Notes under the pieces: generated by a model
Seen by the model: only the letters and a program-made list of their open reading frames with translations
What the model was told of the DNA's origin: nothing
The model's database searches: none
Virus record (IMG/VR): IMGVR_UViG_2851938318_000001
From: a virus
Taxonomy: Duplodnaviria; Heunggongvirae; Uroviricota; Caudoviricetes
Length of the DNA stretch: 64,000 nucleotides
Direction: 5' to 3' (one strand)
Shown: positions 1 to 64,000 of the stretch, piece after piece
How positions within the stretch are numbered: position 1 is the stretch's first letter
Layout: every line of letters begins with the position of its first letter
Position numbers and translations under genes: made by a program

Positions 1-3000
1 ACGTTGAGTGTTTGGGTTGAGTGATCCGCCAGGGCGTTTCTCTTGCGCGATAGTCTCAAGCGCGATTGCTTTCATCCGTTGAGCGGCATTGTTCCATATG
101 CTTTCTGTATCGCCGGATTCAGTTGTGCTACCGTCACTATGGACGTTGATCTCAATTGATACCGGAGAAAGAACATTTCCTCCTCCACTCATACCATCGG
201 TACTGAGCGTTACAGGGATTGTTCGACCATCAGGCAATGGAACATACGCCTCATTCATAGAACCTTCCCCAAACAACGCTAATTGAGGCGAGTTAGCAAT
301 ACCGCCTTTCTGGTATGCCCGGAGCGGGATCACGCCGTCTTTTCCGAATATTCCTCCATTTGCAAACTTCGGGATTGCAGGAATGCCTTTAGTTCCGTCA
401 GCCACACTGCTGGTTGTGGTTTTAGCAGAGCTTGATGTCACACTATCGAAACCACCGCCAGCCCAAGCTGAAACAAGACCAGATGCAACCGTTGCTCCAA
501 AACTCAACCACTTATTACCAGAGCCGGAAGCATTAGCTCCAAGCATTGCAAACGCGGCAGACAGCGCGCCGGTAACAGAGCTGAGGTTCTGCATCGAGAA
601 GATGGAGTCCTTCACGGCTTTTGTCTCGGCATCTTTGGCTTCAGTACTATCAAATAGCCCTGATACCCAGCTACCAATCGCATTTGTTGCAGTGCCAATT
701 GCGCTGGTGGTCTGCTGTGTTGTTTGCCCCAATCCAGTTACCGAACTGGACGTCTCCTTCGTGGCTTCTCCTACCGACTTGTCACCGTTAACAGTGTTGC
801 CCATTCGTACCCCTTGATTGGCAACGGCGGAAGCAACCCCGGTCAGCAAATTACCACTCTGTGAACTACCAGCTGCGGTGGTTCCCATCCCCAACATGTT
901 CATTAGAGGCAGCGTGATCTGCGACTTCACGACCATATTGGTGATATCTTTCAAAATGGACTGAGACAGGCTGGAGAAGCTCATCTTCCCGTTAATAACG
1001 AAATCAGTCAGGACATCAGTTAAGCCACTAAACAAATCAGTCCAGGTGCTTTCGATCTGCTCTGCCAGGTTTTCGTATTCCAGTGCCAACTTCTGCGTCG
1101 CAGTCCCCGTCTCTTTAATAAGCGCGGTATTGCCAGCAGCAATAAGTTGATTGATTTTCTTTGTATAAAGCGCCACGACTTTAGGATCAGACGCCTTATC
1201 ACGAAGTTCTATCAACGCTTTGAGATTGCGGTTGTAGGTGTCTTCGAAATCAGCAACTTTCTCTTCACGAGACGGCGTATAGCCAGCACTAATAATGGAA
1301 TCTGATTCCGGTGCCCAAGTGGAGATCATCTGCTCAACATTGCGGCGATTAAACATCTCGCGATATTCAGGTGTCGCATTTTTGAGGTCTTCAAGACGTT
1401 TTTTCGCCTTGTCGATCATCTCTTGAGTGATGAACTCGTTAGGAACCGCATTAGCCAAATCTGTCAGCGATTTCGTTGTATCGCGAAGAGACTGATCAAA
1501 CGATACCGTAGCCTTAGAGCTTTCACCCATTTGCCCCATAAGCTGATCGGCCTTGTCCAGAGCCTTCTGGTATCCGGCTGCCAGTTTCTGTTGCGCTGCC
1601 TGTTCCTTCTTGGCCGCACGCTGCGAGGCGTTAGCTGATCGTTGGGCTGCTTTCTCGGCGGCTGCGGCATCCTGTTCACGAGCTTTAGTCAGTGCGGCAA
1701 TGGCTGCGGCACGCTCTTCATCGCTCATTTTCTCCAGAGAGCTGGCGCTGGATGCTTTCTGCAAATTAAGCTGCGTCTTGAGTTGTTTAGGCCCAATAAT
1801 CGGCTTACCTTCGAAGTCCATCATCGGAGTGCCGTCAGGCAGAGTACGCTGATAAGTCGCAGAATCCATCTGGTTTCGCATATATTGCGCCAGCGCCTTC
1901 TGAGCTGCTTTATCAGTTGTACCTAACCCCAGAACATCTCCATTGATTGACACTAAGCCATTACCACTTTTGGCCGCGTTATCCCTCTTAAACTCTGCCT
2001 GAGTCAGTTCCTGAGCAACGACTTCCAAATGCTCCTGATAGCCACGAATACTTCCTTGCAGTTTCTGAATCTGCTCGGTATTTCCTTCCTTTTTCGCTTT
2101 TTCAAGCTGATCATTAAGAGTCGCGATTTGCTTCTCGGTCGCATTCTTACGAGAAGAAAGTGAATCAACCAGTTTTTGCGCAGGCTCCAGATAGCTTTTG
2201 TTTACCGTTTCACGTAACGGTGCCAATAGCTTGTTCTTTTCGTCATCCGAAAGTGAACCGTCATCCTTGATTTTCTGGATTTTCTCCAGAGCCTCCTGAC
2301 GAGCTTTCACGAACGTTGCCGCAAAGTCTCTATTCTCTTCGAGTATTTTCTCTATCTGGGATTCTGCCGTCTCTTTTGCCAGACGTTTGGCTACAGCCAA
2401 ATCCCCTCTGGCAATAGTTTCATTGGTTTCATCGCGTTTCTTACGAAGTTCATTTAGCTCATTTTCTATTCGCTTACGTTCATCATGATTAATCTTTACT
2501 GTAGTTCCGGCCATACCCGGCCCATAAACCACCTTTTCGCCAGATTTTAACTCTTGTTCCTTTTGCGTGATTTGTTGCTCAAGACGCGCTTTATACTCGG
2601 CCATCTGTGCACGTTTAGCCGCCGTCATCGCTTCTGGTATTTTCCTAATCTCGTCAACGACCTTTGAAGTTTCGCTACGAAGCATGGTCATATACGTGAT
2701 TAAGCCAGCAACAGCGGTCATTGCAGCAGTGAAAACAAAACCTATCGGATTCGCCGCAATAAACGCAGTCAGGCCAGCAAAAGCGCCTTTAAGCCCCGTA
2801 ATCGCCCCACGGATGGCGAAAATAAGAGAGGGGATCGGAGCCAGCCCCATACGTGCCGCACGATTGAATCGAGTTACTGCTGTAGCGCCGAGGTTAAATG
2901 GAGTCTGTATGGCGGTCGCCATCGTGGCAAAGGTGCTAACCATCTGGCTGCCAGCACCAACTACCCCCATGATCCCTGCTCGCATCAGTTTGAACGCAAC

Positions 3001-4560
3001 CATCGCGGCCACGACCTTACCGAGATTAATTACCAGCTCTTGGTTCTTTGCTAACCATTGAGCAAGCTGACGCAACCCATCGATTGCCGTCGTTAACCCC
3101 GAACCTAAAGAATTGGCAAACGAAATCCCTTCGGCGCTATTCATGATTGAAGCCAGTTCTTTCATCCCCTTTGATAGAGAATCCAGATATCCGGCCTGAC
3201 CAACTCGATCAGCAAATAACGTGAATGACGTCTGAAGTTGCGCCAGCGCACCTGTGTAGGTTTGCATCATGTCTTTCGCTGCGTTCTCGTTCTCCGCACG
3301 CAGACCAACAAACATCAGAGACAACGCCTGTTTTGCCTCAACCGTACCGCTGGCAACAGCTTTAGTCAGTTCCCCCATAGTGATGCCTGCGGCATCTGCC
3401 ATTGCCTGCATCGCGTTAGGAACGGCTTCACCTAATTGCTGACGTAGCTCTTCCATTGACACAACGCCCTTACCGGACATCTGCTGAACGGCCACAGCCG
3501 CACGTTTCAACAGCTCACTATCACCACCAAAACGAGCAACGGAGTCCACCAGCGCCTTCAGAGAACCATCGGTTGGATCTAAGCCAGCAGAACGAAACTT
3601 CACGAAGGAATCTGTTAACGCCTGCATCGCGAACGGCGCATTTTGAGCCATGTCTACGATGTACTTCATATCATCAGCGGCAGCCTGGCCAGGGTTGGAC
3701 TTCTCCTTATTCAACCCTCGAAGCATCACCCGCATACGTTCCATTTCGGCCGCAGCTTCAACAATAGGCTTCTGCCACCCAAACATGATGTCAGTAACCG
3801 TTCTGGCTGCATCTCCGATCTCGCCAAGCAGGAAAATGTTGCCACGAAGGCCAGAGAACATACCTCCTTCGTTATTTTTACCGCTGTGACCAGAAGCGCC
3901 GCTACGCTGCCCGCTACCACCATCGCCACTTCCAGATGTACGAACGCGTACCGGCTTGCTAATCAGTTGCTGACGTCCGATAACTTCGTCCATCTGCTCA
4001 CGAACCTTTTTCAGTCCCTCGGCAGCCTGACTCGTTGTGACCCCCCAATTACTGAGTCGCTTCGTCGTGGTATTAAGGCGCGTATTCATGCCACTCACGG
4101 ACGCAGATGCTTCTTTGACCTCCGTTCCAAAGCGGCTTGCGCTTTTGCTTGCATAGGTCGCCCAATCAGAGAAATCATTTAGCTCTGATTGCACTTTACG
4201 TAATGACGCAGTGAGTTTATCTACTGAAGAAGTTGTCGTATCGACGCGCTCAATCAGGGCTTTAAGACCAGAATTGAGGCTGGTGATGTTGCCACGCATT
4301 TTACGCGTAGCATCTGAAGCAAGCTCAAAACCGGCAGCTACATCCTGTAGTTTATCTGCCGTAGAATCGAGCTTGCTTTCCAGAACGCCAATGATACGGG
4401 CGACCGAACCCAAAGAGCGTTCAAAGGTTTGGATTTTTTGAGCAGGCTTTGTTACCTGCTCACCAAATCGAGTAAGCAGTTTCCCCGCACGATCGATTGA
4501 CGCTGTAAACTGTTTGTCTTCCAGCGACAGGATAAACTCTACGTTTTGTGACATTCCCTT
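1..4560 (-). CDS. tail tape measure protein (partial, continues beyond window start)
   Basis: ATG at 4560 (MSQNVEFILSLEDKQF...); minus-strand frame open to position 1 (checked at window start); only short antisense ORFs on + strand; sits directly downstream of tail chaperone pair. Confidence 0.65.
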
Positions 4561-4561
4561 G

Positions 4562-4831
4562 TCATCCTCTGCCAAATATTTGCATCAGTTGCTCTTTGGC
4601 GTCAGGGTCTGCCTTATCCTGGCTTGGATCGTAGACTTTATCTGTTACGACTGGTCTTCCAATCCTGAGTTGCAAACCCTCCATGAACGCCTTCACAGCC
4701 TCGCCATCCGCCTGGGACGCACGAGCGACTTGTAAGTTGCGGACATCCTCTTCCGCACGCAGACGGTCTATATTGCGACTGAGCATCCAGAACATCGTGA
4801 GAGGGATGTTCAATAGCTCTAATGGCGACAC
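4562..4831 (-). CDS. tail assembly chaperone, frameshift-extension ORF (gpT-like)
   Basis: ORF in alternate frame between chaperone and tape measure; classic G/GT arrangement; slip site not defined. Confidence 0.4.
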   Translation of the reverse strand: MSPLELLNIPLTMFWMLSRNIDRLRAEEDVRNLQVARASQADGEAVKAFMEGLQLRIGRPVVTDKVYDPSQDKADPDAKEQLMQIFGRG

Positions 4832-4911
4832 AGCGTAGTGAGCAACTACACGACTGAAATAGAATCCGAGATCTATTGAAACGGTCCTTGTCCCGGATTC
4901 ATCGCGGGAAA

Positions 4912-5229
4912 TTACTTTGCCCCTTCGCCAGCCGCTTTTTCGTTTTCTTCATCAATCACTTCCATAGCGAAGGTGAAGATCTGCTGGAGTTGCGGAACAG
5001 TCAGTTTTTCAAGAACTTCGTCAGGTACTGAAGGGATAACCTTACGAACCAGATCTGCATAAGCTGTCACTTGCTCAACAGGAGACATGTTCATGAGATC
5101 TTTACCTTCCATCTGCTTGATGGAAACGAACAGACCTACCGTCATTTCAACGATGGGATATTCCTGACCGCCAAATTTGATGCTTTTCTTCGGAGGCAGA
5201 ATGGAATCGAGATCGAGTAATTTGGTCAT
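4912..5229 (-). CDS. tail assembly chaperone (gpG-like)
   Basis: 105 aa acidic protein between major tail protein and tape measure. Confidence 0.5.
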   Translation of the reverse strand: MTKLLDLDSILPPKKSIKFGGQEYPIVEMTVGLFVSIKQMEGKDLMNMSPVEQVTAYADLVRKVIPSVPDEVLEKLTVPQLQQIFTFAMEVIDEENEKAAGEGAK

Positions 5230-5284
5230 TGGTTAAAATCCTTTTAAAAGAGAGGCCCATCCTGAGCCTCTGCTTAATTACTGA

Positions 5285-6067
5285 TTAATCTGCGGGGTTA
5301 ATCGTTACTGACTTAGTAGCCTTCTTAGAACCGCTATTGCTGGTGAAGGAGATGTTTGCAGTACCCTGCGCCACACCACGTACCAGACCCGTTTGATCTA
5401 CCGTGGCCTTTTCCTGGTCTTCGGATTCCCAAACACCGGTTTTGTCTGCGGCATCAGCTGGAGTGATTTCGGCTGTCAGTTGCACAGTTTCTCCAGCTTT
5501 TACGGTTGGAGATTCCGGTGTGATCGACACAGTTTTTACCGGTTTGGGACCGCTCATTTTGCCCAGAACGCCTTCATCATCCGGGTATGCGCTGAACTGA
5601 ACAGAGAACACACGAACATCATCAGACTGGTAGGTCATAGTGAAGTTGCCCGCGGTTGCCGCTTTCGGAATGGTCAACACATAGTCGGTGGTGTCCTGCG
5701 GAGTCAGAACCAGCTCCTTCGCCACATCGATCAGGTTGACGCCCTGTGCAGATGTGATCGTGACAGAGTTGTCATCTTCGCTCAGAGTAGAACCGGGCAT
5801 CAGGTCAACCATGTTTTGGAGTACAGACTCAGCCAGAGGCGCGGTGATGGTAATGTTGCGCCCCTGAACTAATTCGGAAATTACGGTCTGCCCCAACTGA
5901 TCGACGGTGACTTTCAGCGTTTCAGTGGCTACTTCAACCTGAACACCACCTTTGGTGTAACCCAAATCCACACCACCAAACGACACCTTACAGGCACCAA
6001 GTTTGATGTTTTTTACATGGGTATTAGACATTGATGGAAAACTCCTTTTTCCGTTAATTCTACGCAT
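5285..6067 (-). CDS. major tail protein with C-terminal Ig-like (Big_2) domain
   Basis: C-terminal segment TVSITPESPTVKAGETVQLTAEITPADAADKTGVWESED...ATVDQTGLV matches Big_2 pattern; position upstream of chaperones. Confidence 0.7.
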   Translation of the reverse strand: MRRINGKRSFPSMSNTHVKNIKLGACKVSFGGVDLGYTKGGVQVEVATETLKVTVDQLGQTVISELVQGRNITITAPLAESVLQNMVDLMPGSTLSEDDNSVTITSAQGVNLIDVAKELVLTPQDTTDYVLTIPKAATAGNFTMTYQSDDVRVFSVQFSAYPDDEGVLGKMSGPKPVKTVSITPESPTVKAGETVQLTAEITPADAADKTGVWESEDQEKATVDQTGLVRGVAQGTANISFTSNSGSKKATKSVTINPAD

Positions 6068-6105
6068 TCATTGCGCTAATGGTAAGTATATACTTACCTA
6101 TTGAC

Positions 6106-6612
6106 TTAATTCAATAAATAGCCAGCAAATTCAACAGGAATGCCTGCTTCTATTAATGCCCCATCATTTTTGGGATAAATGATTGGCATCGCCATCGGTC
6201 GTACAAGTCGAAAATAAACACCACCAGATTCCGTTTCCTCTACTGGAAACATCTCAATGATTTTATTGGCTTTCTCAACCGTCGTAGTAATTGACGAACC
6301 ACGCACAATGATTGTGAATGATTCGTGATAAAAGCCCTGTAGCTCATGATCGATGCAGATGCCGGTATTTGGGTTAATAAGCAAGACGCCAGATTTCACA
6401 TTGGCAGGCAAGTAGTGACAGAAAATGTCAGTCCCGACCGTGCCAATCTTTGCCTTCTGCATCAAACTTGCAAACGCTTCGATAAACACATTAACCTCTC
6501 GTAAAACCGGCTTTTCTGGCAGCCTCAAGAATCGCTTCTGAGAACTGCTTCTCGCTAATTTCCACCGCTCTTTCCAGAAAGTGTGGCCCAACACGAGGTT
6601 TAACACCGGCAA
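6106..6612 (-). CDS. tail completion / tail terminator-like protein (start probably internal)
   Basis: position in head-tail joining block; overlaps upstream ORF so true start likely a downstream Met. Confidence 0.35.
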   Translation of the reverse strand: MPVLNLVLGHTFWKERWKLARSSSQKRFLRLPEKPVLREVNVFIEAFASLMQKAKIGTVGTDIFCHYLPANVKSGVLLINPNTGICIDHELQGFYHESFTIIVRGSSITTTVEKANKIIEMFPVEETESGGVYFRLVRPMAMPIIYPKNDGALIEAGIPVEFAGYLLN

Positions 6613-6964
6613 TTGGTGGATTTGTCACGTTCTTCATTCGAGAAAGATAACCGAGTCGATATTTACCCAGCTCCATGTACTTAGCATAGTCACCTACTTC
6701 TACGCCCGGATGCCCCTGACGTGGTTTTGCTCCAGACACAGAAAGCTCAATGCGCAGCCCTGAATAACCTTCTTTAATCACCCTGGCAAAGATAGCTGTC
6801 TCCAGAGATCCGGTTTCCAGCGGAGCCATTGCACGGCTGAGACGCTCAACCAAACGCGCCAGCTTTTCCATGTCCCGAATAAGATATCGCTTAAATGCTT
6901 TCTGGCTGTTGTTGAGTCTATTCCCCGCACGTTTGAACTGATGCGCATCGTATTTCAGACCCAT
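6491..6964 (-). CDS. head-tail joining / neck protein
   Basis: co-directional ORF in connector block. Confidence 0.4.
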   Translation of the reverse strand: MGLKYDAHQFKRAGNRLNNSQKAFKRYLIRDMEKLARLVERLSRAMAPLETGSLETAIFARVIKEGYSGLRIELSVSGAKPRQGHPGVEVGDYAKYMELGKYRLGYLSRMKNVTNPPIAGVKPRVGPHFLERAVEISEKQFSEAILEAARKAGFTRG

Positions 6965-7395
6965 ATATTCGCCCCCACTTCAAGATGCCCAGGTCTTCCT
7001 CGTAGCCCCCAGCGACGATGAACACTGGACACCTTTAATTTTTGACCTTCAAGGATCAGCACATCATCAAGTTGTACAGCCGCTTCTAAAGGGACAACTA
7101 ACACAGCATCAAACAACTCCAGACTCGCCTTACCACGGCTACCAGAGCTATCAGCACGAACTGACGATTTCTCATTACTCTGTTCGAACTTAACCACGCC
7201 GACATTCGTCTTCCTGACGAATTGCAATTGCGCCTCGCCGTAAACGTTCTTTGCGCCAAAGCGGTAGATCGCAATTTCTGTTTGCCATGAAATATTCATG
7301 CTCTCTCCCTGTTGTTGTCGGTCGCTCTCATTACTGGCCAAAAACCATTTCGACCAAAAGTAAATAATGCGACTAGCGTTACGCACGGCGAACAA
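6955..7395 (-). CDS. head-tail connector protein
   Basis: co-directional overlapping ORF in connector block. Confidence 0.4.
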   Translation of the reverse strand: MFAVRNASRIIYFWSKWFLASNESDRQQQGESMNISWQTEIAIYRFGAKNVYGEAQLQFVRKTNVGVVKFEQSNEKSSVRADSSGSRGKASLELFDAVLVVPLEAAVQLDDVLILEGQKLKVSSVHRRWGLRGRPGHLEVGANIWV

Positions 7396-8212
7396 TCATA
7401 CGGTTGTTAATGTAACTGACCAGCAAGCGCCAGGTACTGCGAGCCACATGCACGTTTGCAGCTTTACCGGTACGGTACATGTTGGTTGTTTCACCGATGG
7501 ACTCTGACAAAATGCCATCTTCTCGTGCTGCGGCAACATCATTGCCATTTGCGATCTCACACGCTTCGTTGACAACGGCAAGCATCAACGCTTCTTTGAA
7601 GTAGTCAGGGAACTCTTCAAACTTCTCCTGCGTCATCTTTTCCCAATCGACTAAATCATGCCGGTACGCTCCGTCTGCTCCCCACGGAATGTCATACACA
7701 TTCAGCATATTTTGAGGGCGATCGTATCGGTCAAAGTCGATACGTAGAATTTTGCGGATTGAGAACGGTAAAGTTTTAATTCGTCTGGTAGCCTCAATGA
7801 GACGCTTGCGCATTAAGCCTTCACCATCCGACAGCAAAGTGTCCCCATTCAGCATATCGATCGCCTGCATTTGAGCATCAGCGACAGTTGCAAACGACTG
7901 TTCTGGTATCGACAGTTCAAAACTATTCAGCAGAACATACATTTGCCGCTCTTCATGCGTCAGACCCGATGCAACAGCCTTCACAATGACGTACCGCAGA
8001 TCGCGTTCTTTCTCAGAGAGCAGGTTATATTCAGCCGACACGACAACCGGAATCGACATTTGCCCGCTGGTAATTTCTAGCGGCTCGCCATCAACGAGAA
8101 TAGCCCCGGTGCTGTCCTTTACTGTGTAGGTGGCAGATTCGATATCCAGCACGTTGAAGGCAAATGAAAGAGAAACAGCTTCACCGCTACGATACGAGTC
8201 GATCTGCGCCAT
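7379..8212 (-). CDS. virion structural protein (head-tail region)
   Basis: 277 aa ORF, overlapping neighbours by a few bp. Confidence 0.4.
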   Translation of the reverse strand: MAQIDSYRSGEAVSLSFAFNVLDIESATYTVKDSTGAILVDGEPLEITSGQMSIPVVVSAEYNLLSEKERDLRYVIVKAVASGLTHEERQMYVLLNSFELSIPEQSFATVADAQMQAIDMLNGDTLLSDGEGLMRKRLIEATRRIKTLPFSIRKILRIDFDRYDRPQNMLNVYDIPWGADGAYRHDLVDWEKMTQEKFEEFPDYFKEALMLAVVNEACEIANGNDVAAAREDGILSESIGETTNMYRTGKAANVHVARSTWRLLVSYINNRMIVRRA

Positions 8213-8646
8213 TACTCACCGCCTTGTGCTTTCAGGATGCCTTCAATCATCTCGACAATTCCTTTCGCTTTAACACCAACCTGATTACCAATAACTCGTA
8301 GACCGGCAATACCTTCGTTGTCTGCAATGGACTCCAGCTCTTCTCGTGTGAAAGTCTGGATCTGTTTGGCCGGTTCATCTGGTGTCCCACGTTTCATTGG
8401 CACAATGTCAGGCGCTACTGGCTCTGTAATCAGGTCTGCGGCCAATTCACCACGATCACTGTATGCGGCAGATGGGGAAACATTTTTTCCCTCTACTGTT
8501 GACGCTCGCATTGATGCACAAATTCTCTGCTGATCGATAAAAGGCAACTCCGCTACGGATACCCCGTTCTCGAACTGAACGCCGCACAGCATTCCCGAAT
8601 AACCGGAAAATTGCGGTTCTAATAAAACAATTTTTGCTGGTTTCAT
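8212..8646 (-). CDS. head completion / adaptor-like protein
   Basis: 144 aa ORF between Ig-like protein and connector genes. Confidence 0.4.
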   Translation of the reverse strand: MKPAKIVLLEPQFSGYSGMLCGVQFENGVSVAELPFIDQQRICASMRASTVEGKNVSPSAAYSDRGELAADLITEPVAPDIVPMKRGTPDEPAKQIQTFTREELESIADNEGIAGLRVIGNQVGVKAKGIVEMIEGILKAQGGE

Positions 8647-8690
8647 AACGCTTTCTCTCCACTTGGGCGGCTTTCGCCGCCCAATATCGG

Positions 8691-9611
8691 TTATTCCTGT
8701 GCGGCAGTGACCTCTACGGTCGCTGTCGCTTTGTGGCTACCATCTTGTGTAGTAACCTCGATTGTGGCAGTGCCAGCCGCAACACCAGTTACAACACCGG
8801 TTTCGCTGTCCACCGTTGCAAACTCGGTATTTTTGGATTCCCAAGTAACGGTTTTATTTGTGGCTCCTACCGGCTCGACATTTGCGGTCAGCTGAACAGT
8901 TTTGTTTGCCTCAACGGTTGTGCTATTTGGGTCGATTTCGACACCAGTAACAGCCACAACAGGCGCAGTTACTTCCACCGTTGCAGTTGCCTTTTTGCTG
9001 CCATCTTGGGAAACGATCTCAATCGTCGCAGTGCCAACTTCTACACCAGTTACGTTCCCGCTCTGGTCTACCGTTGCCTTATCTTCATTTTTGGAAGACC
9101 AGGTAACAGCCTTATTCGTCGCATTTGACGGCTGAACATTCGCTTTCAGACTGACTGATTTTCCTTTCTCAACAGAGGTTGAGTCTGGCGTTACCGTTAC
9201 GGATTGAACGGCTACCGGATTTACGGTGACTTCCACTGAAGCGGAAAGCTGGGTTTCCTGATCAGTTGCAGTAATTTTTACTTTGCCTGGGGCTACGCCA
9301 GTTACTAATCCAGTGCCGTTAACGGTTGCAATTTGATCATTGGCTGACTTCCAGGTGAATGAACTGGCACTCTTACCCATAGTAATACCTGCACTAAGTT
9401 GAACAGTTTTCCCAACCAAAACTGACGGTGAAGCCGGGGTTATGTTTACGGATTGGGAGAAGGGAACCGCCTGCAAACAAGCAGATAGCTGACTTTGTTG
9501 TCGCTCGGTTAAAGGTTCATCGGAGATAGAATTGGTAAATCCGGCACGGCACATATGCCCCGTAAAATCCGAAAATGCCTCTTCCGTAATCTTCATCTTT
9601 TGTTCTGGCAT
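8691..9611 (-). CDS. Ig-like (Big_2 x3) virion decoration protein
   Basis: three tandem Big_2-like repeats (e.g. VTVTPDSTSVEKGKSVSLKANVQPSNATNKAVTWSSKNEDKATVDQSGNVTGV). Confidence 0.6.
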   Translation of the reverse strand: MPEQKMKITEEAFSDFTGHMCRAGFTNSISDEPLTERQQSQLSACLQAVPFSQSVNITPASPSVLVGKTVQLSAGITMGKSASSFTWKSANDQIATVNGTGLVTGVAPGKVKITATDQETQLSASVEVTVNPVAVQSVTVTPDSTSVEKGKSVSLKANVQPSNATNKAVTWSSKNEDKATVDQSGNVTGVEVGTATIEIVSQDGSKKATATVEVTAPVVAVTGVEIDPNSTTVEANKTVQLTANVEPVGATNKTVTWESKNTEFATVDSETGVVTGVAAGTATIEVTTQDGSHKATATVEVTAAQE

Positions 9612-9614
9612 TTC

Positions 9615-9645
9615 TCGCTCCTACAAAAAGGGTGGGCGTATAGCC
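9615..9645 (-). terminator. strong rho-independent terminator downstream of capsid gene
   Basis: aaaaa-gggtgggcgtatagcccaccc. Confidence 0.65.
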
Positions 9646-9684
9646 CACCCTTTAACATAGATAATTACTTATCTACTGCACTGA

Positions 9685-10560
9685 TTAAATTTTTACATTG
9701 GTCAGTGCAGCGATAGCCTTATCGTGCTTATTCGCCAGAGAGCAGTACCACTTCACACGGGTACGTACTGCGTCTTTGTTCTGTACAGTACCAATGTTTT
9801 CAACAACGATACCTGCGTTGTCGCCGCCATACAGACCAGTAACGCCGTTCTCTTCTGACAGATGCAGGCAGTAGATGCTTGCTTTGCCAGAATCGGTCGG
9901 GATGAAGTCGTTGATGATGAACGGAACGCCGTTGTGACACAGCATCGGACGACCGAAGTTCTCCATCATGATTTCAGACGGACCTACGTTTACTGTACGC
10001 AGCAGCGCACGGTAAGCACGCAGGTGCTCTGAACGCATCATGATGCAGTCAGCACCAAGATCTTTCACCGCATCGACCAGTTCGTCGAACATGGAGAAAG
10101 TCATAGATGCACCTGCGATGTCGATCTTCTGATCTTCATGCATCAGGCGTGGAATACCGTCGAACGCTTTGTTGTTGGAGCTGGAGTCACCCAAAATCAG
10201 GTTGCGGCGGAACGCACGAGCCAGACCTTTAACTTTCTGACGAACCTGAATAGCCAACTGGTTATTGGTGTCGGCCATAGTGGTTGCCAGGAATTTATCA
10301 ACGTCTACGTCACCAGCCAGAATACGCAGTTTCGCAACGCATTCTTCGAAGGTTGCTGCACCTTCAGGGATGGTGTCGTTAACGTCGATGAAGGTAGCTT
10401 CACTCAGCGTTTTTTCACGGTTGTACAGATATGCCTTTGAATTAATTTTCATAAAAGGCAAGATGGCAAACAGGTCATCGCGATCGATGATAGTTTCGAT
10501 CACACCCTGTTCAAGTTCGTTGTTAGACAGCTTTTCAGCTTCTTCACGCAGTAATGGCAT
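9685..10560 (-). CDS. major capsid protein (putative)
   Basis: 291 aa ORF between scaffold-like gene and decoration protein; strong terminator downstream. Confidence 0.5.
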   Translation of the reverse strand: MPLLREEAEKLSNNELEQGVIETIIDRDDLFAILPFMKINSKAYLYNREKTLSEATFIDVNDTIPEGAATFEECVAKLRILAGDVDVDKFLATTMADTNNQLAIQVRQKVKGLARAFRRNLILGDSSSNNKAFDGIPRLMHEDQKIDIAGASMTFSMFDELVDAVKDLGADCIMMRSEHLRAYRALLRTVNVGPSEIMMENFGRPMLCHNGVPFIINDFIPTDSGKASIYCLHLSEENGVTGLYGGDNAGIVVENIGTVQNKDAVRTRVKWYCSLANKHDKAIAALTNVKI

Positions 10561-10585
10561 CTATCAATTCCCTTTGATTTAGATG

Positions 10586-11473
10586 TTACTTAAGTCCAAT
10601 TTTCCCCAGACCGGAGGCCAACTTATCCATAGTCGACTTGTTCTTCGGTTGGGATATTGTGTAGGTCGATTTGGAATGTGAGCCTACACCCTGCTTGGCT
10701 TCGCTACGCATCAATGCGTCAGCTTCCGGATCTGCCCGCACAATGCGTTCAATCGCGGATTCAAACGGCAACGGCTTACCTTCACCGTCAACCAGAACAG
10801 CTCGTTCTTTATGACCTGCCGGTTTGTCATAACCCACTACGCTACCGTCTTCACCCACTTCAAAATGAGAACCGTAGATCACGCGGGCTTTTGCCGGAGT
10901 CATCAGAACTTTGTCACGTAGGAAGAGAGAGTTACTGAAGGAAGCGCCCACGGTCATCTCGACTAATTGAGATTTCAGTGATGCGTTTTCACTTTCCAGT
11001 GCTGCATAACGTTCGTCACGCTGTGCCAGCTCTGCCTGGTGTGCTTCGATCATCTGTTTTTTAACAGCATCGAACTCACCACGACGCTCCAGTTCAGCTT
11101 GCTCCGCCTCACGACGTGCATTTTCTGCGGCCTGTTCAGCTTCTAAAAGCTGGCGAGCACGCGCCGGGTCGATATCACCGTACTGAGCAAGCTGATCGGC
11201 CAATGTGCGCTCTTTCTCTTTGCGCTTCATGTTCTCTTTCAGCAGTTCAGCACCAGCTTTCTTGGTTTTACGAAGTTCGGCCAGTAACTCTTCATGAGTC
11301 ATGCCAGCGTATTCGTCATCACCCTTCGGCTGCTCTTTTTGTTCACCCTGTTTGTCAGGATTTTGTGTACTCTGCTCATTATCAGCAGCTACACCGCCAG
11401 CGCCTCCACGCTCATGCGCTTCAGCAACATTCATCAGACCACGACGGGCCAAAAGCATTTGCCACAGTTTCAT
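10586..11473 (-). CDS. scaffolding protein (putative)
   Basis: charged, coiled-coil-rich (AELLKENMKRKEKERTLADQLAQ...) protein between portal and capsid. Confidence 0.45.
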   Translation of the reverse strand: MKLWQMLLARRGLMNVAEAHERGGAGGVAADNEQSTQNPDKQGEQKEQPKGDDEYAGMTHEELLAELRKTKKAGAELLKENMKRKEKERTLADQLAQYGDIDPARARQLLEAEQAAENARREAEQAELERRGEFDAVKKQMIEAHQAELAQRDERYAALESENASLKSQLVEMTVGASFSNSLFLRDKVLMTPAKARVIYGSHFEVGEDGSVVGYDKPAGHKERAVLVDGEGKPLPFESAIERIVRADPEADALMRSEAKQGVGSHSKSTYTISQPKNKSTMDKLASGLGKIGLK

Positions 11474-11494
11474 AAAAATTCCCTTTGTTACTTA

Positions 11495-13069
11495 TCACTC
11501 GTTCTCTTGAGTAGATGAGTCCCCATTCCCTCGGGGTTGATCTTGCCCGCTTTCTTGGGCCGCGCCTTGATCATAAGTAAGTACTGACTTATTTTCAAGG
11601 GTATTTAGATCATTTTTTGGCGGAAAATTCAAGAGATCTTTATCAAATTCCTTCTTCATCGCCTCAGTGATGTTCGGGAAAATCTTCTCAATAAGCATTT
11701 CCATCTGGTGACGACGTACAGAGTCCGGTGCCTGGAGTAATGACAGTTTCTCGGCAACAGAAAATTCATCAGTAAGGCCACGAATATCAAAACTTTCTGG
11801 ATACGCAATTAAAGAGTGGTCTTCGTCCAGATCTACCCCCATCCATTTCGCAACCAGTAGCATGATTTGGCGTTCAGCCCTTTCCAGACGCTCTGCTTTT
11901 GTGACAAGCAAGCTATTTACACGCTGGAAGTCATACATTTTTGCGGCACCAGATGAGTTATCGATTCCCTGTGCGTTGTCCTGCTTCGTTCGCTCACCAG
12001 CTACACCAACTGAATGGTAGATTTCGTTAATCACCGTCTTAATCGTAGTGATGATCATCTGAGCTTGTTTCGGGTCTGGTGACAGATAAAACGGCTGGTT
12101 TCCACCTTCAGAATCGTAGGTGAAGACTCGCTTTGTGCCCATTTCAAGCACTTTAGTGTGGTTTTCATCACCAGGTAAAAGCGACTGTACCGGTATAGCC
12201 AACTGGCTAAATGTCTGATCCTGAATAATGGCATCAAGGTTTGACAGATAGTTTGCAACCGCACGATCAAGATAAGCGATATCATCGATCAACGATGGGC
12301 TGAAATACGGTGATTCGCTTTCTCCAATACAATCAACAGGAAACACAGGAACTACGCCGAGATTATGCGCACCGCTATCCTCTAAAATAACTTTTGCCTG
12401 ACGGCGACCTGCTCCACCAGCGCCCTTCTTCACTTCCTCACGGAACAGATACCACTCGTTTTGTGTCCACAGACGATAACGTTGGTATTCCTGACCTGTA
12501 GAAGTAAAAGGATCTGCGTCATCACGAGCGACTTCCACAATTAACGCCCACAACATATTCCCGTCGTCGTCCCATGCCACATCCAGCATTTGCTGAGGTG
12601 AAATCCAGTAGGCGTAGGCGCGAGCATCTTTCTTTTTCTCGTCAGCTACTGACTCAACATCACCACTCATCGTGCTATCGACAACAACCCATATGCGACC
12701 GTAAATAGACGACTGCAAATCAATAGCGGCCATAAATGAGTCAATAGAGGCATTCTGGCGGGTCGCACGTTTCCAGAAATTGCGGATCTGCTCTGGTGCC
12801 TCTTCGATATTTCTATGAATGTCTTCTTTAAAGAGATATTTGTTGATGAGGTTTACCACCTCACGAGTGTGGTTGAAGCGATAAGCACGCTCAACTCGCT
12901 CCTTAAACTCCTGATCTCCCTCTTTAAAGTAACGAAAGATATTGTCTGTAAACCAACCACGCCCGCCAGCGTAAGTGCTGGCGAGGAAGTCCCAATGTTC
13001 TTTTTTCTTTTCGTATTCCGGGTGGCGTCGCGCCACCAGATCCTTAATTTGTTTGTCGTTCAATTCCAT
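11495..13069 (-). CDS. portal protein
   Basis: 524 aa ORF directly downstream of terminase large subunit, acidic C-terminus. Confidence 0.65.
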   Translation of the reverse strand: MELNDKQIKDLVARRHPEYEKKKEHWDFLASTYAGGRGWFTDNIFRYFKEGDQEFKERVERAYRFNHTREVVNLINKYLFKEDIHRNIEEAPEQIRNFWKRATRQNASIDSFMAAIDLQSSIYGRIWVVVDSTMSGDVESVADEKKKDARAYAYWISPQQMLDVAWDDDGNMLWALIVEVARDDADPFTSTGQEYQRYRLWTQNEWYLFREEVKKGAGGAGRRQAKVILEDSGAHNLGVVPVFPVDCIGESESPYFSPSLIDDIAYLDRAVANYLSNLDAIIQDQTFSQLAIPVQSLLPGDENHTKVLEMGTKRVFTYDSEGGNQPFYLSPDPKQAQMIITTIKTVINEIYHSVGVAGERTKQDNAQGIDNSSGAAKMYDFQRVNSLLVTKAERLERAERQIMLLVAKWMGVDLDEDHSLIAYPESFDIRGLTDEFSVAEKLSLLQAPDSVRRHQMEMLIEKIFPNITEAMKKEFDKDLLNFPPKNDLNTLENKSVLTYDQGAAQESGQDQPRGNGDSSTQENE

Positions 13070-13095
13070 TTGAATAACCTTAGATAATTACTTAC

Positions 13096-14352
13096 CTATC
13101 GAGAACCACCAAGAATAACACGGTTTTTGACTGGATACCTACGATGTACTGGATAGCCCAATGCGTCTGCACTATGCTCAATGCCACCTGTCTTATCCAT
13201 ATCTCGTGTTCCAGGCTTGTAGATGACCTTTTCCAGTGAATCAATCAAATGCTTGCACTTCGGATCGATATACAGCCGGATATCTCCAGATGCGGTCATC
13301 AGCATTCGGTTAACAGCATTAACACGATCCGCAATTGGCGGGTGCTTTTTCGAATAATCGACACGTAAGAATCCCTTCTCTTTGAATATGTCTACGTCAG
13401 ACTCCCCGCGAGCATGTTGGCGATAAGCACCTGCCGGATCTGGAAATACCGTTATCTGTGATTTCCAGCGCCAGAAGCGCCTCTCAAGCTCATCACAAAC
13501 CTCTGCCGTGTTAGAGGAAAAGAGCACCAATTCATCAATTGCCCATAGCTCACCATTTGGCTGAGGTTGCAAAATTACGGAAGACATCGGGTCAATGTTG
13601 AAGTCCTGTCCTACCCATATAGGCAACCGAGGGTTGAACTGAAGCGGTTTAACATGCACGTTTCGATCGAACGGGTAGTAAACGCGCCCGGACATATTTT
13701 CAAAGCTGGCCAGGTACTCCTGAGCGAACGATTTAGGGTCCATATCGTTCTTAGCAGCTTCAATTTCCGCCGTAGGCACAAACGGCGAATCAGCAGTTAC
13801 AAACTGCCAGCTCTTCCACTGTCCCTTTCTTTGCAGCTCTACGTTCTGGCCTATAGTCCACAGTTTGTGAAATTCCGAGAAGCCTTTTGGCGTACCAATA
13901 ATCAGTGCACCGCCGCGTGTCGATGAAAGAGTAGGTCGTAACACCTTGTACCAGGTGTCAGCCTTCATATCCTGAAATTCATCAAGCACTACAAAATGCA
14001 ACGCTACGCCGCGCAGAGTGTCAGGTTTATCAGCTCCTTTGAGGGCGATCTCCGAACCGTTCTTCAACACGATTGTCATCGTGGTGTCGTTCTTTTTCCT
14101 AACCCACTTACGGGGCAGAACTTCCTGTAGATCGTCCCACAAAATCTGGCGAGCCATCTGGTAAGTAGGAGCGACATACCAGACCCTTTGCTTTTTTTCC
14201 TTTGCCGCCGCACGAATAATAGTGGAGATCGACAACCGGGATTTTCCCCAGCGTCGACCAGCACAAACAACTTTAAATCGATGCGGAGACTGGAAGACTT
14301 TCATCTGTCCAGAATGCAGTTGCACAAGACTGAGCGAGGACGGGATTGCCAT
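13096..14352 (-). CDS. terminase large subunit
   Basis: Walker A CAGRRWGKS, Walker B VVLDEFQD; start overlaps TerS stop. Confidence 0.85.
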   Translation of the reverse strand: MAIPSSLSLVQLHSGQMKVFQSPHRFKVVCAGRRWGKSRLSISTIIRAAAKEKKQRVWYVAPTYQMARQILWDDLQEVLPRKWVRKKNDTTMTIVLKNGSEIALKGADKPDTLRGVALHFVVLDEFQDMKADTWYKVLRPTLSSTRGGALIIGTPKGFSEFHKLWTIGQNVELQRKGQWKSWQFVTADSPFVPTAEIEAAKNDMDPKSFAQEYLASFENMSGRVYYPFDRNVHVKPLQFNPRLPIWVGQDFNIDPMSSVILQPQPNGELWAIDELVLFSSNTAEVCDELERRFWRWKSQITVFPDPAGAYRQHARGESDVDIFKEKGFLRVDYSKKHPPIADRVNAVNRMLMTASGDIRLYIDPKCKHLIDSLEKVIYKPGTRDMDKTGGIEHSADALGYPVHRRYPVKNRVILGGSR

Positions 14353-14984
14353 TATTCGTCCTCCCCTTCACTTCCATCATCTGTCGCATCAAATTCGCTT
14401 AGAGCTTCTTCTTCCAACGTCTCAAGCAATTCGTCATCGATGATTTCAGGCTCGTCGTCTTCCTGACGTAATTTCGCCACCTGGGAAGGCGTAAGCTCAC
14501 CAAATACCAGGTTCGGAATTTCTTCCTCGTCATTTTCCGCATGATCCATGCCCAATGCTTTGGACGAAACTTCAAAGCATTTTGCAAGGGTATTACTGGC
14601 TCTCTGTAAGCTCTTGAGAGAACCCTCAATCGCCCCTAAAGGCTTACCCTCACGTTTGGCCGTAGTGACTTCGACCATCACCATCTGCCCCAACGCATAC
14701 GCCCAGCCGTCATAACGTGTACGACGTTCTTCTATCTTTTCCGCACGGGCTTTAGCGCGAAGCTCTGCGTCAGATTTAAGAGACTCACGAACCATCTTCC
14801 CAACAGAGTCCGCGCCTTTCTCTAATCCTCGCTTTTTGAAATGTCTGGAGAGTGTTTCACGACGAATGCCGTACTCTTCCTCCAGCTTTGAGAGTGTATA
14901 TTCGCCTGACGTCCATTTGGCTTCAGCTTCGGCCCACTCCGCTGGTGTCAGGCGAGTTTTTACCTCGTCTTTTTCGACAGTCAT
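14352..14984 (-). CDS. terminase small subunit (putative)
   Basis: 210 aa with N-terminal HTH-like region and acidic C-terminus, immediately upstream of TerL. Confidence 0.55.
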   Translation of the reverse strand: MTVEKDEVKTRLTPAEWAEAEAKWTSGEYTLSKLEEEYGIRRETLSRHFKKRGLEKGADSVGKMVRESLKSDAELRAKARAEKIEERRTRYDGWAYALGQMVMVEVTTAKREGKPLGAIEGSLKSLQRASNTLAKCFEVSSKALGMDHAENDEEEIPNLVFGELTPSQVAKLRQEDDEPEIIDDELLETLEEEALSEFDATDDGSEGEDE

Positions 14985-15182
14985 AGATCCCTCTAAAACA
15001 CACAGAGCGCGTCCATGCGCTCTAAAACAACTTGTTTACTGCATCTGCTAACCAACTTGTTTTCTGGTGTGTCTAATTAGGTCTGGGCATGTCTTACTAA
15101 GCCTGCTTCTGTATATATATTTAATAAGTTACTTATTATTTATATATACAGAAGCAGGTCTTTAAATAACGTCCCAGACCGA

Positions 15183-15449
15183 TTACATCACCAGTAACTT
15201 CGCTTTGGCTCGACCTAAAGTGGTTAACCCAAGAGTCCGGCGGTGATAGCGATTGTCACTGCGTTGGCGCGTATGCCCTTTCTCCACCAGCCCCTTTTTT
15301 ATCAGAGCGCGAATTGAGAACTGGATACTTTGCTTTGTTGTCTTGTACGGCAAAACTTCAAGCAATTCGTCCAGATCAAGTAGATGACCTCGCTCATAAC
15401 CGAGATTGAGCGTTTTGATGATGTCCTTTTGTTTGTCGGTTAACGTCAT
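15183..15449 (-). CDS. small winged-helix DNA-binding protein (putative)
   Basis: 88 aa basic protein; first gene after an overlapping four-gene operon. Confidence 0.35.
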   Translation of the reverse strand: MTLTDKQKDIIKTLNLGYERGHLLDLDELLEVLPYKTTKQSIQFSIRALIKKGLVEKGHTRQRSDNRYHRRTLGLTTLGRAKAKLLVM

Positions 15450-15458
15450 GGCAAATCC

Positions 15459-16349
15459 TTATGCCGGTAAAGCAATTTCTAACGGTTTATCCAAAGGTTG
15501 TTTGTCGAATGCCAGCAGTGGCAGCGTGTCAGGCAGTCGACGACCAAAGTCAGGGTTTCGATACACACCATACAACGGAGACGTAAAGCTCAGGTTGTGA
15601 ATGTCCTTGAGCAGCTTCACAATGCTGGCCTCGTCCACCAGACTGTCGGCAATGTCCTGAATCGTCGTGCCACGATTCCGCCCAGCTTTTGCCAGGGAAC
15701 TGTTCTTGTGGTAGTCCGCCACCAGATCACGCAGTGCACGGCGACGACGTGACTCGCTCATTGCGAACAACTCTTTGACGATCGCCTCGTTATCACCCGG
15801 GTCGGAGCGGAAATGGCGCTGGAACACACGCAGTGCACTTTCATAGCTCTTCGGTCGCTCAGGGCGGATGAACTTGAACCCTGCTTTCATGGCGAAGGGA
15901 TTGTATTTGCTCATCGAGGATTGGATCTCAATGATTGGCCGGTCATGCATCCTGCTAACCAGGTTAATCATTCGATAAGAGACGCCTACGCCACGGTACT
16001 GAGTATCCACAACTGAGCGGCTGATCACCGCAAAGTTGTTATTCACGTACCGGCCCCAGTACTGGTTAGCCACGGTGGTATTGGTGGTTGGTTTCAACTT
16101 AGGAAACATGCGATGGCGAGGTGCCAGCAGAAGTTTCGGGTAAGCCATAACCACGACGCCCACCAGACGGTCATCCAGTTCGCAGCGATAGTATGTTGGC
16201 GCGAAAGGTTTGCCGTCTGTTTTGTAGTGAAGCGACTTAAGAGCGTGCCAGTCCTCTACAGTTCCCTTTGTGACAGTCATTCGCTCCAGAAAGTCCAGAT
16301 GACGCGGAAACTCTTCAGGGCGGTAGCGTTTAATGATGATGTCCGTCAT
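15459..16349 (-). CDS. GNAT-like acyltransferase domain protein (putative)
   Basis: motif VVDTQYRGVGVSYRMINLV resembles GNAT motif A (R/Q-x-x-G-x-G/A). Confidence 0.35.
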   Translation of the reverse strand: MTDIIIKRYRPEEFPRHLDFLERMTVTKGTVEDWHALKSLHYKTDGKPFAPTYYRCELDDRLVGVVVMAYPKLLLAPRHRMFPKLKPTTNTTVANQYWGRYVNNNFAVISRSVVDTQYRGVGVSYRMINLVSRMHDRPIIEIQSSMSKYNPFAMKAGFKFIRPERPKSYESALRVFQRHFRSDPGDNEAIVKELFAMSESRRRRALRDLVADYHKNSSLAKAGRNRGTTIQDIADSLVDEASIVKLLKDIHNLSFTSPLYGVYRNPDFGRRLPDTLPLLAFDKQPLDKPLEIALPA

Positions 16350-17011
16350 GAATGGACCTCATCATAACTACCATTGTGATATTCCACCTTCACGCGTTCT
16401 TTGTAGTGCTTGGTGATCTGCATATCCGGGCGCAGCGCGTTCTTCAGGTCTTCGTGAGTCGTCGCCACCATTACCGTCGCACCAACCTTTCGAGCGGCAC
16501 GCTGGAGGTTAGATGCCACAACCTGAGCGGTTACACGGTCTAGAACAGCACCGAACTCGTCAGCAGCCCACACTTTAGCGCCTGACTCAATCAGTTTGGC
16601 AATCTTGAGACGATATTTCTGACCGTCTGACATTTCAGAAGGCTTGCGAACAAACAGATATGCATCGTTCAGACCAGCCATAGATAACAACCCAAGCGCA
16701 TCGCTGGTCGTTTTGCCCAACTGATCGATGACGTTAACCTCATTATCGAAGGTAAAATCATCGATGGAGGCTACAGACAGCCCTTCATCCTTCATCTGGC
16801 GTTGCAGCTCGCGCAACACAACGGATTTACCTGAACCGGATTGGCCGGTGATGTACACCACATCGCCCTGCTTCACTTCCAGCTCCAGATTGTCGTAAAG
16901 CGTCCACTCTTTTTCGTCCAGGCCAAGCCCGAACGACTCAGCGATTTCCAACGTGCGCGTGGTTTTATTTACGCGTGTCTGAAACGATACGTTGATGATG
17001 TATTTACTCAT
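16346..17011 (-). CDS. ABC-type ATPase (soluble)
   Basis: Walker A GQSGSGKS, signature-like SDGQKYRL, Walker B VWAADEFGA, H-loop TTHEDL. Confidence 0.55.
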   Translation of the reverse strand: MSKYIINVSFQTRVNKTTRTLEIAESFGLGLDEKEWTLYDNLELEVKQGDVVYITGQSGSGKSVVLRELQRQMKDEGLSVASIDDFTFDNEVNVIDQLGKTTSDALGLLSMAGLNDAYLFVRKPSEMSDGQKYRLKIAKLIESGAKVWAADEFGAVLDRVTAQVVASNLQRAARKVGATVMVATTHEDLKNALRPDMQITKHYKERVKVEYHNGSYDEVHS

Positions 17012-17709
17012 GCAGCCATCTCCCCGGAAGAGATCTTCTCCGCATATGCCACAAATGCGTCTACCCCGCTTTCTCCCGTCATTTCTTCCATATGGGCAAG
17101 CAAATCACCAACAACAATGGCAGAGCCAGCAGGGAGCGTTTTAAAGCCCAATACGTCGACAACACGTACTTCTTCCGCTGCAACTTCACGACTGATCTCG
17201 GTGTGTTCATCCTTCTGTCGTTTAGTTTCTTCGCCAAGATCGATAACTAGCGAGTCGGTGTCCATTTCTTCTGTCATACTGCCAACGAGAACATTCAACT
17301 CACGCTCTTCAAAGCCGAAAACCTCGATATCGTCCAGAACAAGCGACTCAAGCTCTTTCTGTAGCTTAATTGCATCGTAATCAATGCTGGCAAGTCGGTT
17401 ATCTTCAAGGCGCTTCGCACGAACCTCGTCATCACTGAGATCATCGCGAACAATAACCGGTACGCGCTCAAGTCCAGCAAAAATTGCAGCCTCACGGCGG
17501 CCGTGGCCAGTAATAATTACGTCGTTCTTATCGACCGTAATTGGCTGGTCAAATCCGCGCTTTTTAATGGCTGCGGCCAGATCTCGGATCTGCTGTTCAT
17601 CATGCTTTTTGGCATTCATCTCATAGGGAATAAGATCTGCCGGGTCGCGATATACGATTTCAAACTTTTTGGTCATTACATACGCTCCTTGTAGTAGTCG
17701 ACCAGCCAC
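17008..17709 (-). CDS. ParB-like nuclease domain protein
   Basis: ParB/Srx motif ITGHGRREAA; 4-bp overlap with downstream ATPase gene. Confidence 0.55.
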   Translation of the reverse strand: MAGRLLQGAYVMTKKFEIVYRDPADLIPYEMNAKKHDEQQIRDLAAAIKKRGFDQPITVDKNDVIITGHGRREAAIFAGLERVPVIVRDDLSDDEVRAKRLEDNRLASIDYDAIKLQKELESLVLDDIEVFGFEERELNVLVGSMTEEMDTDSLVIDLGEETKRQKDEHTEISREVAAEEVRVVDVLGFKTLPAGSAIVVGDLLAHMEEMTGESGVDAFVAYAEKISSGEMAA

Positions 17710-18374
17710 ACCAGAGCCTCACCAGCGTTCTCCATTTCATTACCGGTGTTAATAGCCTGCTCTTTGATGATGTTTTTTATGGTTTCTGCAACACGATCTG
17801 ACGCATCGAAAGTTACTTTGAAGCGCATGGTCTGATGTTCCGCCCCCACACGTTCGGTTTTCTCTCGTTTGTCGGTATCGACAGGCTCATCACTACCACG
17901 AGACAACGCCTCCAGTGCTTCAAGGTCGATTGCCGCCTCTTTTGCTAAAACCATCGAGATTTCGTCGTCATACGGGGCGATTTCAGACAGTTGATAGTCA
18001 AGTTCTGACTGAATTTCTTCAATGAAGCGTTGCAATGCGATTTGGTCGTCTTCACCGTATCGCTCGTTGTCCACCAGTGACATCTGTTTAGCTACGACAT
18101 CGCTAATTTTGCCCACAGAAAGCACCGGAACCGTTGAAATTCCTTGCTCAATAGCAGCACGCCAGCGATGTTCGCCGCCGAGGATTTCAAAAAATCCATC
18201 TTCAAGTTCACGAGCCAAAATTGGCTTAAAAAAGCCCAATTTTTCGATAGAACCTTTCAGTTTTTCAAAATTCTGCGCACCAACCGAATTGGTGTTCCAG
18301 GTATTCGGGCGAAGGTTGGCAACATCAACCTGCAAAATCGTGATTTTTACATCCATTTTATTGCTACAATCCAC
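17676..18374 (-). CDS. ParB-like nuclease domain protein
   Basis: ParB box ILGGEHRWRAA; ORF-track start is GTG at 18374, internal ATG at 18356. Confidence 0.55.
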   Translation of the reverse strand: MDCSNKMDVKITILQVDVANLRPNTWNTNSVGAQNFEKLKGSIEKLGFFKPILARELEDGFFEILGGEHRWRAAIEQGISTVPVLSVGKISDVVAKQMSLVDNERYGEDDQIALQRFIEEIQSELDYQLSEIAPYDDEISMVLAKEAAIDLEALEALSRGSDEPVDTDKREKTERVGAEHQTMRFKVTFDASDRVAETIKNIIKEQAINTGNEMENAGEALVWLVDYYKERM

Positions 18375-18438
18375 TAAGTAATTACTTACTTATTATAATA
18401 GCCAAATAACATACAAAAGGCACTAAGGAAAGAGGTTT

Positions 18439-19998
18439 ATGACTGTTCGGATTGTATCTAACGCAGTAAATGCGCTTATTTCTGGCGCAGATGACAAGGT
18501 AAAGCAACTGGTGCAGCAAATGTTGAGCTACGAAGTCGAGACTGGCGACTGGAAGGGCACAAGCACGATGTTCAACTGGAGTAAAAACTCGTTCCCTGCT
18601 GGCTTTGCCAAGCCTGTAGCAGCGAACTTGAACAAGGCGGGCATCAAATGTGTTCATATCCGCAAAGACAAAGCCCCGGCGCTTGGTAAACCAAATCCGG
18701 CGGTTAACCCATTCCCATACAATCCTGATTATGCGTATCAGGATCAGACTGTGGAAACACTGGTTCGAGAGGGAATGATGATTGCGCAGATCGCTACTGG
18801 TGGCGGGAAATCTAATGTTGCCTGCAAAGCAGCTGCACGTATCGGTCGAATGACATTATTTTTAACAACCCGCTCTGTTCTGATGTTTCAGATGGCCGAA
18901 AACTTCCAGAGATCCATCGACTACCGCGCCGAAAATGGCGAACCGTGGTTAAAAGACCAAAAGGTTGGAGTAATTGGCTCGGGTGAGTTCCAGGTATCAC
19001 GACATATCAACGTCGCTACAGTTCAAACTCTTGCAAGTTTCCTTGAAGAACCACCACGCGATGCAACTCCAGATAAGAAAAGCTACCACCTCAAACGTCG
19101 GGAGTTGGTGAAACGCTTCCTTTCAAGTGTCTCTCTTCTTATTCTGGAAGAGGCGCATGAGTCTTCAGGCTCTAATTTCTATGACATTGCCAGATTATGT
19201 GCGAACGCAGACTATCGCCTGGCGCTTACGGCAACGCCGTTCATGAAGGATTCTACGGAAGCCAACATGCGTCTGATGGCTGTAGCCGGGCGAATTGAAA
19301 TAAAAGTCACGGAAAAGTACCTGATTGATAGAGGAATTCTGGCAAAGCCATACTTCCTTTATCATAAAGTTGCCTACAAACCGGACGAGGTCAGAATCAA
19401 GGCAGAACTTGCTAACAAACACCTCAATTTTAGAGTAGGTATGAGCACTGCCTACCAAAAGGCTTATCAGTTGGGGATCGTGTATAATTTGGGACGTAAC
19501 GAGGCCATTGTGCGCGAAGCATTGCTCTATAAGCAACACTCTCTCAACTGCATGACTCTGGTTCGTCTTAAACGCCACGGGCAAATCCTGATGGAGATGA
19601 TGAAGGAGTCCGGTCTTAGAGTTGACTTCATCTATGGGGAATCGAACCAGGCGACAAGGCAAGCAAAGCTGAACAGTTTAGCGTCTGGTGAAATAGATGT
19701 TTTAATAGGCTCGACTATTCTGGATGTCGGTGTTGATGTGCCAAGCGTTGGTGCGGTCATTCTTGCTGGTGGCGGGAAAGCAGAAGTTGAAATGAGACAA
19801 CGTGTCGGTCGTGGCTTACGAGCCAAGAAGAATCAGGCAAACGTGTGTTTTATCACTGATTTCATTGACATTAGCAACAAATACCTGTTGTCTCACTCTT
19901 ATGAGCGAAAACACATCATCGACACTACACCTGGCTTTGCAGAAGGTGTATTGCCAATTGATGGCACATTCGATTTTGGAGTTCTGAAACGAGATTAG
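18439..19998 (+). CDS. superfamily-2 helicase (DEAD/SNF2-like)
   Basis: motif I IATGGGKS, motif II LILEEAH, motif VI QRVGRGLRA. Confidence 0.75.
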   Translation: MTVRIVSNAVNALISGADDKVKQLVQQMLSYEVETGDWKGTSTMFNWSKNSFPAGFAKPVAANLNKAGIKCVHIRKDKAPALGKPNPAVNPFPYNPDYAYQDQTVETLVREGMMIAQIATGGGKSNVACKAAARIGRMTLFLTTRSVLMFQMAENFQRSIDYRAENGEPWLKDQKVGVIGSGEFQVSRHINVATVQTLASFLEEPPRDATPDKKSYHLKRRELVKRFLSSVSLLILEEAHESSGSNFYDIARLCANADYRLALTATPFMKDSTEANMRLMAVAGRIEIKVTEKYLIDRGILAKPYFLYHKVAYKPDEVRIKAELANKHLNFRVGMSTAYQKAYQLGIVYNLGRNEAIVREALLYKQHSLNCMTLVRLKRHGQILMEMMKESGLRVDFIYGESNQATRQAKLNSLASGEIDVLIGSTILDVGVDVPSVGAVILAGGGKAEVEMRQRVGRGLRAKKNQANVCFITDFIDISNKYLLSHSYERKHIIDTTPGFAEGVLPIDGTFDFGVLKRD

Positions 19999-20000
19999 TT

Positions 20001-20279
20001 ATGAGCGAAAAGAAAACAACTTATTGCCAAGTGGCATTGTCTGATAAAGCCAATGAAAAACTTGGAAAATTTCAAATAAAACTCAAAGAGAAAAAAATCA
20101 AGATGTCTAAGGCTGAAGTTATCAATGCCATTCTGGAGACGATGACTATGGCTGAATTTGACAAAGTCACATCTGCCGTTGGGGTTTCCGCTAAGACGCG
20201 TGAGAAAATCATGCGCATCTATGAGAACTCCAATATGACAAAAAAAGATCTAGAGGAAATACTGAGCAGGTTGCCGTAA
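20001..20279 (+). CDS. hypothetical protein
   Basis: 92 aa ORF starting 3 bp after helicase stop. Confidence 0.4.
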   Translation: MSEKKTTYCQVALSDKANEKLGKFQIKLKEKKIKMSKAEVINAILETMTMAEFDKVTSAVGVSAKTREKIMRIYENSNMTKKDLEEILSRLP

Positions 20280-20311
20280 CATTTCATATTTACCCCCTAT
20301 CTACTAAATCT

Positions 20312-20911
20312 ATGATGTGCTCACTTGTTAGAAAGGAGCACATCATGAGTTGGTTAAAAGAATTATCATTTGTTGACACCACTGGCGCTAAGAAAAATCA
20401 TTCTTTCTGGAAAGTCAGCGATCCTTCTGATTTTCTTGTTGGTGCTAATGCTGCTTTTGAATTGCTTAACTTTTATCAACGTTATCCTGAAATGAAACAC
20501 AGTCCACTCCTGTACAGAATAACAAACGATATGAATAGGTCTGGTTTATTATCAAGTGAGTCAGCGAAAGGCTTTTTTAGCAAAATTACGCCTCACATAT
20601 CATTCGATGCAGCAAACGAAATTGATTATCTATCCACAAAATCTCAAGAACAATTATCTGTGCCACCTGAGAAAAAAGAAAGACGAATTGCCAGCATTGA
20701 AAATATATCGAAAGAGCTTCGCACAACAACGTTGAGGCTGCTGAACTTTCTTACGCTACTTAATTGGATAGATGATCAAACATTGATTCCATCAACCGAT
20801 GCGTTGGATAACAGAGTCCTTAGGCTGAACAAAAAATCGCAATTTGGTTTTGTGTTCACCAAAAAAGGTGAAGATTTAATCAAAAGAAAATATAGATTAT
20901 TGAATGATTAA
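20312..20911 (+). CDS. hypothetical protein (AT-rich gene; likely start near 20345)
   Basis: 199 aa ORF followed by perfect 10-bp-stem hairpin at 20919-20946. Confidence 0.4.
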   Translation: MMCSLVRKEHIMSWLKELSFVDTTGAKKNHSFWKVSDPSDFLVGANAAFELLNFYQRYPEMKHSPLLYRITNDMNRSGLLSSESAKGFFSKITPHISFDAANEIDYLSTKSQEQLSVPPEKKERRIASIENISKELRTTTLRLLNFLTLLNWIDDQTLIPSTDALDNRVLRLNKKSQFGFVFTKKGEDLIKRKYRLLND

Positions 20912-21296
20912 TAGTCTACATGCAGGTGTATGAGAGCACCTGCATGTGACATTCATCACATTTTTGAATGTATATACCTTCGGCTGAAAAAAGATCTTGA
21001 TAGGCTGAATGATATTTGTAGGCTTCGCCTCCGAAGAAATTCGGAGGATATATGCGACAATTTATAAAAACGTGTGACCTAAGAAATATAGTAGATGATA
21101 TTGCATGTGATGAAATTAGCAAAAAAGAGAAGAACAAAAACGCCAATTAACGCTATCTACCTATAAATCTGAAGAGTTCAATAGGATACATATCTGAAAC
21201 ACGCCCTCGACAATACCAAAAAGATTTGTCGAGGGCGTCGGGCTTTCCCTATGTCTGAACGATTAAATTTTACAGCAATTAAATATTTTGTATATG

Positions 21297-22097
21297 TTAT
21301 TCTTCTGGTGGTACGACAAAATCGTCGAGCTTATTCTTTTCGTCCCGAAGCAACCTGATTTCTTCTTCTGTTATGCATTTGTCATAATCTGTTTGTTCAG
21401 AATGGCACAGCGCAACTGCGAATGGATAGCCGGTGTAAGACAGCCCTCTAACAGGTTCTAATTCACCGTTGTCTTTTTTCCTAAATTTGTAAAAGTCAGG
21501 AGTGTCATAATTGGTGACGCTAACAAGAGCATATTTATCATTTTCTCTTGCATACACTTCACTAACACCTCTCGATTCTCCCAACTCTCTACTCACATAT
21601 GTCGAATCACTTGCAGCATCAAACACAGCCTGACCTAATGGAGTTTTTTTTAAATCATCTATTTTCTCTTTTTCTTTCCTGATTTTAGATTCGTTTTCCA
21701 GATAAAGTTTCACACCATTTTCTTTACATGCTAGATTTTGGCGTTCAAAACGTAATCGTTCACTTGCCGAGTTGGTACTTTTATCCATTGTAACGAATAC
21801 AATCGGGTTACGTTCACGAACATCAAAGATGTGTGCATTGAATGCGGTCGCACCTGTATAGGCGTTCAAGACGTTTTTGCCATTCACCTCTCCACATACC
21901 ATATATGAATAGCTATTTTCACCTAACTGAATAGCTCGCATATTCGTGAACCGACCAGCATCAGGATCTAGCAGTGTAGAGCGAATATCCTTTTCAACTA
22001 GATTTATGACTCGCTCTTCATCAGAATCACAACCTGTTAATAGTAAAGCCGCTATTAACAATGCTAATGAGTATTTTTTATTCACCCCATTCTTCAT
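21297..22097 (-). CDS. lipoprotein (moron-like)
   Basis: signal peptide plus lipobox (LALLIAALLLTGC); AT-rich; convergent with flanking + strand genes. Confidence 0.6.
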   Translation of the reverse strand: MKNGVNKKYSLALLIAALLLTGCDSDEERVINLVEKDIRSTLLDPDAGRFTNMRAIQLGENSYSYMVCGEVNGKNVLNAYTGATAFNAHIFDVRERNPIVFVTMDKSTNSASERLRFERQNLACKENGVKLYLENESKIRKEKEKIDDLKKTPLGQAVFDAASDSTYVSRELGESRGVSEVYARENDKYALVSVTNYDTPDFYKFRKKDNGELEPVRGLSYTGYPFAVALCHSEQTDYDKCITEEEIRLLRDEKNKLDDFVVPPEE

Positions 22098-22199
22098 GAA
22101 ACTTATTCCATAATCAATTTTTGGTGGAATGTACGGTTAGTCTGTCTACGCATCATAGAGATGTATATAATGACCAAAAAAGACTTAAAAAGGTAGACT

Positions 22200-22721
22200 A
22201 TGGTTAAAGACATCACCTACGGCATACCGGCTGAAGTCTGGCCGCGAGACTACGAACATGCTGAAAACATACTTATGTTCTGGCGGAAGAACAACATTCC
22301 TGTAAGAGTCACGCTTGAAGACGGTCAGGTGTTTTGCATGTACGTTCAGGGGACAATGCCTTCCCGCAATAAGCTAGATTTATGCCCGCTTCCATATGAT
22401 AAAGAAAATCGTATAAGACTCCCACTTGAGCGCATTAGCACAATTGAATCAGGTGTAATCGATGGCATTGCTCGCGAGTTCAAAGGTAGGCTAACAATAC
22501 ATCCAGACTATGTTGACAATCAGCCATCACGCCGTGACTTTTTTGCGATATGTCGCAAGGCTTATCAAAACGACCAATCTATAAGGGTCTACATGGCAGA
22601 CGGTCGTGAAATAGAAGGGGTGTCAAGAGGCGTTGATGCTTGCCAGGTCACTCTTAAGTTAGAAGACGGCAGAAAAATACTTGTTTTCTTCGATTGGGTT
22701 GAACGAATCCTTCCTTTTTAA
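22200..22721 (+). CDS. hypothetical protein
   Basis: 173 aa ORF followed by hairpin terminator at 22725-22760. Confidence 0.45.
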   Translation: MVKDITYGIPAEVWPRDYEHAENILMFWRKNNIPVRVTLEDGQVFCMYVQGTMPSRNKLDLCPLPYDKENRIRLPLERISTIESGVIDGIAREFKGRLTIHPDYVDNQPSRRDFFAICRKAYQNDQSIRVYMADGREIEGVSRGVDACQVTLKLEDGRKILVFFDWVERILPF

Positions 22722-22913
22722 ATCTATAAGGGTAATAACCGGCTAAGTCCGGTTATTATTTTACATGCCATTCATTTAAAACTCTTTCAATGCTACGCTG
22801 TATAAATATATAAGGTTAAAAGCCTGAATTGATTATTTATTTAGGGAACACCTTCGACGATCTCGCTTTTATTTCTAGGACTTTCATCCCTGCAAAAAAT
22901 TTAAAAAAAACAC

Positions 22914-22941
22914 TTGCAATCTTTTTTCACGTATCGATAAT
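22914..22941 (+). promoter_or_regulatory. sigma70-like promoter (TTGCAA-16-GATAAT)
   Basis: -35/-10 hexamers about 70 bp upstream of 23008 ORF, within AT-rich intergenic region. Confidence 0.4.
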
Positions 22942-23007
22942 TGAACTCGTCGAAAGCGAGCTAGCTAACGACAGTAAAAAATAAATTCATTTTAATTTTT
23001 CGTAAGG

Positions 23008-23667
23008 ATGTCCATCATGGCTAACATTATCATTTCTAAAAAATCCATCATTGAAGCTGCTTCCATTGTATCCGATGAACTGCGCGAAAAAGCAGATCTG
23101 GCAACTCAAACATATAACGAACATTATAAAAATGGTACGCACACTAAAGCAGACAAAGCAAATATGCAAGCTGCGACCACTAAACTTGCTTACTTCATCA
23201 ACAACGTTGTAAACGCTGTTGAAGACGAAAAATTATGCTCTGTTTTCTACTATGCAATTAAAGCAAGCAAACAAGCGCCAGAAGTATTTTTCCGTGATGC
23301 AATGACTAATAGTTATTCACTGGAAAAACTGGTTTATCTGGTTAAATCCATTAAAGCTGGTAAATGTGTTTATTCCGTCGCTGATATGTCAGGATCTCGT
23401 GTATTCGCTTTAATCGATATGATTAACGACGAGATCGACACGTTCACCAATGGCGCTGTTTTCGATTTAATGAATGAAGCTAAAAAAGCGTGTGAAATTA
23501 AATTGGACGCTGGATATACTCAAGCCAACCAGTTGATCAATCTTTGCGAACGTCTCGGACTTGTTGAAAAAGTCAAAGGAGCTGGGAGCGCCAAAGCTGG
23601 TACGCAGCAATATCGCTTCATTAAAAATGATTTCTACAATTATTTAGCTGATGCTTTCAAAGCGTAA
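23008..23667 (+). CDS. hypothetical protein
   Basis: 219 aa AT-rich ORF with RBS taaggatg; terminator hairpin 23678-23700. Confidence 0.45.
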   Translation: MSIMANIIISKKSIIEAASIVSDELREKADLATQTYNEHYKNGTHTKADKANMQAATTKLAYFINNVVNAVEDEKLCSVFYYAIKASKQAPEVFFRDAMTNSYSLEKLVYLVKSIKAGKCVYSVADMSGSRVFALIDMINDEIDTFTNGAVFDLMNEAKKACEIKLDAGYTQANQLINLCERLGLVEKVKGAGSAKAGTQQYRFIKNDFYNYLADAFKA

Positions 23668-23677
23668 TTAATGGAAT

Positions 23678-23700
23678 CAAGCGCCCACTTTGGGCGCTTT
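23678..23700 (+). terminator. rho-independent terminator
   Basis: gcgcccactttgggcgc followed by ttt. Confidence 0.55.
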
Positions 23701-23920
23701 AAAGGAGCTTTCAAAAATGGTCAGCTATGACAAGATCCGCGCGGAATATCGCGCAAAGTATCGCGCTTATAAACTGGAATTAATCGATGATTTGATCGCG
23801 CAACGCGACCAATTAAATTTTACGTTTTCTGATTTGCTTAACAGTAAACGAGATTGTAAGCGTAAACGTGAATATTTACGTTTAAGCGCATTAATCGGAA
23901 AACTGCAAAATTCTATTTAA
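23690..23920 (+). CDS. hypothetical small protein (likely start 23707)
   Basis: RBS aaaggag precedes ATG at 23707 (MVSYDKIRAEYRAKY...). Confidence 0.4.
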   Translation: MGALKELSKMVSYDKIRAEYRAKYRAYKLELIDDLIAQRDQLNFTFSDLLNSKRDCKRKREYLRLSALIGKLQNSI

Positions 23921-23940
23921 TTTTTTTAAGGAGCTTAATC

Positions 23941-24168
23941 ATGGTTATTTTCATCTCTGGCGTAAATATCAATAATCATACTCTTGTTTATGATATTGCT
24001 GGTTTAGCTGGATATGCTCTAAGTTCTGAAGTGGTTGATGAAACAACGTTTAAAATAAACATCAATGACGTAGAACATAGAGCGCGCGTAGGAATCAATG
24101 AAGCTGATGTTACTTTAATGCTTCAAGAATTTTTAAACGCTGGCTTTAATATTCACTTAGAAAAATAA
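23941..24168 (+). CDS. hypothetical small protein
   Basis: 75 aa ORF with RBS aaggag; followed by two hairpin terminators. Confidence 0.4.
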   Translation: MVIFISGVNINNHTLVYDIAGLAGYALSSEVVDETTFKININDVEHRARVGINEADVTLMLQEFLNAGFNIHLEK

Positions 24169-24176
24169 AAACAATA

Positions 24177-24201
24177 GCGCCCACTATGGGCGCTTTTTTT
24201 C
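24177..24201 (+). terminator. rho-independent terminator
   Basis: agcgcccactatgggcgct hairpin followed by T7 run. Confidence 0.7.
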
Positions 24202-24225
24202 GTTTCCAATACTCCCACCATAACG

Positions 24226-24250
24226 CGCCAATGATGGCGCGTTTTTTATT
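24226..24250 (+). terminator. rho-independent terminator
   Basis: cgcgccaatgatggcgcg hairpin followed by tttttt. Confidence 0.65.
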
Positions 24251-24619
24251 GTCTTTAACTCACTCCAACAACATAAAAATAAGCACCAAAATAACGCCAT
24301 AGACGCGCTTTTATATCCTTGCCAGTACATACCCATTACTTAACACATTAACGCGCTTAAAACGCGTTATAGCGCATAGTTAATCATTGGCTTTTAGTCT
24401 TGCTATGTAATCCGCGTTTAATTGTCGGCGCGGATCGGCATTTTGTGTTGTTCTGTATCCGCTCGCGTATTATGTGCGCGTGATTTTTCACATAATCACA
24501 CCACTTAATCACGTATGTGATTACGCTACGAAAGAAATCTGGATGTCTCAGGCGACGAAAGTCATCATAATTTTCCCCGCTCGCCTGTCCGACAACCGCT
24601 GGTTGGATTCCACCAGCTT

Positions 24620-24770
24620 CCCGATGTTTTTTCTACACAAAGGCGAATGCAGCCGTTTCCCGAAAAAATCCTGGCCGTTCCCCGTCGGCTCATGAATACG
24701 TTCCTCGCCGTTTCTGAAAATTTCCCTGCGGCAGCTGGTGGCTATAGAGAAAGGGCCGTTTCTGGCCCTC
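24620..24770. repeat. degenerate iteron-like array (CCGTTTCC / GCCGTTTCTG units)
   Basis: at least 4 units: cagccgtttcccgaaaa, ggccgttccccgtcgg, cgccgtttctgaaaa, ggccgtttctggcc. Confidence 0.55.
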
Positions 24771-24777
24771 TTCTCAG

Positions 24778-25260
24778 TTACACGCCATCAAGGATGTGGA
24801 TGCGGTTGCTTGCGTATACATTCAGCATAAAGTTAGCGCAAAACAGTTTCCATGTGTCAACGCCAGCGGTATACGTAATATTTTTGCATTTAATTGCATT
24901 GTTGGCGATCCGCATCCCCTGCGATACTGCTTCATCGTCGGAAAATTTGAACGACGATTGAGTTTTAATCCAGACAGAAATCTGCGTAGCGAACTCAATC
25001 AGCTTGGACTGGCAGAATCGCCCGGAGCGCACCGGAAAGACGAACGTTCCGAATCCAGAATTTACCACATACGCTTTCTCAAATACCCGCGAGTAACGAC
25101 GATTACCAATGATGTCACGTGCAATAATGCATTTTTCTTGTGCTGACAGTTCTACCGTCTCATTGTCGCGCCATGCACCAAGTACTCGTTTTTCAATGTC
25201 AGAGAACGTTACAGCGATATTGCCATGTGCGGGTGCGTTTACAGTAGCGATAAAATTCAT
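24778..25260 (-). CDS. hypothetical early protein
   Basis: 160 aa ORF preceded by conserved promoter/operator unit. Confidence 0.5.
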   Translation of the reverse strand: MNFIATVNAPAHGNIAVTFSDIEKRVLGAWRDNETVELSAQEKCIIARDIIGNRRYSRVFEKAYVVNSGFGTFVFPVRSGRFCQSKLIEFATQISVWIKTQSSFKFSDDEAVSQGMRIANNAIKCKNITYTAGVDTWKLFCANFMLNVYASNRIHILDGV

Positions 25261-25277
25261 GATTAATTCCTTATCGT

Positions 25278-25314
25278 AAATAACAAATTGTTTTCTTGTT
25301 GTTGTTAATTATCG
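25278..25314 (-). promoter_or_regulatory. conserved early promoter/operator unit
   Basis: plus-strand aaataacaaattgttttcttgttgttgttaattatcg (rc: CGATAAT...AAGAAAACAAtTTGTT). Confidence 0.55.
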
Positions 25315-25433
25315 CTGTACGAATAAGGCGTCAAAGTTGAAAACTACGGTAGCCGGACGGGAACAGGTGGGTTTGTCGGTTGCCTGGAGGTAAGAGGTTG
25401 GTGTTTTTAGCCTGCGGGAAACAAGATGGTCAT

Positions 25434-25460
25434 TTAAGGCCACCAGCATTGGTGGCCTTA
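25434..25460 (-). terminator. rho-independent terminator
   Basis: aaggccaccagcattggtggcctt. Confidence 0.55.
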
Positions 25461-25464
25461 TTCT

Positions 25465-25752
25465 TTAGTGGAGTAGAGCGATGTCGATGGTATCCCCTGA
25501 ATCATCCACACGGATCATCAGCATGGCGAAGGCGTTTAGTGGATAACTGGCGTGCCATTCAGGGAAGCGGTCATCTCGCATGAAGTCAGCAATGTCGTAA
25601 ACGCAGCCCTCAAAGTGGAAGAATCGCGTGCTTACCTGCTCGTCATAATCCACATGATCCATTTCTTGCTGTTCTGTTTCCGGCAAGTCCAGCCATGATT
25701 CGAGGAATACATTTTGTGCTTTGGTGGTAATGGTGAAATCAGTCATGAGCAT
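25465..25752 (-). CDS. hypothetical early protein
   Basis: 95 aa ORF with conserved promoter unit upstream and hairpin terminator downstream. Confidence 0.5.
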   Translation of the reverse strand: MLMTDFTITTKAQNVFLESWLDLPETEQQEMDHVDYDEQVSTRFFHFEGCVYDIADFMRDDRFPEWHASYPLNAFAMLMIRVDDSGDTIDIALLH

Positions 25753-25765
25753 ATCCTAACTGCGT

Positions 25766-25798
25766 AAACATGTTGTTTTCTTGTTGGTGTAATTATCG
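25766..25798 (-). promoter_or_regulatory. conserved early promoter/operator unit
   Basis: aaacatgttgttttcttgttggtgtaattatcg. Confidence 0.55.
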
Positions 25799-25905
25799 CA
25801 GTGTAGATAAGGCATAAAAGAAGTTAATACAGGCTGAATACGCAAGAAAGGTTCTGGAAGTTGATAGCTAGGTTTCAAACTAACCTTCGGTTATTAAAAG
25901 TCATT

Positions 25906-25935
25906 TAAGGCCACCAGCGTTAACTGGTGGCCTAT
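25906..25935 (-). terminator. rho-independent terminator
   Basis: aaggccaccagcgttaactggtggcct. Confidence 0.55.
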
Positions 25936-25938
25936 ATC

Positions 25939-26238
25939 TCATTGCTTTCGATGTGCTGCAACGAACTCTTTCAACGTTTCTAGCGCATGATAAAGACCGA
26001 CGATATTTGAGCCGTAGTCGATGCAAACAGGGGAAAGTGATGTCTTCCCGTCGTGCGATGAATATGCCGATGTGGTAGTTGCAGGGTAATCGTGGCGATA
26101 GCAAACCGCAGTTTTTGGGTGTCGCAGATACGCTATCCCTCTTTCAAGATCATAAATTGCGCGTCGCAGGTCATGCTCCTGCGCTCTGGTCAATTTTGCC
26201 ATCGTAATACTCTCACTTAATGCGGCAAAGCCAGCCAT
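25939..26238 (-). CDS. hypothetical early protein (true start probably near 26202)
   Basis: 99 aa ORF; its first codons lie inside a duplicated segment. Confidence 0.4.
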   Translation of the reverse strand: MAGFAALSESITMAKLTRAQEHDLRRAIYDLERGIAYLRHPKTAVCYRHDYPATTTSAYSSHDGKTSLSPVCIDYGSNIVGLYHALETLKEFVAAHRKQ

Positions 26239-26477
26239 GATTCGAGGAATACATTTTGTGCTTTTGGGGTAATGGTGAAATCAGTCATCGTGCCCCCCAT
26301 CTCCTGCAACTGTGCAACGGTGATATCTGGACACAGCCCGTCGATCCACACCCACACGTCAATGATGCTGTCACCGGCTTCAAAATGGTGAAATGCGCGC
26401 TCAAGCTGCTGATTGTTATCCACAGGCTCATTTGCTAGCTGCGCCCAGATTTGCTGGACTTGAGTAATAGTTTTCAT
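26217..26477 (-). CDS. hypothetical early protein with C-terminus derived from a duplicated segment
   Basis: C-terminal MTDFTITPKAQNVFLESWLALPH duplicates the N-terminus of the 25465..25752 product. Confidence 0.45.
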   Translation of the reverse strand: MKTITQVQQIWAQLANEPVDNNQQLERAFHHFEAGDSIIDVWVWIDGLCPDITVAQLQEMGGTMTDFTITPKAQNVFLESWLALPH

Positions 26478-26486
26478 CTGCTTTCC

Positions 26487-26513
26487 TCTTGTTTTCTTGT
26501 TGTTGTAATTATC
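26487..26513 (-). promoter_or_regulatory. conserved early promoter/operator unit (left palindrome arm degenerate)
   Basis: cttgttttcttgttgttgtaattatcg. Confidence 0.5.
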
Positions 26514-26556
26514 GAAGTTTAGATAAGGCAGAAAATAAATTGTTATCGGGCATAAG

Positions 26557-26583
26557 AAAATGGCGCGGTTTACGCGCCATTCA
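26557..26583 (-). terminator. rho-independent terminator
   Basis: aaaa-tggcgcggtttacgcgcca. Confidence 0.6.
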
Positions 26584-26590
26584 AAGAGGA

Positions 26591-26986
26591 TTAAGCGAAT
26601 ACGCTTTCAGGGATTAAGGTGTCGGCAGGAATGCCAGAGGTAATGCGCAGGCCGTACTGACCAATCCAGGTGGTGCTGGTGTTCAGGCTGGAGGTGAATA
26701 CGGAATTAACCATACTCATCATGGTTTCAAACACCTCTTCATCAACCTGGCGGAAGTAGTTCTCGATTTTCAGCAGCAGTGGGTCAGTTGCATCGAGAAT
26801 GGACTGGTATTGAGTCGCGTACTCGCCGCCGGAGGCATCACCTTTACGCACGATCGTACTGGCCTGGACTTCGGCACCAGTTTCGGTGTTGTACGTAACA
26901 ACGGTGATTTTTGCCACATTCTTACCTTCGGCAGTTTCAGAGGCATAGTAAACATCAACTGTCAGTTTTTCGCGTTTAACGGTCAT
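26591..26986 (-). CDS. hypothetical early protein
   Basis: 131 aa ORF; terminator hairpin 26557-26583 downstream. Confidence 0.5.
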   Translation of the reverse strand: MTVKREKLTVDVYYASETAEGKNVAKITVVTYNTETGAEVQASTIVRKGDASGGEYATQYQSILDATDPLLLKIENYFRQVDEEVFETMMSMVNSVFTSSLNTSTTWIGQYGLRITSGIPADTLIPESVFA

Positions 26987-27112
26987 TTCACTCTCCGTAG
27001 TGTATTGGTTATTTTTCTATTTTATAGTCGTAGGTATGTACTTACAATACAAAAAAGCCCCGTAAGGATGGCGGGGCTGTCGTACTGTCGACTAATTACC
27101 ACTTGCACATTA

Positions 27113-27454
27113 TCAGGCTATTGCCATCACTGATGCTCTCTGAATTTCTTGCTGGGCCACGCGGTTAACTTCCATCAAAGCCAGTTCGAGCTGATGTTCC
27201 GGCCACATTCTTTGAAATGCCACCCAGCCTTTTCCACGCTGGCGGCGAACATTCATTACATAACGAGTAAAGGTGTTTTTATCGAAAGACACCGCGGTTT
27301 CACGGAACAGACGAATAGAGGTTCCATTGGCAACGATGTCCAGCAAAGTTAATTGAGCAACCAGTGCAGGCTTCTCTTTTCTCTTCTGGTCTTTGTCCAG
27401 ACCAAGAACCAATGATTTTTTCATCACAACTCCGTAAACAACTTGTTTTCTCAA
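27113..27454 (-). CDS. hypothetical early protein (likely start 27424, MKKSLVLG...)
   Basis: ORF-track start lies inside the promoter unit; internal Met has RBS. Confidence 0.45.
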   Translation of the reverse strand: MRKQVVYGVVMKKSLVLGLDKDQKRKEKPALVAQLTLLDIVANGTSIRLFRETAVSFDKNTFTRYVMNVRRQRGKGWVAFQRMWPEHQLELALMEVNRVAQQEIQRASVMAIA

Positions 27455-27469
27455 TGGCGTAAATAATAC
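27435..27469 (-). promoter_or_regulatory. conserved early promoter/operator unit
   Basis: aaacaacttgttttctcaatggcgtaaataatacc. Confidence 0.5.
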
Positions 27470-27577
27470 CAGTAAGAAAACGGCTACAAAGCATATTGAT
27501 CAGGTGCATGAGCGATATGCAGGTTCTTCCCTGCGGCTACAGATTAAGTTAAGCCAGCAATGCTGGCTTAGATTGGT

Positions 27578-27928
27578 TTACGCGAATACCTCAAGAAACT
27601 CCTGAACGTCCCAATGCTGGACGAGGTGAAGATAGACCTTAGAAATCACGTCATTCTCGCTATCGCATGTGAAGTAGTACTTCTGGCTGCGGTTGTATGT
27701 GTCCACACAAAATTCGCTCATATCCATAAAGTCAGCATCTTCACCCAGGTCGCAAATCATCAAAGCAGGTGCGTCATCACGAGTCATCAGCTCAAGCACC
27801 CACCGCGAATTGATCAGAGTGGAAGACCAACCTTCTAACTCATAAAACTGATCAAACTCTTTTTGAGTTAATTTCTTGATTTGGTTGATGTCGATATGTG
27901 CAAACATAAAGCAATCCTTAAACAACAT
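27578..27928 (-). CDS. hypothetical early protein
   Basis: 116 aa acidic ORF directly downstream of promoter unit. Confidence 0.5.
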   Translation of the reverse strand: MLFKDCFMFAHIDINQIKKLTQKEFDQFYELEGWSSTLINSRWVLELMTRDDAPALMICDLGEDADFMDMSEFCVDTYNRSQKYYFTCDSENDVISKVYLHLVQHWDVQEFLEVFA

Positions 27929-27952
27929 GTTTTCTTGTTGGTGTTATTATCG
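27920..27952 (-). promoter_or_regulatory. conserved early promoter/operator unit
   Basis: aaacaacatgttttcttgttggtgttattatcg. Confidence 0.55.
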
Positions 27953-28279
27953 TAATAACGCACAGGCGAAAAAGGATTTTATTCCGGTGAATGTGGTTTT
28001 GGCAGTGAGTTTTCAGGTTCAGTACCGAGTACACTTTTTACATTATTCTGATTTAGTGGCCGAAGGTGGCTGGTGGACAGAATAATCCTCTCCCCGAAAA
28101 CCTACTGAAATCGATTGTGACCCGCTGACTGTCTGGCACAATTACGCTGTAGCTGGGCATTCAGAGGGAATCCAGCGGTAAGCAAGTCCGCCTGCACGTG
28201 AGCGCCTCTCTTCTTCCCGCACATTGCAGGTGGGTAGCCGCAACTCTCCCTCTCGCTATACCGGTACGCCGCCGTTCCT

Positions 28280-28410
28280 GAACCGGCATTGAGCCTTTTC
28301 CCGAAATCCACACAGGCAACTCGACCGTTTCCCTGAAAACCTCCAGCCGTTCCCAAAGGCAACCCAGCCGTTTCTGTAGCGGGATGCAGCCTTTCCCCTG
28401 TATGGACCGA
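28280..28410. repeat. degenerate iteron-like array (CCGTTTCC units), second copy
   Basis: about 6 units: cgccgttcctgaacc, agccttttcccgaaa, cgaccgtttccctgaaaa, cagccgttcccaaagg, cagccgtttctgtagc, cagcctttcccctgta. Confidence 0.55.
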
Positions 28411-28559
28411 AGGCTGACCGTAGGGGTGTTACGGGGGATAAAATCAGGAGTTGAATAAATACGAAAAAGGAGGCGACCCCCCTCCTTCCCTCCCCACTTA
28501 TACATACCTGGCTTCTTCGCTATACATGTTGTGTTTTCTTCGTGTTTTATCTGTCTCAA

Positions 28560-29280
28560 CCTCTCTATAGGCGTTAATGCTCACACCTTCCAGAACGTTC
28601 TATACGGCGACTAATTCTGTTGGTGAATTGGGTGTGTTGTTCTCTCTGTCGGTGTAAATGGTTTCGTTAGTTTTGCGGTGGTTCTTCTGTGGGATGTTCT
28701 CGTCGTTTTGGTGATTGTTCTTCTCCGTGTATGGAGTAAAGGCAGGTGGGCGATTCCTTTCGTTATTGTGTTTGAGTTGTTTGTCTGGAGTGTGTGAAGG
28801 GCTTTTGTAGTTATTCGTGTATTGGGTAATGGCGTTTCCCGTGATTGTTATGTTTCGTGTCTTTTGGGATTGAGAGAATCCTTGCGGTTACAGGCTTCGT
28901 TGGGGTTTCAGTGATTCTGGTGTTTCTTCGCTGTTTGGGTAATGGCGTGTCGTGGGTATCGCGCGTATGGAAGTTTCGAATTGCCTGTGAAAGTTAGGTT
29001 GGTTGTCCGGTAGCCTGCCATAAAGAGGTTGGTTGTTTTTGGAATGGCATATGTGTTATTTGGTTGTTTTGTTATACCTGAAAATAAGTTGTTTATATGG
29101 TTGTGTAACGCAACGGGAGCGATTTTGAGCGTGTGTTTTTGTTGGTAGTGTGTTTGGTCGTCTGTGGTGAAAATTGGACGCTGTGGCGCTGTCTGCTGCG
29201 TAGAATTACGGGTATAAGCAGTGATGTGTGAAAACGTCAATTTTTTAGACCAAATCGGGTGAAAGCGTTGATGTTTCGTT
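28560..29280. other. ORF-free region with extreme GT (plus) / CA (minus) strand skew
   Basis: about 0.7 kb almost devoid of C and A on the plus strand; only low-complexity ORFs; promoter unit at 29290-29326 points into it. Confidence 0.5.
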
Positions 29281-29289
29281 GATCTGTTA

Positions 29290-29326
29290 TTCAGTTGTTT
29301 TCTTATTGGTATAAACAACTATAACC
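29290..29326 (-). promoter_or_regulatory. conserved early promoter/operator unit (drives GT-skew region)
   Basis: ttcagttgttttcttattggtataaacaactataacc. Confidence 0.45.
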
Positions 29327-29437
29327 TATTGATATTTAAGGATGTGATTGCAGGTATAGAATGGGGGTAGTGGCGATCAACGGATTCTTATAGAAAAGAA
29401 TCAAATTGTGACCGCCATTATCAATGAGTTGCAACCG

Positions 29438-30007
29438 TTAGTTGTTCAGATAAACATTTGGAACACGGACGTAGAAGTTCCTGTCGCCGGTAAGTTCCAG
29501 AGTAATGTTAATGTCATTACCATTGTCTAGTGTAGCCGTTGCTCTATAGAACTTATCCGTCACCTTGTCCTCTATTGTCACCTTCATACATTTTGGTGCA
29601 GTCGAACCGTTATTCTCTTTCAGAATAGTTGTCACGAGAGGGCAGGCTGCTTCTTCAAGAGCAACCTCGTCCTTGTGTGGGATGCCGATGAAGATAACCC
29701 AAGCCAGCGACGCAACGATTATGATAAATGGCACTCTGCTGCCTTTTGTAATAGTCGCGCGCTTCCAGAGATAGACAGGCAGGAGGAATACCCCCCATAG
29801 AATTGAAGGTGGTTCACAGCCAGACTCCGATAGAGCCATTCTGTCAGCTACTAACAAACCGATGGTAGTTACACCCCCAATTATAATAGCGTAATTGGTA
29901 TACTCTTCCGGCGATACTCCAAAGAAGAAAGGCATGAACGCTAGAATCCACGCATAAATGTTATTCAGAGGTTTTGTTTGTTGGTTCTGGGTTTCCATCA
30001 CATCCAT
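29438..30007 (-). CDS. integral membrane protein
   Basis: 189 aa with about 4 hydrophobic helices (e.g. IYAWILAFMPFFFGV, IIIGGVTTIGLLVA). Confidence 0.5.
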   Translation of the reverse strand: MDVMETQNQQTKPLNNIYAWILAFMPFFFGVSPEEYTNYAIIIGGVTTIGLLVADRMALSESGCEPPSILWGVFLLPVYLWKRATITKGSRVPFIIIVASLAWVIFIGIPHKDEVALEEAACPLVTTILKENNGSTAPKCMKVTIEDKVTDKFYRATATLDNGNDINITLELTGDRNFYVRVPNVYLNN

Positions 30008-30160
30008 TCCATCACATAAAAATCGCGTTTATATATTATCAATTTTCTCACTTGTATAACCTAAATACGCATCCGTTTATCAATCCACCTTCCACAAACA
30101 TCAGCTTTAGCTATGAAAAATAACAATCTCAAAGTGAAAACCATTATCATAGGATAACGA

Positions 30161-30346
30161 TTAGATGAGATGGTCTAATTCATCATCTATCATTGCTTTA
30201 ACACTTGAGTCATTAACCCCGTATTGATTTATGAACCGTTTCAGCTCCGGTGAAAACTGAAGGTAGATATCGTGAGCGTTTTTCACTGTAGGTTCAACGC
30301 CACGCATTTCAAGCGCCTTTAGTAGATATGAGTCTTCTTTAAGCAT
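30161..30346 (-). CDS. hypothetical small protein
   Basis: 61 aa ORF co-directional with neighbours. Confidence 0.3.
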   Translation of the reverse strand: MLKEDSYLLKALEMRGVEPTVKNAHDIYLQFSPELKRFINQYGVNDSSVKAMIDDELDHLI

Positions 30347-30382
30347 AAATTCTCCGTTGTCTAGTATGAAGCGATTGCCGGA

Positions 30383-30691
30383 TTACCATTGCCAGCACTC
30401 TAGCCCTTCAACGACCGGTGCACCACAATCAAAATGTACAGAGTCAAAGCCTACATCAAGTACTTTCTGAATGTTCGCAATCGCGCCCTCGGATATACCA
30501 TATCGACGCAACTCATCTTTCCAGTCATCGTCCTGTAACCCAGCGTGGACAATGCAACCGTACTCAATTTGTGAAACCCAATCCAGCTCATTGCTTGCGA
30601 TCATGAATCGGCGAGCATCTTCCTCTGATGTATGAGATGAGCTGATCAATGCCACCTGGTAGGCTTGGGTAATGTTCAACATTTCAACCAC
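30383..30691 (-). CDS. hypothetical early protein
   Basis: 102 aa ORF directly downstream of promoter unit at 30695-30727. Confidence 0.45.
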   Translation of the reverse strand: MVEMLNITQAYQVALISSSHTSEEDARRFMIASNELDWVSQIEYGCIVHAGLQDDDWKDELRRYGISEGAIANIQKVLDVGFDSVHFDCGAPVVEGLECWQW

Positions 30692-30694
30692 TCC

Positions 30695-30765
30695 AAAACA
30701 AGTTGTTTTCTTATGTGGTTTATTATCTCCATCAACAAAAGGCAGAAAACAAATTGTTTTAGGTA
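30695..30765 (-). promoter_or_regulatory. conserved early promoter/operator unit with upstream element
   Basis: aaacaagttgttttcttatgtggtttattatc ... aaaaggcagaaaacaaattgtt. Confidence 0.55.
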
Positions 30766-30796
30766 CTGTGTAAATCAGAAGGGATTGTGTCTATAT

Positions 30797-30823
30797 GAAA
30801 ATGCCCGGCGTGTTGCCGGGCAT
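30797..30823 (-). terminator. metG rho-independent terminator
   Basis: aatgcccggcgtgttgccgggcatt hairpin with U-run in minus-strand transcript. Confidence 0.7.
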
Positions 30824-30843
30824 TGCGAAGAGAGGTTGTTTAA

Positions 30844-32877
30844 TTACTTAACCTGGTGGCCAGGTTTAGCACCAGCATCCGGGCTTAACAGGAAGATATC
30901 TTTCCCGCCGGGGCCAGCAGCCATCACCATGCCTTCAGAGATACCGAAGCGCATTTTACGTGGTGCCAGGTTAGCCACCATAATGGTGTGACGACCAATC
31001 AGTGCCTGTGGATCTGGATAAGCGGAACGGATGCCTGAGAAGACATTACGCTTTTCACCACCGAGATCCAGCGTCAGGCGAAGCAGTTTGTCAGAACCTT
31101 CTACAAACTCTGCGTTTTCAATCAGCGCCACGCGCAGGTCAACTTTGGCGAAGTCGTCAAAGGTGATAGTTTCCTGAATCGGGTCGTCAGCCAGTGGGCC
31201 AGTTACCGGTGCGGCTGTGGCTTTCACTTCTTCTTTGGATGCTTCCACCAGTGCTTCAACCTGCTTCATATCGATGCGGTTATACAGTGCCTTGAACGGA
31301 TTCACTTTATGGCCCAGCAGCGGTTGCTGGATACCATCCCAGGTCAGTTCTGTATTCAGGAATGCTTCTGCACGTTCAGTCAGTTTCGGCAGTACCGGCT
31401 TCAGGTACGTCATCAGCACGCGGAACAGGTTAATGCCCATAGAGCAAATCGCCTGCAGATCGGCATCGCGTCCTTCCTGCTTCGCCACCACCCACGGAGC
31501 CTGTTCATCGACATAGCGGTTAGCCAGGTCAGCCAATGCCATGATTTCACGGATAGCTTTACCAAATTCGCGGCTTTCCCACGCTTCACCAATCACTTCA
31601 GCGGCATCAGTGAAGGTTTTGTACAACTGCGGGTCAGCCAATTCGCTTGCCAGCACGCCGTCAAAACGCTTGTTGATAAAGCCCGCATTACGAGAGGCCA
31701 GGTTAACCACTTTGTTCACGATATCGGCATTCACGCGCTGAACGAAATCCTCCAGGTTGAGATCGATATCATCAATGCGCGAAGAGAGTTTCGCAGTGTA
31801 GTAGTAACGCAGGCTGTCGGCGTCAAAATGATTCAGCCAGGTGCTGGCTTTAATAAAGGTGCCGCGAGACTTGGACATCTTCGCGCCGTTCACCGTCACA
31901 TAGCCGTGAACAAACAGGTTGGTCGGCTTGCGGAAGTTGCTGCCTTCCAGCATGGCAGGCCAGAACAGGCTGTGGAAGTAAACAATATCTTTACCGATGA
32001 AGTGGTACAGCTCGGCGGTGGAGTCTTTCTTCCAGTATTCATCGAAGCTGGAGGTGTCGCCGCGTTTGTCGCACAGATTCTTGAAGGAACCCATGTAGCC
32101 AATCGGCGCGTCCAGCCAGACGTAGAAATATTTGCCCGGTGCGTTCGGAATTTCAAAACCGAAGTACGGCGCATCGCGGGAGATATCCCACTGTTGCAGA
32201 CCAGATTCAAACCACTCCTGCATTTTGTTTGCCACCTGCTCCTGCAACGCACCGCTGCGGGTCCATGCCTGCAACATTTCGCTGAAAGAAGGCAGATCAA
32301 AGAAGAAGTGTTCGGAATCACGCATTACCGGCGTAGCACCAGAAACTACCGATTTCGGCTCGATCAGTTCAGTAGGGCTGTATGTCGCGCCGCAGACTTC
32401 ACAGTTATCGCCGTATTGATCCGGCGCTTTACATTTCGGGCATGTGCCTTTCACAAAACGGTCCGGCAGGAACATGCCTTTTTCCGGGTCGTACAGCTGA
32501 GAGATGGTGCGGTTTTTAATAAAACCGTTCTCTTTCAGGCGAGTATAGATAAGCTCGGACAACTGACGGTTCTCTTCGCTGTGCGTCGAGTGATAGTTGT
32601 CATAGCTGATGTTAAAGCCTGCAAAATCAGTCTGGTGTTCCTGACTCATTTCGCCAATCATCTGTTCCGGTGTGATACCAAGCTGCTGTGCTTTCAGCAT
32701 GATCGGTGTGCCGTGGGCATCGTCGGCACAGATGAAATTAACCTCGTGGCCGCGCATTCGCTGGTAACGAACCCAGACATCAGCCTGGATGTGCTCCAGC
32801 ATATGGCCGAGGTGGATTGAGCCGTTAGCGTACGGCAGCGCGCACGTCACCAGAATTTTCTTCGCGACTTGGGTCAT
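30844..32877 (-). CDS. metG: methionyl-tRNA synthetase (E. coli chromosomal type)
   Basis: protein from [31 protein letters not shown]... with KMSKS motif, recognised as E. coli MetRS; ORF-track start 33006 is upstream extension. Confidence 0.95.
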
Positions 32878-33034
32878 AGTAGGCATTACTTCTTTGTAGT
32901 GAAAAGGGGCTTGATAGTAACAAAATGGCCTTATGTCTGCCATGTGATAACAGCATTTCTCATAAATGATTAAATGCCGTAGCTGGAGTACACTACAAGG
33001 CGACAATTGCGCAAATTAAAATAAAGGAGACGGG

Positions 33035-34135
33035 ATGAGCGAGTCCAAATCGCCGGATGCCCTGAGAGCAATGGTAGCCGGTACGCTGGCTAATTTTCAG
33101 CACCCAACCCTGAAACACAATCTGACTACGCTTAAAGCGTTACACCATGTTGCGTTGATGGATGACACACTGCATGTCGAACTAATCATGCCTTTCGTGT
33201 GGAATAAGCCTTTTGAAGACCTGAAAGAGCAATGTAGTGGTGATCTGCTCCGTATCACTGGCGCAAAGGCTATTGACTGGAAGCTGTCGTACAACATTGC
33301 CACGCTTAAGCGCGTCAAAAACCAACCAGGCATTAATGGCGTGAAGAACATTATCGCCGTCAGCTCAGGCAAGGGCGGCGTTGGTAAATCCTCCACGGCG
33401 GTAAACCTGGCACTGGCGTTGGCTGCTGAAGGTGCGAAAGTTGGTATTTTGGATGCCGATATCTACGGGCCATCAATTCCAACCATGCTTGGCGCGGAAA
33501 ACCAACGTCCAACCTCACCGGACGGTACTCACATGGCACCGATTATGTCTCATGGACTGGCAACCAATTCAATTGGTTATCTGGTAACTGACGACAATGC
33601 GATGGTGTGGCGTGGTCCGATGGCGAGCAAGGCGTTAATGCAGATGTTGCAGGAAACTCTATGGCCTGATCTGGACTATCTCGTTCTCGATATGCCGCCG
33701 GGTACTGGTGATATTCAGCTGACGCTGGCGCAGAACATTCCTGTAACTGGTGCTGTTGTGGTAACTACGCCGCAAGATATCGCGCTGATCGATGCGAAGA
33801 AAGGCATTGTGATGTTCGAAAAAGTCGAAGTGCCGGTACTGGGTATCGTCGAAAACATGAGTGTGCATATTTGCAGTAACTGCGGTCATCACGAGCCAAT
33901 TTTTGGCACCGGTGGCGCACAGAAGCTGGCCGAGAAATACAACACGCAGTTGTTAGGCCAAATGCCACTTCATATCTCTCTTCGTGAAGATCTGGATAAC
34001 GGAACACCAACCGTTATTAGTCGTCCAGATAGCGAATTTACGGCTATTTATCGTGACCTCGCAGATCGCGTTGCTGCCCAAATGTATTGGCAAGGTGAAG
34101 TAATACCTGGCGAAATCGCATTCCGCGCAGTGTGA
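33035..34135 (+). CDS. apbC: Fe-S cluster carrier ATPase ApbC/Mrp (E. coli chromosomal type)
   Basis: P-loop AVSSGKGGVGKSS and CxxC (CSNCGH); divergent from metG as in the E. coli chromosome. Confidence 0.93.
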   Translation: MSESKSPDALRAMVAGTLANFQHPTLKHNLTTLKALHHVALMDDTLHVELIMPFVWNKPFEDLKEQCSGDLLRITGAKAIDWKLSYNIATLKRVKNQPGINGVKNIIAVSSGKGGVGKSSTAVNLALALAAEGAKVGILDADIYGPSIPTMLGAENQRPTSPDGTHMAPIMSHGLATNSIGYLVTDDNAMVWRGPMASKALMQMLQETLWPDLDYLVLDMPPGTGDIQLTLAQNIPVTGAVVVTTPQDIALIDAKKGIVMFEKVEVPVLGIVENMSVHICSNCGHHEPIFGTGGAQKLAEKYNTQLLGQMPLHISLREDLDNGTPTVISRPDSEFTAIYRDLADRVAAQMYWQGEVIPGEIAFRAV

Positions 34136-34141
34136 TAAAAA

Positions 34142-34160
34142 GGTGGTGCAATGCACCACC
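34142..34160. terminator. hairpin between convergent apbC and humD-like gene
   Basis: ggtggtgcaatgcaccacc perfect stem. Confidence 0.5.
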
Positions 34161-34172
34161 TAAACAGTTCTC

Positions 34173-34562
34173 CTACATCACAGGACAATCATCAAACTCG
34201 CCACTTCTTGCGTCGTTGATAATGTGAGTGATCACACCAAACACGGCATTGCTGCCCGTGCATCCATCATCATCCTTTGGCAATGCTTCCTTCTTACCAG
34301 TTCTTAAATCCTCCAGATGCTGACGTGGATACTTCCGGTATCTTTTTACGCGATATTCCCCATCCAGAGCACATACAAGAAGAGATCCATCAACAGGAGT
34401 GAGTGAGGAATCGACCACCAGCAATGCACCCTGCAATATTCCCTCACGATGATGGCTGTCTGCCGCCCTCATGAAGTAGGTCGCTGAAGGATGTCTAATT
34501 ATCTGCTGATCAAGAGAAATACGGCTCTCAGCATAATCCGCCGCAGGAGAAGGGAAGCCCAT
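34173..34562 (-). CDS. UmuD'-like protein (HumD-like, no UmuC partner in window)
   Basis: starts GFPSPAADY...HPSATYF (UmuD' core); begins at the position of the UmuD cleavage product. Confidence 0.7.
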   Translation of the reverse strand: MGFPSPAADYAESRISLDQQIIRHPSATYFMRAADSHHREGILQGALLVVDSSLTPVDGSLLVCALDGEYRVKRYRKYPRQHLEDLRTGKKEALPKDDDGCTGSNAVFGVITHIINDARSGEFDDCPVM

Positions 34563-34578
34563 AATACTCGCCTCTTAA

Positions 34579-34598
34579 TACTGTATATACATACAGTA
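34579..34598 (-). promoter_or_regulatory. LexA (SOS) box
   Basis: TACTGTATATACATACAGTA, 1 mismatch from consensus CTGT-N8-ACAG box, 17 bp upstream of humD-like ATG. Confidence 0.7.
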
Positions 34599-34897
34599 TA
34601 TGTTGAAGCTATATATTTTTGAACTCTATCTCTTAAAAAAGATGTTAATAAGATGCTAACTATTGAAAGGCATAAATATATACAATTCCAACAAACGTTA
34701 TTTTTAACAAATTTTTTCTCTCTGTTGACTTTTGCGAAAGCCTTGTCTGGCCTAAATTGCGCGGAAGCTACTTTTTCCTTCCTGAGTTATCCACAGAGTT
34801 ATGCACTTGCATGCATAACCTATACACACTATCTTAATTCGCAAGACACTGATGTTGCGGTATTGAAGGTTCATTGGGTTAAAAATAGACATTAAAA

Positions 34898-34926
34898 AGC
34901 CCAGTTGACTAGGCTGGGCTTTTTAA
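34898..34926. terminator. bidirectional rho-independent terminator
   Basis: aaaaagcccagttgactaggctgggcttttt. Confidence 0.6.
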
Positions 34927-35224
34927 AAGGAAACAGAGTTTGCGGCTCTGTTCCTGAGCCATAAGTATCTGGCGACTGAATTAAGATTAACCGAATGTAC
35001 TGGATTCATCAAGAAACGTTGAGTGGTCATACCAGGTAATAATGACCATTTACTAAACATCGTTGTTCTCAAAGAAGATTTAAGTCCAGGTTTTTGGTGA
35101 CTCTAAAACCTTACCTTAACTCGAAATCGTGCCGTAAGTATCTGGCGACTACAGATATTGCAACTGCAAAGGCAAGCCCAAAGGTATTTGCAGCTAGGCG
35201 CGATAAAACTAAGTGAGGCCTGTT

Positions 35225-35308
35225 ATGGTTAACTTACTGTTCAAAATCGTGCCGCCGATGTTCGCGATTATCAAAGCGATCATTGAGTACGTAAACCAGC
35301 GTCCATAA
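35225..35308 (+). CDS. small hydrophobic peptide (27 aa) candidate
   Basis: SD gtgagg then ATG; MVNLLFKIVPPMFAIIKAIIEYVNQRP; hairpin terminator downstream; upstream 16-bp direct repeats. Confidence 0.25.
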   Translation: MVNLLFKIVPPMFAIIKAIIEYVNQRP

Positions 35309-35363
35309 CGCTAGTTGCTACAGGCCCCATCAAGAGCATGGGGCCTCTTTATCGTACTATTGC

Positions 35364-35990
35364 TTATTTTTTACGGACTGAGTTGTTCACTGCTCTGGCA
35401 ATCTTCTCCCGCAATTGCTGCGTTCCGTGGTACTGAACCGCAATATCTCTCAACTCGTTCACCAGTTCTCGAATCTGGTGATCTTTAAGCTCATTATTTG
35501 GGTGATGGGTAACAACTCTGGTTAATTCACCCTTGTCTTTTGCTCTTACGTATGCAGCTCTTGTGCATTCGACCCATGTATTACCGCCTACATTAACTTC
35601 GTAGATTAGGCTGGACTTATCTGTCAATTCGGAACAAATACGGGCCGTGGTCTGGCAACTAGAGCATTCGCAGTTATCGCGGAAACCGTGATCTACCGGT
35701 CGAGAAAGAGGTTTAACTTTTTCATCCAACTTCATCACAGCATCGTGATAAGCGTTCCAGCCGTCATCTTTACCAAGTTGATAAATCTCTGAAGGCTCCA
35801 TGTAGTCTATATCGCAACCTTCTTCATCCGATCTATCTGGTCGCTTCCCTGGTAATCGCTCATAAAAACGATTTCTGTCTCGACGTTCGGCTCTCAGTGC
35901 TAACGCAAGAAGTTGCTCAAGCGAGGTATTTGCACCAGCAATAATTTCATTGAGAATATCTTCTGTGAGATCTTTCGCTACCGTGCTCAT
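35364..35990 (-). CDS. hypothetical protein (Cys-rich)
   Basis: 208 aa ORF with several CxxC-like pairs. Confidence 0.4.
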   Translation of the reverse strand: MSTVAKDLTEDILNEIIAGANTSLEQLLALALRAERRDRNRFYERLPGKRPDRSDEEGCDIDYMEPSEIYQLGKDDGWNAYHDAVMKLDEKVKPLSRPVDHGFRDNCECSSCQTTARICSELTDKSSLIYEVNVGGNTWVECTRAAYVRAKDKGELTRVVTHHPNNELKDHQIRELVNELRDIAVQYHGTQQLREKIARAVNNSVRKK

Positions 35991-36370
35991 TTATCTCTCT
36001 CAGTATGTTGCGATGGCGTAAATTTGACGACATCAAATATTTTGGATGGCATCAACTTTATCCGCGAGCTTAGTTCGGCTCTTCTCTGTAATGCGGTTAA
36101 TAATGTTTTCGTTCTGACGCCTTCGTGTATCCTCATCCCTGGCACAAGAACTACATCGCAGGGGAGATGCTCAGGTGACAAATCATTTTGGGCATCGCTA
36201 ATCAGTCGTGTAATCTCTCTTTCAAGCCGACCGCCTAGCTCTGTTTTAGTGCAATGTTCTGACCAATCGCCAGCCTCAAGCAGCGCGAGAATGCTTAAAA
36301 TATCGTCCAATAGATCAGTGGTATTATCGACTTCCTTCTGAAACTCACCGGCTACTGATTTATGCATCAT
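35987..36370 (-). CDS. hypothetical protein
   Basis: 127 aa ORF, 4-bp overlaps with both neighbours. Confidence 0.4.
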   Translation of the reverse strand: MMHKSVAGEFQKEVDNTTDLLDDILSILALLEAGDWSEHCTKTELGGRLEREITRLISDAQNDLSPEHLPCDVVLVPGMRIHEGVRTKTLLTALQRRAELSSRIKLMPSKIFDVVKFTPSQHTERDK

Positions 36371-37284
36371 TCGTCATCCTCATCCGAGTCATCCTCATCA
36401 CAGGATGAGAGTAGTGGGTTAGTCATTCGCCCTACTTGAGTGGCGTAGCCACGCCGACAGAGATTGCGCAGCACACTGTATATTTCGAACATCTCGGTTC
36501 GTTCATCGCCAACATCAAGCTCAGATGCTATAGCGTGGCATTCAGTCGCGAGAGCCGATATTTTCTGAAATAACTCTGCATTATTCACTGTTCGACTCCT
36601 GCGGCGTTCTGGTAGTGGCATCCAGTGTGTGACATTGCTAATCAGACCATATTCATTAGTTTGAGGATGGTTGCCGTTATCGTCTCCGTATTTAAGACTC
36701 TCCATAAAGCCATAATGCCTATCACCATTAACGCTCACAAAGCCGTAATAAGCTGGTATAACGCCGATCTCACACGTAATCAGCAAAGGAAAACCAGTTC
36801 TCCAATTTAACTCGCCGATTACAGGCATTCGCTCACTACAGCTTATCCAACCATCCTTAATGCAATTATCTTGACTCTGAAGCATAGCGGCACGACAGGC
36901 GTTCCAGCCTCTCACCTCTGCAATAGCGGCAACAGCATCAACCGCGTACATGCTAAGAGGATTAGGCATTGGTTTTTCTTCCGGTACTACTGGCACTGGA
37001 GGGGCGGCGTATACTTCAATTGTCCCATTATCAATAGGCCATTCTCCATCCTTGAGGTAGTCACTTGTGCCGTCAACTTGCTGTTCTGCAATGTGGAATG
37101 CACCTATTGGTTTTGCCTCAAGCGAGGCCAGTGCAATTCGTGCCAGTTTTAGATCTCGTGCAACCATCTCAATAACAACTTTGCAGTCCGCACCTTCTTT
37201 ACTAACACGTCCTTTCAAGTCTTCCAGATAACTAACGCTTTCGCGTGCATGGGAGATTAACTGTTCTTTGGTTAAGGTGGTCAT
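36367..37284 (-). CDS. hypothetical protein with DUF551-like C-terminal region
   Basis: C-terminal segment ...THWMPLPE resembles DUF551 family of lambdoid early-region proteins (from memory). Confidence 0.4.
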   Translation of the reverse strand: MTTLTKEQLISHARESVSYLEDLKGRVSKEGADCKVVIEMVARDLKLARIALASLEAKPIGAFHIAEQQVDGTSDYLKDGEWPIDNGTIEVYAAPPVPVVPEEKPMPNPLSMYAVDAVAAIAEVRGWNACRAAMLQSQDNCIKDGWISCSERMPVIGELNWRTGFPLLITCEIGVIPAYYGFVSVNGDRHYGFMESLKYGDDNGNHPQTNEYGLISNVTHWMPLPERRRSRTVNNAELFQKISALATECHAIASELDVGDERTEMFEIYSVLRNLCRRGYATQVGRMTNPLLSSCDEDDSDEDDE

Positions 37285-37505
37285 TAGGCAGCTCTCTCAA
37301 CAACAAGCAATTCGTCGTAGTCATAATCCGTTTCGGAACCATCCGTACCGAACAGAGTCACTTTGTCACCTTCCATCCAGAAAGATTTAACCGCACATCG
37401 TTTGCCTTTAGATGTTATGACCACATCACCTGGGGTTACATCTTCAGCGCGAACTTCTACTGTTCTCATAATGCTGACCCTCTTTGGTGAAAACGCCTGA
37501 TGCAA
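37284..37505 (-). CDS. hypothetical small protein
   Basis: 73 aa ORF. Confidence 0.3.
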   Translation of the reverse strand: MHQAFSPKRVSIMRTVEVRAEDVTPGDVVITSKGKRCAVKSFWMEGDKVTLFGTDGSETDYDYDELLVVERAA

Positions 37506-38010
37506 TACTGTTTATGATGCTGTCAGTACAGGGAGTAGAAAGCTGGGCATCTCCAGCTATTTTCATGACTTCGACATTCGCATATCGAATACCGAGGTGT
37601 ATCAGACCTGCTATACCTGACTTAAGTCGAACATTTTCCATAAACAGATCCTTTTCCCGCTGTTTAACGGTCTCCAGCTCAACACGCAGTTTCTCAAGCG
37701 TTAGGGCCATCTCTACGTTCTCCTGCTCAAGACGTCGGATGTGTTGCTGTCTTTTATCCAGTTCGTCCAGCAGTGCAATCACATCGGGATCACTATCATC
37801 AACTACTGTTACGCGTGATTTTTCATAATGTTCGTCTGCAAAAGTACGCCCTATCTTAAAATATCCGTCATCACTCTCACCGGAACAGGCATAAACAACA
37901 TGTGCTCCAGATATGCGCTGTATTGACATTTCCTCGCCACAAACAGAGCATTTAGGCGCTGGTTTTGGTGAATAACGTTCACGTAACGTCAGGTAGTAAA
38001 TCTCATTCAC
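37444..38010 (-). CDS. coiled-coil protein (Ea22-like?)
   Basis: N-terminal Cys pairs plus central coiled coil (LDELDKRQQHIRRLEQENVEMALTLEKLRVELETVKQREKDL). Confidence 0.35.
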   Translation of the reverse strand: MNEIYYLTLRERYSPKPAPKCSVCGEEMSIQRISGAHVVYACSGESDDGYFKIGRTFADEHYEKSRVTVVDDSDPDVIALLDELDKRQQHIRRLEQENVEMALTLEKLRVELETVKQREKDLFMENVRLKSGIAGLIHLGIRYANVEVMKIAGDAQLSTPCTDSIINSIASGVFTKEGQHYENSRSSR

Positions 38011-38462
38011 TGTTTATTTCCTGTACGAAGCTCAGCGGCAAAAGCTACTGCGTGATCATGATGTTCAAGTGTGTATGCGCACTCAGCAAACATCTCCACG
38101 CCCTGCGCACGTACTTCAGCCAGAAAAGCATCGGTGGCTGGAGTCTCCGTTAATTCGCTAACCCAATTATCTCCGTGTTCCTCGGCACACATCGCATCGA
38201 ATGCTCGCTCAGATTCTTTCAGGGCTGCATTCTCCGCCGCTAATGCGTCTCTCTGCGCCCGCAACTTCTCAATTTCAGCAGCCATGTAGTAACCAACCAT
38301 AGCGAAGACGGCAAAAGAGTTGTCTGCCTCATCAGGCGACACTGAGGCCATTAGCAGGCCATCGTAAAAATCGTGACTCCCATTGGTGATCGCCACCGCA
38401 TAGGAGTCGTGGTTCTCGCGCTTGTGAATGAGAACTACGGGATTTTCGATTTTGTTACTCAT
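38007..38462 (-). CDS. hypothetical protein with coiled-coil segment
   Basis: 151 aa ORF; partial promoter-unit match upstream (38495-38540). Confidence 0.4.
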   Translation of the reverse strand: MSNKIENPVVLIHKRENHDSYAVAITNGSHDFYDGLLMASVSPDEADNSFAVFAMVGYYMAAEIEKLRAQRDALAAENAALKESERAFDAMCAEEHGDNWVSELTETPATDAFLAEVRAQGVEMFAECAYTLEHHDHAVAFAAELRTGNKQ

Positions 38463-38600
38463 GTGTTTTTCTCTTCTTTGCTGTTACATAAGCACTACCA
38501 AGTGCTGGTTTATTTTCACAAATAAGAAAAGGTAGAAAACAATTTATTTAAGGCCATAAGTTATGGCCTTTATTTATTCATGCAGAAGGATTTGTAGCGC

Positions 38601-38981
38601 CTAATTGCCGTATAAAATGGGTTGAGGTGCTTGCCAGTAAGCTCCACCGTCCCATGTGAACCCCATGCGAATAAGAGTGTTTATTGCGGCTTTGGTAGAC
38701 TCTGATTCGACGCTGACTTTTCGAAACTCTTGAACCTCTTTCGCCAACTTGTATGTAATTGTGCAGGGGACGATTGCAGCCCAGCCTTTCTCATGACTGT
38801 TAATGACCATCTGGATGTGACCATCCAGAATAGGTTGATCAGGCATGTTATTGAAAACGTCTGCCTGTTTTTGAATGTGAAGAAAAAGCCTTGCCAGCTC
38901 CATTTGCTCACTACGAGACAAGGGATTATCAAGAGGGCTTTTTGCAAAAGCTGCTATACGCTGTGCATCAATGCCAAACAT
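38601..38981 (-). CDS. hypothetical protein
   Basis: 126 aa ORF. Confidence 0.4.
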   Translation of the reverse strand: MFGIDAQRIAAFAKSPLDNPLSRSEQMELARLFLHIQKQADVFNNMPDQPILDGHIQMVINSHEKGWAAIVPCTITYKLAKEVQEFRKVSVESESTKAAINTLIRMGFTWDGGAYWQAPQPILYGN

Positions 38982-39685
38982 CAGCGCACCTCACCATCTT
39001 TATGGCTGGAGTTAACTTCCGTCATTAAATGTCTGACGTAATCGACAAGAGAGCCGCCTGGTGGAATCTGGCATTCCTCAACTAACTGGAAGTAGATATC
39101 CGCTGCATTACGTGTATTGCTACCCGCGCATATTCTTTCTTCCCGAAGTGCATGAAGCTCGTTGATCAAACGGTCACACTCTCCGTTACGCTGATCCACA
39201 ACAGCCTCAAGTTCTGCGACGCGTTCACCTGGCGTCTTACCTTCTTTGCGTTGGATGGTAACGACGAAATCGCCAATTGCAGGGACGTTGTAATCCAGCT
39301 CAAGGTAGTTTTTGGCACCGCTGCGGACGAACTCACCCGCGAACATGGTGGCGAACATCGCAGAGGCCACTTCGCCGTTGAAAAGTGACTCCAGATCTAA
39401 CGGAGTCCCGGCAGCAAGAGCCTCTTTTGCTGTATCCATTGCATCCATGAACCGATCAAACTCACTAGCGCGCTTTTCCAGGTCTTTCCATTGCTCGCTC
39501 CAACGTTTGGCAACGAAGTCTATGAATGTTTTCGCGGATTCATCAAAATTCCCCTCAAACTTAACGATGCCTTTATCAATAATGATCTGGCCTACCGCAT
39601 CCTCTGCATAACCTTTCAATGTAAACTTGAAAGGAAAATCAGAATGGCCTGTGACGTTAAAATGCTCTAACTGGAGGTTGTTCAT
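38981..39685 (-). CDS. hypothetical protein
   Basis: 234 aa ORF, start adjacent to AT-rich palindrome. Confidence 0.4.
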   Translation of the reverse strand: MNNLQLEHFNVTGHSDFPFKFTLKGYAEDAVGQIIIDKGIVKFEGNFDESAKTFIDFVAKRWSEQWKDLEKRASEFDRFMDAMDTAKEALAAGTPLDLESLFNGEVASAMFATMFAGEFVRSGAKNYLELDYNVPAIGDFVVTIQRKEGKTPGERVAELEAVVDQRNGECDRLINELHALREERICAGSNTRNAADIYFQLVEECQIPPGGSLVDYVRHLMTEVNSSHKDGEVR

Positions 39686-39746
39686 GTGTTTTTCTCTTAT
39701 CGTTTAGTTACTACATTCTTACACAAATTAAGTAAGTATTTACCTA

Positions 39747-41432
39747 TCATTTAACGCGTTTGAAAACGTATACGCTGACTGTGATCCCGGTATCTTCAAA
39801 CTCGTTGGTAAACGACTTCCCTCTGGCATAAACGTAATTATCCATCGTCATCCAGTCCAGTATTGGCGCAGTGCCCGGCAATACTGCTACAAGACGCCCT
39901 CCGACTTTCAGATGCCCCAGCGCAGCAAGCGTGTGTTCTCTATGACGACCAAGCGAGTACGGCGGGTTCATAACGATTTTGTCGAACTGATAACCTGCGT
40001 TGTCCTCAGACCACTTTATGAAGTCGCAGCAAATCGTGTTCGTATACCCTTTTCCACGCAGGATATCAGCGAAGAGAGGTGCGATTTCTATGCAAGTAAC
40101 ATCTTCCAGATCGGCGTTAATATAGGCCAGAAGATCCCCACGTCCGGCTTGAGGCTCCAACAGCTTCTCACCAGGCTTCAATTCAGTGGCTCTGGCAACG
40201 TACTCAGCAATCAAGCGTGGGGTAGGGTAGAACTGGTGTGATTTTGTATCCGGTATTAAACCGGTAGCCACAATCGTATTTAGCGTATGGCCGATGTCAT
40301 ACGGGAACTGCCAGTGCTTTTTCTCCTGCACGCCGCCAATGAAGCTCAGTGTGCGCTCAAGCTCTTCCACCTGCGACTTCTGGAGAGCTGAATCAGAGAA
40401 GTACCATACGCCTTTGTCTTTGCTTAATCGCCCGTCACGAAGCGCAGTGCGAACCGGCACGGAGATCGTCTTCTGGATTAACCCGAACTGCTTTGGTGCC
40501 CGTGTTTTTGGCGCGGTGCGACATGGCGCGGGGATTGCAGCAGGCATACTGTAAGCCAGCACCTCATTCAACTTCCAGGCCACGTCAGGATGTATTTCAA
40601 AGTGAACGTTGCCGTTCTTGAACATCTTCACGCGCATTAGATTTCCATCGACGTTCATCCAGTCACCGGTCTGGCAGTCGTTTGCCCGATACGCAGCTGA
40701 TAGCACCTCAGCAGTGCGGTTGATGGTAATAAATTCTTTGTGCGCGAAGAAATGAAGCAAGACACGCAGATCGTCGATATAGTCCTCTTTGCGATAGTTC
40801 ACACTAACGCTGTCCCGCCAGAAATCAGAAATGCAGTCAGCGATTATCAGACGTTCGCTGAAACCGTTTGTCTTATTTGTCTTGTGCGCAGGACTCAGCG
40901 CCTTAAACAAGCCATACACGCGCTCAGAGAGATATTTGTGCCTGTCATTCAGCAAATTAAGCATCGTGGGTATGACCGTTTCTGCTTTGAACTCCGGTAC
41001 ACCAACGAACTCTTTAACCTTCATCTGGTAGCCGGTTCTGTCAGTTTTGATGACTTCCTGTTTGCCCTCTATAAACTGCTCGCGCCACTCATCTCGACGG
41101 GAAGCAGGCATGATCAGCAAAACGTTAGTCATGTCCGTGACCTTCCTCCAGTACTCGGCCCAAATATTCTGTTTCACCCATTCCAGATCGACTTTATCCA
41201 ACCAACCTCGATTTAAACGCGAGCGATCTTCATCTGGTCGATGGTTTAGTCTCAGCAGGCGATTAATCATGTTGTGGCGTTCGTCGCCATAAACGAAGTC
41301 GTGTACCTGATACATGAAGGCGATCTCTTTCTCGCACTCGGCCACAATTTCGTGGATGACGTTCATTTCCTGCCGATAGTCGATAGCAGTGTTTGAGTTG
41401 GCATCGTCGATGATGGAAAGGGCTGTATTCAT
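39747..41432 (-). CDS. DNA N6-adenine methyltransferase with large N-terminal domain
   Basis: motif I LEPQAGRGDLL followed by motif IV NPPYS near C-terminus. Confidence 0.6.
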   Translation of the reverse strand: MNTALSIIDDANSNTAIDYRQEMNVIHEIVAECEKEIAFMYQVHDFVYGDERHNMINRLLRLNHRPDEDRSRLNRGWLDKVDLEWVKQNIWAEYWRKVTDMTNVLLIMPASRRDEWREQFIEGKQEVIKTDRTGYQMKVKEFVGVPEFKAETVIPTMLNLLNDRHKYLSERVYGLFKALSPAHKTNKTNGFSERLIIADCISDFWRDSVSVNYRKEDYIDDLRVLLHFFAHKEFITINRTAEVLSAAYRANDCQTGDWMNVDGNLMRVKMFKNGNVHFEIHPDVAWKLNEVLAYSMPAAIPAPCRTAPKTRAPKQFGLIQKTISVPVRTALRDGRLSKDKGVWYFSDSALQKSQVEELERTLSFIGGVQEKKHWQFPYDIGHTLNTIVATGLIPDTKSHQFYPTPRLIAEYVARATELKPGEKLLEPQAGRGDLLAYINADLEDVTCIEIAPLFADILRGKGYTNTICCDFIKWSEDNAGYQFDKIVMNPPYSLGRHREHTLAALGHLKVGGRLVAVLPGTAPILDWMTMDNYVYARGKSFTNEFEDTGITVSVYVFKRVK

Positions 41433-41535
41433 AATTGCACCATTAAGAAGTGATTTGTTTAATGGTGCAATTATTTCAAAAATGAAAAGGTACTAAATAG
41501 AAATAAACAGGCAATCCTTCAAATAAAGGCATTGG

Positions 41536-42434
41536 CTAATCATACTTGGAGGTATTTATCACCAGAATTTTGTTTGTATAAATCTTCTTAATATCCCATG
41601 TGACATTACCGGAATACCATTGACCGTTATATACTTGGTTTCCAGTTGCACCTGTCATTGTTACATAGACAGGTCTGTCGTAATCGGTTCGTCTATAGTT
41701 ATATACCCCAACCATAGCAGGCATTACCGCACATGGATACCCCATATCTATTGTAAATTGAGGGTCAGAAATAGTGATAAGTTTCGCATCAAGGGGCATC
41801 ATCTCACCGTGATACACCATTGCGCCTGCGCTGTTATACATGGCAATGCCATAGCCAGAATGTGGTAACACCATATCAGAAAAAGCATAAACTGTTATTG
41901 TTCCGGGGCTACCATTTACCTGATGCAATCTGAGAGCATTGTATCCGTTACTATGCTCATGAATAAACATCATGTTCGCCTTATTACTGCTTTTTATGAA
42001 GAAAAAGCATGATTTGTTTGATGGAATTGATGTTTGAAAAACAGAACCTTTAGATGTAGACATTGTCCCTTTATTAATCAGATTTTGCGGAGTAAATTCT
42101 GGACTCATCCACAAACTTCCATCTGATTGTGTAATTGACATCCCGAACATAATTATCCCCAGTATGTGTATATGTAAGAACCAAGCCCCGTATATAAATT
42201 TGACCAACTAACCGTATTTCCATTAATAGTAACTGTTGGAACAGGTAAATTAATGTAGTTGTCGTTGTTAAGAGGCATCAATGACCACACGGCATGTAGC
42301 GATTTACCCGGTGGCGGATTGGAGTACGTCTTAGAGCCTGATGACGCAGTAAATCGATCAAGAAAAAAAATAGGAGTAAGGAAGCCAGTAACGTTAATTC
42401 CTTTATTGTTGTAAATCCCTGTACCGTATGCCAT
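41536..42434 (-). pseudogene. low-GC Tyr/Asn/Gly-rich gene, apparently frameshifted or two overlapping ORFs
   Basis: ORFs 42153..42434 and 41536..42207 overlap in different frames; markedly AT-rich. Confidence 0.3.
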
Positions 42435-42489
42435 TTTTCATCCTTGTTTTTTATCAACACAATATGGCCGATCATGCGGCCATATCAGA

Positions 42490-43059
42490 TCAATTAGAGC
42501 TTTGAAAGGCTTTGTGTGGCTGTGTTGCGAGGTTATGTCGATGGCTTAACTCACGCATCATGTCTTCAAGCCGACTCTTTGTGTCGTCGAGTTGGTCGGC
42601 CATTGCTCCCAAAAGCTGACGAACGGCCATCGGATCATCGCTGTTTAGTGATGGCATTTTATAACCCGCCTGAGAAGACATAAGATTGAACGCAGACATC
42701 AACATCGTTAGAGAGGATTTAAGCCCAGCAATTTCACGATCTTTGCTGGCAATAATCGCCTCACTCTTGTTAGTGTCATCAGTTCGTTGAGTCTCGCTCA
42801 CCATATCCAAAGTCGCCTGCAACTTATCAGCGCGCTCTTTTTCAGCAAGATAATGAACACCGAAATGATGTGCTAAAGCTACAACCTGAGTTGGCTCTTC
42901 AAAGGTGGACTCAAAATTAAGTGCTGTAACCACTCTCTCAAATATGGAAACGTCTTCTATTCCTCGAAGAATGGCTAACATTTTGACCAGTTCATTAGCA
43001 TCCATTTCTTCGAATAAGGCGTTTTGTTCATCAGCTATCGCTTTGCATTTCTTGCACAT
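42490..43059 (-). CDS. hypothetical early protein
   Basis: 189 aa ORF directly downstream of promoter unit. Confidence 0.45.
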   Translation of the reverse strand: MCKKCKAIADEQNALFEEMDANELVKMLAILRGIEDVSIFERVVTALNFESTFEEPTQVVALAHHFGVHYLAEKERADKLQATLDMVSETQRTDDTNKSEAIIASKDREIAGLKSSLTMLMSAFNLMSSQAGYKMPSLNSDDPMAVRQLLGAMADQLDDTKSRLEDMMRELSHRHNLATQPHKAFQSSN

Positions 43060-43077
43060 GTGTTTTTCCTAATGCTT

Positions 43078-43112
43078 AAACAAGTTGTTTTCTTATTGGC
43101 TTTATTGTGATG
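43078..43112 (-). promoter_or_regulatory. conserved early promoter/operator unit
   Basis: aaacaagttgttttcttattggctttattgtgatg. Confidence 0.5.
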
Positions 43113-43356
43113 TGGCATAAAAGGGGAGCAAGCTAAACGTAAAGGTGCAAACTCTCTATTTCGGTCAACGAAACACAAGGGCCATTTGGCCCTTGTCATT
43201 AACACGTTGCTTTACGGACTAGCGGATAAGCGAAGTAGATCGCCAGACCAATGAGGACGCCATCAGAAATGACAGACATCATCTTTCCCGTAAAATCCAC
43301 CAACACCGCCATCACCAGAAGAGCAATGACGGTCACAAGCCGGAATCTCTCAAGCA

Positions 43357-43782
43357 TTAGAGATAAGCATCCAGTGACAACTGAAGCGCCTGTGCGATCT
43401 TTTTCAGTGCCAGCTCTTCTTGTTCGCCAATACCGTCTTGGTCGGCAATATCAAGGCACAGACACAGTACATCTACTGCATCATTAGTCCCGGCCACATC
43501 AGCCAGCTCACGTAAAGCCTGGGCATTAGCGCGGCGCGGTGAGGCTTCGTATTGAGCACGGATATTGGCGCTCATTTGGGCAATCTCACCAGCAAACGGA
43601 GAAAACGCAGGCAGAGCTGCAATTGTTTTCTCAAGAATGGAAATTTCCTTTGCGTCGCATGTGCCATCGGCATAGGAGATCATGTACGCGCCCCACACGG
43701 TGGCTTCAACCGCATCTCGGTTCTCCATTTTTTTGACCTCGATAACAGCTTTACGAGTTTTCTTTTTGAATAAACCTAACAT
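43357..43782 (-). CDS. TerB-like domain protein (putative)
   Basis: two ADG/QDG-x-D/E segments (YADGTCDAKEISILEK, DQDGIGEQEELALKKI) resembling TerB metal-binding motifs. Confidence 0.35.
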   Translation of the reverse strand: MLGLFKKKTRKAVIEVKKMENRDAVEATVWGAYMISYADGTCDAKEISILEKTIAALPAFSPFAGEIAQMSANIRAQYEASPRRANAQALRELADVAGTNDAVDVLCLCLDIADQDGIGEQEELALKKIAQALQLSLDAYL

Positions 43783-43805
43783 GTGCTTTCCTTTTGTTAT
43801 TTGTT

Positions 43806-43828
43806 AAAACAAGTTGTTTTCTAGTTAC
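43806..43828 (-). promoter_or_regulatory. conserved early promoter/operator unit (core palindrome)
   Basis: aaaacaagttgttttctagttac. Confidence 0.45.
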
Positions 43829-43875
43829 ATGAATTGCTTACGAAAAGACGGTCAATGCATATGCACTAACAACCG

Positions 43876-44073
43876 TCAGAAATAACCAAGTACCGAACCG
43901 ACTGGAAAAACAAAAATCCCAACAACACGAGCCAAGGTCATACCAGCCTGAAACTGGAGATCACCAGAGCAAACGAGTTTTACAATGTTCGATACCCAAC
44001 CGGCGGCCATGAGAGCTATGAAAGCCAGAATCGCCAGCCAAGTTTTTCCAAAGTGATTTGAAAACCAGTTCAT
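43876..44073 (-). CDS. small membrane protein (2 TM)
   Basis: 65 aa with two hydrophobic helices. Confidence 0.4.
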   Translation of the reverse strand: MNWFSNHFGKTWLAILAFIALMAAGWVSNIVKLVCSGDLQFQAGMTLARVVGIFVFPVGSVLGYF

Positions 44074-44321
44074 ACAACCGCCTTAGTCACAGCATGATCC
44101 TGAGTAACTGGATGAACTTGAGGTATCGCATCCACCGTCATCCCATCCAGAGTGACAGGACGCTCTACTGGAGTGGTGGTAATTGTCGTCGACGGAGGTG
44201 TGGTGATGGATGAACCCGGCATCAAAAGGCTCTGGCCGGCTGGAACGGCTACCGTCGCCAGTGAAACTATAATGAGAACGTAGGCCATTGGTTTCAGCCT
44301 CTTTCTTTGAAAATTTTCCAT
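44070..44321 (-). CDS. small membrane-anchored protein
   Basis: 83 aa, N-terminal TM helix then Thr/Pro-rich segment. Confidence 0.4.
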   Translation of the reverse strand: MENFQRKRLKPMAYVLIIVSLATVAVPAGQSLLMPGSSITTPPSTTITTTPVERPVTLDGMTVDAIPQVHPVTQDHAVTKAVV

Positions 44322-44722
44322 TCGAACTGTCCTTGTTGTTTTTCTCCTTCACTAAAGGCCGTGTACTTTTCGCTTCGCGTGAAGAACCAGAGGTAACAAT
44401 CGCCCCCACGTTCGCAACAACTGACGCTTGCTTATCTAAACGTTCATTCAGCAACCGAACGGCAGTCTCTAGTTCATCAAGACGTGACAGAACACGACCG
44501 CTAAATAATTCGGCCAAAATTTGACGTAGTGAACGAGGACGTTTAGTTGCAGAAGTGAAATAGGTTTGACGTGCCATGTGGACTCCATCCAGTGTCAGAA
44601 AGAGTTGCGGCTGGCGATTGCCAGCCGCCTTTCTCGTTCCATCCTGGAACTGTGTCTTACCGACACATTGTCATCCTGACGCCGATAAGATACATGATTT
44701 AAAATGATAGGTAAACACTTAC

Positions 44723-45370
44723 TTACTGCTTGTTGTAAACAAAACCAATATCTTTCTTGTGAGGCATATCTGCTGCGGAAAAAGCTGCGATCTTCGCGAG
44801 TCGATCACATATTTCATTTTCACGATGCCCGGCGTGACCTTTAACCCACTTCCAGCGAACATTATGTCGACTTGCAGCCTCATCCAGACGCTTCCACAGA
44901 TCAACATTCTTTACCGGTTTTTTGTCAGAAGTCACCCATCCATTGCGTTTCCACCATTTCATCCACTGTGTCATGCCGTTTTTCAGATACTGGCTATCAG
45001 AGTGCAAAATAACGTTGCATGGATATTTCAAACGCTCCAGCCCGATAAGTGCCCCCATCATCTCCATGCGGTTATTGGTGGTGCTATGAAAACCATCTGA
45101 GAACTCGCGTTCCTCACCACGATACTGGAGAACTATACCGTAACCGCCCGGGCCACCCGGATTTTTAAGGCAAGAGCCATCACTGAAGATTTTCACGGTT
45201 TTAAGCTGGGGATTGAACTCTACGACAGGCGTTGTGGAATTGGTGCGGGGAGAATTTTTGTTTTTGGCTTTTTTGCGAGTTTTTTCTTGCGATCGGGCTG
45301 GTGTCTTCGTCGTCATATAAACTCCTGAATCAAGCGCCGCGCCGATTTTTTTCCTCGCGCGTGCGCACAC
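44723..45370 (-). CDS. rnhA: ribonuclease HI with basic N-terminal extension
   Basis: near-colinear with E. coli RNase HI ([38 protein letters not shown]). Confidence 0.85.
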
Positions 45371-45900
45371 GCGTGCGTGTTAATAATTATTAAAATAAAC
45401 AAATTACTTCCCAGAACAGGTTTTTATAAACCTGAACTGAACGAACGAAGTGAGTGAAGTTCACCTCGAACGAAGTGAGAGGTTGTCTTTTCAGGTAATA
45501 TTCTCCCAGGGAGGTGAGTATAAAAATCCCTCACCAACCTGGTCGTTTCATAACCTGAAAAGTTATGGCCTAAGTCTACTGCCAGCTTAGACTTGGGAAG
45601 TTATGGATGACAGCACCCCAGAACCGAGATCTTCCCACACTTTATGAAGGGGAGTACTGGATTCAACCTCTCGAAACACCCCAGACTCGACAATCATAAA
45701 GTGACCCTTGTCTCCGCTCACTTTGGTTCCCCCTTACCCGACACCTAAACGGCACCGGTTCTACGCTGGTAGTGAGCTTTTTTAAACCTGACGCCAGTGA
45801 CGCTTACCCCCACCCATCAGGTCGAGTCTCCAGTCTACGACTGGAAACTATCAGATCTTAGCACTTACAATTCATTTTATGAATAGTTTGTACTTATCTA

Positions 45901-46155
45901 TCATTTCGATTGATTATTTTCTCGACCATGTAGTTGAACATTCAAGGCAAACACCTCGTTGATCAACTCACCTAAAAGCTGTTCAACAAGTTCGCGATGC
46001 TCCCCAAGATGCAAGCACTTAATTGCCCATTCGTACAAGTTGAAAGCCTGCTCGCGGTCTTTCATCATTTCACGGGCCTGGGCCAGAAAATCGCTCTCTA
46101 CGAGCGCAACGACATTAGTCGGGTATGACATGTTAGTTTCCTTAAAGTGATTCAT
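45901..46155 (-). CDS. hypothetical small protein
   Basis: 84 aa ORF. Confidence 0.35.
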   Translation of the reverse strand: MNHFKETNMSYPTNVVALVESDFLAQAREMMKDREQAFNLYEWAIKCLHLGEHRELVEQLLGELINEVFALNVQLHGRENNQSK

Positions 46156-46316
46156 AAAATCGATTTTAAAGCGTCTGGGAAGGGGTTCTAGTGGATTCTG
46201 TAGTGATGTTCAGGTCTGGAGTCTCTGATACAAAACAGCCTGCTTCCGTATATTAATAATTAATATGTAGTTATTTATATATACAGAAGCAGGCTAATTA
46301 CAGACGCCAGAACAAA

Positions 46317-46910
46317 CTAAGCAGCCTTCTTTGATGGTCTTTTTTTCCTGATCACATTCGCAGGATCATACCCTCCCAGACTTTTCATGACGTCCAAAGG
46401 GATCTTGCTTATAGAGTGCCCAGCGTCCTGACAGAATCCTCGAAAAACAACGAGCATACTGCCACCTGGGTTGATGTTTACTTCTACCTGACCCAGATTG
46501 ACGTCAGGCTCGACAAACGCTACGCGGCCACCAGACAGAATAATCGTCTCATTCGCACACTCTGTTGCACGCTCATACCACTTTGTATCTAGGGATTGAG
46601 GAATTAGCATCACTGTTGTAACTCCGCGAGCCTGCTCACGTATAGCCGCATCAATCCAGGGGGAGATTTTGGAGTAGGGTGGATTGAGGAAGGCAATTGT
46701 ACCTGGCTGTCCCCATTCAGATTTCAAAGCATCACGCTCAACGCCTATGAAATTAGGCAGCTTTGCATTGTCCTTGTTGCAGGCAACGTCAACATCAAAT
46801 GTCACTCCAAGATAACGTTGAATGGCAGAAAACAGCCAGTCAGGTGTTCTCCAGAGGTCACGAAGAGAGTTGTCGCGCTTTCGCTGTTTGATTTTTTCGG
46901 CTGCAATCAT
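46317..46910 (-). CDS. phage Dam-type DNA N6-adenine methyltransferase
   Basis: FLNPPYS motif, about 200 aa. Confidence 0.7.
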   Translation of the reverse strand: MIAAEKIKQRKRDNSLRDLWRTPDWLFSAIQRYLGVTFDVDVACNKDNAKLPNFIGVERDALKSEWGQPGTIAFLNPPYSKISPWIDAAIREQARGVTTVMLIPQSLDTKWYERATECANETIILSGGRVAFVEPDVNLGQVEVNINPGGSMLVVFRGFCQDAGHSISKIPLDVMKSLGGYDPANVIRKKRPSKKAA

Positions 46911-47093
46911 CTTCTTTCTCGATAGGTAAGTAAATACCTATTTTTGCATTTGATTTTATGTCTGGCAATCAAATAAAACGCGCCAGAAATGCAAACGAGA
47001 AGCTCTCTGGCGCGTTTTTGTGGTGCTGGGTATGTGATTGGCTTACCCAGCACTATAAAGCTCTCTATGGGCTTTATTTTCAGTAGGGGAACG

Positions 47094-47903
47094 TCATCCA
47101 ATAGTGTACTCCGCGACAAACTTCTTAACGATCGGTGATTCTTCGTTCAATGTTAGATTTCCACCGCCTCTAACGGCAATTCCTGTCGCTGGAAATACAG
47201 CCATCATTTGCCCAGCCTGAGTTGACGCAGTGTTAAGCGGATACGGTTTTTCTGGATTGCTCATTAAAGCAATCTTAATACTATTACTTGTAGCCTTCTT
47301 TTCTGTGAGAAGGTGTCTCATGGAAATTACCGTGTAAACACTAATATCTGGACCTCCGCTAAACCAATTAAGAAGGTTTAATATCTTATCCTTTGCTTTG
47401 ACAGGCGCGTTATCGTAAGCGTCTAAGAAAATATCTTTTTCTAAGCCCGCTTTATTGAAAAACGAATCATCTTTATCACTTAAAGTAAAACGAGGACCTC
47501 TTGCAGTACGAGCTTTTTTATTTGTATTGCTATCATTTGACTGTTGAACTTTTAATTCATCATTAACCTCAACACACTCTTCAACCTCAATAAATCCCAA
47601 TTGTTCTGGCTCGTTTTCGGCAGCTTCAACACTTTCAGCGTTAATTACGTTTATAGGCTCATGCGCTAACTCCAACTCATTTAAAGCAGAGCTGAAATCA
47701 CCTGCTTTTTCTTCATTGAACAGTTCTTCGGCAACATCATCAGAACTCATGGCTACGCCAGCATCTAGGCCGAGCAGCAGATCGTCAATATCATCAGTAT
47801 TTTCAACCTGTGCAGCTTTTTTTACTGGTTCATCAAGTGATTGCAACATGGCTGTCAGCTCGTCCAGATCATCATTTGTCATTACATTTTCAACCGAACT
47901 CAT
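47094..47903 (-). CDS. hypothetical protein with highly acidic N-terminal half
   Basis: 269 aa; N-terminal 120 aa rich in D/E. Confidence 0.4.
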   Translation of the reverse strand: MSSVENVMTNDDLDELTAMLQSLDEPVKKAAQVENTDDIDDLLLGLDAGVAMSSDDVAEELFNEEKAGDFSSALNELELAHEPINVINAESVEAAENEPEQLGFIEVEECVEVNDELKVQQSNDSNTNKKARTARGPRFTLSDKDDSFFNKAGLEKDIFLDAYDNAPVKAKDKILNLLNWFSGGPDISVYTVISMRHLLTEKKATSNSIKIALMSNPEKPYPLNTASTQAGQMMAVFPATGIAVRGGGNLTLNEESPIVKKFVAEYTIG

Positions 47904-48023
47904 GTAAGTCTCCTTCTGTTTGGTTACATTTGCGTTTCGATGGCTACATTTTGACTAAACCTATCAGGCGGAAAAGTATTAAATACAGGCAGGAAATGAT
48001 TGAAAGGCGACTGTTCTTTAAAA

Positions 48024-48060
48024 GAAAGCCTACTTTAAACTTTTTAAAGTAGGCTTTTGT
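48024..48060. terminator. bidirectional hairpin terminator
   Basis: aaagcctactttaaa-c-tttaaagtaggcttt with flanking A/T runs. Confidence 0.6.
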
Positions 48061-48625
48061 TTTACACAATTTCAGAGGGTAATTTAAAAAATCCGTACTT
48101 ATTACGTGCCTTAAAGAAGCATTGCATCATTAAGTTTGTGTCATATAAGGCACTATGTGCTTTGGCATGATCGTATATAAAGCCAAGAGAGAAGGCCAAC
48201 TCTTCAAGGCGGGGACGTTTACCGTCTTCTGTGGCCCACAATCCCGATAACATAGTATCTATAACAGGAACTTCTGGCAGTCTTACTCCATACCCTGAAA
48301 ACTCGTGTCGAATAAATGGTATATCAAATGCTTCGCCGTTATGAGCAACCCACACACTACATGCCCCCATATAAGCGCCAATTTCGCTGGCATGATTTGA
48401 CAACAAAGGTTCAGCTGCGAGCTGTTCCAATGAAATGCCATGAACGGCTTGAGCTTTCGGATCTATGTTTCTGCGAGGGTTAAAACGCATCTCCAGACTA
48501 TCAATATGTCTCTGTGTCTCCAGTTCATAGCGGGTAATTGCGATTTCAATAATTTTATGACCAGCAAGGAAATCCAGTCCCGTTGAACCGCCCCGGGTTT
48601 CCTGGAGAGTGTTTTATCTGTGAAC

Positions 48626-49516
48626 TCAGGCTGCCAGATCATCGTTTCCGATGGAAGCATAATAAGCTTTTTCTGCTTCTGCCGGAGGAGTATGGCCCAG
48701 CCTTCCCAGCAATCGTCGATTGTTATACCAGTCCACCCACGTTAGTGTGGCCAGTTCCACTTCTGCACGGTTTTTCCAGCTCTTACGGTGTATTACCTCC
48801 GCTTTGTAAAGACCATTGATGCTCTCAGCCATCGCGTTGTCATACGAGTCGCCTGTACTCCCTGTTGATGCCAGTAATCCGGCTTCTTTTAGTCGCTCCG
48901 TATAGGCCAGTGACACATACTGAGAGCCTTTATCGCTGTGATGGATGGTGCCAGACGGACGACGGGCCCACAACGCCTGCTCCAGCGCATCCAGCACGAA
49001 TGTCGTTTCCATAGACGATGAGACCCGCCACCCCACGATGTATCCGGCAAACACATCAATGATAAACGCCACATAGACGAAGCCCTGCCATGTGCTGACG
49101 TAAGTAAAATCAGCCACCCACAGCTGGTCAGGTCGTTCTGCCACGAACTGACGGTTTACGCGGTCGCCTGCGGCAACGGCTTTCCGGCTGATGGTCGTAC
49201 GGACCTTTTTACCCCGGAGAACACCGGCAAGTCCCATAACCGCCATGAGACGTGCCACTGTACATCTGGCCACCCTGATTCCTTCCCGTAACAACTGACG
49301 CCAGACTTTACGCACACCGTACACCTGATGATTTTCATCGTATACGCGCTGTATCTCTCTCTTCAGCCAGTCGTCGTGCTGCGCACGGGCACTGCGTTTA
49401 TCCGGATGATGTCGCTGTTGCTGACAATGGTAATACGTTGACGGGGCAATATGCAGTTCGCTGCATACCGGTCCGACCCCGTACTGCTCACGCAGCTTAT
49501 CCAGCAGTGGCATCAT
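48626..49516 (-). CDS. IS629-type transposase OrfB (DDE)
   Basis: overlaps orfA in -1 frame; DDE integrase-like sequence. Confidence 0.85.
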
Positions 49517-49839
49517 TTTTTCCAGAGGCGGTCGAACTCCGCCTTCGCAAAATAAGCGGAAGCCTGGCGAAGGATATCGTTACTGCGGCGCAGTTCACGA
49601 TTTTCACGTTCCAGCTCTTTCAGACGCTGACGTTCAGCGCTGGTGAGCCCACCATCACCGCCCCCGGTATCCCGCTCATGCTGGCGAACCCAGACACGCA
49701 GAGTCTCCGGCGTACAGCCAATCTTTGGGGCAATGGAACAAATTGCCGCCCACTGTGAGTCATATTCATCCTGACTTTCCAGAACCATACGAATCGCCCG
49801 CTGACGGACTTCGGGGGAAAAACGAGTATTTTTAGTCAT
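49513..49839 (-). CDS. IS629-type transposase OrfA
   Basis: [31 protein letters not shown]... recognised as IS629/IS3411 OrfA. Confidence 0.9.
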
Positions 49840-49941
49840 CCTGTTTACCTCTTTCTCAGGGAGTTTAGTCTCCAGGATTTCCGGGGCGGTTCACGTAGAC
49901 TCGATATCGATGCCTGCAACAATCGTTGTCATCAGAACTCC

Positions 49942-50361
49942 TTACAACTTCTTAGCGCCCTTAAGTAGTGCGCTACGTACAAATTGAGCCGCTTTTTTCA
50001 AAGTTTCTTCACTGGTTTCACAGACAATCGGATCTTTCCACTTACCTGACACAGTGTTGAGAATATTGATTTGGTTGCTATCCAGACAAACAGAGATATA
50101 AAGCACCGTGCCACCAGCCAGCATCAAATGCATAGGAAACAGAGGCTTTTTACTGCCTTCACTGAACTGAGACATGGCGATGTTAATGGCTTCACCCACT
50201 TGTGTACCAACAAGCCCCTGCGCAGTTTCGAATATGGCACGAATAGCCAGACGAGCCTCTCGATCGCTCATAAGCGACCGGGAATGTTCGTCCGCTACAC
50301 GAATCAAAGCCTCTGTTGTTTTCCGATCCAGTTCATCTTCAAGCAACATTTCACTAAACAT
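49942..50361 (-). CDS. hypothetical protein
   Basis: 139 aa ORF ending 10 bp before exonuclease start. Confidence 0.4.
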   Translation of the reverse strand: MFSEMLLEDELDRKTTEALIRVADEHSRSLMSDREARLAIRAIFETAQGLVGTQVGEAINIAMSQFSEGSKKPLFPMHLMLAGGTVLYISVCLDSNQINILNTVSGKWKDPIVCETSEETLKKAAQFVRSALLKGAKKL

Positions 50362-50422
50362 TTTTTATCCTTAACCAATTTTGAGAGTTTTATTGTCGCA
50401 ATGTCGAAGAGGCGAACAATTT

Positions 50423-51067
50423 CTAATGAACGGTCACTCGGCCACAGAACCGGTTTTCTATCTTTTCTACAGCGTTATCTAGCATTCTCATCACTGATCT
50501 GGCTCTTGCTTCAACTGTGCGATACCGGTTGGAAACGACGAAGGTTTGCAGATCTCCCCTTTGCGGATGCAGGTGAATTTTTGTCAGTTCCCCGCACATC
50601 AACGCATCAATACGAGCGACATACAGACGGTCTAATGATGCTCGTTGTGACCGCAAGTAATCTCGCTCTGAGAGAGCGACCCCCGGGCGTAGGCCAGCAA
50701 TGGCGTTAAAGTTTGAAATAGCAGTTTTGTGGCAAAACTTTTCGATATCGAGGGCTAACTCAATACACCGATCTTCATTTGTATGGCCGACCAAATCCAA
50801 CGTGTAGGCCATAACATCAGCAGGTGTGCGATCGATAACAAAGCCTTCAACACCACGCGTAAGTAGCTCTATATGCTTTGCTATTTCCATTTGAATCTGA
50901 AGCCGCTCATATAGAGGCATAGAATCACCTACTCGAACACCGAGGCGGCTCATCAAACTTCCGACACCAGCATCCACGTAAGGGATTCCGTAATGTTTGT
51001 CGATATATTTAGCCAGGGTTGTTTTCCCACTGCCCTGAGCACCAGTGATCCCAATCCGGTAATCCAT
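50423..51067 (-). CDS. P-loop NTPase, possible (d)NMP kinase
   Basis: Walker A GITGAQGSGKTTLA near N-terminus; adjacent to DHFR. Confidence 0.45.
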   Translation of the reverse strand: MDYRIGITGAQGSGKTTLAKYIDKHYGIPYVDAGVGSLMSRLGVRVGDSMPLYERLQIQMEIAKHIELLTRGVEGFVIDRTPADVMAYTLDLVGHTNEDRCIELALDIEKFCHKTAISNFNAIAGLRPGVALSERDYLRSQRASLDRLYVARIDALMCGELTKIHLHPQRGDLQTFVVSNRYRTVEARARSVMRMLDNAVEKIENRFCGRVTVH

Positions 51068-51543
51068 TACGACCTTCTGTATACGATCTGCGAAAAGCCA
51101 GGCTCTTCCTCGCTGGCTCGTTGGGTATAAGCTGTTTCAACAGGCACAAAGCCTAAATTACGCATCATGCTTGCCGGGAAGAATGCATCGGCGTTTGGCA
51201 CATCAACGCCGATGTGGGAGAGCCAAATCTCTTCAACATGCGGCATGAATAGCGAGTAAATTTGTTCCCCGCCAATCACCCACACAGGCTCTGGTAATCG
51301 CAACACATCATCCACACCAGCAGGGTAGAATCCATTTGGTACAAAGCCATGAGAGCGCGTCAAAACGAGGTTATGACGCTCTGGAAGAGGGCGTTTGAGA
51401 CTTTCCATCGTTTTACGCCCCATAACGACAGTGGCGTTTTTGGTGAGTCTCTTAAATAGCTTCAGATCGGTAGAACAACGCCAGGGCAGTTCGTTCGCTA
51501 TGCCGATCTCATAGTTACGGCCAACAGCAGCTATCATCTTCAT
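51067..51543 (-). CDS. folA: dihydrofolate reductase
   Basis: MKMIAAVGRNYEIGIANELPWR...VMGRKTMESL...VWVIGGEQIY matches DHFR motifs. Confidence 0.8.
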   Translation of the reverse strand: MKMIAAVGRNYEIGIANELPWRCSTDLKLFKRLTKNATVVMGRKTMESLKRPLPERHNLVLTRSHGFVPNGFYPAGVDDVLRLPEPVWVIGGEQIYSLFMPHVEEIWLSHIGVDVPNADAFFPASMMRNLGFVPVETAYTQRASEEEPGFSQIVYRRS

Positions 51544-51953
51544 TTGCTCACCTCATAGATGACCGGTCTATGATGAGAGTCAGCTAAAGCGGCACGGAGT
51601 CGAGGATCGTGCACCAGCGCAGCGATAAGCAGATCGCCTTTATGCTCCGCTAATGTGCGCTTAATATGCTTCTCATAACTAGTGCTATTCGGTACGAGAT
51701 GAAGCCAGTCGTAATCAACACCAAAATCTTTCAGCCATCGTTTAGTGGGCGCTTCAAGAGTTTCAGAGCGGCTACTGATAAGCACCACTTCAGCCCCTGA
51801 GCGAGCAAAACCACGCAACATACGGCTGGTGGGGAAAATGAGTTCATCACCGGCAATGAATTGGCCTGCATCCGAGTCAGATACAGATTTACGATGGCTG
51901 GTATTTGCCAGCACACCTTCAATTTCGCATAAGACATACATACCTCTTGCCAT
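51540..51953 (-). CDS. hypothetical protein (nucleotide-metabolism neighbourhood)
   Basis: likely start MARGMYVLCEIEGV overlapping thyA stop. Confidence 0.3.
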   Translation of the reverse strand: MARGMYVLCEIEGVLANTSHRKSVSDSDAGQFIAGDELIFPTSRMLRGFARSGAEVVLISSRSETLEAPTKRWLKDFGVDYDWLHLVPNSTSYEKHIKRTLAEHKGDLLIAALVHDPRLRAALADSHHRPVIYEVSK

Positions 51954-51954
51954 A

Positions 51955-53085
51955 TCACACCGCCACTGGAACCTTGATCCACGGTAGAGGGGCATAGCCA
52001 AGAATAAGAATCTCGTCCCATTTGAAATCATCCAGCTCAGACCATTCATTAGGGAAAATAACGACCGGATCTGAATGCTCTGGAGCCTGTCGTTGCATTA
52101 GCTCACGCACACTTTCCATGTGGTTATTGTACAAATGCACGTCAAAGCCAAAATGCACAAATGCACCGGCCATGTGACCCGTAATCTTCGCGAGAAAATG
52201 AGTGAGAATGCCATAGCCAGCAATATTGAATGGCATACCAACAAAAGTGTCTACGCTACGCTGTACGAGGCAGGAGTTGAGGATGCGTTTGGGGATTCCA
52301 AGTTCATCCAGTTCAGCTTCAGTAACACTGCCGTCCATCTCCAGATCGTATAGCATCTTGGTGTAGATAGACTCGTAACCGAGGCGACTGTGTTGAAGAC
52401 CAATGTCAGTTGCCATCGTTAAACGGGTTTCAAAATCCAGCTCACGACTCCACAAAGAGAAGACAAAGTGGCAAGGTGGCAGTTTCATATCCTCAAGCTC
52501 GCCTACGTTCCATGCGTTAAGCATGATGCGACGATCGGTAGGGTTCGTGCGCAGTGTATCGACAATACGCTGTAGCTGATCGATTTCACGGGACAGCACT
52601 ACGCGATCTTCACTGATACCCAGGTATCCCTCGACTTTGTACCCGCGTTCACGGAAAGTATCGATCTTGCTCAGATATTCACTATGGCTCACGATGCGGG
52701 TATCTTCCCATCGACGCCACTGCTTACCGTAAACCGGCCCCAAATCGCCATTCTCATCGGCCCATGCATCCCAAATCTTAACGCCGTTATCCTTGAGAAA
52801 TTGGATGTTGCCCGTGCCTTTCAGATACCACTCAAGTTCGACAAGCAGTGGCTTAAGATTTACTGCCTTTCCAGAAATAAGCGGCACAGTCCCACCAGTA
52901 AGCATGTAGTAAGAGGGAACGTAGCAGGTGCTTAAAGTACCAGTGCCTGTGCGATCATCAGCCTGCACGCCGCTTTTAAGCACCGTCTCAATAACTTTTG
53001 CATACGATGCGTTTGTTACCTGACCGTTCGTATGCTCACGATTCAAAAGGAGTGACACAAAAACCTCACAAAGATAAGTAATCAC
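51955..53085 (-). CDS. thyA: thymidylate synthase (with two insertions relative to E. coli ThyA)
   Basis: IWDAWADENGDLGPVYGKQWR, RRIMLNAWNVGELEDMKLPPCH (catalytic Cys), GMPFNIAGYGILTH, HLYNNH; colinear with ThyA. Confidence 0.8.
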   Translation of the reverse strand: MITYLCEVFVSLLLNREHTNGQVTNASYAKVIETVLKSGVQADDRTGTGTLSTCYVPSYYMLTGGTVPLISGKAVNLKPLLVELEWYLKGTGNIQFLKDNGVKIWDAWADENGDLGPVYGKQWRRWEDTRIVSHSEYLSKIDTFRERGYKVEGYLGISEDRVVLSREIDQLQRIVDTLRTNPTDRRIMLNAWNVGELEDMKLPPCHFVFSLWSRELDFETRLTMATDIGLQHSRLGYESIYTKMLYDLEMDGSVTEAELDELGIPKRILNSCLVQRSVDTFVGMPFNIAGYGILTHFLAKITGHMAGAFVHFGFDVHLYNNHMESVRELMQRQAPEHSDPVVIFPNEWSELDDFKWDEILILGYAPLPWIKVPVAV

Positions 53086-53134
53086 TTATTCATTAAGTGA
53101 GTTTACATTTATTGAGGGAACAAGGCCAGATAGA

Positions 53135-53168
53135 TAAAAAAATGGTGGCCTATGGCCACCAAAAACGA
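53135..53168 (-). terminator. rho-independent terminator
   Basis: aaaaaaa-tggtggcctatggccacca-aaaa. Confidence 0.6.
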
Positions 53169-53229
53169 ATAGTTGTTTCAGGAATTTAACGCGCTAACAC
53201 AATATACATAGATAGATAACTACCTACAA

Positions 53230-54099
53230 TTATTTTTTGATCATTCCGTACATTGCTGAGGCTTTAGCTTGCTCAACAAAGGAGGATAAATCGACATCAC
53301 TATAGGTTGGAGACTTCAGAATCTTTCCATCGGAAATTCGAAAACCGATCATCTTATCGGTACCATCAGCATGGCGAAATCCCAGGTCTGAAGAGTCGTA
53401 TTTGCAGTTGGCCACAGCCTGGCGACGTTCCTCGACATCAGCAGGCCATAATTTTGTCATGTTAGACCGGTGAATTTCGCCAACCAGCTCGACTACATTG
53501 ATACCGAGGAAATCAGCCAGTCGATAGGTCATCATGCACGCCACATAGATTTTGTTCATGACACGGCGCAGTTCCTGAATCAGCTCAGAATCCTTAACAG
53601 TCTTGTTCTCAAGTTTATCTGCCAGCTCTTCGAGCATACATGACGCCTCACGAGCTTCCTGAAATGGCATTGCCATATCATCGAAAACAGTGTTACCGGG
53701 CACAAAAATTGTCTGCATAAAGCGATCAATGCTCTGTTCCTGCGTGTAATAGGTCATGCCGGTAGAAATACCACCTTTGATGGCGACCATCGTACCAACA
53801 CCAACGTATAAAAAGTCGGCCATTGCATCCAGCAGTTGCTCAATATCCCCATTCATTGCAGCTGGAATACCTTCCACTACAGCTTCTTCATGAATCAGGC
53901 TTGCACGGAGACGAAGCAGCTCTGGTGTCGGCATAACGCGTCTCGGATGCTGGAAGAGTTCATGAAACTGATCGACCATCTTGTAAATACTTTCAGTGGC
54001 TACACCATGGCCTTCATGCAACTCATATGGTTCTGGCTTAAATCCAATGAGTCGATCGGTGGCAAGTTTCAGGTGGTCAGTCAGTTTGGTAAAGTTCAT
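53230..54099 (-). CDS. hypothetical protein, possibly all-alpha NTP pyrophosphohydrolase (MazG-like)
   Basis: two EExxE/D-containing helical segments; location in nucleotide-metabolism operon. Confidence 0.25.
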   Translation of the reverse strand: MNFTKLTDHLKLATDRLIGFKPEPYELHEGHGVATESIYKMVDQFHELFQHPRRVMPTPELLRLRASLIHEEAVVEGIPAAMNGDIEQLLDAMADFLYVGVGTMVAIKGGISTGMTYYTQEQSIDRFMQTIFVPGNTVFDDMAMPFQEAREASCMLEELADKLENKTVKDSELIQELRRVMNKIYVACMMTYRLADFLGINVVELVGEIHRSNMTKLWPADVEERRQAVANCKYDSSDLGFRHADGTDKMIGFRISDGKILKSPTYSDVDLSSFVEQAKASAMYGMIKK

Positions 54100-54176
54100 G
54101 CTAGTTTTGTTCCTTCTTAATTCTTGTGATCCATTGTGGCCCAGCGTTGCCAGGCCACATAATGCTTTGTATCGGT

Positions 54177-55319
54177 TTACAGGTCTGCAAACTGGCTTAG
54201 AGAAGCCTTATCCACGGTAGAATCGATCTGACCTACCAGATATGTGCTTTGCTCTGCCTCTTGTGGTGCAATTTGCAGTGTGTCGGTTAACAACCACTTG
54301 TTCATCCAGACCAGCGGATCAGTGGTAACTTCTGGAAATAAAGCCTTCAGGCCAAGACGATTCATAGCCAGATTGGTTCGGTATTTTACATAGGTCTTCA
54401 GAATATCCGCGTTTAAACCAATCATCGAACCGTCTTTGAAGAGATAGTCTGCCCAGTTCATTTCTTGTTCGGCGACTGATTTCATGGTGTCGTAAATGAC
54501 GTTTTCTTCATCAGCAGCAATCTCTTTCCACAATAAACCTTCGCGACCGGTACGCATGAAGCGGATCATGCGTTCAGTTCCTTCGCAATGCAGAGCTTCA
54601 TCACGGGCAATAAAGCGCATAATTTTGGTGTTACCCTCAAGCAACTTCCGTTCGCCAAAGGCAAACGTACATGCAAAACTTACATAGAAACGGATCGCCT
54701 CAAGCGCATTAATGGACACCAACGTGCGGAAAAGCTGACGATGCAAAGGGTATGGCTCCCAGCCATATTCATTTACGTACAGACGTTCAAACTCTTTCTC
54801 ACCTAACGACTGGCGCTCGCAGGTCATCCCATAAAGCCTGTCATATTCAGCAGAGATACTGATCGCTCGGTTGATGATTTCTTCATCCGTAACAATACCG
54901 TCAAAAACAATGCTCGGATCGTCCACCATGCCACGAATAATGTGGGTGTAGCTGCGGCTATGGATAGTCTCAGAGAAAGACCATGTTTCAACCCACGTTT
55001 CCAGTTCAGGAATAGAGATAAGCGGCAGCAGCGTTGCATTTGGGCTACGTCCCTGAACTGAATCGAGTAACGTTTGATAACGGAGATTGCTCAGAAAAAT
55101 GTGACGTTCGTGGTCCCGCAGCTTCGTGTTGAAGTCGATACGATCGCTCGAAATATCAACTTCTTCCGGCCGCCAGAAGAAAGACAATTGACGTTCAATC
55201 AACTTTTCAAAATCACGGTATTTTTGCTGATCGTAACGTGCCACGTTGACAGATTGTCCGAGGAACATAGGCTCTTTGGTTGCATCATTAGCACCCAAAC
55301 GGAACGTTGAATATGACAT
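54177..55319 (-). CDS. nrdB: ribonucleotide reductase class Ia beta subunit
   Basis: near-colinear with E. coli NrdB ([28 protein letters not shown]-like, [16 protein letters not shown]). Confidence 0.9.
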
Positions 55320-55349
55320 GTGTTTTTCCTTTTTCTTTTTTGGTGCGTT

Positions 55350-55382
55350 TAAACAAGTTGTTATCTTATGTGTTTAAACAAG
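55350..55382 (-). promoter_or_regulatory. conserved early promoter/operator unit upstream of nrdB
   Basis: aaacaagttgttatcttatgtgtttaaacaagg. Confidence 0.5.
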
Positions 55383-55425
55383 GCTTACAAATCAAAGAGA
55401 AGGTGGGGATATCCCCCACCATATG

Positions 55426-57741
55426 TCAGATTTTGCAGGCTCCGTCGCACTCATCTTCTGGCTCGACGGCTACAGCTTGCGTCAGTGGATTCTGCGGTTC
55501 GTCGTCATCACGCTTTCCTGCCCCATCTCTGGTGTTGTGGTAGTAAAGCGTTTTAACTCCCATCTTGTAGGCGAGAAGCAAATCTGACAGTAGCGTCATC
55601 ATTGGGACTTTATCGCCTTCAAAGCGAGAAGGGTCATAGTTGGTATTGGCTGAAATAGCCTGGTCAAAGAACTTCTGGATGATCGCCACCTTTGTCAGAT
55701 AGCCGCGGTTGTCCGGCATATCCCACAGGTATTCATACTGTTCCTTCAGTTTTTCAAACTCAGGCACGACCATCTTAACGATGCCGTCCTTAGAAGATTT
55801 CACCGACACCGGGCCACGAGGCGGTTCGATGCCGTTGGTGGAATTAGTGATCTGGCTGGAAGTCTCGCATGGCATTTGTGCCGTCAGTGTGGAGTTGCGA
55901 AGGCCGTATTTTGCAATACGTTCACGCAGTTCTTCCCACGGCATCTTTAACTCAAAGTTGGTTTCGCCACTTTCGTCTAATGAAGAACGGTAATGGTCGA
56001 TCGGCAACTGACCAATTGCGTACTTGGTCTGCTCAAACCAGTCACACTCACCTTTTGCTTCAGCAAGTCGGCAGCTGGCATCAAGAAGGTAATACTGGAT
56101 AGCTTCGAACGTTTCATGCACCAGTTTATTGCCAGCGGTATCAGAATAACGAACGCCATTCTTTGCCAGGTAATAAGCAAAGTTGGTTACACCAATTCCC
56201 AAGCTACGACGAGCTTTGGCAGGCACTTCGGCTGCCTCCATCGGATAGTCTTGATAATCCAGTAACGAATCCAGTGCAGCAACGGCATAGAACGCCACCT
56301 CTTTAAGAGACTCCAGTGAACGGATGGCTCCGAGGTTAAAAGCGGATAAAGTGCATAGCGCGATCTCACCGTTCGGGTCGTCGGTAAATGCCAGTGGACG
56401 AGTGGGTAGAGTGATCTCCATGCACAGGTTTGACTGGCGAACAGGTGCAAGAGCAGGAATGAAAGCGCCATGCTCGTTAATATGATCGACGTTCGCAATA
56501 TAAATTCGGCCCGTGGACGCTCGTTCCTGCATCAGAGATGAGAACAGCTCAATGGCAGGTACTGACTTCTTGCGAATTGAATCATCGGCTTCGTATTTAT
56601 GGTACAGCTTTTCAAACAGCTCCTGGTCTGTGAAGAAGGCTTCGTACATATCAGGCACATCATGCGGGCTGAACAGAGTGATGTTCTCGCTTCTGACGAG
56701 TCGACGGTACATTAGACGGTTACTCATGACGCCGTAATCAAGATGGCGAACGCGGTTTTCATCAATACCACGGTTATTTTTCACCACCAGCAGACTTTCA
56801 ACTTCAAGATGCCAGATCGGGTAAAACGCTGTTGCTGCGCCACCACGAACACCACCTTGCGAACAAGATTTAACAGCCGTCTGGAAATGCTTCAGGAATG
56901 GAATAACTCCAGTATGGGTGGCTTCACCATTGCGGATCTCGCTGCCCAGCGCACGGATACGGCCAAAACCAATACCAATTCCAGCACGACGTGAAACGTA
57001 GTCGATAATTGCGGCTGAAGCTGCACTAATCCCTTTCAGACTATCGCCAGACTCAATCAGCACACAACTGGAGAACTGACGGGTTGGAGTACGGACGCCG
57101 GCCATGATTGGTGTGGGCAGAGACAGTTTGAACGTACTTGTAACGTCATAGAAACCTTTGACCATCTCCATACGTGTTTTGCCAGCGCAGTCGTCTTCCC
57201 AATTCTGGAACAGACACATGCCTACCAGCATATAGATATGTTGCGGCCCCTCATGAATCTCACCAGTAACACGGTTTTGAACGAGGTATTTGCTTTGCAA
57301 CTGCACCGTAGCTGCATAGCCAAAAAGATCGTCACGTTTCGGCTTAATGTAATTGCCGAGTTCTTCGATCTCTTCAAACGAATAATGTGTCAGCAAATCC
57401 TTGTCATAAACGCCCTTGTTAACGTTCTTGACAATGTGTTGGTAGAAGTTCGGATAGTCGTAACGACCGAAGGCATCTTTGCGGATTTTAAAAATGTTCA
57501 GGCGGGCAGCCACCTGTGAGTAATTTGGTGCTTCTGGTGAGATCAAATCAGCGGCAGATTTAACCAAAGCCTCATGCAACTGGCTGGTGGTAATCCCATC
57601 AAAAATGCTGGCCGCAGCTCCCATTGCTACAGCGGATGCGCTTACACCACGAATGCCTTCTACGCCATACATTACGACGCGGTTGTATTTTTCTTCGGAT
57701 AACGGCTCTGTTTGGCCGTTACGTTTTACGATGCTTATCAT
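55426..57741 (-). CDS. nrdA: ribonucleotide reductase class Ia alpha subunit
   Basis: near-colinear with E. coli NrdA (VTGEI, PTPIM.GVRTPTRQFSSCVLIE, SCSQGGVRGGAAT, NLC.EI, C-terminal CxxxC). Confidence 0.92.
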   Translation of the reverse strand: MISIVKRNGQTEPLSEEKYNRVVMYGVEGIRGVSASAVAMGAAASIFDGITTSQLHEALVKSAADLISPEAPNYSQVAARLNIFKIRKDAFGRYDYPNFYQHIVKNVNKGVYDKDLLTHYSFEEIEELGNYIKPKRDDLFGYAATVQLQSKYLVQNRVTGEIHEGPQHIYMLVGMCLFQNWEDDCAGKTRMEMVKGFYDVTSTFKLSLPTPIMAGVRTPTRQFSSCVLIESGDSLKGISAASAAIIDYVSRRAGIGIGFGRIRALGSEIRNGEATHTGVIPFLKHFQTAVKSCSQGGVRGGAATAFYPIWHLEVESLLVVKNNRGIDENRVRHLDYGVMSNRLMYRRLVRSENITLFSPHDVPDMYEAFFTDQELFEKLYHKYEADDSIRKKSVPAIELFSSLMQERASTGRIYIANVDHINEHGAFIPALAPVRQSNLCMEITLPTRPLAFTDDPNGEIALCTLSAFNLGAIRSLESLKEVAFYAVAALDSLLDYQDYPMEAAEVPAKARRSLGIGVTNFAYYLAKNGVRYSDTAGNKLVHETFEAIQYYLLDASCRLAEAKGECDWFEQTKYAIGQLPIDHYRSSLDESGETNFELKMPWEELRERIAKYGLRNSTLTAQMPCETSSQITNSTNGIEPPRGPVSVKSSKDGIVKMVVPEFEKLKEQYEYLWDMPDNRGYLTKVAIIQKFFDQAISANTNYDPSRFEGDKVPMMTLLSDLLLAYKMGVKTLYYHNTRDGAGKRDDDEPQNPLTQAVAVEPEDECDGACKI

Positions 57742-57758
57742 GTATCACCAAATAAAGA

Positions 57759-57780
57759 GGGCCACTAAATATAGTGGCCC
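57759..57780 (-). terminator. hairpin terminator between RuvC-like gene and nrdA
   Basis: gggccactaaatatagtggccc. Confidence 0.55.
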
Positions 57781-57814
57781 ATGTTAATAGATAAGCACTT
57801 ACCTATCAATGAAA

Positions 57815-58384
57815 TCAAATGAGAGACTTAAGAACATCGCGCACCTGGCGGAACTGATCTGTTTGCATACCGGTATGGATGGCAGCCACCGCATCAGCCA
57901 AATGTTCGTTTTTGTTCACGAGAACATCCTGTCCAGATTGCTTACGACGCAGCCACGGTGCTTTAGGGTGTTTTTTCGTAGCCCACTGGATAATCTCTTC
58001 TTTCGATGTAGTAAGTTTATTGCCGACAAAATGCTTGATTTCGTTTGGAGTAACCTGGATCAATGGCTTATCCACACACGCAAGTACACCGATACAAATA
58101 CCGTAAGACGTCTGCGAACGAGAGTTTTGGCTCCCAACCGGTAGCTCACAAAAAACCATATTTGCCTTATCAATGATTGGCTTCGCAACACGCCATATTT
58201 CACTGGCGCGGCGCAGATCGTCACTGTTCACACGAACGGTCTTTTTGTTACTCCCCGCTTTAGTCTCAACAAGAGTAAGGCCGTGAATCTCAAGTTCGTC
58301 CGTCTCAAGGTCTAAAGTGCCCACAGCAAGCCCAAAGTTGCTCATTGAGGGATCAACACCAACTACGCTGATTTTTTTACTCAT
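57815..58384 (-). CDS. RuvC-like Holliday junction resolvase
   Basis: N-terminal ISVVGVDPSMSNFGLAVG resembles RuvC catalytic start; about 190 aa. Confidence 0.55.
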   Translation of the reverse strand: MSKKISVVGVDPSMSNFGLAVGTLDLETDELEIHGLTLVETKAGSNKKTVRVNSDDLRRASEIWRVAKPIIDKANMVFCELPVGSQNSRSQTSYGICIGVLACVDKPLIQVTPNEIKHFVGNKLTTSKEEIIQWATKKHPKAPWLRRKQSGQDVLVNKNEHLADAVAAIHTGMQTDQFRQVRDVLKSLI

Positions 58385-58393
58385 ATAGTCTCC

Positions 58394-59137
58394 TTACCAT
58401 GTTCCCCATATAGGGTTTTCCAATAATCTCGCCTCCAACGAATTGGCTACTATTGCCGTTTGCAACGTTGGTTGGGGATAGTTTGCAAAGTCTGAATACT
58501 CATTTTCCTGCGTGACACGTTTATCTGCGGCATGTTTAACACCACTTGCTATGAAATGACGCATGATGCCCAATAGCCTCCGACTGTCTGCACTATCGTT
58601 TGCTAAAACATGAGGGAGCTGAAGTTCGATTTCTACCATTTCTCCATACTTACCAACAAACTGTAGTTTGTCCGCACTGTACTTTTTATCCCTCCTTTGG
58701 ATAAGGAAACCAGTAAAAGCATCACCTGGCGATGCCAAACTATCCACCCGCTTATTGGCAAGTCGAATAAGGTTCGTGAAAGCCATACAGTGATGCGCAC
58801 CCATTCCCCCAAAGAACCCTTCGCTATTAATGTTAAGATCTTCAGTTTCATGGGATGCAATAAACCCAGGCCCGACGTTGGGAAGATATCCCCCCTCAAC
58901 AAAAGGATTAATCAGGATCGGCGCAACACATCCAGGTGGTAGTGATTTCAAACTTTGCATCAATGGCGTCTCGGATATTAGACCAAGCAACGCGGCGAAT
59001 TGTACTCCGTCAATATTGTTGCTGCCCCACAGAATACGTGGAGCCGCACCATTGGAAGTATGCCCATTGATCAGTTTTATCGACTGCATCACTGCAAATA
59101 CCTGCAAAAACTGCGAGCGGCTTAATTTAAACGACAT
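58394..59137 (-). CDS. hypothetical protein
   Basis: 247 aa ORF overlapping SbcC-like start. Confidence 0.4.
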   Translation of the reverse strand: MSFKLSRSQFLQVFAVMQSIKLINGHTSNGAAPRILWGSNNIDGVQFAALLGLISETPLMQSLKSLPPGCVAPILINPFVEGGYLPNVGPGFIASHETEDLNINSEGFFGGMGAHHCMAFTNLIRLANKRVDSLASPGDAFTGFLIQRRDKKYSADKLQFVGKYGEMVEIELQLPHVLANDSADSRRLLGIMRHFIASGVKHAADKRVTQENEYSDFANYPQPTLQTAIVANSLEARLLENPIWGTW

Positions 59138-61043
59138 AGCTGCGCCCCTCTTTAACTTCCAGCGTAATAGTTTCCCGGAACCATGACTTCATCTCTTTAT
59201 GGGAGATAATCAGCACAGTACCTCGCTCGCGAGCTTTGGACTCCAGAATACCCATGAGGCGTTCAAGACCGGCTGTATCGAGTGCATCGTCAATTTCGTC
59301 GCCGATAAACAAATCGATGTTTTTACTCGCCCGGTTACTAACCAGATCCTGCAATGCCAAAGAACACGCAATGCGAACCTTCCGCTTCTCACCACCAGAG
59401 AGGGTCTGGAACGACTTACTTGAACCTTTCTTCTGCACACTAATGTTGAATTTGTCGCGATACTCACCTTTTTTAGTGACATCCATCGTCGACCACTCAG
59501 CAGTAATATTCCCGTCAGACAACGTATTGAGATACTCGGCAGTGCGTGTATTCAGGAAAGGCGTAACAGACGTCAAAATATGAGAACGCACCCCGGCAGG
59601 AGAGTAGACCTGACGAGCTTTTTCCAATAGCAACGTTTGTTCCTGAATAGCCTTCAACTCATCTTTTAAGGACTTGAAGGTAGACTTACTGGATACCAAG
59701 TTATCTTCGTGTCTGGCGATAAGAGCAATAAACGGATTAATCTCTTTTGATATACGATCGACCTCAGTACGAGCACGAGTCACAAGAGACTCAATAGCAA
59801 CAACCTCCTTCTCACGATGACGCAAAGATGAGAGTTGTTTCGTAAGCTCTTCAATCCGGGCAATGATAGCCGTTACATCAGGTGTCGTTTTAACAAGGGC
59901 AGACTCAATGCTTAACGCTTTCTCAAGATTCGTTTTGTGTTTAGCCATTGCCTCTGCAAGTGTCTTCGCCTGACCAATTTCCTGACGTGCTTGTTCAATG
60001 AAACTCTCCTTCACCGTTGATAGATCTTCTTCGCAGTAGGCTTTGCCACAAGTAGGGCATGGTGATCCCACTTTAGTACCAACCTCTTCTGCTTTGGTCT
60101 TAAAATTACGCGCGCGGTTCATTGCATCAGCCTGACTATTTTCTGTAGCTTTGATGCTTGCCCGAATATCAGTTATCGCACCACGAACTTTGAGCAACTT
60201 GGCGTCATGTTCTTCTTTTGAGGCTAACTTTTTGCGCTCACTTTCGATTGCCTTCTCGGTATCACGTATCTGTTCGGGAAGAGTGCGGATCTCAAGTTCA
60301 ACTTCCGTTAACTCAACTTCGGCACTGGCCAGCCCAGCCAGGGCATCGTCATAACGTTTAGAACGCTCTTGCTCCCATGATTCAGAGGAGGCTTTCGCTG
60401 ACTCAATTTCTGACTGTGTTGCCTCAATGGTCGAGATTGTCGACTCCAATTTGGTTTTAACCACATCCATACGTGCGGCAGCTGCATTAGCTCGCTCACG
60501 AGCAATAGCGTAGGCGCGTGTCAGTCTGTCAACGCCAGCGGCTTCTTCTACGATGGTTTTGAGGTTTTTGTCGGACATTCCAGGTAAATCTGGCATAGCT
60601 TCTTGGCTCGCATAGATGGAAGCCATGAAAACCTCTTTAGATGCACCGATCAGACGCTCGACGAACTCCTGCGTCAGCGCATCTTTGCCTTTCGTCATAT
60701 CGCCATCTTCACCACGAACGATAAGACGATTTTTGAACTCTTTGTGTTTACGGTGACGAATGATTGCGTATCTCTTGCCTTCATCCTCGATGGTTACTGC
60801 AACACGACAGTTCTTTTCATGGTCGGTAGACAACACATCGTCACCCTTCACACCATGAGCTGTTTCGCCATAAAGACACCACATCAGGCTATTCATTAGA
60901 GTTGACTTTCCAGAGCCATTACTTGATGCGGAACTATCATCACTATTAACACCCTGAATAAGCACTAAACCACGCTGATCTAACTCGACCTCCGCGCTGG
61001 CGATAGCCATAAAATTCTCAACCTGGAGCTTTAAAAACTTCAT
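59127..61043 (-). CDS. SbcC/Rad50-like recombination ATPase
   Basis: Walker A GSGKSTL, long coiled coil with central CxxC hook (CPTCGK), signature LSGGEKRK, Walker B LFIGDEID. Confidence 0.8.
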   Translation of the reverse strand: MKFLKLQVENFMAIASAEVELDQRGLVLIQGVNSDDSSASSNGSGKSTLMNSLMWCLYGETAHGVKGDDVLSTDHEKNCRVAVTIEDEGKRYAIIRHRKHKEFKNRLIVRGEDGDMTKGKDALTQEFVERLIGASKEVFMASIYASQEAMPDLPGMSDKNLKTIVEEAAGVDRLTRAYAIARERANAAAARMDVVKTKLESTISTIEATQSEIESAKASSESWEQERSKRYDDALAGLASAEVELTEVELEIRTLPEQIRDTEKAIESERKKLASKEEHDAKLLKVRGAITDIRASIKATENSQADAMNRARNFKTKAEEVGTKVGSPCPTCGKAYCEEDLSTVKESFIEQARQEIGQAKTLAEAMAKHKTNLEKALSIESALVKTTPDVTAIIARIEELTKQLSSLRHREKEVVAIESLVTRARTEVDRISKEINPFIALIARHEDNLVSSKSTFKSLKDELKAIQEQTLLLEKARQVYSPAGVRSHILTSVTPFLNTRTAEYLNTLSDGNITAEWSTMDVTKKGEYRDKFNISVQKKGSSKSFQTLSGGEKRKVRIACSLALQDLVSNRASKNIDLFIGDEIDDALDTAGLERLMGILESKARERGTVLIISHKEMKSWFRETITLEVKEGRSYVV

Positions 61044-61318
61044 ATAACACCTCTGATACCGTGTGTTAGCTTTTGGCCTTCTTTCAATCTGAACTCCGTA
61101 TGCGCCGGGAAGGATCTGCGCCTCAATACGCCTTTTCTTGTTAACCTTCCAAGATAAAACGCTACGGGATTTCCTTGTGGCGGGTAGGGCTTGTGAAACA
61201 TCACCGTCTGGCCTCGTTCAAGTCTTTTCATCGTGATGGCAAAGTCTCGAAAGCTCCCATAACGACTTTGCTTCACACAGCCTCCGAACTCTCCGCTTCG
61301 GTGAGGATTTCCTGACAC
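61040..61318 (-). CDS. hypothetical basic protein
   Basis: 92 aa ORF between SbcD- and SbcC-like genes. Confidence 0.3.
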   Translation of the reverse strand: MSGNPHRSGEFGGCVKQSRYGSFRDFAITMKRLERGQTVMFHKPYPPQGNPVAFYLGRLTRKGVLRRRSFPAHTEFRLKEGQKLTHGIRGVI

Positions 61319-62358
61319 AAAATATCCAATTTGCTCAGATCAAATCCGCCGTCAGTATCGTGGACAATCTTGCAATAAGCAGATACCGACTCTCCCAGGC
61401 TATCGATTTTGCTGGTTTCAGTTGTGCTGGCTGTCCCTTCCATCATTGATGACTTACGGATGAAGTTGCACACGACACCTTTTGCACCCATTGTTTTGAG
61501 GATGTTCTGGTACTTAATGCCTTCTTCATCGTTCTCAATTACGGCGCGGAAACGCACGTAGTTGCCGCGAATTTGGTCATCAGCAACATCATCTTCCAGG
61601 TTAATGAATTTAGGCGCACTGGTTTCGTAGTGACTGAAACTGCCGTCCGGGTTTACGATCATGTAGCCAGCCAGAGATCCAACATCTCCCCAATTTTGAT
61701 GAGTCAGTGCACCGACACTGATAACTCCAGGAATGACCTCTTTGTGGTTGTGGTAATGCCCACTAAGCACGAGACGAAAGCCGATATCCTTTAACTCCTG
61801 CGCATCGATACCGACGTCAGGCATTGTTGGAATGGCTTTGTTAATGGATGTATGGATAACAACGTCATGATTATCACCTTCTACGCTCTTACGTAATGCT
61901 TTCAGATCGCTGATAAGCTCCGCATGATTGTTACGCCAGCTAATCAGGTGGACAGTCACATCACCAATTTTTATTGAGTGTGGGCGCTTGCCACATACGA
62001 TTACCACGCCGATAGAACTCAGCGATGCTGCTGCGTTGGCGCTATATACTGAATCGTTGGTTTCAAGATCGTGATTACCGGCCAGCATTACTACTGTCAG
62101 ATCAAGCTCGTTGATAATCCACTTGTACGTTTCAGTTACGTAATGCAAAACAGAAGGGGACACAGTTCCTCGGACGTGAAATGTATCACCGGCAACCAAC
62201 ATGTACTTACAACCGGCCTTCTTCATGGCGATGGCTGCTTCTTTCGTTGCTTCCAACTGTATTTCAAGTCTGGAGTTAAGCCCCTCAGCGTTCGTCGTGG
62301 AGAACGCATCCCATTTGTGGTAGTGGCAGTCAGAAATGACGCCGTATGGCAAAGTCAT
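61273..62358 (-). CDS. SbcD/Mre11-like nuclease (calcineurin-like phosphoesterase)
   Basis: metallophosphatase motifs DCHYH, GDTFH, GNHD; paired with SbcC-like gene. Confidence 0.8.
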   Translation of the reverse strand: MTLPYGVISDCHYHKWDAFSTTNAEGLNSRLEIQLEATKEAAIAMKKAGCKYMLVAGDTFHVRGTVSPSVLHYVTETYKWIINELDLTVVMLAGNHDLETNDSVYSANAAASLSSIGVVIVCGKRPHSIKIGDVTVHLISWRNNHAELISDLKALRKSVEGDNHDVVIHTSINKAIPTMPDVGIDAQELKDIGFRLVLSGHYHNHKEVIPGVISVGALTHQNWGDVGSLAGYMIVNPDGSFSHYETSAPKFINLEDDVADDQIRGNYVRFRAVIENDEEGIKYQNILKTMGAKGVVCNFIRKSSMMEGTASTTETSKIDSLGESVSAYCKIVHDTDGGFDLSKLDILCQEILTEAESSEAV

Positions 62359-62612
62359 GTGTTTTTCCTTTGTGGTTATTTTGATACAAATTCTAAGAGC
62401 AATGAGGAGGTAAACAACTATGCATAACGGTATGTTAGGAATGAAACGAGCGCCTTAATATACAAAATTTATAAGTAAGTATATACCTATTTATCGTGGC
62501 GCAACTTTGCTTGTCTGTATGACTAAAAATAAGACTGGATCACTGTAGAACGCTATGAGAGCTATTTTGAGGGGGCGTAGATTCTATCTACGCCAATATA
62601 CGATCTGGAGGG

Positions 62613-63257
62613 TTACAGCGCGTCAGTGGGCTTTTTACGCGCTGCATTTATGCTTATGACGCCAGCTTTAGGACGTGGATCGACAAGGTTCAGTTCTTCT
62701 TCGCTATGGTATTCAAGGTCGAACTCACGTTTTACATGTCTGATGTAGATTGCAGTGAGCAGGCTATCTTTGGTCAGGAAGTGTCCGTAGGATTTGCGGA
62801 TCACTTCTTCAACCTTCTCGATTTTCTCACCACCCATGCAGAGGTGATTAAACCGGCTGTGTTTCCGCAACATCTCGTCAACTGGGCCTGAGTAAACCTT
62901 GTCTACTTTCCCAAAACGAATGATTTTTCCTGTATCTGCGGATACAAGGCAAATCAGTTTGTCTGGTGATAAACGATCTCGCCACGTTACTCCTGAACGG
63001 AGTGTGTTGAAGTAGGGCGCATCCAATCCGATGATCGGTTTACGAAATGCGAGCAATGGAACGTACCTGATACAACTATTCAAATGAAAGTTCACACCAG
63101 CCTTATCAAGTTTAATTCTGGTTTCGTAGATCGGGCACTTCGCCGCTATACCGCAGATATCACAAAGTAACTTCTGCTTATTCAGGTTGGAATTTGATTC
63201 GATAGTGTAGGAGCCGTCCTCAAGACGACGAACCCAGCGCGTGCGTTTTAGATCCAT
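62613..63257 (-). CDS. hypothetical protein with CxxC...C cluster, adjacent to origin-like repeats
   Basis: 214 aa; CDICGIAAKC motif; start faces the iteron region. Confidence 0.4.
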   Translation of the reverse strand: MDLKRTRWVRRLEDGSYTIESNSNLNKQKLLCDICGIAAKCPIYETRIKLDKAGVNFHLNSCIRYVPLLAFRKPIIGLDAPYFNTLRSGVTWRDRLSPDKLICLVSADTGKIIRFGKVDKVYSGPVDEMLRKHSRFNHLCMGGEKIEKVEEVIRKSYGHFLTKDSLLTAIYIRHVKREFDLEYHSEEELNLVDPRPKAGVISINAARKKPTDAL

Positions 63258-63344
63258 AATCGTTTTTTCAGTAGTTATTGGCCGATGCTACGATAACTCA
63301 TTAGGCATACCTTAATCTGCATTTGCCTGTTTTACTTATCCCAG

Positions 63345-63420
63345 TTATCCACTGGATAGATCCAAATAAGAGATCCCAAGTAAGATCAAATAGAAGATCC
63401 AAAGAGATCCCCGATCGCCT
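63345..63420. repeat. DnaA-box-like site plus phased AAGAGATCC-type repeats (about 11 bp period)
   Basis: ttatccact at 63345; taagagatccc / aagtaagatc / aatagaagatcc / aaagagatcccc. Confidence 0.5.
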
Positions 63421-63454
63421 CTAGCCGTTGCGGTTACTGGTCTGAAAGGGTGTT

Positions 63455-63565
63455 GCCATCCACTATGGAGAGCAAAGAAACCTCTGTAGAGAGCTGAATA
63501 ACCGCTATGAAGAGTAAAACAACCACTCTGGAGAGCTGTATATATCCACTGTAGAGAGTAGAGCA
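63455..63565. repeat. iteron array 1 (5 x about 21 bp, core AWCCRCTRTRGAGAG)
   Basis: atccactatggagagc, aacctctgtagagagc, aaccgctatgaagagt, aaccactctggagagc, atccactgtagagagt. Confidence 0.75.
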
Positions 63566-63730
63566 CATTGTCTTTTATGGATAACTTAATGACTTAATTC
63601 TTCATTAACATACTGATATACATAGATATATTTTAAACTCTACTCTTAGTCATGATTCTTATGTCCTTAAATATCCACAGAAGAGTAGAGTTACCTGTTC
63701 TTGAAATCCTCTGATTTTTATCCACAGGCC
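63566..63730. promoter_or_regulatory. AT-rich spacer with DnaA boxes (origin-like)
   Basis: TTATCCACA at 63718-63726, ATATCCACA at 63673-63681, tatggataa at 63576; inverted agagtagag repeats. Confidence 0.55.
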
Positions 63731-63734
63731 CGAT

Positions 63735-63800
63735 CCAGTAATTCAGATCACAAAGAGAACCAAAGAGACCCATAAAGACCCAATAAGATCCCCGCCCACC
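63735..63800. repeat. second set of phased AAAGAGAMC repeats
   Basis: caaagagaacc / aaagagaccc / ataaagaccc / aataagatcccc. Confidence 0.5.
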
Positions 63801-63838
63801 TCAAACCGTTGTGCCATCTGCCTTCAGACATGATCGAT

Positions 63839-63962
63839 ATCCACTATAGAGAGCGAATAATCCACTATAGGGAGCAAAGCAACCACTATAGAGAGGAGAA
63901 AAACCACTATAGACGGTAGGATAACCGCTGTGATGAGTGCTACTATCCACTGTAATCAGCAA
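63839..63962. repeat. iteron array 2 (6 x about 21 bp)
   Basis: atccactatagagagc, atccactatagggagc, aaccactatagagagg, aaccactatagacggt, aaccgctgtgatgagt, atccactgtaatcagc. Confidence 0.75.
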
Positions 63963-64000
63963 AGGCCACCAAAGCCGTCGAATAACAAGAGACATTTGGA

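Follow-up and report, generated by a model that had tools for sequence, protein, structure and literature searches.

About fourteen copies of one 18-20 bp palindrome lie between the lytic genes of the window (the whole 64,000-nt stretch of virus record IMGVR_UViG_2851938318_000001 analysed here), and they may well be operators for a single phage-encoded regulator, most likely a lytic repressor that acts by promoter occlusion, a reading that we hold with moderate confidence. The window derives from an SSU5-like phage-plasmid with 98% identity to the E. coli phage Cyrano/pLF82 and, at a GC content of ~47%, is not the AT-rich genome that a first-pass annotation had assumed. A regulator of two-fold symmetry, either a dimer or a dimer of dimers, would bind the sites as double-stranded DNA where they overlap the RNA polymerase footprint at promoters that serve many lytic transcription units. 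In this way the protein would silence the roughly 25 lytic units that the plasmid prophage carries, and all of them would be released together on induction. We infer the binding of a protein to the sites, the repression by that protein and its identity.

Abundance, placement and conservation of the palindrome

The palindrome has the consensus (A)TAGGTAAGT/ACTTACCTA(T) and the invariant skeleton TAnnTAnnTAnnTAnnTA. Each half-site consists of TAGGTA and an inner trinucleotide under less constraint, with 6 bp between the two hexamers (TAGGTA-N6-TACCTA), and the flanks are likewise symmetric (ATGA...TCAT). Within any one genome, all sites have a single consensus. The 10-mer TAGGTAAGTA was found 13 times in the window with at most one mismatch, compared to 2.0 expected occurrences, and the 18-mer TAGGTAAGTACTTACCTA 10 times with at most three mismatches, compared to a chance expectation of ~0.02 (analytic estimate). 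The weight-matrix scan proposed by the first-pass annotation was run with a symmetrised matrix of 20 columns, trained solely on 22 sites of Salmonella phage SSU5 (78% DNA identity). At a threshold of >=14 bits it returned 15 sites in the window (6079/6083, 9658, 11574, 13081, 18375, 27031, 39729, 44708, 45883, 46264, 46923, 53071, 53209, 57788 and 62472) versus 0.05 expected from 200 first-order Markov shuffles. In Cyrano, whose genome is 87% coding, 27 of 28 matches (<=5 mismatches) were intergenic or overlapped a stop codon, while in the window 11574 is the sole palindrome site inside a gene.

Overall, the abundance far above expectation and the intergenic bias confirmed the earlier claim of a recurrent palindrome at gene junctions. 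Ten of the 12 positions given for it were true members (6081, 9656, 13081, 18376, 39728, 44706, 46921, 53214, 57788 and 62471), although the site placed at 53214 correctly starts at 53209. The other two had to be removed: no palindrome site exists at 53093, the real neighbour being 53071-53088, and 15117 has 6 mismatches and sits in the loop of another hairpin family. The list also lacked 11574 (in the 3' end of the portal gene), 27031 and 45883. The separate hairpin family is roughly 55 bp long and has the arm CCTGCTTCTGTATATA; 15117 and 46264 are the loops of its two copies.

Sites were associated with structural, lysis, replication, recombination and nucleotide-metabolism transcription units, in line with the first report of sites across structural and DNA-metabolism modules, and they precede the genes for SSB, SbcD, ribonucleotide reductase, ThyX, the methyltransferase and the helicase operon. 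Plasmid-maintenance and accessory genes are without palindrome sites. The individual sites are listed in Table 1.

Table 1 Palindrome sites and candidate binding proteins in the window. Gene strands are given in brackets.
Feature	Position	Strand	Elements and neighbouring genes	Counterparts and conservation
Palindrome	6079-6100	.	Overlapping registers 6079 and 6083; matrix match; 12 nt upstream of ATG of tail protein gene 5285-6067 (-)	Orthologues: Cyrano 9019, SSU5 9068, pMT L151:29074
Palindrome TAGATAATTACTTATCTA	9658-9675	.	Matrix match; order in gene direction: stop of major capsid gene 9685-10560 (-), site, intrinsic terminator (about 9625-9655), Ig-domain gene 8691-9611 (-)	
Palindrome and promoter	11570-11598	-	Site 11574-11591 within portal gene 3' end; sigma-70-type promoter TTGAAA (11593-11598), N17, TATGAT (11570-11575), its 17-bp spacer being the palindrome site; directed at gene 10586-11473 (-)	TTGAAA and TGAT flanks constant in all clades; inner palindrome and its encoded amino acids vary by clade
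Palindrome	13081-13098	.	Overlaps TAG stop of large terminase gene 13096-14352 (-); portal ATG (13069) 11 nt further on	
Palindrome	18375-18392 (element to 18399)	.	Divergent intergenic region between ParB-N-domain gene 17676-18374 (-) and UvsW-like helicase operon 18439-19998 (+); TATAAT 18394-18399 (+) 1 nt past site; no -35 element	-10 conserved in most clades examined, weak in Cronobacter sequence
Weaker palindrome	27031-27048	.	ATTGTAAGTACATACCTA in gene direction; upstream of gene 26591-26986 (-); terminator before, TATAAAAT 4 nt after	Conserved at SSU5 93166
Palindrome	39729-39746	.	1 nt past stop of DUF4942 gene 39747-41432 (-); upstream of gene 38981-39685 (-)	
Palindrome	44708-44725	.	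Overlaps RNase H gene stop; TCAT next	
Degenerate palindrome	45883-45900	.	TAGATAAGTACAAACTAT in gene direction	SSU5 78710
Palindrome	46923-46940	.	12 nt upstream of ATG of adenine methyltransferase gene 46317-46910 (-); preceded by terminator and predicted promoter TTGCCA-N17-AAAAAT, whose -10 ends at the first T of the site	
Palindrome	53071-53088	.	Directly upstream of ribosome-binding site and GTG start of thyX 51955-53085 (-); terminator before	
Palindrome	53209-53226	.	Just past stop of MazG-like gene 53230-54099 (-); terminator downstream	
Palindrome and hexamers	57781-57809	-	Site 57788-57805, after RuvC-like gene; conserved arrangement TTGATA (57804-57809), N17, TAACAT (57781-57786); predicted start in 5' arm of terminator before ribonucleotide reductase alpha gene 55426-57741 (-)	Arrangement also in SSU5 and pMT
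Palindrome	62472-62489	.	Upstream of SbcD-like gene 61273-62358 (-)	Cyrano/SSU5 homology restarts exactly at this site
Candidate binder 1	20001-20279	+	92-aa protein	CYRAN_117 / SSU5_123 family
Candidate binder 2	15183-15449	-	88-aa winged-helix protein, immediately upstream of small terminase gene	

The palindrome was found 18 times in Cyrano and 22 times in SSU5, and also in Klebsiella-type, Xenorhabdus/Moellerella-type, Cronobacter and Y. pestis pMT elements. The comparison with related genomes, likewise proposed at the outset, showed that sites are kept at orthologous junctions while their flanks diverge, the same junctions carrying sites in E. coli, Salmonella, Klebsiella, Cronobacter, Xenorhabdus-type and Y. 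pestis elements. TAGGT/ACCTA and a skeleton of TA every 4 bp are constant across clades, and half-site positions 7-8 read AG, GT or TT by clade, both arms changing in concert. Because every site in a genome has its clade's version of these two positions, a trans-acting, sequence-reading factor is indicated. The earlier proposal of binding sites for a phage regulator is therefore supported by the shared consensus, the clade-specific two-fold-symmetric change and the conservation at orthologous junctions. Literature searches on the sequence and on repeats in SSU5, pHCM2 or pMT1 turned up no published description of the palindrome.

Promoter geometry and comparison with phage P1

As judged from the sequence, the site geometry, with core promoters overlapped at varying registers and ribosome-binding sites abutted, fits repressor operators better than activator sites. 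Upstream of a membrane-protein gene in Cyrano and SSU5, TTGAAA-N17-TATCAT directly follows a terminator, the site after recA in the same two genomes has a good -35, and at the methyltransferase gene the end of the -10 element is the first base of the palindrome. Measured against the -10, the sites take registers between about -42 and about +10, a spread that fits a repressor, whereas a contact-dependent activator would require a fixed position. In at least five cases the end of the palindrome is only 1-13 nt ahead of a start codon and the ribosome-binding site comes right after it, so that the transcript must begin within or upstream of the site and no space is left for the downstream start of an activated promoter. 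Many sites are without a recognisable -35, and some are without any convincing promoter, for instance at the terminase/portal junction, where a site had correctly been placed from the start. It had also been noted that some sites stand before terminators, which is true for 9658, 57788 and 53209; such sites could be explained by promoters with a predicted start inside the 5' arm of the terminator stem. The sites without a -35 or a convincing promoter count against a repressor, as does the fact that direct repression of structural-gene promoters is unusual among temperate phages.

A rival that we regard as possible but doubtful is that phage-specific promoters of the P1 kind use the palindrome as their activator box, with the winged-helix protein encoded upstream of terS as the activator. 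P1, another phage-plasmid, provides a precedent with 11 late promoters in which a 9-bp inverted repeat is bound by Lpa (PMC10695390). According to the P1 model, such promoters have a short inverted repeat around -22 and a -10 but no -35, and host RNA polymerase needs Lpa. The UvsW promoter has this appearance (site directly before the conserved TATAAT, no -35, centre near -22), while the holin site, with an extended -10 element (TGATATAAA) 21 nt after it, is centred near -42, the classical activator position. A -10-like hexamer begins 16-20 nt from the site start in 23 of the 40 Cyrano and SSU5 sites. The winged-helix gene before terS parallels lpa before pacA, its putative recognition helix is nearly invariant, in keeping with the constant TAGGTA, and the E. 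coli-type core AAGT/ACTT is similar to the annotated P1 boxes AAGTTACTT and ATGTGACTT. As with the Lpa-dependent promoters, about a dozen short inverted repeats appear to be located just upstream of a -10 at morphogenesis and lysis operons.

However, the repeat measures 18-20 bp compared to 9 bp in P1, and the likeness to the P1 core is lost in other clades (ATTTAAAT or AGTTAACT). The -10-like flank is symmetric rather than directional: a directional -10 in the flanks was rejected, as the hexamer scores no better in gene direction than in reverse. At two conserved sites the palindrome is framed by good -35 and -10 hexamers at the optimal 17-bp spacing, an arrangement that would need no activator. 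Nor are the sites confined to late genes, since replication and nucleotide-metabolism genes are preceded as well. The initial suggestion of late-promoter elements thus holds for the overlap with core promoters at several junctions, but not for the non-late genes or the varying register. An Lpa homologue was not found; a tblastn search of the window and Cyrano with P1 Lpa gave only E 0.17-0.29 over 52 residues, and the ORF with this sole weak match (20312-20911) has no SSU5 counterpart and was rejected as a homologue.

For a repressor, the closer counterpart in P1 is the set of C1 operators, which are likewise scattered over a plasmid prophage of roughly 90-110 kb and overlap promoters, with a single repressor (here a proposed one) over many lytic operons. 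The P1 record annotates C1 operators at pmgT, lpa, c1 and coi; they are 17-bp 'monovalent' sites, in contrast to the perfect-type palindrome of 18-20 bp described here. The P1 C1 operator sequence is asymmetric, and P1 structural genes are under Lpa, not directly under C1.

Other roles considered for the sites

We consider a role in DNA transactions outside promoter control improbable, for example as roadblocks within operons, as nucleation or bridging sites for genome compaction or silencing, in loading of a ParB/Srx-domain and ABC-ATPase cluster (whose genes adjoin terS) or as conserved linkers for module exchange by recombination. Such a role would be in line with some sites that lack a recognisable promoter and have a stop codon on one side and a terminator or ribosome-binding site on the other, and with the ParB-N-domain operon promoter, which has a site in every clade. 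A precedent is KorB of RK2 (IncP), a global repressor of the ParB family whose OB operators are about a dozen dispersed palindromes, some overlapping promoters and others remote. The palindrome described here is similarly dispersed in many copies over a plasmid, but its sequence is unrelated to OB. Moreover, KorB has a helix-turn-helix domain, whereas the Pfam match of both ParB-like proteins is limited to ParB_N, with no helix-turn-helix-like segment after the GxxRxxA box (by eye), making them unlikely binders. The promoter overlap conserved across clades at several sites also argues against this role. Two of the 18 Cyrano sites are within 11 nt of Cyrano/SSU5 homology breakpoints (about 0.2 expected), but the median breakpoint distance of the sites was comparable to that of random positions (740 versus 820 nt, P 0.45); a recombination-boundary role was rejected, there being no overall enrichment beyond these two exact coincidences. 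T4-type 'promoter-early stem-loop' cassettes, found at gene junctions, combine a repeated motif of promoter type with a stem-loop behind it. The present sites are similar in their repeated motif and stem-loop at junctions and in the two sites at mosaic breakpoints, but differ in that breakpoints are not enriched overall and the hairpins after the motif are not themselves repeated.

The first-pass suggestion of RNA processing hairpins, or more generally of RNA hairpins in polycistronic transcripts that act in processing, stabilisation or antitermination or as the target of a repressor that binds RNA, for instance the FljA-like protein (22200-22721), is very improbable: although sites are transcribed at several junctions where the ribosome-binding site directly follows, terminators come after some sites and a homologue of FljA, the phase-1 flagellin repressor, is encoded nearby (Pfam Flag1_repress, E 5e-81), the predicted stems are weak (mean about -3.9 kcal/mol, several sites 0.0) and fold equally in sense and antisense, A·C is as frequent as G·U (27 (25+2) versus 26 (21+5) in Cyrano and SSU5; 47 versus 55 in 180 unique sites), the would-be loop at the centre is least and the stem base most conserved, an Rfam search gave no family match, and no FljA homologue was found in the Xenorhabdus-type loci compared. 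FljA acts on mRNA. As for an intrinsic terminator or structured RNA, the palindrome has no stable stem, no strand-specific pairing and no U-tract. It also does not fit the LexA (SOS) box, CTGT-N8-ACAG. The sole LexA-type box in the window is at 34581-34596, upstream of a UmuD-like gene.

Candidate binding proteins and implications

Returning to a repressor as the preferred reading, we infer two candidate binders, a ribbon-helix-helix-like protein of 92 aa and a winged-helix protein (Table 1). For the 92-aa protein, the prediction gives an extended N-terminus, then two helices and a C-terminal helical pair; the assignment to a ribbon-helix-helix-like fold is weak, and no sequence-level link to Arc, Mnt, Pfam or PDB was found. 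In every clade examined its gene follows that of the UvsW-like helicase in conserved synteny, and in the LF82 lysogen its expression was 12-fold above the local background (PMC9928086). Co-variation of its N-terminal strand with the motif is suggestive in three clades but contradicted by Cronobacter: the predicted DNA-facing strand is identical in the E. coli and Cronobacter types, whose inner half-sites differ, and very different in the Xenorhabdus types, in which TAGGTA is nonetheless kept. The winged-helix protein has a putative recognition helix that is nearly invariant across clades, as would be expected for a reader of the conserved TAGGTA, and a variable wing; a single-sequence homologue search returned close relatives only. 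Its gene is missing from those reported to be expressed in the lysogen, which would suit a lytic-phase regulator more than a maintenance repressor. In PLSDB, about 790-800 plasmids carry genes for the two candidates, both of which occur throughout the family and are hence non-discriminating. CYRAN_45, the HTH 'master repressor' suggested for Cyrano, was rejected as the common binder because it has no homologue in SSU5, which nevertheless carries the sites.

The palindrome resembles the Mnt and Arc operators of P22 immI (TAGGTCCACGGTGGACCTG and ATGATAGAAGCACTCTACTAT, respectively; record X01916) in its outer TAGGT/ACCT or TAGA/TCTA boxes and its ATGA flank, the outer TAGGT/ACCT boxes of the verified Mnt operator being identical to those of the palindrome. 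In P22 the Arc operator occupies the interval between the Pant -35 and -10, and the 11574 site is placed likewise. Mnt and the 92-aa candidate are both small, and the C-terminal helical oligomerisation part of Mnt has a predicted likeness in the candidate, which is without sequence similarity to Arc or Mnt. In P22 there is one operator each for Mnt and Arc compared to about 25 sites here, and the spacing of the outer boxes differs by 1 bp. With a palindrome, two TAGR-type boxes and promoter overlap, the sites appear to take the form of an Arc/Mnt-type operator, which on this basis is a resemblance only.

A bolder version, which we think rather unlikely, is that one small Arc/Mnt-like or winged-helix protein is the genome-wide silencer of a 108-kb plasmid prophage through about 25 TA-phased palindromes, giving an insulated on/off architecture that depends on a single factor. 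Palindromes would then mark every lytic transcription-unit boundary, some in promoter spacers and some at +1. At the sites fused to terminators, upstream transcripts would end while new ones begin inside the terminator stem. A few promoters, that of the holin gene for example, might in turn be activated by this protein.

SSU5-like phage-plasmids are common in clinical Enterobacteriaceae, with 663 PLSDB plasmids matching the structural region, and the family includes the Y. pestis pMT plasmids and, according to the literature, pHCM2 of S. Typhi. In the literature searched, no description was found of how about 100 kb of lytic genes is silenced and switched on after DNA damage. The palindrome yields a map of the regulon, operator mutations that can be tested and two small proteins as candidate regulators, and as a marker of transcription-unit boundaries it aids the annotation and engineering of SSU5-like elements. 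If the sites are merely a conventional operator set, the result is useful and unsurprising; if the genome-wide silencer is real, its architecture would be common to about 800 sequenced enterobacterial plasmids, including those of the Y. pestis pMT1 type.

The junction palindrome and its conservation

A 4-kb probe of the window gave matches of ~98% to Cyrano (pLF82) and CMS-2020a, both E. coli phage-plasmids, and of 79% to Salmonella phage SSU5. The window aligns colinearly, though inverted, with Cyrano 61.7-108.4 kb and 1-15.1 kb, so that the minus strand carries most of its genes. An IS3-family insertion is missing from Cyrano; Cyrano 75789-75794 is found on both of its flanks, and the element therefore disrupts the 5'-proximal part of an epsilon-like 3'-5' exonuclease gene.

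The first-pass annotation had listed a palindrome at 12 coordinates against an assumed AT-rich background. Window GC is ~47%, which does not support that assumption, and the 10-mer TAGGTAAGTA occurs 13 times (≤1 mismatch) compared to 2.0 expected. Alignment of the listed sites yielded an 18-bp palindrome with the halves TAGGTAAGT and ACTTACCTA, matched by 10 window sites at ≤3 mismatches. A genome-wide scan with a symmetrised weight matrix of 20 columns, trained on 22 SSU5 sites alone in order to avoid circularity, returned 15 window sites at or above the cut-off of 14 bits, compared to 0.05 expected from Markov shuffles. Ten of the 12 listed coordinates proved to be true members. No site is present at 53093, the true neighbour being 53071, and 15117 falls in the loop of a different hairpin; the list had also overlooked 11574, 27031 and 45883. 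The expected bias towards intergenic positions was borne out, as 27 of 28 Cyrano matches (≤5 mismatches) lie between genes or across a stop codon in a genome that is 87% coding.

The hairpin at 15117 belongs to a second repeat family of ~55 bp, in which conserved arms (CCTGCTTCTGTATATA) enclose an AT-rich loop. Its copies follow the winged-helix gene (before terS), the methyltransferase gene and CYRAN_30. Each probably acts as a strong and perhaps bidirectional terminator, and the loops yield weak false palindrome matches.

An information profile computed from 40 sites of Cyrano and SSU5 extended the palindrome by one base per side (A...T), beyond which lies a weaker symmetric flank of roughly ATGA...TCAT; conservation is highest in the outer TAGGT/ACCTA and lowest at the centre. 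The 26-bp oligonucleotide form of the site is ATGATAGGTAAGTACTTACCTATCAT. The skeleton that is invariant across clades is TA at 4-base intervals (TAnnTAnnTAnnTAnnTA, or equivalently TAGGTA-N6-TACCTA), which explains secondary matches shifted by 4.

The 18 Cyrano sites (≤4 mismatches) and 22 SSU5 sites occupy the same junctions, with flanks only ~78% identical, confirming conservation in related genomes. Shared sites are found at the terminase/portal junction, within the 3' end of the portal gene, downstream of the capsid gene and upstream of the tail, tail-fibre and holin genes, as well as at the helicase-operon, SSB, SbcD, ribonucleotide reductase, thyX, methyltransferase and further gene junctions. 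Nine sites are retained in the Y. pestis plasmid pMT (40 kb examined), and relatives with more divergent terminases carry an altered palindrome at equivalent junctions (see table). The peptide encoded by the in-portal palindrome varies accordingly by clade (KSVLT, RYVNT, RLSTT, KLALT) between constant flanking codons, indicating that selection there acts on DNA. A single consensus per genome together with symmetric change between clades is what would be expected of sites co-evolving with a symmetric trans-acting factor.

Cyrano/SSU5 nucleotide homology restarts 8-11 nt from the palindromes at Cyrano 26658 and 63200 (window 62472), after non-homologous segments holding the tail fibre and accessory genes, respectively (~0.2 coincidences expected); recombination that exchanges modules may be anchored at such conserved sites.

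Probable reading as DNA and overlap with promoters

RNA processing hairpins, an early proposal for the palindrome, fit the data poorly. In gene orientation, the outer stem positions of 180 unique sites hold 55 G·T and 47 A·C pairs, and in Cyrano and SSU5 wobble-compatible pairs number 26 versus 27 incompatible ones. Predicted hairpin energy averages -3.9 kcal/mol (several sites at 0.0), the antisense strand folds equally well, and no Rfam family matches the palindrome sites. Judging from these sequence comparisons, we conclude that the palindrome is read as double-stranded DNA.

Among -10-like registers, the palindrome's last TA extended by four bases (TATCAT, TATGAT) scores highest. An equal score is obtained for the mirror-image hexamer on the opposite flank, so the flank belongs to the symmetric site and was rejected as a directional -10 signal. 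Comparison across clades nevertheless shows a real overlap of core promoters with the sites, in varying registers (see table). At several sites the start codon lies 1-13 nt past the site end, with the ribosome-binding site immediately after the palindrome, which places the mRNA start within or upstream of the site. At least six gaps are ordered gene-terminator-site-gene and three or four are ordered stop codon-site-terminator-gene; in the latter, the predicted start is within the terminator stem, in its 5' arm, so that upstream transcripts would terminate, whereas those initiated at the site would be unable to complete the hairpin.

Features of the window and of related elements (window coordinates unless Cyrano is named)
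Feature	Position	Strand	Details
Klebsiella-type palindrome			halves TAAGTAAGT and ACTTACTTA
Xenorhabdus/Moellerella-type palindrome			halves TAGGTATTT and AAATACCTA
Cronobacter/Enterobacter clade palindrome			halves TAGGTAGTT and AACTACCTA
Promoter inside portal gene			TTGAAA-N17-TATGAT, with TATGAT at 11570-11575 on the minus strand; spacer is the palindrome; kept in all clades
Promoter of membrane-protein gene after recA (Cyrano, SSU5)			TTGAAA-N17-TATCAT, 3' of terminator
Promoter at 57788	57788		TTGATA-N17-TAACAT, with TAACAT at 57781-57786; likewise in SSU5 and pMT
Divergent ParB/UvsW region			conserved TATAAT, TAGAAT or TATAGT 0-2 nt from palindrome; without -35; window TATAAT at 18394-18399 on the plus strand
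Holin upstream region			conserved extended -10 TGATATAAA 21 nt past site; site centre ~-42
Methyltransferase gene promoter			TTGCCA-N17-AAAAAT, ending at the palindrome's first base
~55-bp hairpins	15102-15158; 46239-46293; Cyrano ~31160-31225
88-aa protein gene	15183-15449	-	winged helix
ParB/Srx operon	15459-18374	-
92-aa protein gene	20001-20279	+
PHROG 13473 ORF	20312-20911		absent from SSU5
FljA homologue	22200-22721	+	Pfam Flag1_repress, E 5e-81
UmuD-like gene	34173-34562	-	129-aa Peptidase_S24
LexA-type box	34581-34596		perfect, CTGTATATACATACAG; 19 nt upstream of UmuD-like gene start
IS3-family insertion	~48587-49893
IS3 orfA	49513-49839	-	HTH_Tnp_1
IS3 orfB	48626-49516	-	rve
ALIL frameshift pseudoknot	49442-49558	-	Rfam
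Related palindrome	Cyrano 42604-42621		outside window; CTGGTAAGTGCTTACCGA, outer bases changed

Other regulatory and accessory genes

The LexA-type box upstream of the UmuD-like gene suggests SOS control of this gene on the phage-plasmid; ciprofloxacin is known to induce Cyrano (PMC9928086). Window 20000-24000 has a GC content of 0.38 versus ~0.47 elsewhere and holds accessory genes in mixed orientation. Within this low-GC region, the PHROG 13473 ORF matches the N-terminal part of Lpa weakly and probably spuriously (Lpa being the late-promoter activator of phage P1), and a full-length homologue of FljA (repressor of phase-1 flagellin) has a weak Hfq/LSM-like C-terminal match; the latter is likewise present in SSU5, Klebsiella-type, Cronobacter and Y. 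pestis elements. In Cyrano, 30 nt separate the related palindrome from CYRAN_45, the HTH repressor gene downstream of it. This palindrome sits in a divergent region beside an integrase, in a module absent from SSU5, and may be the operator of this separate repressor or a coincidence.

Candidate binders and proposed mode of action

CYRAN_45, the proposed master repressor of Cyrano, was excluded as binder of the junction palindrome as it has no SSU5 homologue, and no credible homologue of P1 Lpa was found. The winged-helix gene and terS are directly preceded by a conserved operon for two ParB/Srx N-terminal-domain proteins, an ABC-type ATPase and a protein of 296 aa that has no Pfam match. Matches of both ParB-like proteins are confined to the ParB N-terminal domain; both carry an arginine patch of the form GxxRxxA and lack a recognisable HTH, and the first evolves much faster (45% identity versus ~80% for its neighbours).

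Two small conserved proteins remain as candidates, both present in ~790-800 PLSDB plasmids, Yersinia included. The 92-aa gene follows the UvsW-like helicase gene in all clades, and in the LF82 lysogen its transcription exceeds local background 12-fold (PMC9928086). Its protein model combines an extended N-terminus with helices, and the best structural matches, all weak, are ribbon-helix-helix DNA binders (NikR, TraM, PcfF, VapB antitoxin). The N-terminal strand has clade-specific versions (CQVAL, CHLKL, VQFRAT), yet is identical in E. coli and Cronobacter types despite their different inner half-sites. Structural analogies for this candidate are the verified P22 operators of Mnt (TAGGTCCACGGTGGACCTG) and Arc (ATGATAGAAGCACTCTACTAT, between the Pant -35 and -10); no homology of the 92-aa protein to Arc/Mnt was detected. 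The 88-aa gene, immediately upstream of terS, is not listed among lysogen-expressed genes (PMC9928086). Its product is nearest to the LexA DNA-binding domain (Foldseek probability 0.99 but E 0.14), and its putative recognition helix is almost invariant across clades, in line with the invariant TAGGTA; the wing is variable.

Relative to the promoters, the sites range from ~-42 to ~+10, all inside the stretch that RNA polymerase occupies at a promoter, and cover early-type and late-type lytic genes alike, while the replication-initiator, partition, toxin-antitoxin and accessory regions carry none. The suggestion of late-promoter elements holds for the overlap with conserved core promoters and fails for the early-type genes that are also covered. 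A repressor is effective anywhere in the polymerase-covered region, whereas an activator contacting polymerase requires a fixed position. Given the variable registers, the early and late coverage and the absence elsewhere, we favour, at roughly even confidence, a single repressor that would keep the plasmid prophage's lytic units silent by binding these sites. A serious but less probable rival is that the palindrome is an activator box as in phage P1; this is supported by the P1 precedent and by the geometry of the UvsW promoter and of the holin site, but the varying site registers are at odds with it.

In function, the palindrome set is closest to the C1 operators dispersed over P1, the Lpa boxes of P1, the Arc and Mnt operators of P22 and the KorB operators of RK2. 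Features that define the Lpa system are not clearly shared here: a credible Lpa homologue was not found, the sites extend beyond late operons, and an inverted repeat next to a -10 hexamer without a -35 is seen at the UvsW promoter but not inside the portal gene. A search of the available literature on the palindrome sequence, or on repeats in SSU5, pHCM2 and pMT1, found nothing. The palindrome set would represent the dispersed operators of a phage global regulator, a known kind of system, carried here by a large and clinically relevant family.

Follow-up and report, generated by a model that had tools for sequence, protein, structure and literature searches.

Genomic Context of the Locus

The window, the whole stretch of 64,000 nucleotides analysed here, derives from an SSU5-like phage-plasmid. 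Its identity is 98% to Escherichia phages CMS-2020a and PhiR41_1, 88% to Salmonella phage SSU5 and about 80% to several Klebsiella phages. With E. coli plasmid pRM9131-1 (NZ_CP028430.1) it aligns in reverse complement, at least through the two palindromic sites (sites 1 and 2) that it contains; the 181-nt element region is 100% identical between the two. Clinical Enterobacteriaceae commonly harbour SSU5-like phage-plasmids: about 800 plasmids in PLSDB match, among them relatives of Salmonella Typhi pHCM2 and Y. pestis pMT1. Resistance genes are found in this group. In the literature searched, the cis-acting DNA of this group (lytic origin, centromere, packaging site and operators) is essentially uncharacterised, and no description of SSU5-group termini, cos sites, origins or palindromes was found there. 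The phage-plasmid encodes its own replisome genes, and its annotation includes no lytic origin.

The genes around sites 1 and 2 all lie on the minus strand. Site 1 precedes terS (14352-14984), which encodes a small terminase or DNA-binding protein of 210 aa, and this gene is followed by terL (13096-14352; 418 aa; Terminase_6N/Terminase_3 type according to Pfam) and then by the portal gene. Directly upstream of site 1 lies a conserved gene for an 88-aa protein (15183-15449, minus strand), annotated in phage Cyrano as ‘DNA binding domain containing protein’ (PHROG 900). The leader of terS contains two further features besides the palindrome. First, a terminator-like hairpin on the minus strand, TAGAGCGCATGGACGCGCTCTG then TGTGTTTT, occupies 15003-15024, about 20 nt before the terS start codon, and is 91% conserved. 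Second, two short palindromic AAACAAnTTGTTT cores are present, as the initial annotation had noted, at 15025-15037 (exact) and 15050-15062 (with one mismatch). Site 2 lies next to a gene for a Dam-family N6-adenine methyltransferase (46317-46910, minus strand).

Structure of the Nested Palindrome

Site 1 in its complete form, with outer arms, spacers, inner arms and an AT-rich centre, spans 15080-15180 and is oriented with the genes on the minus strand, as delimited by repeat search, DNA folding and a conservation footprint. The repeat search returned 50-nt arms at 15080-15129 and 15131-15180 that are 76% complementary around a dyad at 15130, and thus bore out the nested inverted repeat described earlier at about 15 kb. 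Its outer repeat, ggtctggg...cccagacc, does exist, but starts at 15080 and not at 15090, some 10 nt from where it had been placed. The terS-proximal outer arm reads GGTCTGGG on the plus strand (15080-15087; 90% conserved). The terS-distal one reads CCCAGACC on the plus strand, which is GGTCTGGG in gene orientation (15173-15180; 98% conserved among 62 distinct relatives), and begins 2 nt past the stop codon of the 88-aa gene. Next come 14-nt spacers, which are not complementary to each other, and then two inner arms of 16 nt each; these arms are CCTGCTTCTGTATATA on the plus strand at 15102-15117 on the terS-proximal side (93% conserved) and its exact complement, TATATACAGAAGCAGG on the plus strand, at 15143-15158 on the terS-distal side (94.5% conserved). 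The 25-nt centre between them (15118-15142; 87% conserved) is almost pure A+T and holds a perfect sub-palindrome, TAATAAGT-T-ACTTATTA.

When folded as single-stranded DNA, the two strands of site 1 reach -29.2 and -29.7 kcal/mol, compared with -6.6 and -6.3 kcal/mol for shuffled sequences (z about -10.3), and none of 200 shuffles folded as well. Secondary-structure prediction, proposed earlier as a check, thus agrees with the repeat search, and the large advantage over shuffles implies that a cruciform or hairpin would form easily. The palindromes are no intrinsic terminators; a scan detected no stem followed by a T-run in them, and did report the separate hairpin at 15003-15024.

Three Copies at Fixed Positions

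The second copy reported in the initial annotation is real. Site 2 occupies 46237-46295 on the minus strand, between the Dam methyltransferase gene and a 76/84-aa gene, and consists of 17-nt arms (46237-46253 and 46279-46295; 94% complementary) around a 25-nt AT-rich centre that is not itself palindromic. Its folding as single-stranded DNA gives z = -5.5 and -4.7 for the two strands. The methyltransferase stop codon lies 24 nt before the inner arm, or 21 nt before the 17-nt arm delimited by the repeat search. The outer pair ascribed to this copy also exists (gcgtctg at 46172-46178 and cagacgc at 46301-46307), but relatives do not keep the two as a pair; the conserved feature around site 2 is a repeated GTCTGG/CCAGAC motif. 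In the 64-kb window, a 15-nt arm pattern has exact matches only at the four arms of sites 1 and 2.

A scan of the complete 117-kb plasmid pRM9131-1 revealed a third copy, site 3, at plasmid positions 93048-93102, outside the window. On one side it neighbours a parA/parB-like operon, and on the other a gene for a 246-aa protein followed by genes for a DnaB-like helicase and a primase. Sites 1, 2 and 3 share one orientation, and the centres of sites 1 and 3 are the same except for one extra TA repeat unit in site 1. At all three sites, GC-containing arm cores of 12 nt enclose a spacer of 94% A+T. The positions are equally regular: all three copies are intergenic and co-oriented with genes, the inner arm starts 24-30 nt past the preceding stop codon, and the dyad centres are 135-146 nt before the next start codon. 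A generic search of the 117-kb plasmid for palindromes with GC-containing arms and AT-rich spacers returned the three sites and one unrelated hairpin only.

The element is widespread, and its positions are fixed. Scanning of IMG/VR with the arm-spacer-arm pattern returned 120 elements, which were located by the homology of their flanks; every one of them is at one of the three orthologous sites, with site 1 accounting for 59, site 2 for 44 and site 3 for 17. The comparison across relatives that had been called for therefore shows a conserved element. A mobile palindromic repeat of the MITE or REP-like kind was rejected, because all 120 IMG/VR copies are orthologous and the plasmid scan yielded no further copy. 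In PLSDB, the element is found in about 790 plasmids from at least eight genera, among them Klebsiella, Escherichia, Enterobacter, Yersinia, Salmonella, Citrobacter, Cronobacter and Shigella, usually with two to four matching places per record.

The replication operon is directly next to site 3, and a nucleotide-metabolism and replication cluster surrounds site 2. In lineages free of inserts, and also in the Klebsiella plasmid CP027615 discussed below, site 3 starts 30 nt past the stop codon of the gene for the ParA partner; in pRM9131-1 it is flanked by divergent genes. The element stays with the replication-side flank, and the opposite flank is a mosaic junction with varied inserted genes, including a GIY-YIG gene. 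Two contigs of draft genomes (L138 and L151) break inside the site-3 palindrome, and the palindromes account for the fragmentation of short-read plasmid assemblies in this group at three fixed places.

Selection on the Arms

For an analysis of selection, sites were retrieved through their neighbouring genes, so that the arm sequence itself did not bias the sample. Recognisable arms were present at 74 of 75 site-1 loci, 68 of 80 site-2 loci and 78 of 80 site-3 loci, and Watson-Crick or G.T pairing holds for 92%-100% of the arm positions at the loci retrieved in this way. There is virtually no variation at arm positions 1-4, 7 and 10-12, whereas positions 5, 6, 8 and 9 vary, with both compensatory double changes and mismatches. 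The footprint of the site-1 intergenic region, taken as identity to the window over 62 distinct sequences, is 0.98/0.90 in the outer arms, 0.945/0.933 in the inner arms and 0.87 in the centre, compared with 0.56/0.59 in the spacers between inner and outer arms and 0.69-0.76 at third codon positions of the flanking genes. The invariant positions and this footprint indicate a constraint on the arm sequence itself, and not on pairing alone. By these sequence comparisons, the arms are under purifying selection, and the constraint points to sequence-specific recognition. The AT-rich centre persists as such while its sequence and its length (25-51 nt) turn over.

Coordinated Arm Changes in Distant Lineages

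One distant relative is the Klebsiella plasmid CP027615.1, which is syntenic and has another replicon. Identity to the window is 91% for its TerL; TerS has 58% and the ParA partner 48% identity, and most of the other proteins are at 45-80%. In this plasmid, the three orthologous intergenic regions all carry ...TTTAAAGACTTTAAAAG.TATTAAATA..TATAGGAGCCAGGC, a shared new version that comprises the AT tract and the gene-proximal arm; the distal arm is partly kept at site 1 only. A second case is provided by a Morganella lineage, in which the site-2 arm TATCGGAGCACGGCTTA (L369) matches the site-3 arm TATGGGAGCACGGCTTA (L384), with GGAGCACGGCTTA in common, and the distal arm at site 3 is degenerate; both loci come from contigs of 103,989 bp, which were taken as one contig. 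The matching changes in CP027615.1 and in the Morganella lineage indicate that the copies within a genome change together. In the most distant lineages with altered arms, the strict arm-pattern scan recovered only site 2, and the plasmid-database search returned no match for them.

A long tract of about 90% A+T beside a conserved recognition arm is the feature that stays constant in all lineages. The functional core would then be the AT tract together with the gene-proximal arm. Perfect dyad symmetry is, among the lineages compared, typical of the E. coli, Klebsiella and Salmonella clade and no universal requirement. We infer that the palindrome copies are a family of DNA sites read by one factor, and the element is probably such a three-copy recognition site family, and not a packaging signal.

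A function at the RNA level was considered as a rival. In that reading, which we regard as very improbable, the transcribed palindrome is a hairpin that stabilises mRNA 3′-ends or is processed by RNase III at operon boundaries. It draws on the very stable fold, on the short distance of 24-30 nt from the preceding stop codons, on the compensatory changes at arm positions 5, 6, 8 and 9 and on an excess of G.U over C.A pairs on the sense strand at site 1 (7:1) and site 3 (16:2), counted over distinct arm pairs. Compensatory changes in DNA palindromes can also come from template switching. Moreover, C.A pairs outnumber G.U pairs at site 2, so that the test of strand asymmetry is mixed overall, and sequence conservation, not covariation, prevails at most arm positions. 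The distal arm is lost in distant lineages, site 3 stands between divergent genes in pRM9131-1, and the element has neither a U-tract nor a match to an Rfam family. With Rfam 15, the only matches were to generic miRNA-precursor hairpins, with 20-29 bits against thresholds of 55-211, and a known RNA family was rejected.

A Separate 13-bp Palindrome at Gene Starts

The AAACAAnTTGTTT 13-mer is an element separate from the big palindrome. The terS-proximal copy, AAACAACTTGTTT (15025-15037), is exact and 97.5% conserved and belongs to a dispersed family; the second, AACCAACTTGTTT (15050-15062), has one mismatch, is 74% conserved and is absent from Klebsiella relatives. At up to one mismatch, the window contains 13 copies against 0.45 expected, a number that no shuffle reached, and the whole plasmid contains 16 against 0.36 expected. 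All copies in the plasmid are in intergenic DNA, each 24-87 nt before the start of a co-directional gene; nrdB, terS, parA, dnaB and cobT are among these genes. The sites share an upstream flank, GATAAT-N13, in which GATAAT resembles a -10 hexamer; if it served as one, the 13-mer would lie at about +6 to +19. In CP027615 the 13-mer is unchanged, at 21 sites that again include terS, dnaB and parA. Because the 13-mer occurs genome-wide at gene starts, the two cores before terS belong to a promoter/operator set and are not cosB-like repeats. Two conserved families of cis-elements are thereby defined in these phage-plasmids, namely the three co-evolving palindromes and the 13-bp palindrome at 16-21 gene starts.

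The closest analogue of the 13-mer, and not of the big palindrome, is the network of C1 operators in P1, in which many dispersed operators control lytic genes of a plasmid prophage. Both elements are phage-plasmids, and here too at least 16 copies of one short motif are placed at gene starts genome-wide. The P1 operators are asymmetric 17-mers, whereas the SSU5-like motif is a perfect 13-bp palindrome, and its reader protein is only putative. The initial annotation had suggested a late-control region upstream of the terminase genes. This holds insofar as the terS leader carries the shared 13-mer signal, but not for the nested palindrome, which is present in three copies and is not specific to the terminase genes.

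The palindromes themselves might still control transcription at operon boundaries, as sites for a lytic activator or a prophage repressor upstream of the promoters for the packaging and structural, replication and early-cluster genes. Such a role is possible and somewhat doubtful. The copies are intergenic and oriented with the genes, with the dyad 135-146 nt before the start codon, of the two arms, distant lineages keep the gene-proximal one, and a string to the right of each copy, AGAC..CCAGA, resembles the region just upstream of the 13-mer in the promoter-like sites. At the threshold of the scan, no sigma-70 consensus promoter was detected inside the element, as expected for factor-dependent promoters. 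But the proximal arm and the promoter-like string are separated by a variable 12-28 nt, a poor geometry for a classical activator, and the promoters of this family are already marked by the separate and far more abundant 13-mer. In CP027615, a terminator stands between the unit and the downstream gene.

The LexA box (CTGT-N8-ACAG) was rejected as the identity of the arms. Each of them resembles a half box, CTGTATAT, but some 39 bp separate the two halves, and the invariant CTG of the box is CCG or TCG in many lineages.

The Question of a Packaging Site

Since site 1 is directly upstream of terS and terL, a pac- or cos-proximal structure had been considered at the outset. The corresponding hypothesis is that site 1 is a cos or pac site cut by terminase and that the other copies are uncut look-alikes. 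A point in its favour comes from two linear GenBank records, those of SSU5 (JQ965645) and Cyrano (OV696614), which start and end 9-10 nt from the site-1 dyad. The break lies within the site-1 centre at ...TTATTA(A)|ATATATAC..., that is, between 15120 and 15121 or between 15121 and 15122 of the window, and joining of the ends loses no bases in comparison with circular relatives. TerS also diverges fast in the lineage with different arms (58% identity, with TerL at 91%).

These record ends have another possible origin. Since draft contigs also break in the site-3 palindrome, those of SSU5 may reflect a break in the assembly. The Cyrano record is a re-annotation of plasmid pLF82; its start was probably set to agree with that of SSU5, and the paper that describes Cyrano gives no termini for it. 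Neither the SSU5 nor the Cyrano record has an annotated cos feature at its ends. The ends of the SSU5 reference record are not to be read as a demonstrated cos site.

In lambda-type phages, cos consists of cosQ, cosN and cosB in this order upstream of Nu1 and A. Like lambda cos, site 1 is located directly before terS and terL, its candidate cut region is partly two-fold symmetric, and two records end there. Unlike cos, which is a single site per genome, the palindrome is present in three copies, two of which, sites 1 and 3, are essentially alike in their centre. The sole repeats between the palindrome and terS are the genome-wide 13-mers, which also stand upstream of unrelated genes and do not form a cosB. 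TerL belongs to another family than that of lambda, the Terminase_6N/Terminase_3 type, and its nearest characterised relatives are those of P74-26, T5-like and Jersey-like phages, none of them a classic cos type; among solved structures, Thermus P74-26 TerL is the closest, and identity to the T5-like and Jersey-like proteins is about 25%, these identities being low. The termini of the SSU5-like element are putative only. Of the earlier suggestion, the record ends in the site-1 centre remain, and the three copies, the dispersed 13-mers, the type of TerL and the breaks at site 3 oppose it; we consider a cos or pac function quite unlikely.

A combined scheme starts from the assumption that the SSU5 record ends are genuine. 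Terminase would then make its cuts about 9.5 nt to the left and right of the site-1 dyad and leave a self-complementary overhang of about 19 nt, TTAATAAGTTACTTATTAA; the same factor would read site 3 and site 2, the latter an arm-only variant, for replication or partition, and only the copy adjacent to terS would be licensed for cleavage. This is a long shot. If it were true, one family of cis-elements would couple packaging, replication and plasmid inheritance in a phage-plasmid.

A linear form of the plasmid with N15-type telomeres was also considered. A protelomerase target of the telRL type was rejected because the relatives are circular (pRM9131-1, pRHB27-C04_3, an Enterobacter ludwigii plasmid, pMT-pPCP, CP027615.1 and the Klebsiella and PhiR41_1 phage records) and no protelomerase is annotated, only a 367-aa integrase.

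A Possible Role in Partition and the ParA Partner

The position of site 3 raises the possibility of a dispersed, parS-like centromere for the type Ib ParA and its 117-aa partner, in the manner of N15. In N15, the centromere sites are scattered over the genome as four sopC-like inverted repeats of about 16 bp, which are read by a ParB-type HTH protein, and pSM19035 has three omega-binding sites that act as parS and operator. The SSU5-like palindromes resemble both systems in being few, dispersed and palindromic, with one copy by the par operon and copies at the heads of lytic or replication operons; their host, as in N15, is a phage-plasmid. With sites at such operon heads, a dual role in partition and silencing is conceivable.

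Several observations agree with a centromere. Site 3 lies beside the par operon, 30 nt past the stop codon of the partner gene, in CP027615 as well, and no repeat array that could serve instead is present upstream of parA. A reduced derivative of 52 kb has lost DnaB and primase and kept parAB together with site 3. The partner gene is found in 796 plasmids, and its distribution over genera closely tracks that of the element. Against this stands the behaviour of the partner protein: its putative DNA-reading segments (KSRTMSxEDE and FTRSDVIRAAI) are invariant between lineages with different arms, which fits an invariant target such as the 13-mer, of which one copy lies in the parA promoter. As a difference from N15, the reading residues of the partner stay unchanged where the SSU5-like arms change. 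The dimensions differ too, since the N15 sites are of about 16 bp in all, whereas here each arm alone has 16 bp and the two arms are about 41 bp apart from centre to centre. In addition, site 1 is intact in Y. pestis pMT1, which lacks this par pair; because the whole methyltransferase, DnaB and par regions, including sites 2 and 3, are absent from pMT1, it is uninformative as a natural experiment. The 117-aa partner has no sequence match in Pfam or PDB and no confident fold match, and a ribbon-helix-helix fold of this protein was not confirmed. Altogether, a centromere function is unlikely.

A Candidate Family of Replication Origins

Among the possible jobs of the recognition site family, that of lytic replication origins is, tentatively, the most likely. 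From the structure, the copy number, the fixed positions, the selection on the arms and the matching changes observed above, we infer a protein reader and an output in replication. Each copy has two inverted arms of 16 bp (CCTGC.T..GTATATA) around a tract of 25-35 bp that is almost pure A+T. A single DNA-binding protein encoded by the element would read the arms, above all the gene-proximal one, and the A+T tract between them would be the part that is opened or bent. The three origin-like sites would then start lytic DNA replication through the element's own DnaB, primase and Pol III replisome. The AT-rich tract, which would melt easily, is flanked by arms that are 93-95% conserved, and remains AT-rich in distant lineages. 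Within the palindromes, no consensus for a DnaA box or for IHF was found. The GC skew of the DNA is monotonic and dominated by gene orientation, and so gives no information on origins.

The palindrome family has no prior description in the literature searched, and its architecture resembles known kinds of element. Viral origins in several copies, with inverted initiator sites around an AT-rich tract, are known from herpes simplex virus, which has two copies of oriS and one oriL, and from Bacillus phage SPP1, with oriL and oriR. As in these origins, inverted arms flank an A+T tract in the SSU5-like element, and near-identical copies are dispersed over intergenic regions, one of them by replication genes. 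The resemblance does not extend to the arm sequences, which are unrelated; the initiator and initiation itself are putative here, one copy stands right before the terminase genes, and distant relatives of the SSU5-like element retain one arm only.

The 246-aa protein encoded next to site 3 always precedes DnaB and primase. It has no relative in Pfam or PDB, and its structural model, with a pLDDT of 78, shows only weak helical similarities. In an Acinetobacter phage-plasmid, the homologous module of the 246-aa protein, DnaB and primase lies directly downstream of an iteron origin and repM.

Copies and placement of the 13-bp palindrome

Apart from the large nested inverted repeat, a separate 13-bp palindrome, AAACAAnTTGTTT, is dispersed over the phage-plasmid and, counted at up to one mismatch, occurs 13 times in the window against 0.45 expected, and 16 times across the full related E. 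coli plasmid pRM9131-1 (NZ_CP028430.1). The window copies lie at 15025-15037, 15050-15062, 25281-25293, 25766-25778, 27436-27448, 27920-27932, 29082-29094, 30696-30708, 30747-30759, 38537-38549, 43078-43090, 43807-43819 and, in association with nrdB, 55351-55363. All copies in the plasmid are intergenic, each preceding a gene of the same direction by 24-87 nt, and a GATAAT-like hexamer about 13 nt upstream of the 13-mer is common to them. The distant Klebsiella relative CP027615 retains the 13-mer unchanged at 21 sites. The motif probably acts as an operator or as part of promoters throughout the genome.

In a genome-wide comparison of pRM9131-1 with CP027615.1, DNA-recognition partners have diverged faster by far than their enzymatic partners: the values are 58% for TerS versus 91% for TerL, 48% for the ParA partner versus 68% for ParA, and 53% for a 246-aa protein versus 68% for DnaB. 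The ParA partner, whose putative DNA-reading segment is invariant, is one candidate for binding the 13-mer.

Hairpins near terS and in distant lineages

On the minus strand at 15003-15024, only about 20 nt ahead of the terS start codon, TAGAGCGCATGGACGCGCTCTG and the TGTGTTTT behind it make up a conserved hairpin that resembles a terminator and is flanked by the direct repeat TGTTTTAGAG. This hairpin could serve as an attenuator or an antitermination target of the late operon. In distant lineages, a strong hairpin resembling an intrinsic terminator, for example AGAGATTCAGGCAC-TTAC-GTGCCTTAATCTCT-GTTTTT, lies 10-40 nt after the conserved half-element (sites 2 and 3 of CP027615.1, L381 26785-26965 and L382 26014-26343, and also loci L361-L367). 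At CP027615 site 3, a second arm-like sequence in the opposite orientation follows about 110 nt further on.

The third copy of the large palindrome

The third copy of the large palindrome is located outside the window, at 93048-93102 of pRM9131-1 (43048-43102 of its retrieved stretch L014), and its centre is the same as that of copy 1 except for one TA repeat unit. It is bordered by a parA/parB-like operon on one side and by an operon for the 246-aa protein, DnaB and primase on the other. The stretch that separates the parB-like gene from this palindrome (92169-92936 in pRM9131-1) is a mosaic hotspot in the site-3 loci (L136-L215; compare L136 with L137). Of 78 loci, 15 have no insert, 25 contain an oppositely oriented GIY-YIG (LEM-3-like) gene and 38 have other sequences. 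From the palindrome onward, the loci are conserved throughout.

Two IMG/VR draft-genome contigs, L138 and L151, start inside the site-3 palindrome, and the ends of L318 and L353 mark assembly breaks shortly before the site-2 palindrome. The three near-identical 55-nt repeats thus break up short-read assemblies of these plasmids, and a record that ends at a palindrome gives no evidence of physical termini.

Gene cargo and an indel

Among the genes of the phage-plasmid are housekeeping genes of host type, annotated apbC and metG (methionine-tRNA ligase), at 40158-43449 of pRM9131-1, projected by reverse-complement mapping to about 30844-34135 of the window. Also present are dnaE, nrdB, thyA, rnhA and a gene for dihydrofolate reductase. 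In pRM9131-1, metG is directly followed by two 13-mer sites. The final 200 nt of the window have no exact match in that plasmid, and the nrdB-associated 13-mer lies at 55351-55363 versus 54038-54050 predicted from it. Together these indicate that, at some point between 46 and 55 kb, the window and pRM9131-1 differ by an indel of about 1.3 kb, which may be an IS element.

Follow-up and report, generated by a model that had tools for sequence, protein, structure and literature searches.

What does a compact operon that combines two ParB-like proteins, an ATPase and an acyltransferase-like protein do next to the packaging genes of a phage? The question arose from a 64,000-nucleotide stretch of viral DNA (IMG/VR record IMGVR_UViG_2851938318_000001; hereafter the window), whose source is an SSU5-type phage-plasmid of E. 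coli. Among 5426 complete E. coli genomes, 249 (~4.6%) have an element of this type on a plasmid. Klebsiella and Salmonella have such elements too, as does Yersinia pestis (pMT1-like plasmids), and resistance genes are often aboard. The operon consists of five co-directional ORFs on the minus strand (positions 15183-18374), encoding ParB-like 1, ParB-like 2, a soluble ABC ATPase, a GNAT-fold protein and a small MarR-like winged-helix (wHTH) protein (Table 1). An earlier note, made from the sequence alone, had not recognised this combination and had left its function between DNA modification, initiation of packaging and anti-defence.

Table 1. Features of the operon and its surroundings, in window coordinates.
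Feature	Coordinates	Strand	Remarks
ParB-like 1	17676..18356	-	226 aa from ATG at 18356 (RefSeq start); longest ORF to GTG at 18374
ParB-like 2	17008..17676	-	222 aa from ATG
ABC-type ATPase, soluble	16346..17011	-	221 aa
GNAT-fold acyltransferase-like protein	15459..16349	-	296 aa, pI 9.8
Small basic protein, probably MarR-like winged helix	15183..15449	-	88 aa, pI 10.2
Imperfect palindrome, ~100 bp	15080..15180	not assigned	between wHTH and TerS genes
TerS-like DNA-binding protein	14352..14984	-	210 aa, acidic C-terminus; phrog_867 E 8e-100
Terminase large subunit TerL	13096..14352	-	Terminase_6N E 3e-9; phrog_2/10250
UvsW-like SF2 helicase, divergent	18439..19998	+	ResIII/DEAD/Helicase_C

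The operon lies beside the terminase genes and divergent from an SF2 helicase, as the earlier note had described. The genes for the TerS-like protein, TerL and the portal follow it on the same strand, and an 82-bp gap separates it from the helicase. The overlaps of at least 4 bp claimed for its genes hold at the ParB-like 2/ABC and ABC/GNAT junctions (ATGA, 4 nt each) but not between the two ParB-like genes (TAATG), where the overlap is 1 nt and reaches 34 nt only if an upstream GTG is taken as the start of ParB-like 2. The wHTH gene follows the GNAT gene after a gap of 9 nt, without overlap. Further on, the stop of the TerS-like gene overlaps the start of TerL; its homologue in phage Cyrano is annotated as terminase small subunit, and its position is conserved across loci. 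All five operon genes belong to strong PHROG families (E 1e-45 to 1e-165), and their arrangement is kept in every relative examined. Hence, the operon is not a chance assembly. The domain assignments made earlier were right (ParB_N twice, ABC_tran and a GNAT fold, with the wHTH backed by weak profile matches), and no profile search placed the genes in any characterised cassette for packaging or partition.

The two ParB-like proteins are paralogues, with 33% identity between their N-terminal domains. ParB-like 1 (Pfam ParB_N E 3e-13; phrog_723 E 2e-79) has a ParB/Srx N-terminal NTP-binding domain with the motif GGEHRWRAA, with which the N-terminal domains of Spo0J/ParB/Noc align, then an acidic middle and a C-terminal domain of ~55 aa that is conserved in the alignment of orthologues. 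ParB-like 2 (Pfam ParB_N E 1e-8; phrog_930 E 1e-112; motif GHGRREAA; pI 4.53) is nearest to ParB domains fused to phage DNA methyltransferases, and matches the N-terminal regions of phrog_498 'DNA methyltransferase' (E 2e-31) and PADLOC MTase_II (E 3e-17). Against TIGR00180 the ParB-like sequences scored 43 versus 58 bits, under the curated cut-off. ParB_N was the only domain detected in them, the middle region being about 50-60 aa long with a pI of ~4.1 (4.05 in ParB-like 1, against 4.55 for the whole protein). No HTH family matched either protein in the Pfam profile search, and both are acidic throughout. From these sequence features we infer an architecture in which an NTP-binding N-domain would be joined to a C-domain, with no HTH. 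The beta-alpha-alpha pattern of the ParB-like 1 C-terminus led us to consider a ribbon-helix-helix; PDB and Pfam profile searches returned no match for this acidic segment, and the assignment was dropped. An AF2 model of ParB-like 1 from a shallow alignment of 7 sequences had a pLDDT of 39.

The ABC ATPase (ABC_tran E 6e-13) has no membrane domain and a complete set of catalytic motifs: Walker A G56-S63 (G56QSGSGKS), Q97, the signature M127SDGQ, Walker B D151-E152 and H186. Its closest relatives in sequence are transporter-type NBDs, not DNA-acting ABCs. The GNAT protein comprises a core at ~residues 20-165 and a conserved C-terminal domain of ~130 aa. It is basic, in contrast to the ParB-like proteins, and two of its motifs are invariant: R119xxG122 in the beta4-alpha3 loop and NPFAxKAGF. 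Its best viral structural neighbour is Mom, with a likeness at the fold level only, and it matched no Mom family in Pfam or PHROGs. The wHTH gene (phrog_900 E 2e-45) comes after the GNAT gene in all 32 loci compared; weak matches to the MarR-family regulator ST1710 (profile search, E 0.002) and NCBIfam Sta1/Lrs14 (0.003) suggest its fold. Pfam and PHROGs revealed no TET/JBP domain in the operon, and we found no reader, eraser or nuclease partner in the SSU5 cassette.

A profile search yielded 898 homologues, many of which are ABC(N)-GNAT(C) fusions with the domain order of the window genes. Aligned over its full length, the window ABC shares 49% identity with the ABC half of the fused protein P0184 and with that of P0205, a PolB-ABC-GNAT fusion; judged by sequence, it is an orthologue of the N-terminal half of the fused ABC-GNAT proteins. 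This comparison shows the ABC and GNAT genes to encode one putative two-part enzyme, of predicted activity, that is the split form of a widespread fused protein. The PolB-ABC-GNAT fusions, with a family-B DNA polymerase, are 1260 aa long and occur on more than 24 contigs, and a fused ABC-GNAT gene was also found in an SPbeta-like replication module. The enzyme recurs beside ParB-like and terminase genes in unrelated phages: genes 1-4 of Gordonia phage BiggityBass encode ParB, ABC+GNAT, a formyltransferase and terminase; in Streptococcus prophage Javan511 the order is ParB_N, ABC, ASCH and TerL; and in another unrelated prophage a fused ABC-GNAT gene overlaps the TerL stop. None of the ten long homologues checked for a ParB-ABC-GNAT triple fusion had a ParB domain. 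JGI and GenBank labels of the homologues already use the COG2401/MK0520 name, and a full-text literature search for 'COG2401' found no paper.

To describe the distribution of the module, we drew loci from genome contigs, a phage collection and contig look-ups. Synteny is strict: the order ParB1-ParB2-ABC-GNAT-wHTH-TerS-TerL recurs in 32/32 loci, which come from phages, phage-plasmids and prophages of Gamma- and Alphaproteobacteria, and a scan of viral contigs with the GNAT alignment returned near-identical loci only. The module is present in all 31 isolated phages whose TerL is at least 53% identical. These belong to an ancient lineage of ~105-120-kb siphoviruses and phage-plasmids (SSU5, nickie, RHEph10 and relatives), across which the ABC ATPase has a median identity of 56%, equal to that of TerL. 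The cassette is also found in virulent phages (the nickie genus, with no temperate behaviour observed for psageB1), and on megabase-sized contigs and a complete chromosome, where it probably belongs to an integrated prophage. Variable slots inside the operon carry accessory genes such as DUF2829. Phage-plasmids of this type also carry tRNA genes and metG. In all loci that reach far enough, the SF2 helicase gene borders the operon in divergent orientation. Invariant as this neighbour is, we found no evidence to support its functional membership of the module.

The operon is flanked by palindromes on either side. The one near TerS, with inner 18-bp arms CCTGCTTCTGTATATATA, is one of three copies in the phage-plasmid. 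In SSU5 this palindrome has a compensatory T>C/A>G change, and in distant relatives, too, a dyad element separates the operon from TerS. It is possibly a terminator or a protein-binding site. We also considered a cos site, as the records of SSU5 and Cyrano begin within it, and set this idea aside: other records of the lineage start elsewhere, the plasmid has two further copies, and record starts are often arbitrary.

Which function would bring these proteins together? Contrary to the earlier note, both halves of the combination had been described before, as predictions. For the pair of an ABC ATPase and a GNAT, Aravind's group predicted acylation of DNA nucleobases (Iyer et al. 2013 NAR 41:7635, in the summary of Iyer et al. 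2021, PMC7824862), and for loci joining ParB and terminase the same group predicted modification of DNA during packaging (PMC4738411). With these predictions and the comparative evidence, DNA modification and packaging, which the earlier note had listed as separate options, are best combined. We tentatively propose, at slightly under an even chance, that the operon is a module for nucleic-acid modification linked to packaging, in which the ABC-GNAT enzyme acylates phage DNA. ATP-driven dimerisation of the ABC heads would place the basic GNAT subunits on the DNA, and the GNAT would move an acyl group to the exocyclic amine of a base. The retained R-x-x-G loop points to acyl-CoA as the donor, with aminoacyl-tRNA, as used by Mom, as the alternative. 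In its need for ATP the enzyme would resemble TmcA, a cytidine acetyltransferase. The pair of acidic ParB-like proteins may be an NTP-gated, probably heterodimeric, activator or clamp of the enzyme, by analogy with the ParB-like partners that activate clade-E phage thymine dioxygenases, which need them in vivo (2025 preprint, bioRxiv 10.1101/2025.08.14.668559). The wHTH protein would be a likelier sequence-specific DNA binder or regulator than the ParBs. The place directly upstream of TerS/TerL suggests late expression, and the target would then be replicated or packaged phage DNA.

The PolB fusions and the SPbeta-like module favour this modification reading, as they tie the enzyme to DNA synthesis. 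So do the fused ABC-GNAT homologues, the repeated company of ParB and terminase, and a basic GNAT with retained motifs beside acidic ParBs. Against it, no non-canonical base in SSU5-type virion DNA is reported in the searchable literature, and for SSU5, nickie, RHEph10 or ANB28 the literature searched reports neither modified DNA nor resistance to restriction. The likeness of the ABC to transporter-type NBDs and the lack of a reader, eraser or nuclease partner in the SSU5 cassette also count against it. Substrate and donor cannot be read from a GNAT fold, as the Mom paper states (PMC13219725). Moreover, anti-restriction modification usually has a patchy distribution; universal presence in the lineage and a TerL-like conservation of the ABC are more often the marks of a factor essential to replication or packaging. 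A bolder version of our proposal would have the split ABC-GNAT write a chemically undescribed acyl mark (e.g., N4-acyl-deoxycytidine or N6-acyl-deoxyadenosine) on SSU5-type DNA while this is replicated or packaged. The enzyme would be turned on by two NTP-gated ParBs acting as a heterodimer, and would be indispensable lineage-wide, as opposed to an optional aid against restriction. We regard this version as rather doubtful. A weak hint at N4-acyl-cytosine chemistry comes from the ASCH gene beside ParB, ABC and terminase in Streptococcus prophages, ASCH being the fold of the N4-acylcytosine amidohydrolase YqfB (PMC6972931).

The operon could instead assist packaging or the processing of genome ends and leave the bases without covalent modification. 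TerS/TerL would then be helped by the ABC and the ParB-like NTPases (or nickases) to recognise, cut or load concatemeric DNA, and the GNAT fold would be a DNA- or terminase-binding or regulatory subunit. HK97-like phages, in which the gene of an HNH protein lies beside cos and the terminase genes, offer a comparison. This agrees with the invariant position before TerS/TerL (32/32 loci), the presence in 31/31 lineage members, the match between ABC and TerL conservation and the conserved dyad element before TerS, as well as with the ABC-GNAT gene that overlaps TerL in an unrelated prophage and the ParB/ABC genes upstream of terminase in Gordonia and Streptococcus phages. We nevertheless consider it unlikely: ABC-GNAT also occurs far from terminase, in replication modules and fused to PolB, the invariant cofactor-binding motifs of the GNAT would argue for catalysis, and ParB-Tls loci of other phages hold bona fide DNA-modifying enzymes. 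If the enzyme acylates a protein or an RNA rather than DNA, for host takeover or anti-defence, its targets might be RNA polymerase, ribosomal proteins, tRNA of either host or phage, or a protein of host defence. Some phage GNATs, Rac among them, do modify host RNAP (PMC7824862), tRNA is the substrate of the ATPase-GNAT TmcA, and the tRNA genes and metG of these phage-plasmids and the accessory genes (DUF2829) in the variable slots fit such a role. Yet the fusion with a family-B DNA polymerase and the repeated linkage to ParB-superfamily and terminase genes point to DNA, and a universal, slowly evolving core is unlike fast-evolving anti-defence genes, which makes this idea a little less probable again than a packaging accessory.

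Two further functions were suggested by the ParB domains. KorB is the model for transcriptional regulation by a ParB-CTP clamp, and similar control of the late/structural operon, with the ATPase and GNAT as unrelated passengers, would suit the intact N-terminal NTP-binding domains, the palindromes at both ends and the presence of a wHTH protein. It is very improbable in view of ParBs that are acidic throughout, with no basic HTH domain detected in them, of the coupling of ParB2, ABC and GNAT by 4-nt ATGA overlaps, and of the recurrence of ABC-GNAT with ParB in unrelated phages. Least probable of all, to the point of being nearly negligible, is a partition system that keeps the prophage as a plasmid. 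Database annotations do call the two ParB-family genes partition proteins, and Pfeifer et al. took duplicated ParB genes in related phage-plasmids to serve in partition. However, the operon has no ParA, and the plasmid encodes a separate ParA-type ATPase with a small partner at a distance of ~31 kb. The operon sits within the packaging module, no HTH DNA-binding domain was detected in the acidic ParB-like proteins, and the cassette is also found in virulent phages of the nickie genus, on megabase contigs and on a complete chromosome. PADLOC 2.0 (including Septu, PARIS, Menshen, Dnd and Dpd) gave no system match: there were generic P-loop and ParB-domain matches only, and none for the GNAT. Hence, the operon is neither a partition system nor a known defence system, as the earlier note had held.

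If the modification reading is true, a common enterobacterial phage-plasmid family carries an unknown DNA modification, and the emerging idea of ParB-like NTP switches that activate DNA-modifying enzymes is extended. If it fails, universal conservation would point to an unrecognised essential packaging or replication factor. With its 4-5 compact genes, an ATPase as conserved as TerL and tractable, cultivable phages (SSU5, Cyrano, nickie), the module makes a thirteen-year-old computational prediction directly testable.

Among the closest known systems is COG2401, 'ABC-type ATPase fused to predicted acetyltransferase' (MK0520-like), which has both domains in the order of the window and an ABC that is 49% identical. 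It is known as a computational prediction, with DNA-base acylation as the putative activity. The published example, in phage pT24, is reached via the fused homologue P0184 only: P0184 is 31% identical (E 8e-14) to the 'ABC transporter ATP-binding' gene of pT24, which makes the link to the window transitive, and the window ABC alone had no pT24 match at E 1e-10. The window enzyme differs in being split into two translationally coupled genes, in being joined by two ParB paralogues and a wHTH, and in belonging to the universal core of one lineage, whereas the other is a sporadic jumbo-phage gene. The operon thus adds to a class predicted by computation, and its chemical mark is likewise a prediction from sequence. 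As in the ParB-Tls loci (PMC4738411), ParB-superfamily genes lie directly upstream of terminase and co-directional with it, with a nucleic-acid-modifying enzyme, here a predicted one, in between. The ParBs of clade-E thymine dioxygenases have an NTP-binding N-domain and a C-domain with no HTH, the layout that the sequence suggests for those of the operon. Both kinds of loci have a TET/JBP dioxygenase or a methyltransferase where the window has the ABC-GNAT pair, and one ParB in place of two paralogues; dependence on ParB would hold for the window by analogy.

Mom of phage Mu (PDB 8bv8; PMC13219725) has the GNAT fold and sets a precedent for a late-expressed phage enzyme that acylates an exocyclic amine of dsDNA. 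This DNA adenine glycyl/carbamoylmethyl transferase works alone, with neither ATPase nor ParB, and uses Gly-tRNA; the window GNAT falls outside its family by sequence, keeps the R-x-x-G loop and has another C-terminal domain. TmcA, an ATP-dependent GNAT acting on cytidine N4 as opposed to the dsDNA adenine acylated by Mom (PMC13219725), and NAT10 likewise couple an ATPase to a GNAT to acylate a poorly nucleophilic base amine. Their ATPase is of the helicase type, their substrate is RNA, and homology to the operon proteins is limited to the GNAT fold. With ParABS the operon shares the ParB-superfamily NTP-binding domain, but it has no ParA, no detected HTH and no demonstrated parS. Finally, the pairing of a ParB-superfamily domain with an ABC ATPase is common to the operon and Menshen (ParB-DUF262, ABC ATPase and nuclease; PMC12065111), from which the operon differs by having no nuclease effector, by being encoded by a phage and by its link to packaging.

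Reading of the ORFs together with Pfam and PHROG confirmed the five-gene operon that an earlier note had described beside the terminase and divergent from an SF2 helicase. The first two proteins match ParB_N (E-values of 3e-13 for ParB1 and 1e-8 for ParB2), the third matches ABC_tran (6e-13), and strong PHROG families were found for all five. The fourth is the GNAT-fold protein and the fifth a basic protein of 88 aa, whose family profile gives a weak match to a winged helix of MarR type (0.002). Genes for a TerS-like protein, TerL and the portal lie downstream on the same strand, and a UvsW-like SF2 helicase diverges from the operon across 82 bp. The successive junctions, as read from the sequence, are TAATG (1 nt), ATGA (4 nt), ATGA (4 nt) and a gap of 9 nt, with a Shine-Dalgarno-like purine run at each. 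Overlaps of 4 bp or more, which had been noted for the first four genes, are therefore found at two of the three overlapping junctions, the TAATG junction sharing a single nucleotide. The promoter region between the helicase and ParB1 contains a perfect 14-bp palindrome (TAAGTAATTACTTA), and a second one (TAAGTATATACTTA) occurs further away in the window. Shuffles indicate that none of this length is expected by chance, and both may be operator sites.

Coordinates of the operon, its associated elements and the loci used for comparison (window positions unless stated; pRM9131-1 is an E. coli plasmid colinear with the window; L-numbers are the loci or contigs compared)
Feature	Position	Strand	Remark
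Operon, five ORFs	15183-18374	minus	ORF reading of the window
14-bp palindrome TAAGTAATTACTTA	18375-18388		helicase/ParB1 divergent promoter region
14-bp palindrome TAAGTATATACTTA	6083-6096		
Composite palindrome, copy 1	15080-15180		between wHTH and TerS genes
Composite palindrome, copy 2	about 46215-46315		just downstream of phage N6-adenine methyltransferase ORF (46317-46910)
Composite palindrome, copy 3	pRM9131-1 record 93048-93102 (L010 17049-17103)		outside the window; divergent intergenic region, about 0.9 kb from ParA-type gene
ParA-type ATPase (MipZ/AAA_31/CbiA), then 117-aa protein	pRM9131-1 record 91089-92116 (L010 15090-16117)		outside the window
metG	30844-32877		by colinearity with pRM9131-1
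apbC	33035-34135		by colinearity with pRM9131-1
Dihydrofolate reductase	~49754-50230		by colinearity with pRM9131-1
Insertion slots, examples	Rhizobium phage RHph_N1_15 (L095) 4402-5992; L004 8961-9999; SSU5 (L008) 4812-5066		
PolB-ABC-GNAT fusion (P0205)	L012/L013 8001-11783		
Gordonia phage BiggityBass genes 1-4	L127 1-4196		
Javan511 locus	L128 3986-7808		

Just past the operon lies a composite imperfect palindrome of about 100 bp, with identical 18-bp inner arms (CCTGCTTCYGTATATATA) and outer arms TCTGG/CCAGA. The inner arms are seen four times in the window, against 0.01 matches expected by chance. Symmetry is maintained in SSU5, where a T>C/A>G pair of changes is compensatory, and in distant relatives the position of copy 1 is occupied by unrelated dyad elements. 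The GenBank records of SSU5 (NC_018843, position 1) and Cyrano (OV696614, end) begin and end inside this copy, at window position ~15121, about 9 bp from its centre; the genome contigs of two relatives (L109 and L114) also stop shortly past the wHTH gene. These ends may be physical ends of the genome, breaks of the assembly at the hairpin or a matter of convention. The element itself may terminate transcription, bind a regulator, serve for loading or mark a genome end.

Over 5.7 kb around the operon, the sequence matches plasmid pRM9131-1 at 100% identity; identity is 98% with the Escherichia phages Cyrano, PhiR41_1 and CMS-2020a, 83% with SSU5 of Salmonella and about 80% with phage-plasmids of Klebsiella. 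It is present in 249 of the 5426 complete E. coli genomes, in every occurrence on a plasmid. Hence, given this location and the identity to SSU5-type relatives, the window is an SSU5-type phage-plasmid. Its other cargo includes a full methionyl-tRNA synthetase gene (metG), apbC and a phage-type dihydrofolate reductase (trimethoprim-resistant DfrA51 by its RefSeq name) adjoining thymidylate synthase; a tRNA cluster lies on the same plasmid outside the window.

We inspected the surroundings of distant homologues of the GNAT protein, at about 45% identity, on three contigs: one of 3.3 Mb assembled from a metagenome, one from an Ectothiorhodospira genome and one from Tara Oceans. On each of them the order is helicase(-), ParB, ParB, ABC, (small inserts), GNAT, small protein, gap, TerS-like, TerL and portal. 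The gene order is identical in Pseudomonas phage nickie, Rhizobium phage RHph_N1_15 and Stenotrophomonas phage BUCTxx99, and a scan of one genome per GTDB species yielded 26 further loci, including some in Yersinia pestis, Xenorhabdus, Morganella, Photobacterium, Sphingomonas, Paracoccus and Magnetospirillum, many of them on contigs of about 100-118 kb. Iterative HMM annotation found the nine genes unchanged in order and orientation in 32 of 32 loci, as far as each contig extends, so the co-occurrence in other phages that the earlier note proposed to check holds throughout. In the distant loci, the median identity to the window proteins is 56% for ABC, 57% for TerL, 50% for the portal, 43% for GNAT, 42% for the helicase, 39% for ParB2, 37% for ParB1 and 32% for TerS. 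For isolated phages, carriage of the GNAT gene coincides with TerL identity: 31 records reach 53% or more, and these same 31 are the ones with the gene, which was not found in the next TerL tier (45% or less). This invariant order, the TerL-matched presence and the identity medians make the module a universal, slowly evolving core feature of the SSU5/nickie lineage. It is also present in psageB1, a nickie relative that shows no sign of lysogeny. Copies on contigs of megabase size and on one complete chromosome are probably integrated prophages. In relatives, small accessory genes are inserted in the ParB2/ABC and ABC/GNAT gaps. These insertion slots hold genes for a DUF2829 protein, Phage_gp49_66 and a RyR-domain protein as well as unnamed ORFs of 84-124 aa; both slots are empty in the window.

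A profile search of 1.8 billion representative proteins gave 898 homologues of the GNAT protein. Many of them, 450-500 aa long, carry the GNAT region C-terminally and an ABC ATPase as their N-terminal half; the window ABC protein shares 49% identity with these halves along its full length. JGI and GenBank annotators had already labelled such homologues 'ABC-type ATPase with/fused to a predicted acetyltransferase domain (MK0520)'. The ABC and GNAT genes encode one enzyme, in a split form of the fused ABC-GNAT protein. The window ABC domain retains all catalytic motifs, and the GNAT protein has an invariant R119xxG122 (β4-α3 loop) and NPFAxKAGF motif, consistent with an active, cofactor-binding transferase. 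In another homologue (P0166), the ABC domain is interrupted by an intein carrying a LAGLIDADG endonuclease.

Other phages place the fused enzyme in varied contexts. A protein of 1260 aa, found in more than 24 metagenomic phage contigs, starts with a family-B DNA polymerase and has ABC-GNAT at its C-terminus; its neighbours are PrimPol, RecA and 5'-3' exonuclease genes. The fused gene lies between DnaB/DHH and gyrase genes in an SPbeta-like element, and in one prophage its start overlaps the TerL stop. Gordonia phage BiggityBass has successive genes for a ParB-like protein, an ABC+GNAT fusion, a formyltransferase and the terminase, and Streptococcus phage/prophage Javan511 has ParB_N, ABC, an ASCH-domain protein, DUF5681 and TerL. 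From these contexts, the ABC-GNAT enzyme is tied repeatedly and independently to DNA synthesis, ParB-superfamily proteins and terminase. ASCH is the fold of the N4-acylcytosine amidohydrolase YqfB, and its place near ParB_N, ABC and TerL in Javan511 is a weak hint at the chemistry.

The two ParB-like proteins are paralogous (33% identity in the N-domain). Both align with the NTP-binding N-domain of Spo0J/ParB/Noc, with the box-II variants GGEHRWRAA and GHGRREAA, and ParB2 resembles ParB domains fused to phage DNA methyltransferases. Sequence searches found an HTH domain in neither. Both are acidic (pI 4.5), the segment matching the basic HTH of canonical ParB having a pI of about 4.1, unlike the basic GNAT (9.8) and wHTH (10.2) proteins.

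One might have expected ParB-like genes on a plasmid to serve partition. This is very unlikely for the operon: it has no ParA, a ParA-type ATPase with a small partner is encoded elsewhere on the plasmid, and the module is carried as well by phages that seem virulent and by what are probably integrated prophages. The ParA-type locus of pRM9131-1, which is distinct from both ParB-like genes, is likely where the phage-plasmid encodes its actual partition functions. A defence system is excluded as far as PADLOC goes, since the operon proteins match none of its systems.

A purely mechanical role in packaging is a serious rival, because universality and TerL-like conservation would be unusual for an anti-restriction modification. 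Yet ABC-GNAT is also found in replication modules and fused to a polymerase, and the GNAT motifs are invariant, both of which argue against it. The enzyme might instead acylate protein or RNA, against which the GNAT fold alone does not decide; GNAT substrates are not readable from the fold (PMC13219725). Phage Mu Mom, a GNAT-fold enzyme, acylates adenine in dsDNA with Gly-tRNA, and TmcA is an ATP-dependent GNAT acting on cytidine N4 (PMC13219725).

If the enzyme modifies DNA, established families suggest that ATP would drive dimerisation of the ABC heads, that the GNAT would transfer the acyl group and that dimerisation of the ParBs would be NTP-gated. By analogy, a DNA base amine would be the substrate, the ParBs may activate or clamp the ABC-GNAT enzyme, and the operon may be expressed late. 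The module is real, ancient and universally conserved, and it is worth experiment because it is located in tractable E. coli and Salmonella phages.

In our literature search, neither an experimental study of the ABC-GNAT system nor a report of DNA modification in SSU5-type phages was found. Iyer et al. (PMC7824862), who cite Iyer et al. 2013, described the pairing of an ABC ATPase with a GNAT as a system predicted to acylate DNA nucleobases and gave Tenacibaculum phage pT24 as an example; its ABC gene is matched by the fused homologue P0184. Phage loci that combine ParB and terminase have been described as modifying DNA in connection with packaging (PMC4738411). For the ParBs, the closest parallel is a clade of phage thymine dioxygenases that are inactive in E. 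coli unless a neighbouring ParB-like protein is co-expressed, a partner with nucleotide-binding and C-terminal domains and without a DNA-binding domain (10.1101/2025.08.14.668559, 2025 preprint). Judged by sequence, the window ParBs appear to share this architecture and to fit the model proposed there, in which the enzyme binds DNA and the ParB is an NTP-gated dimerising partner. The split, ParB-paired form would be new within a class of phage DNA-modification system known from computational prediction.
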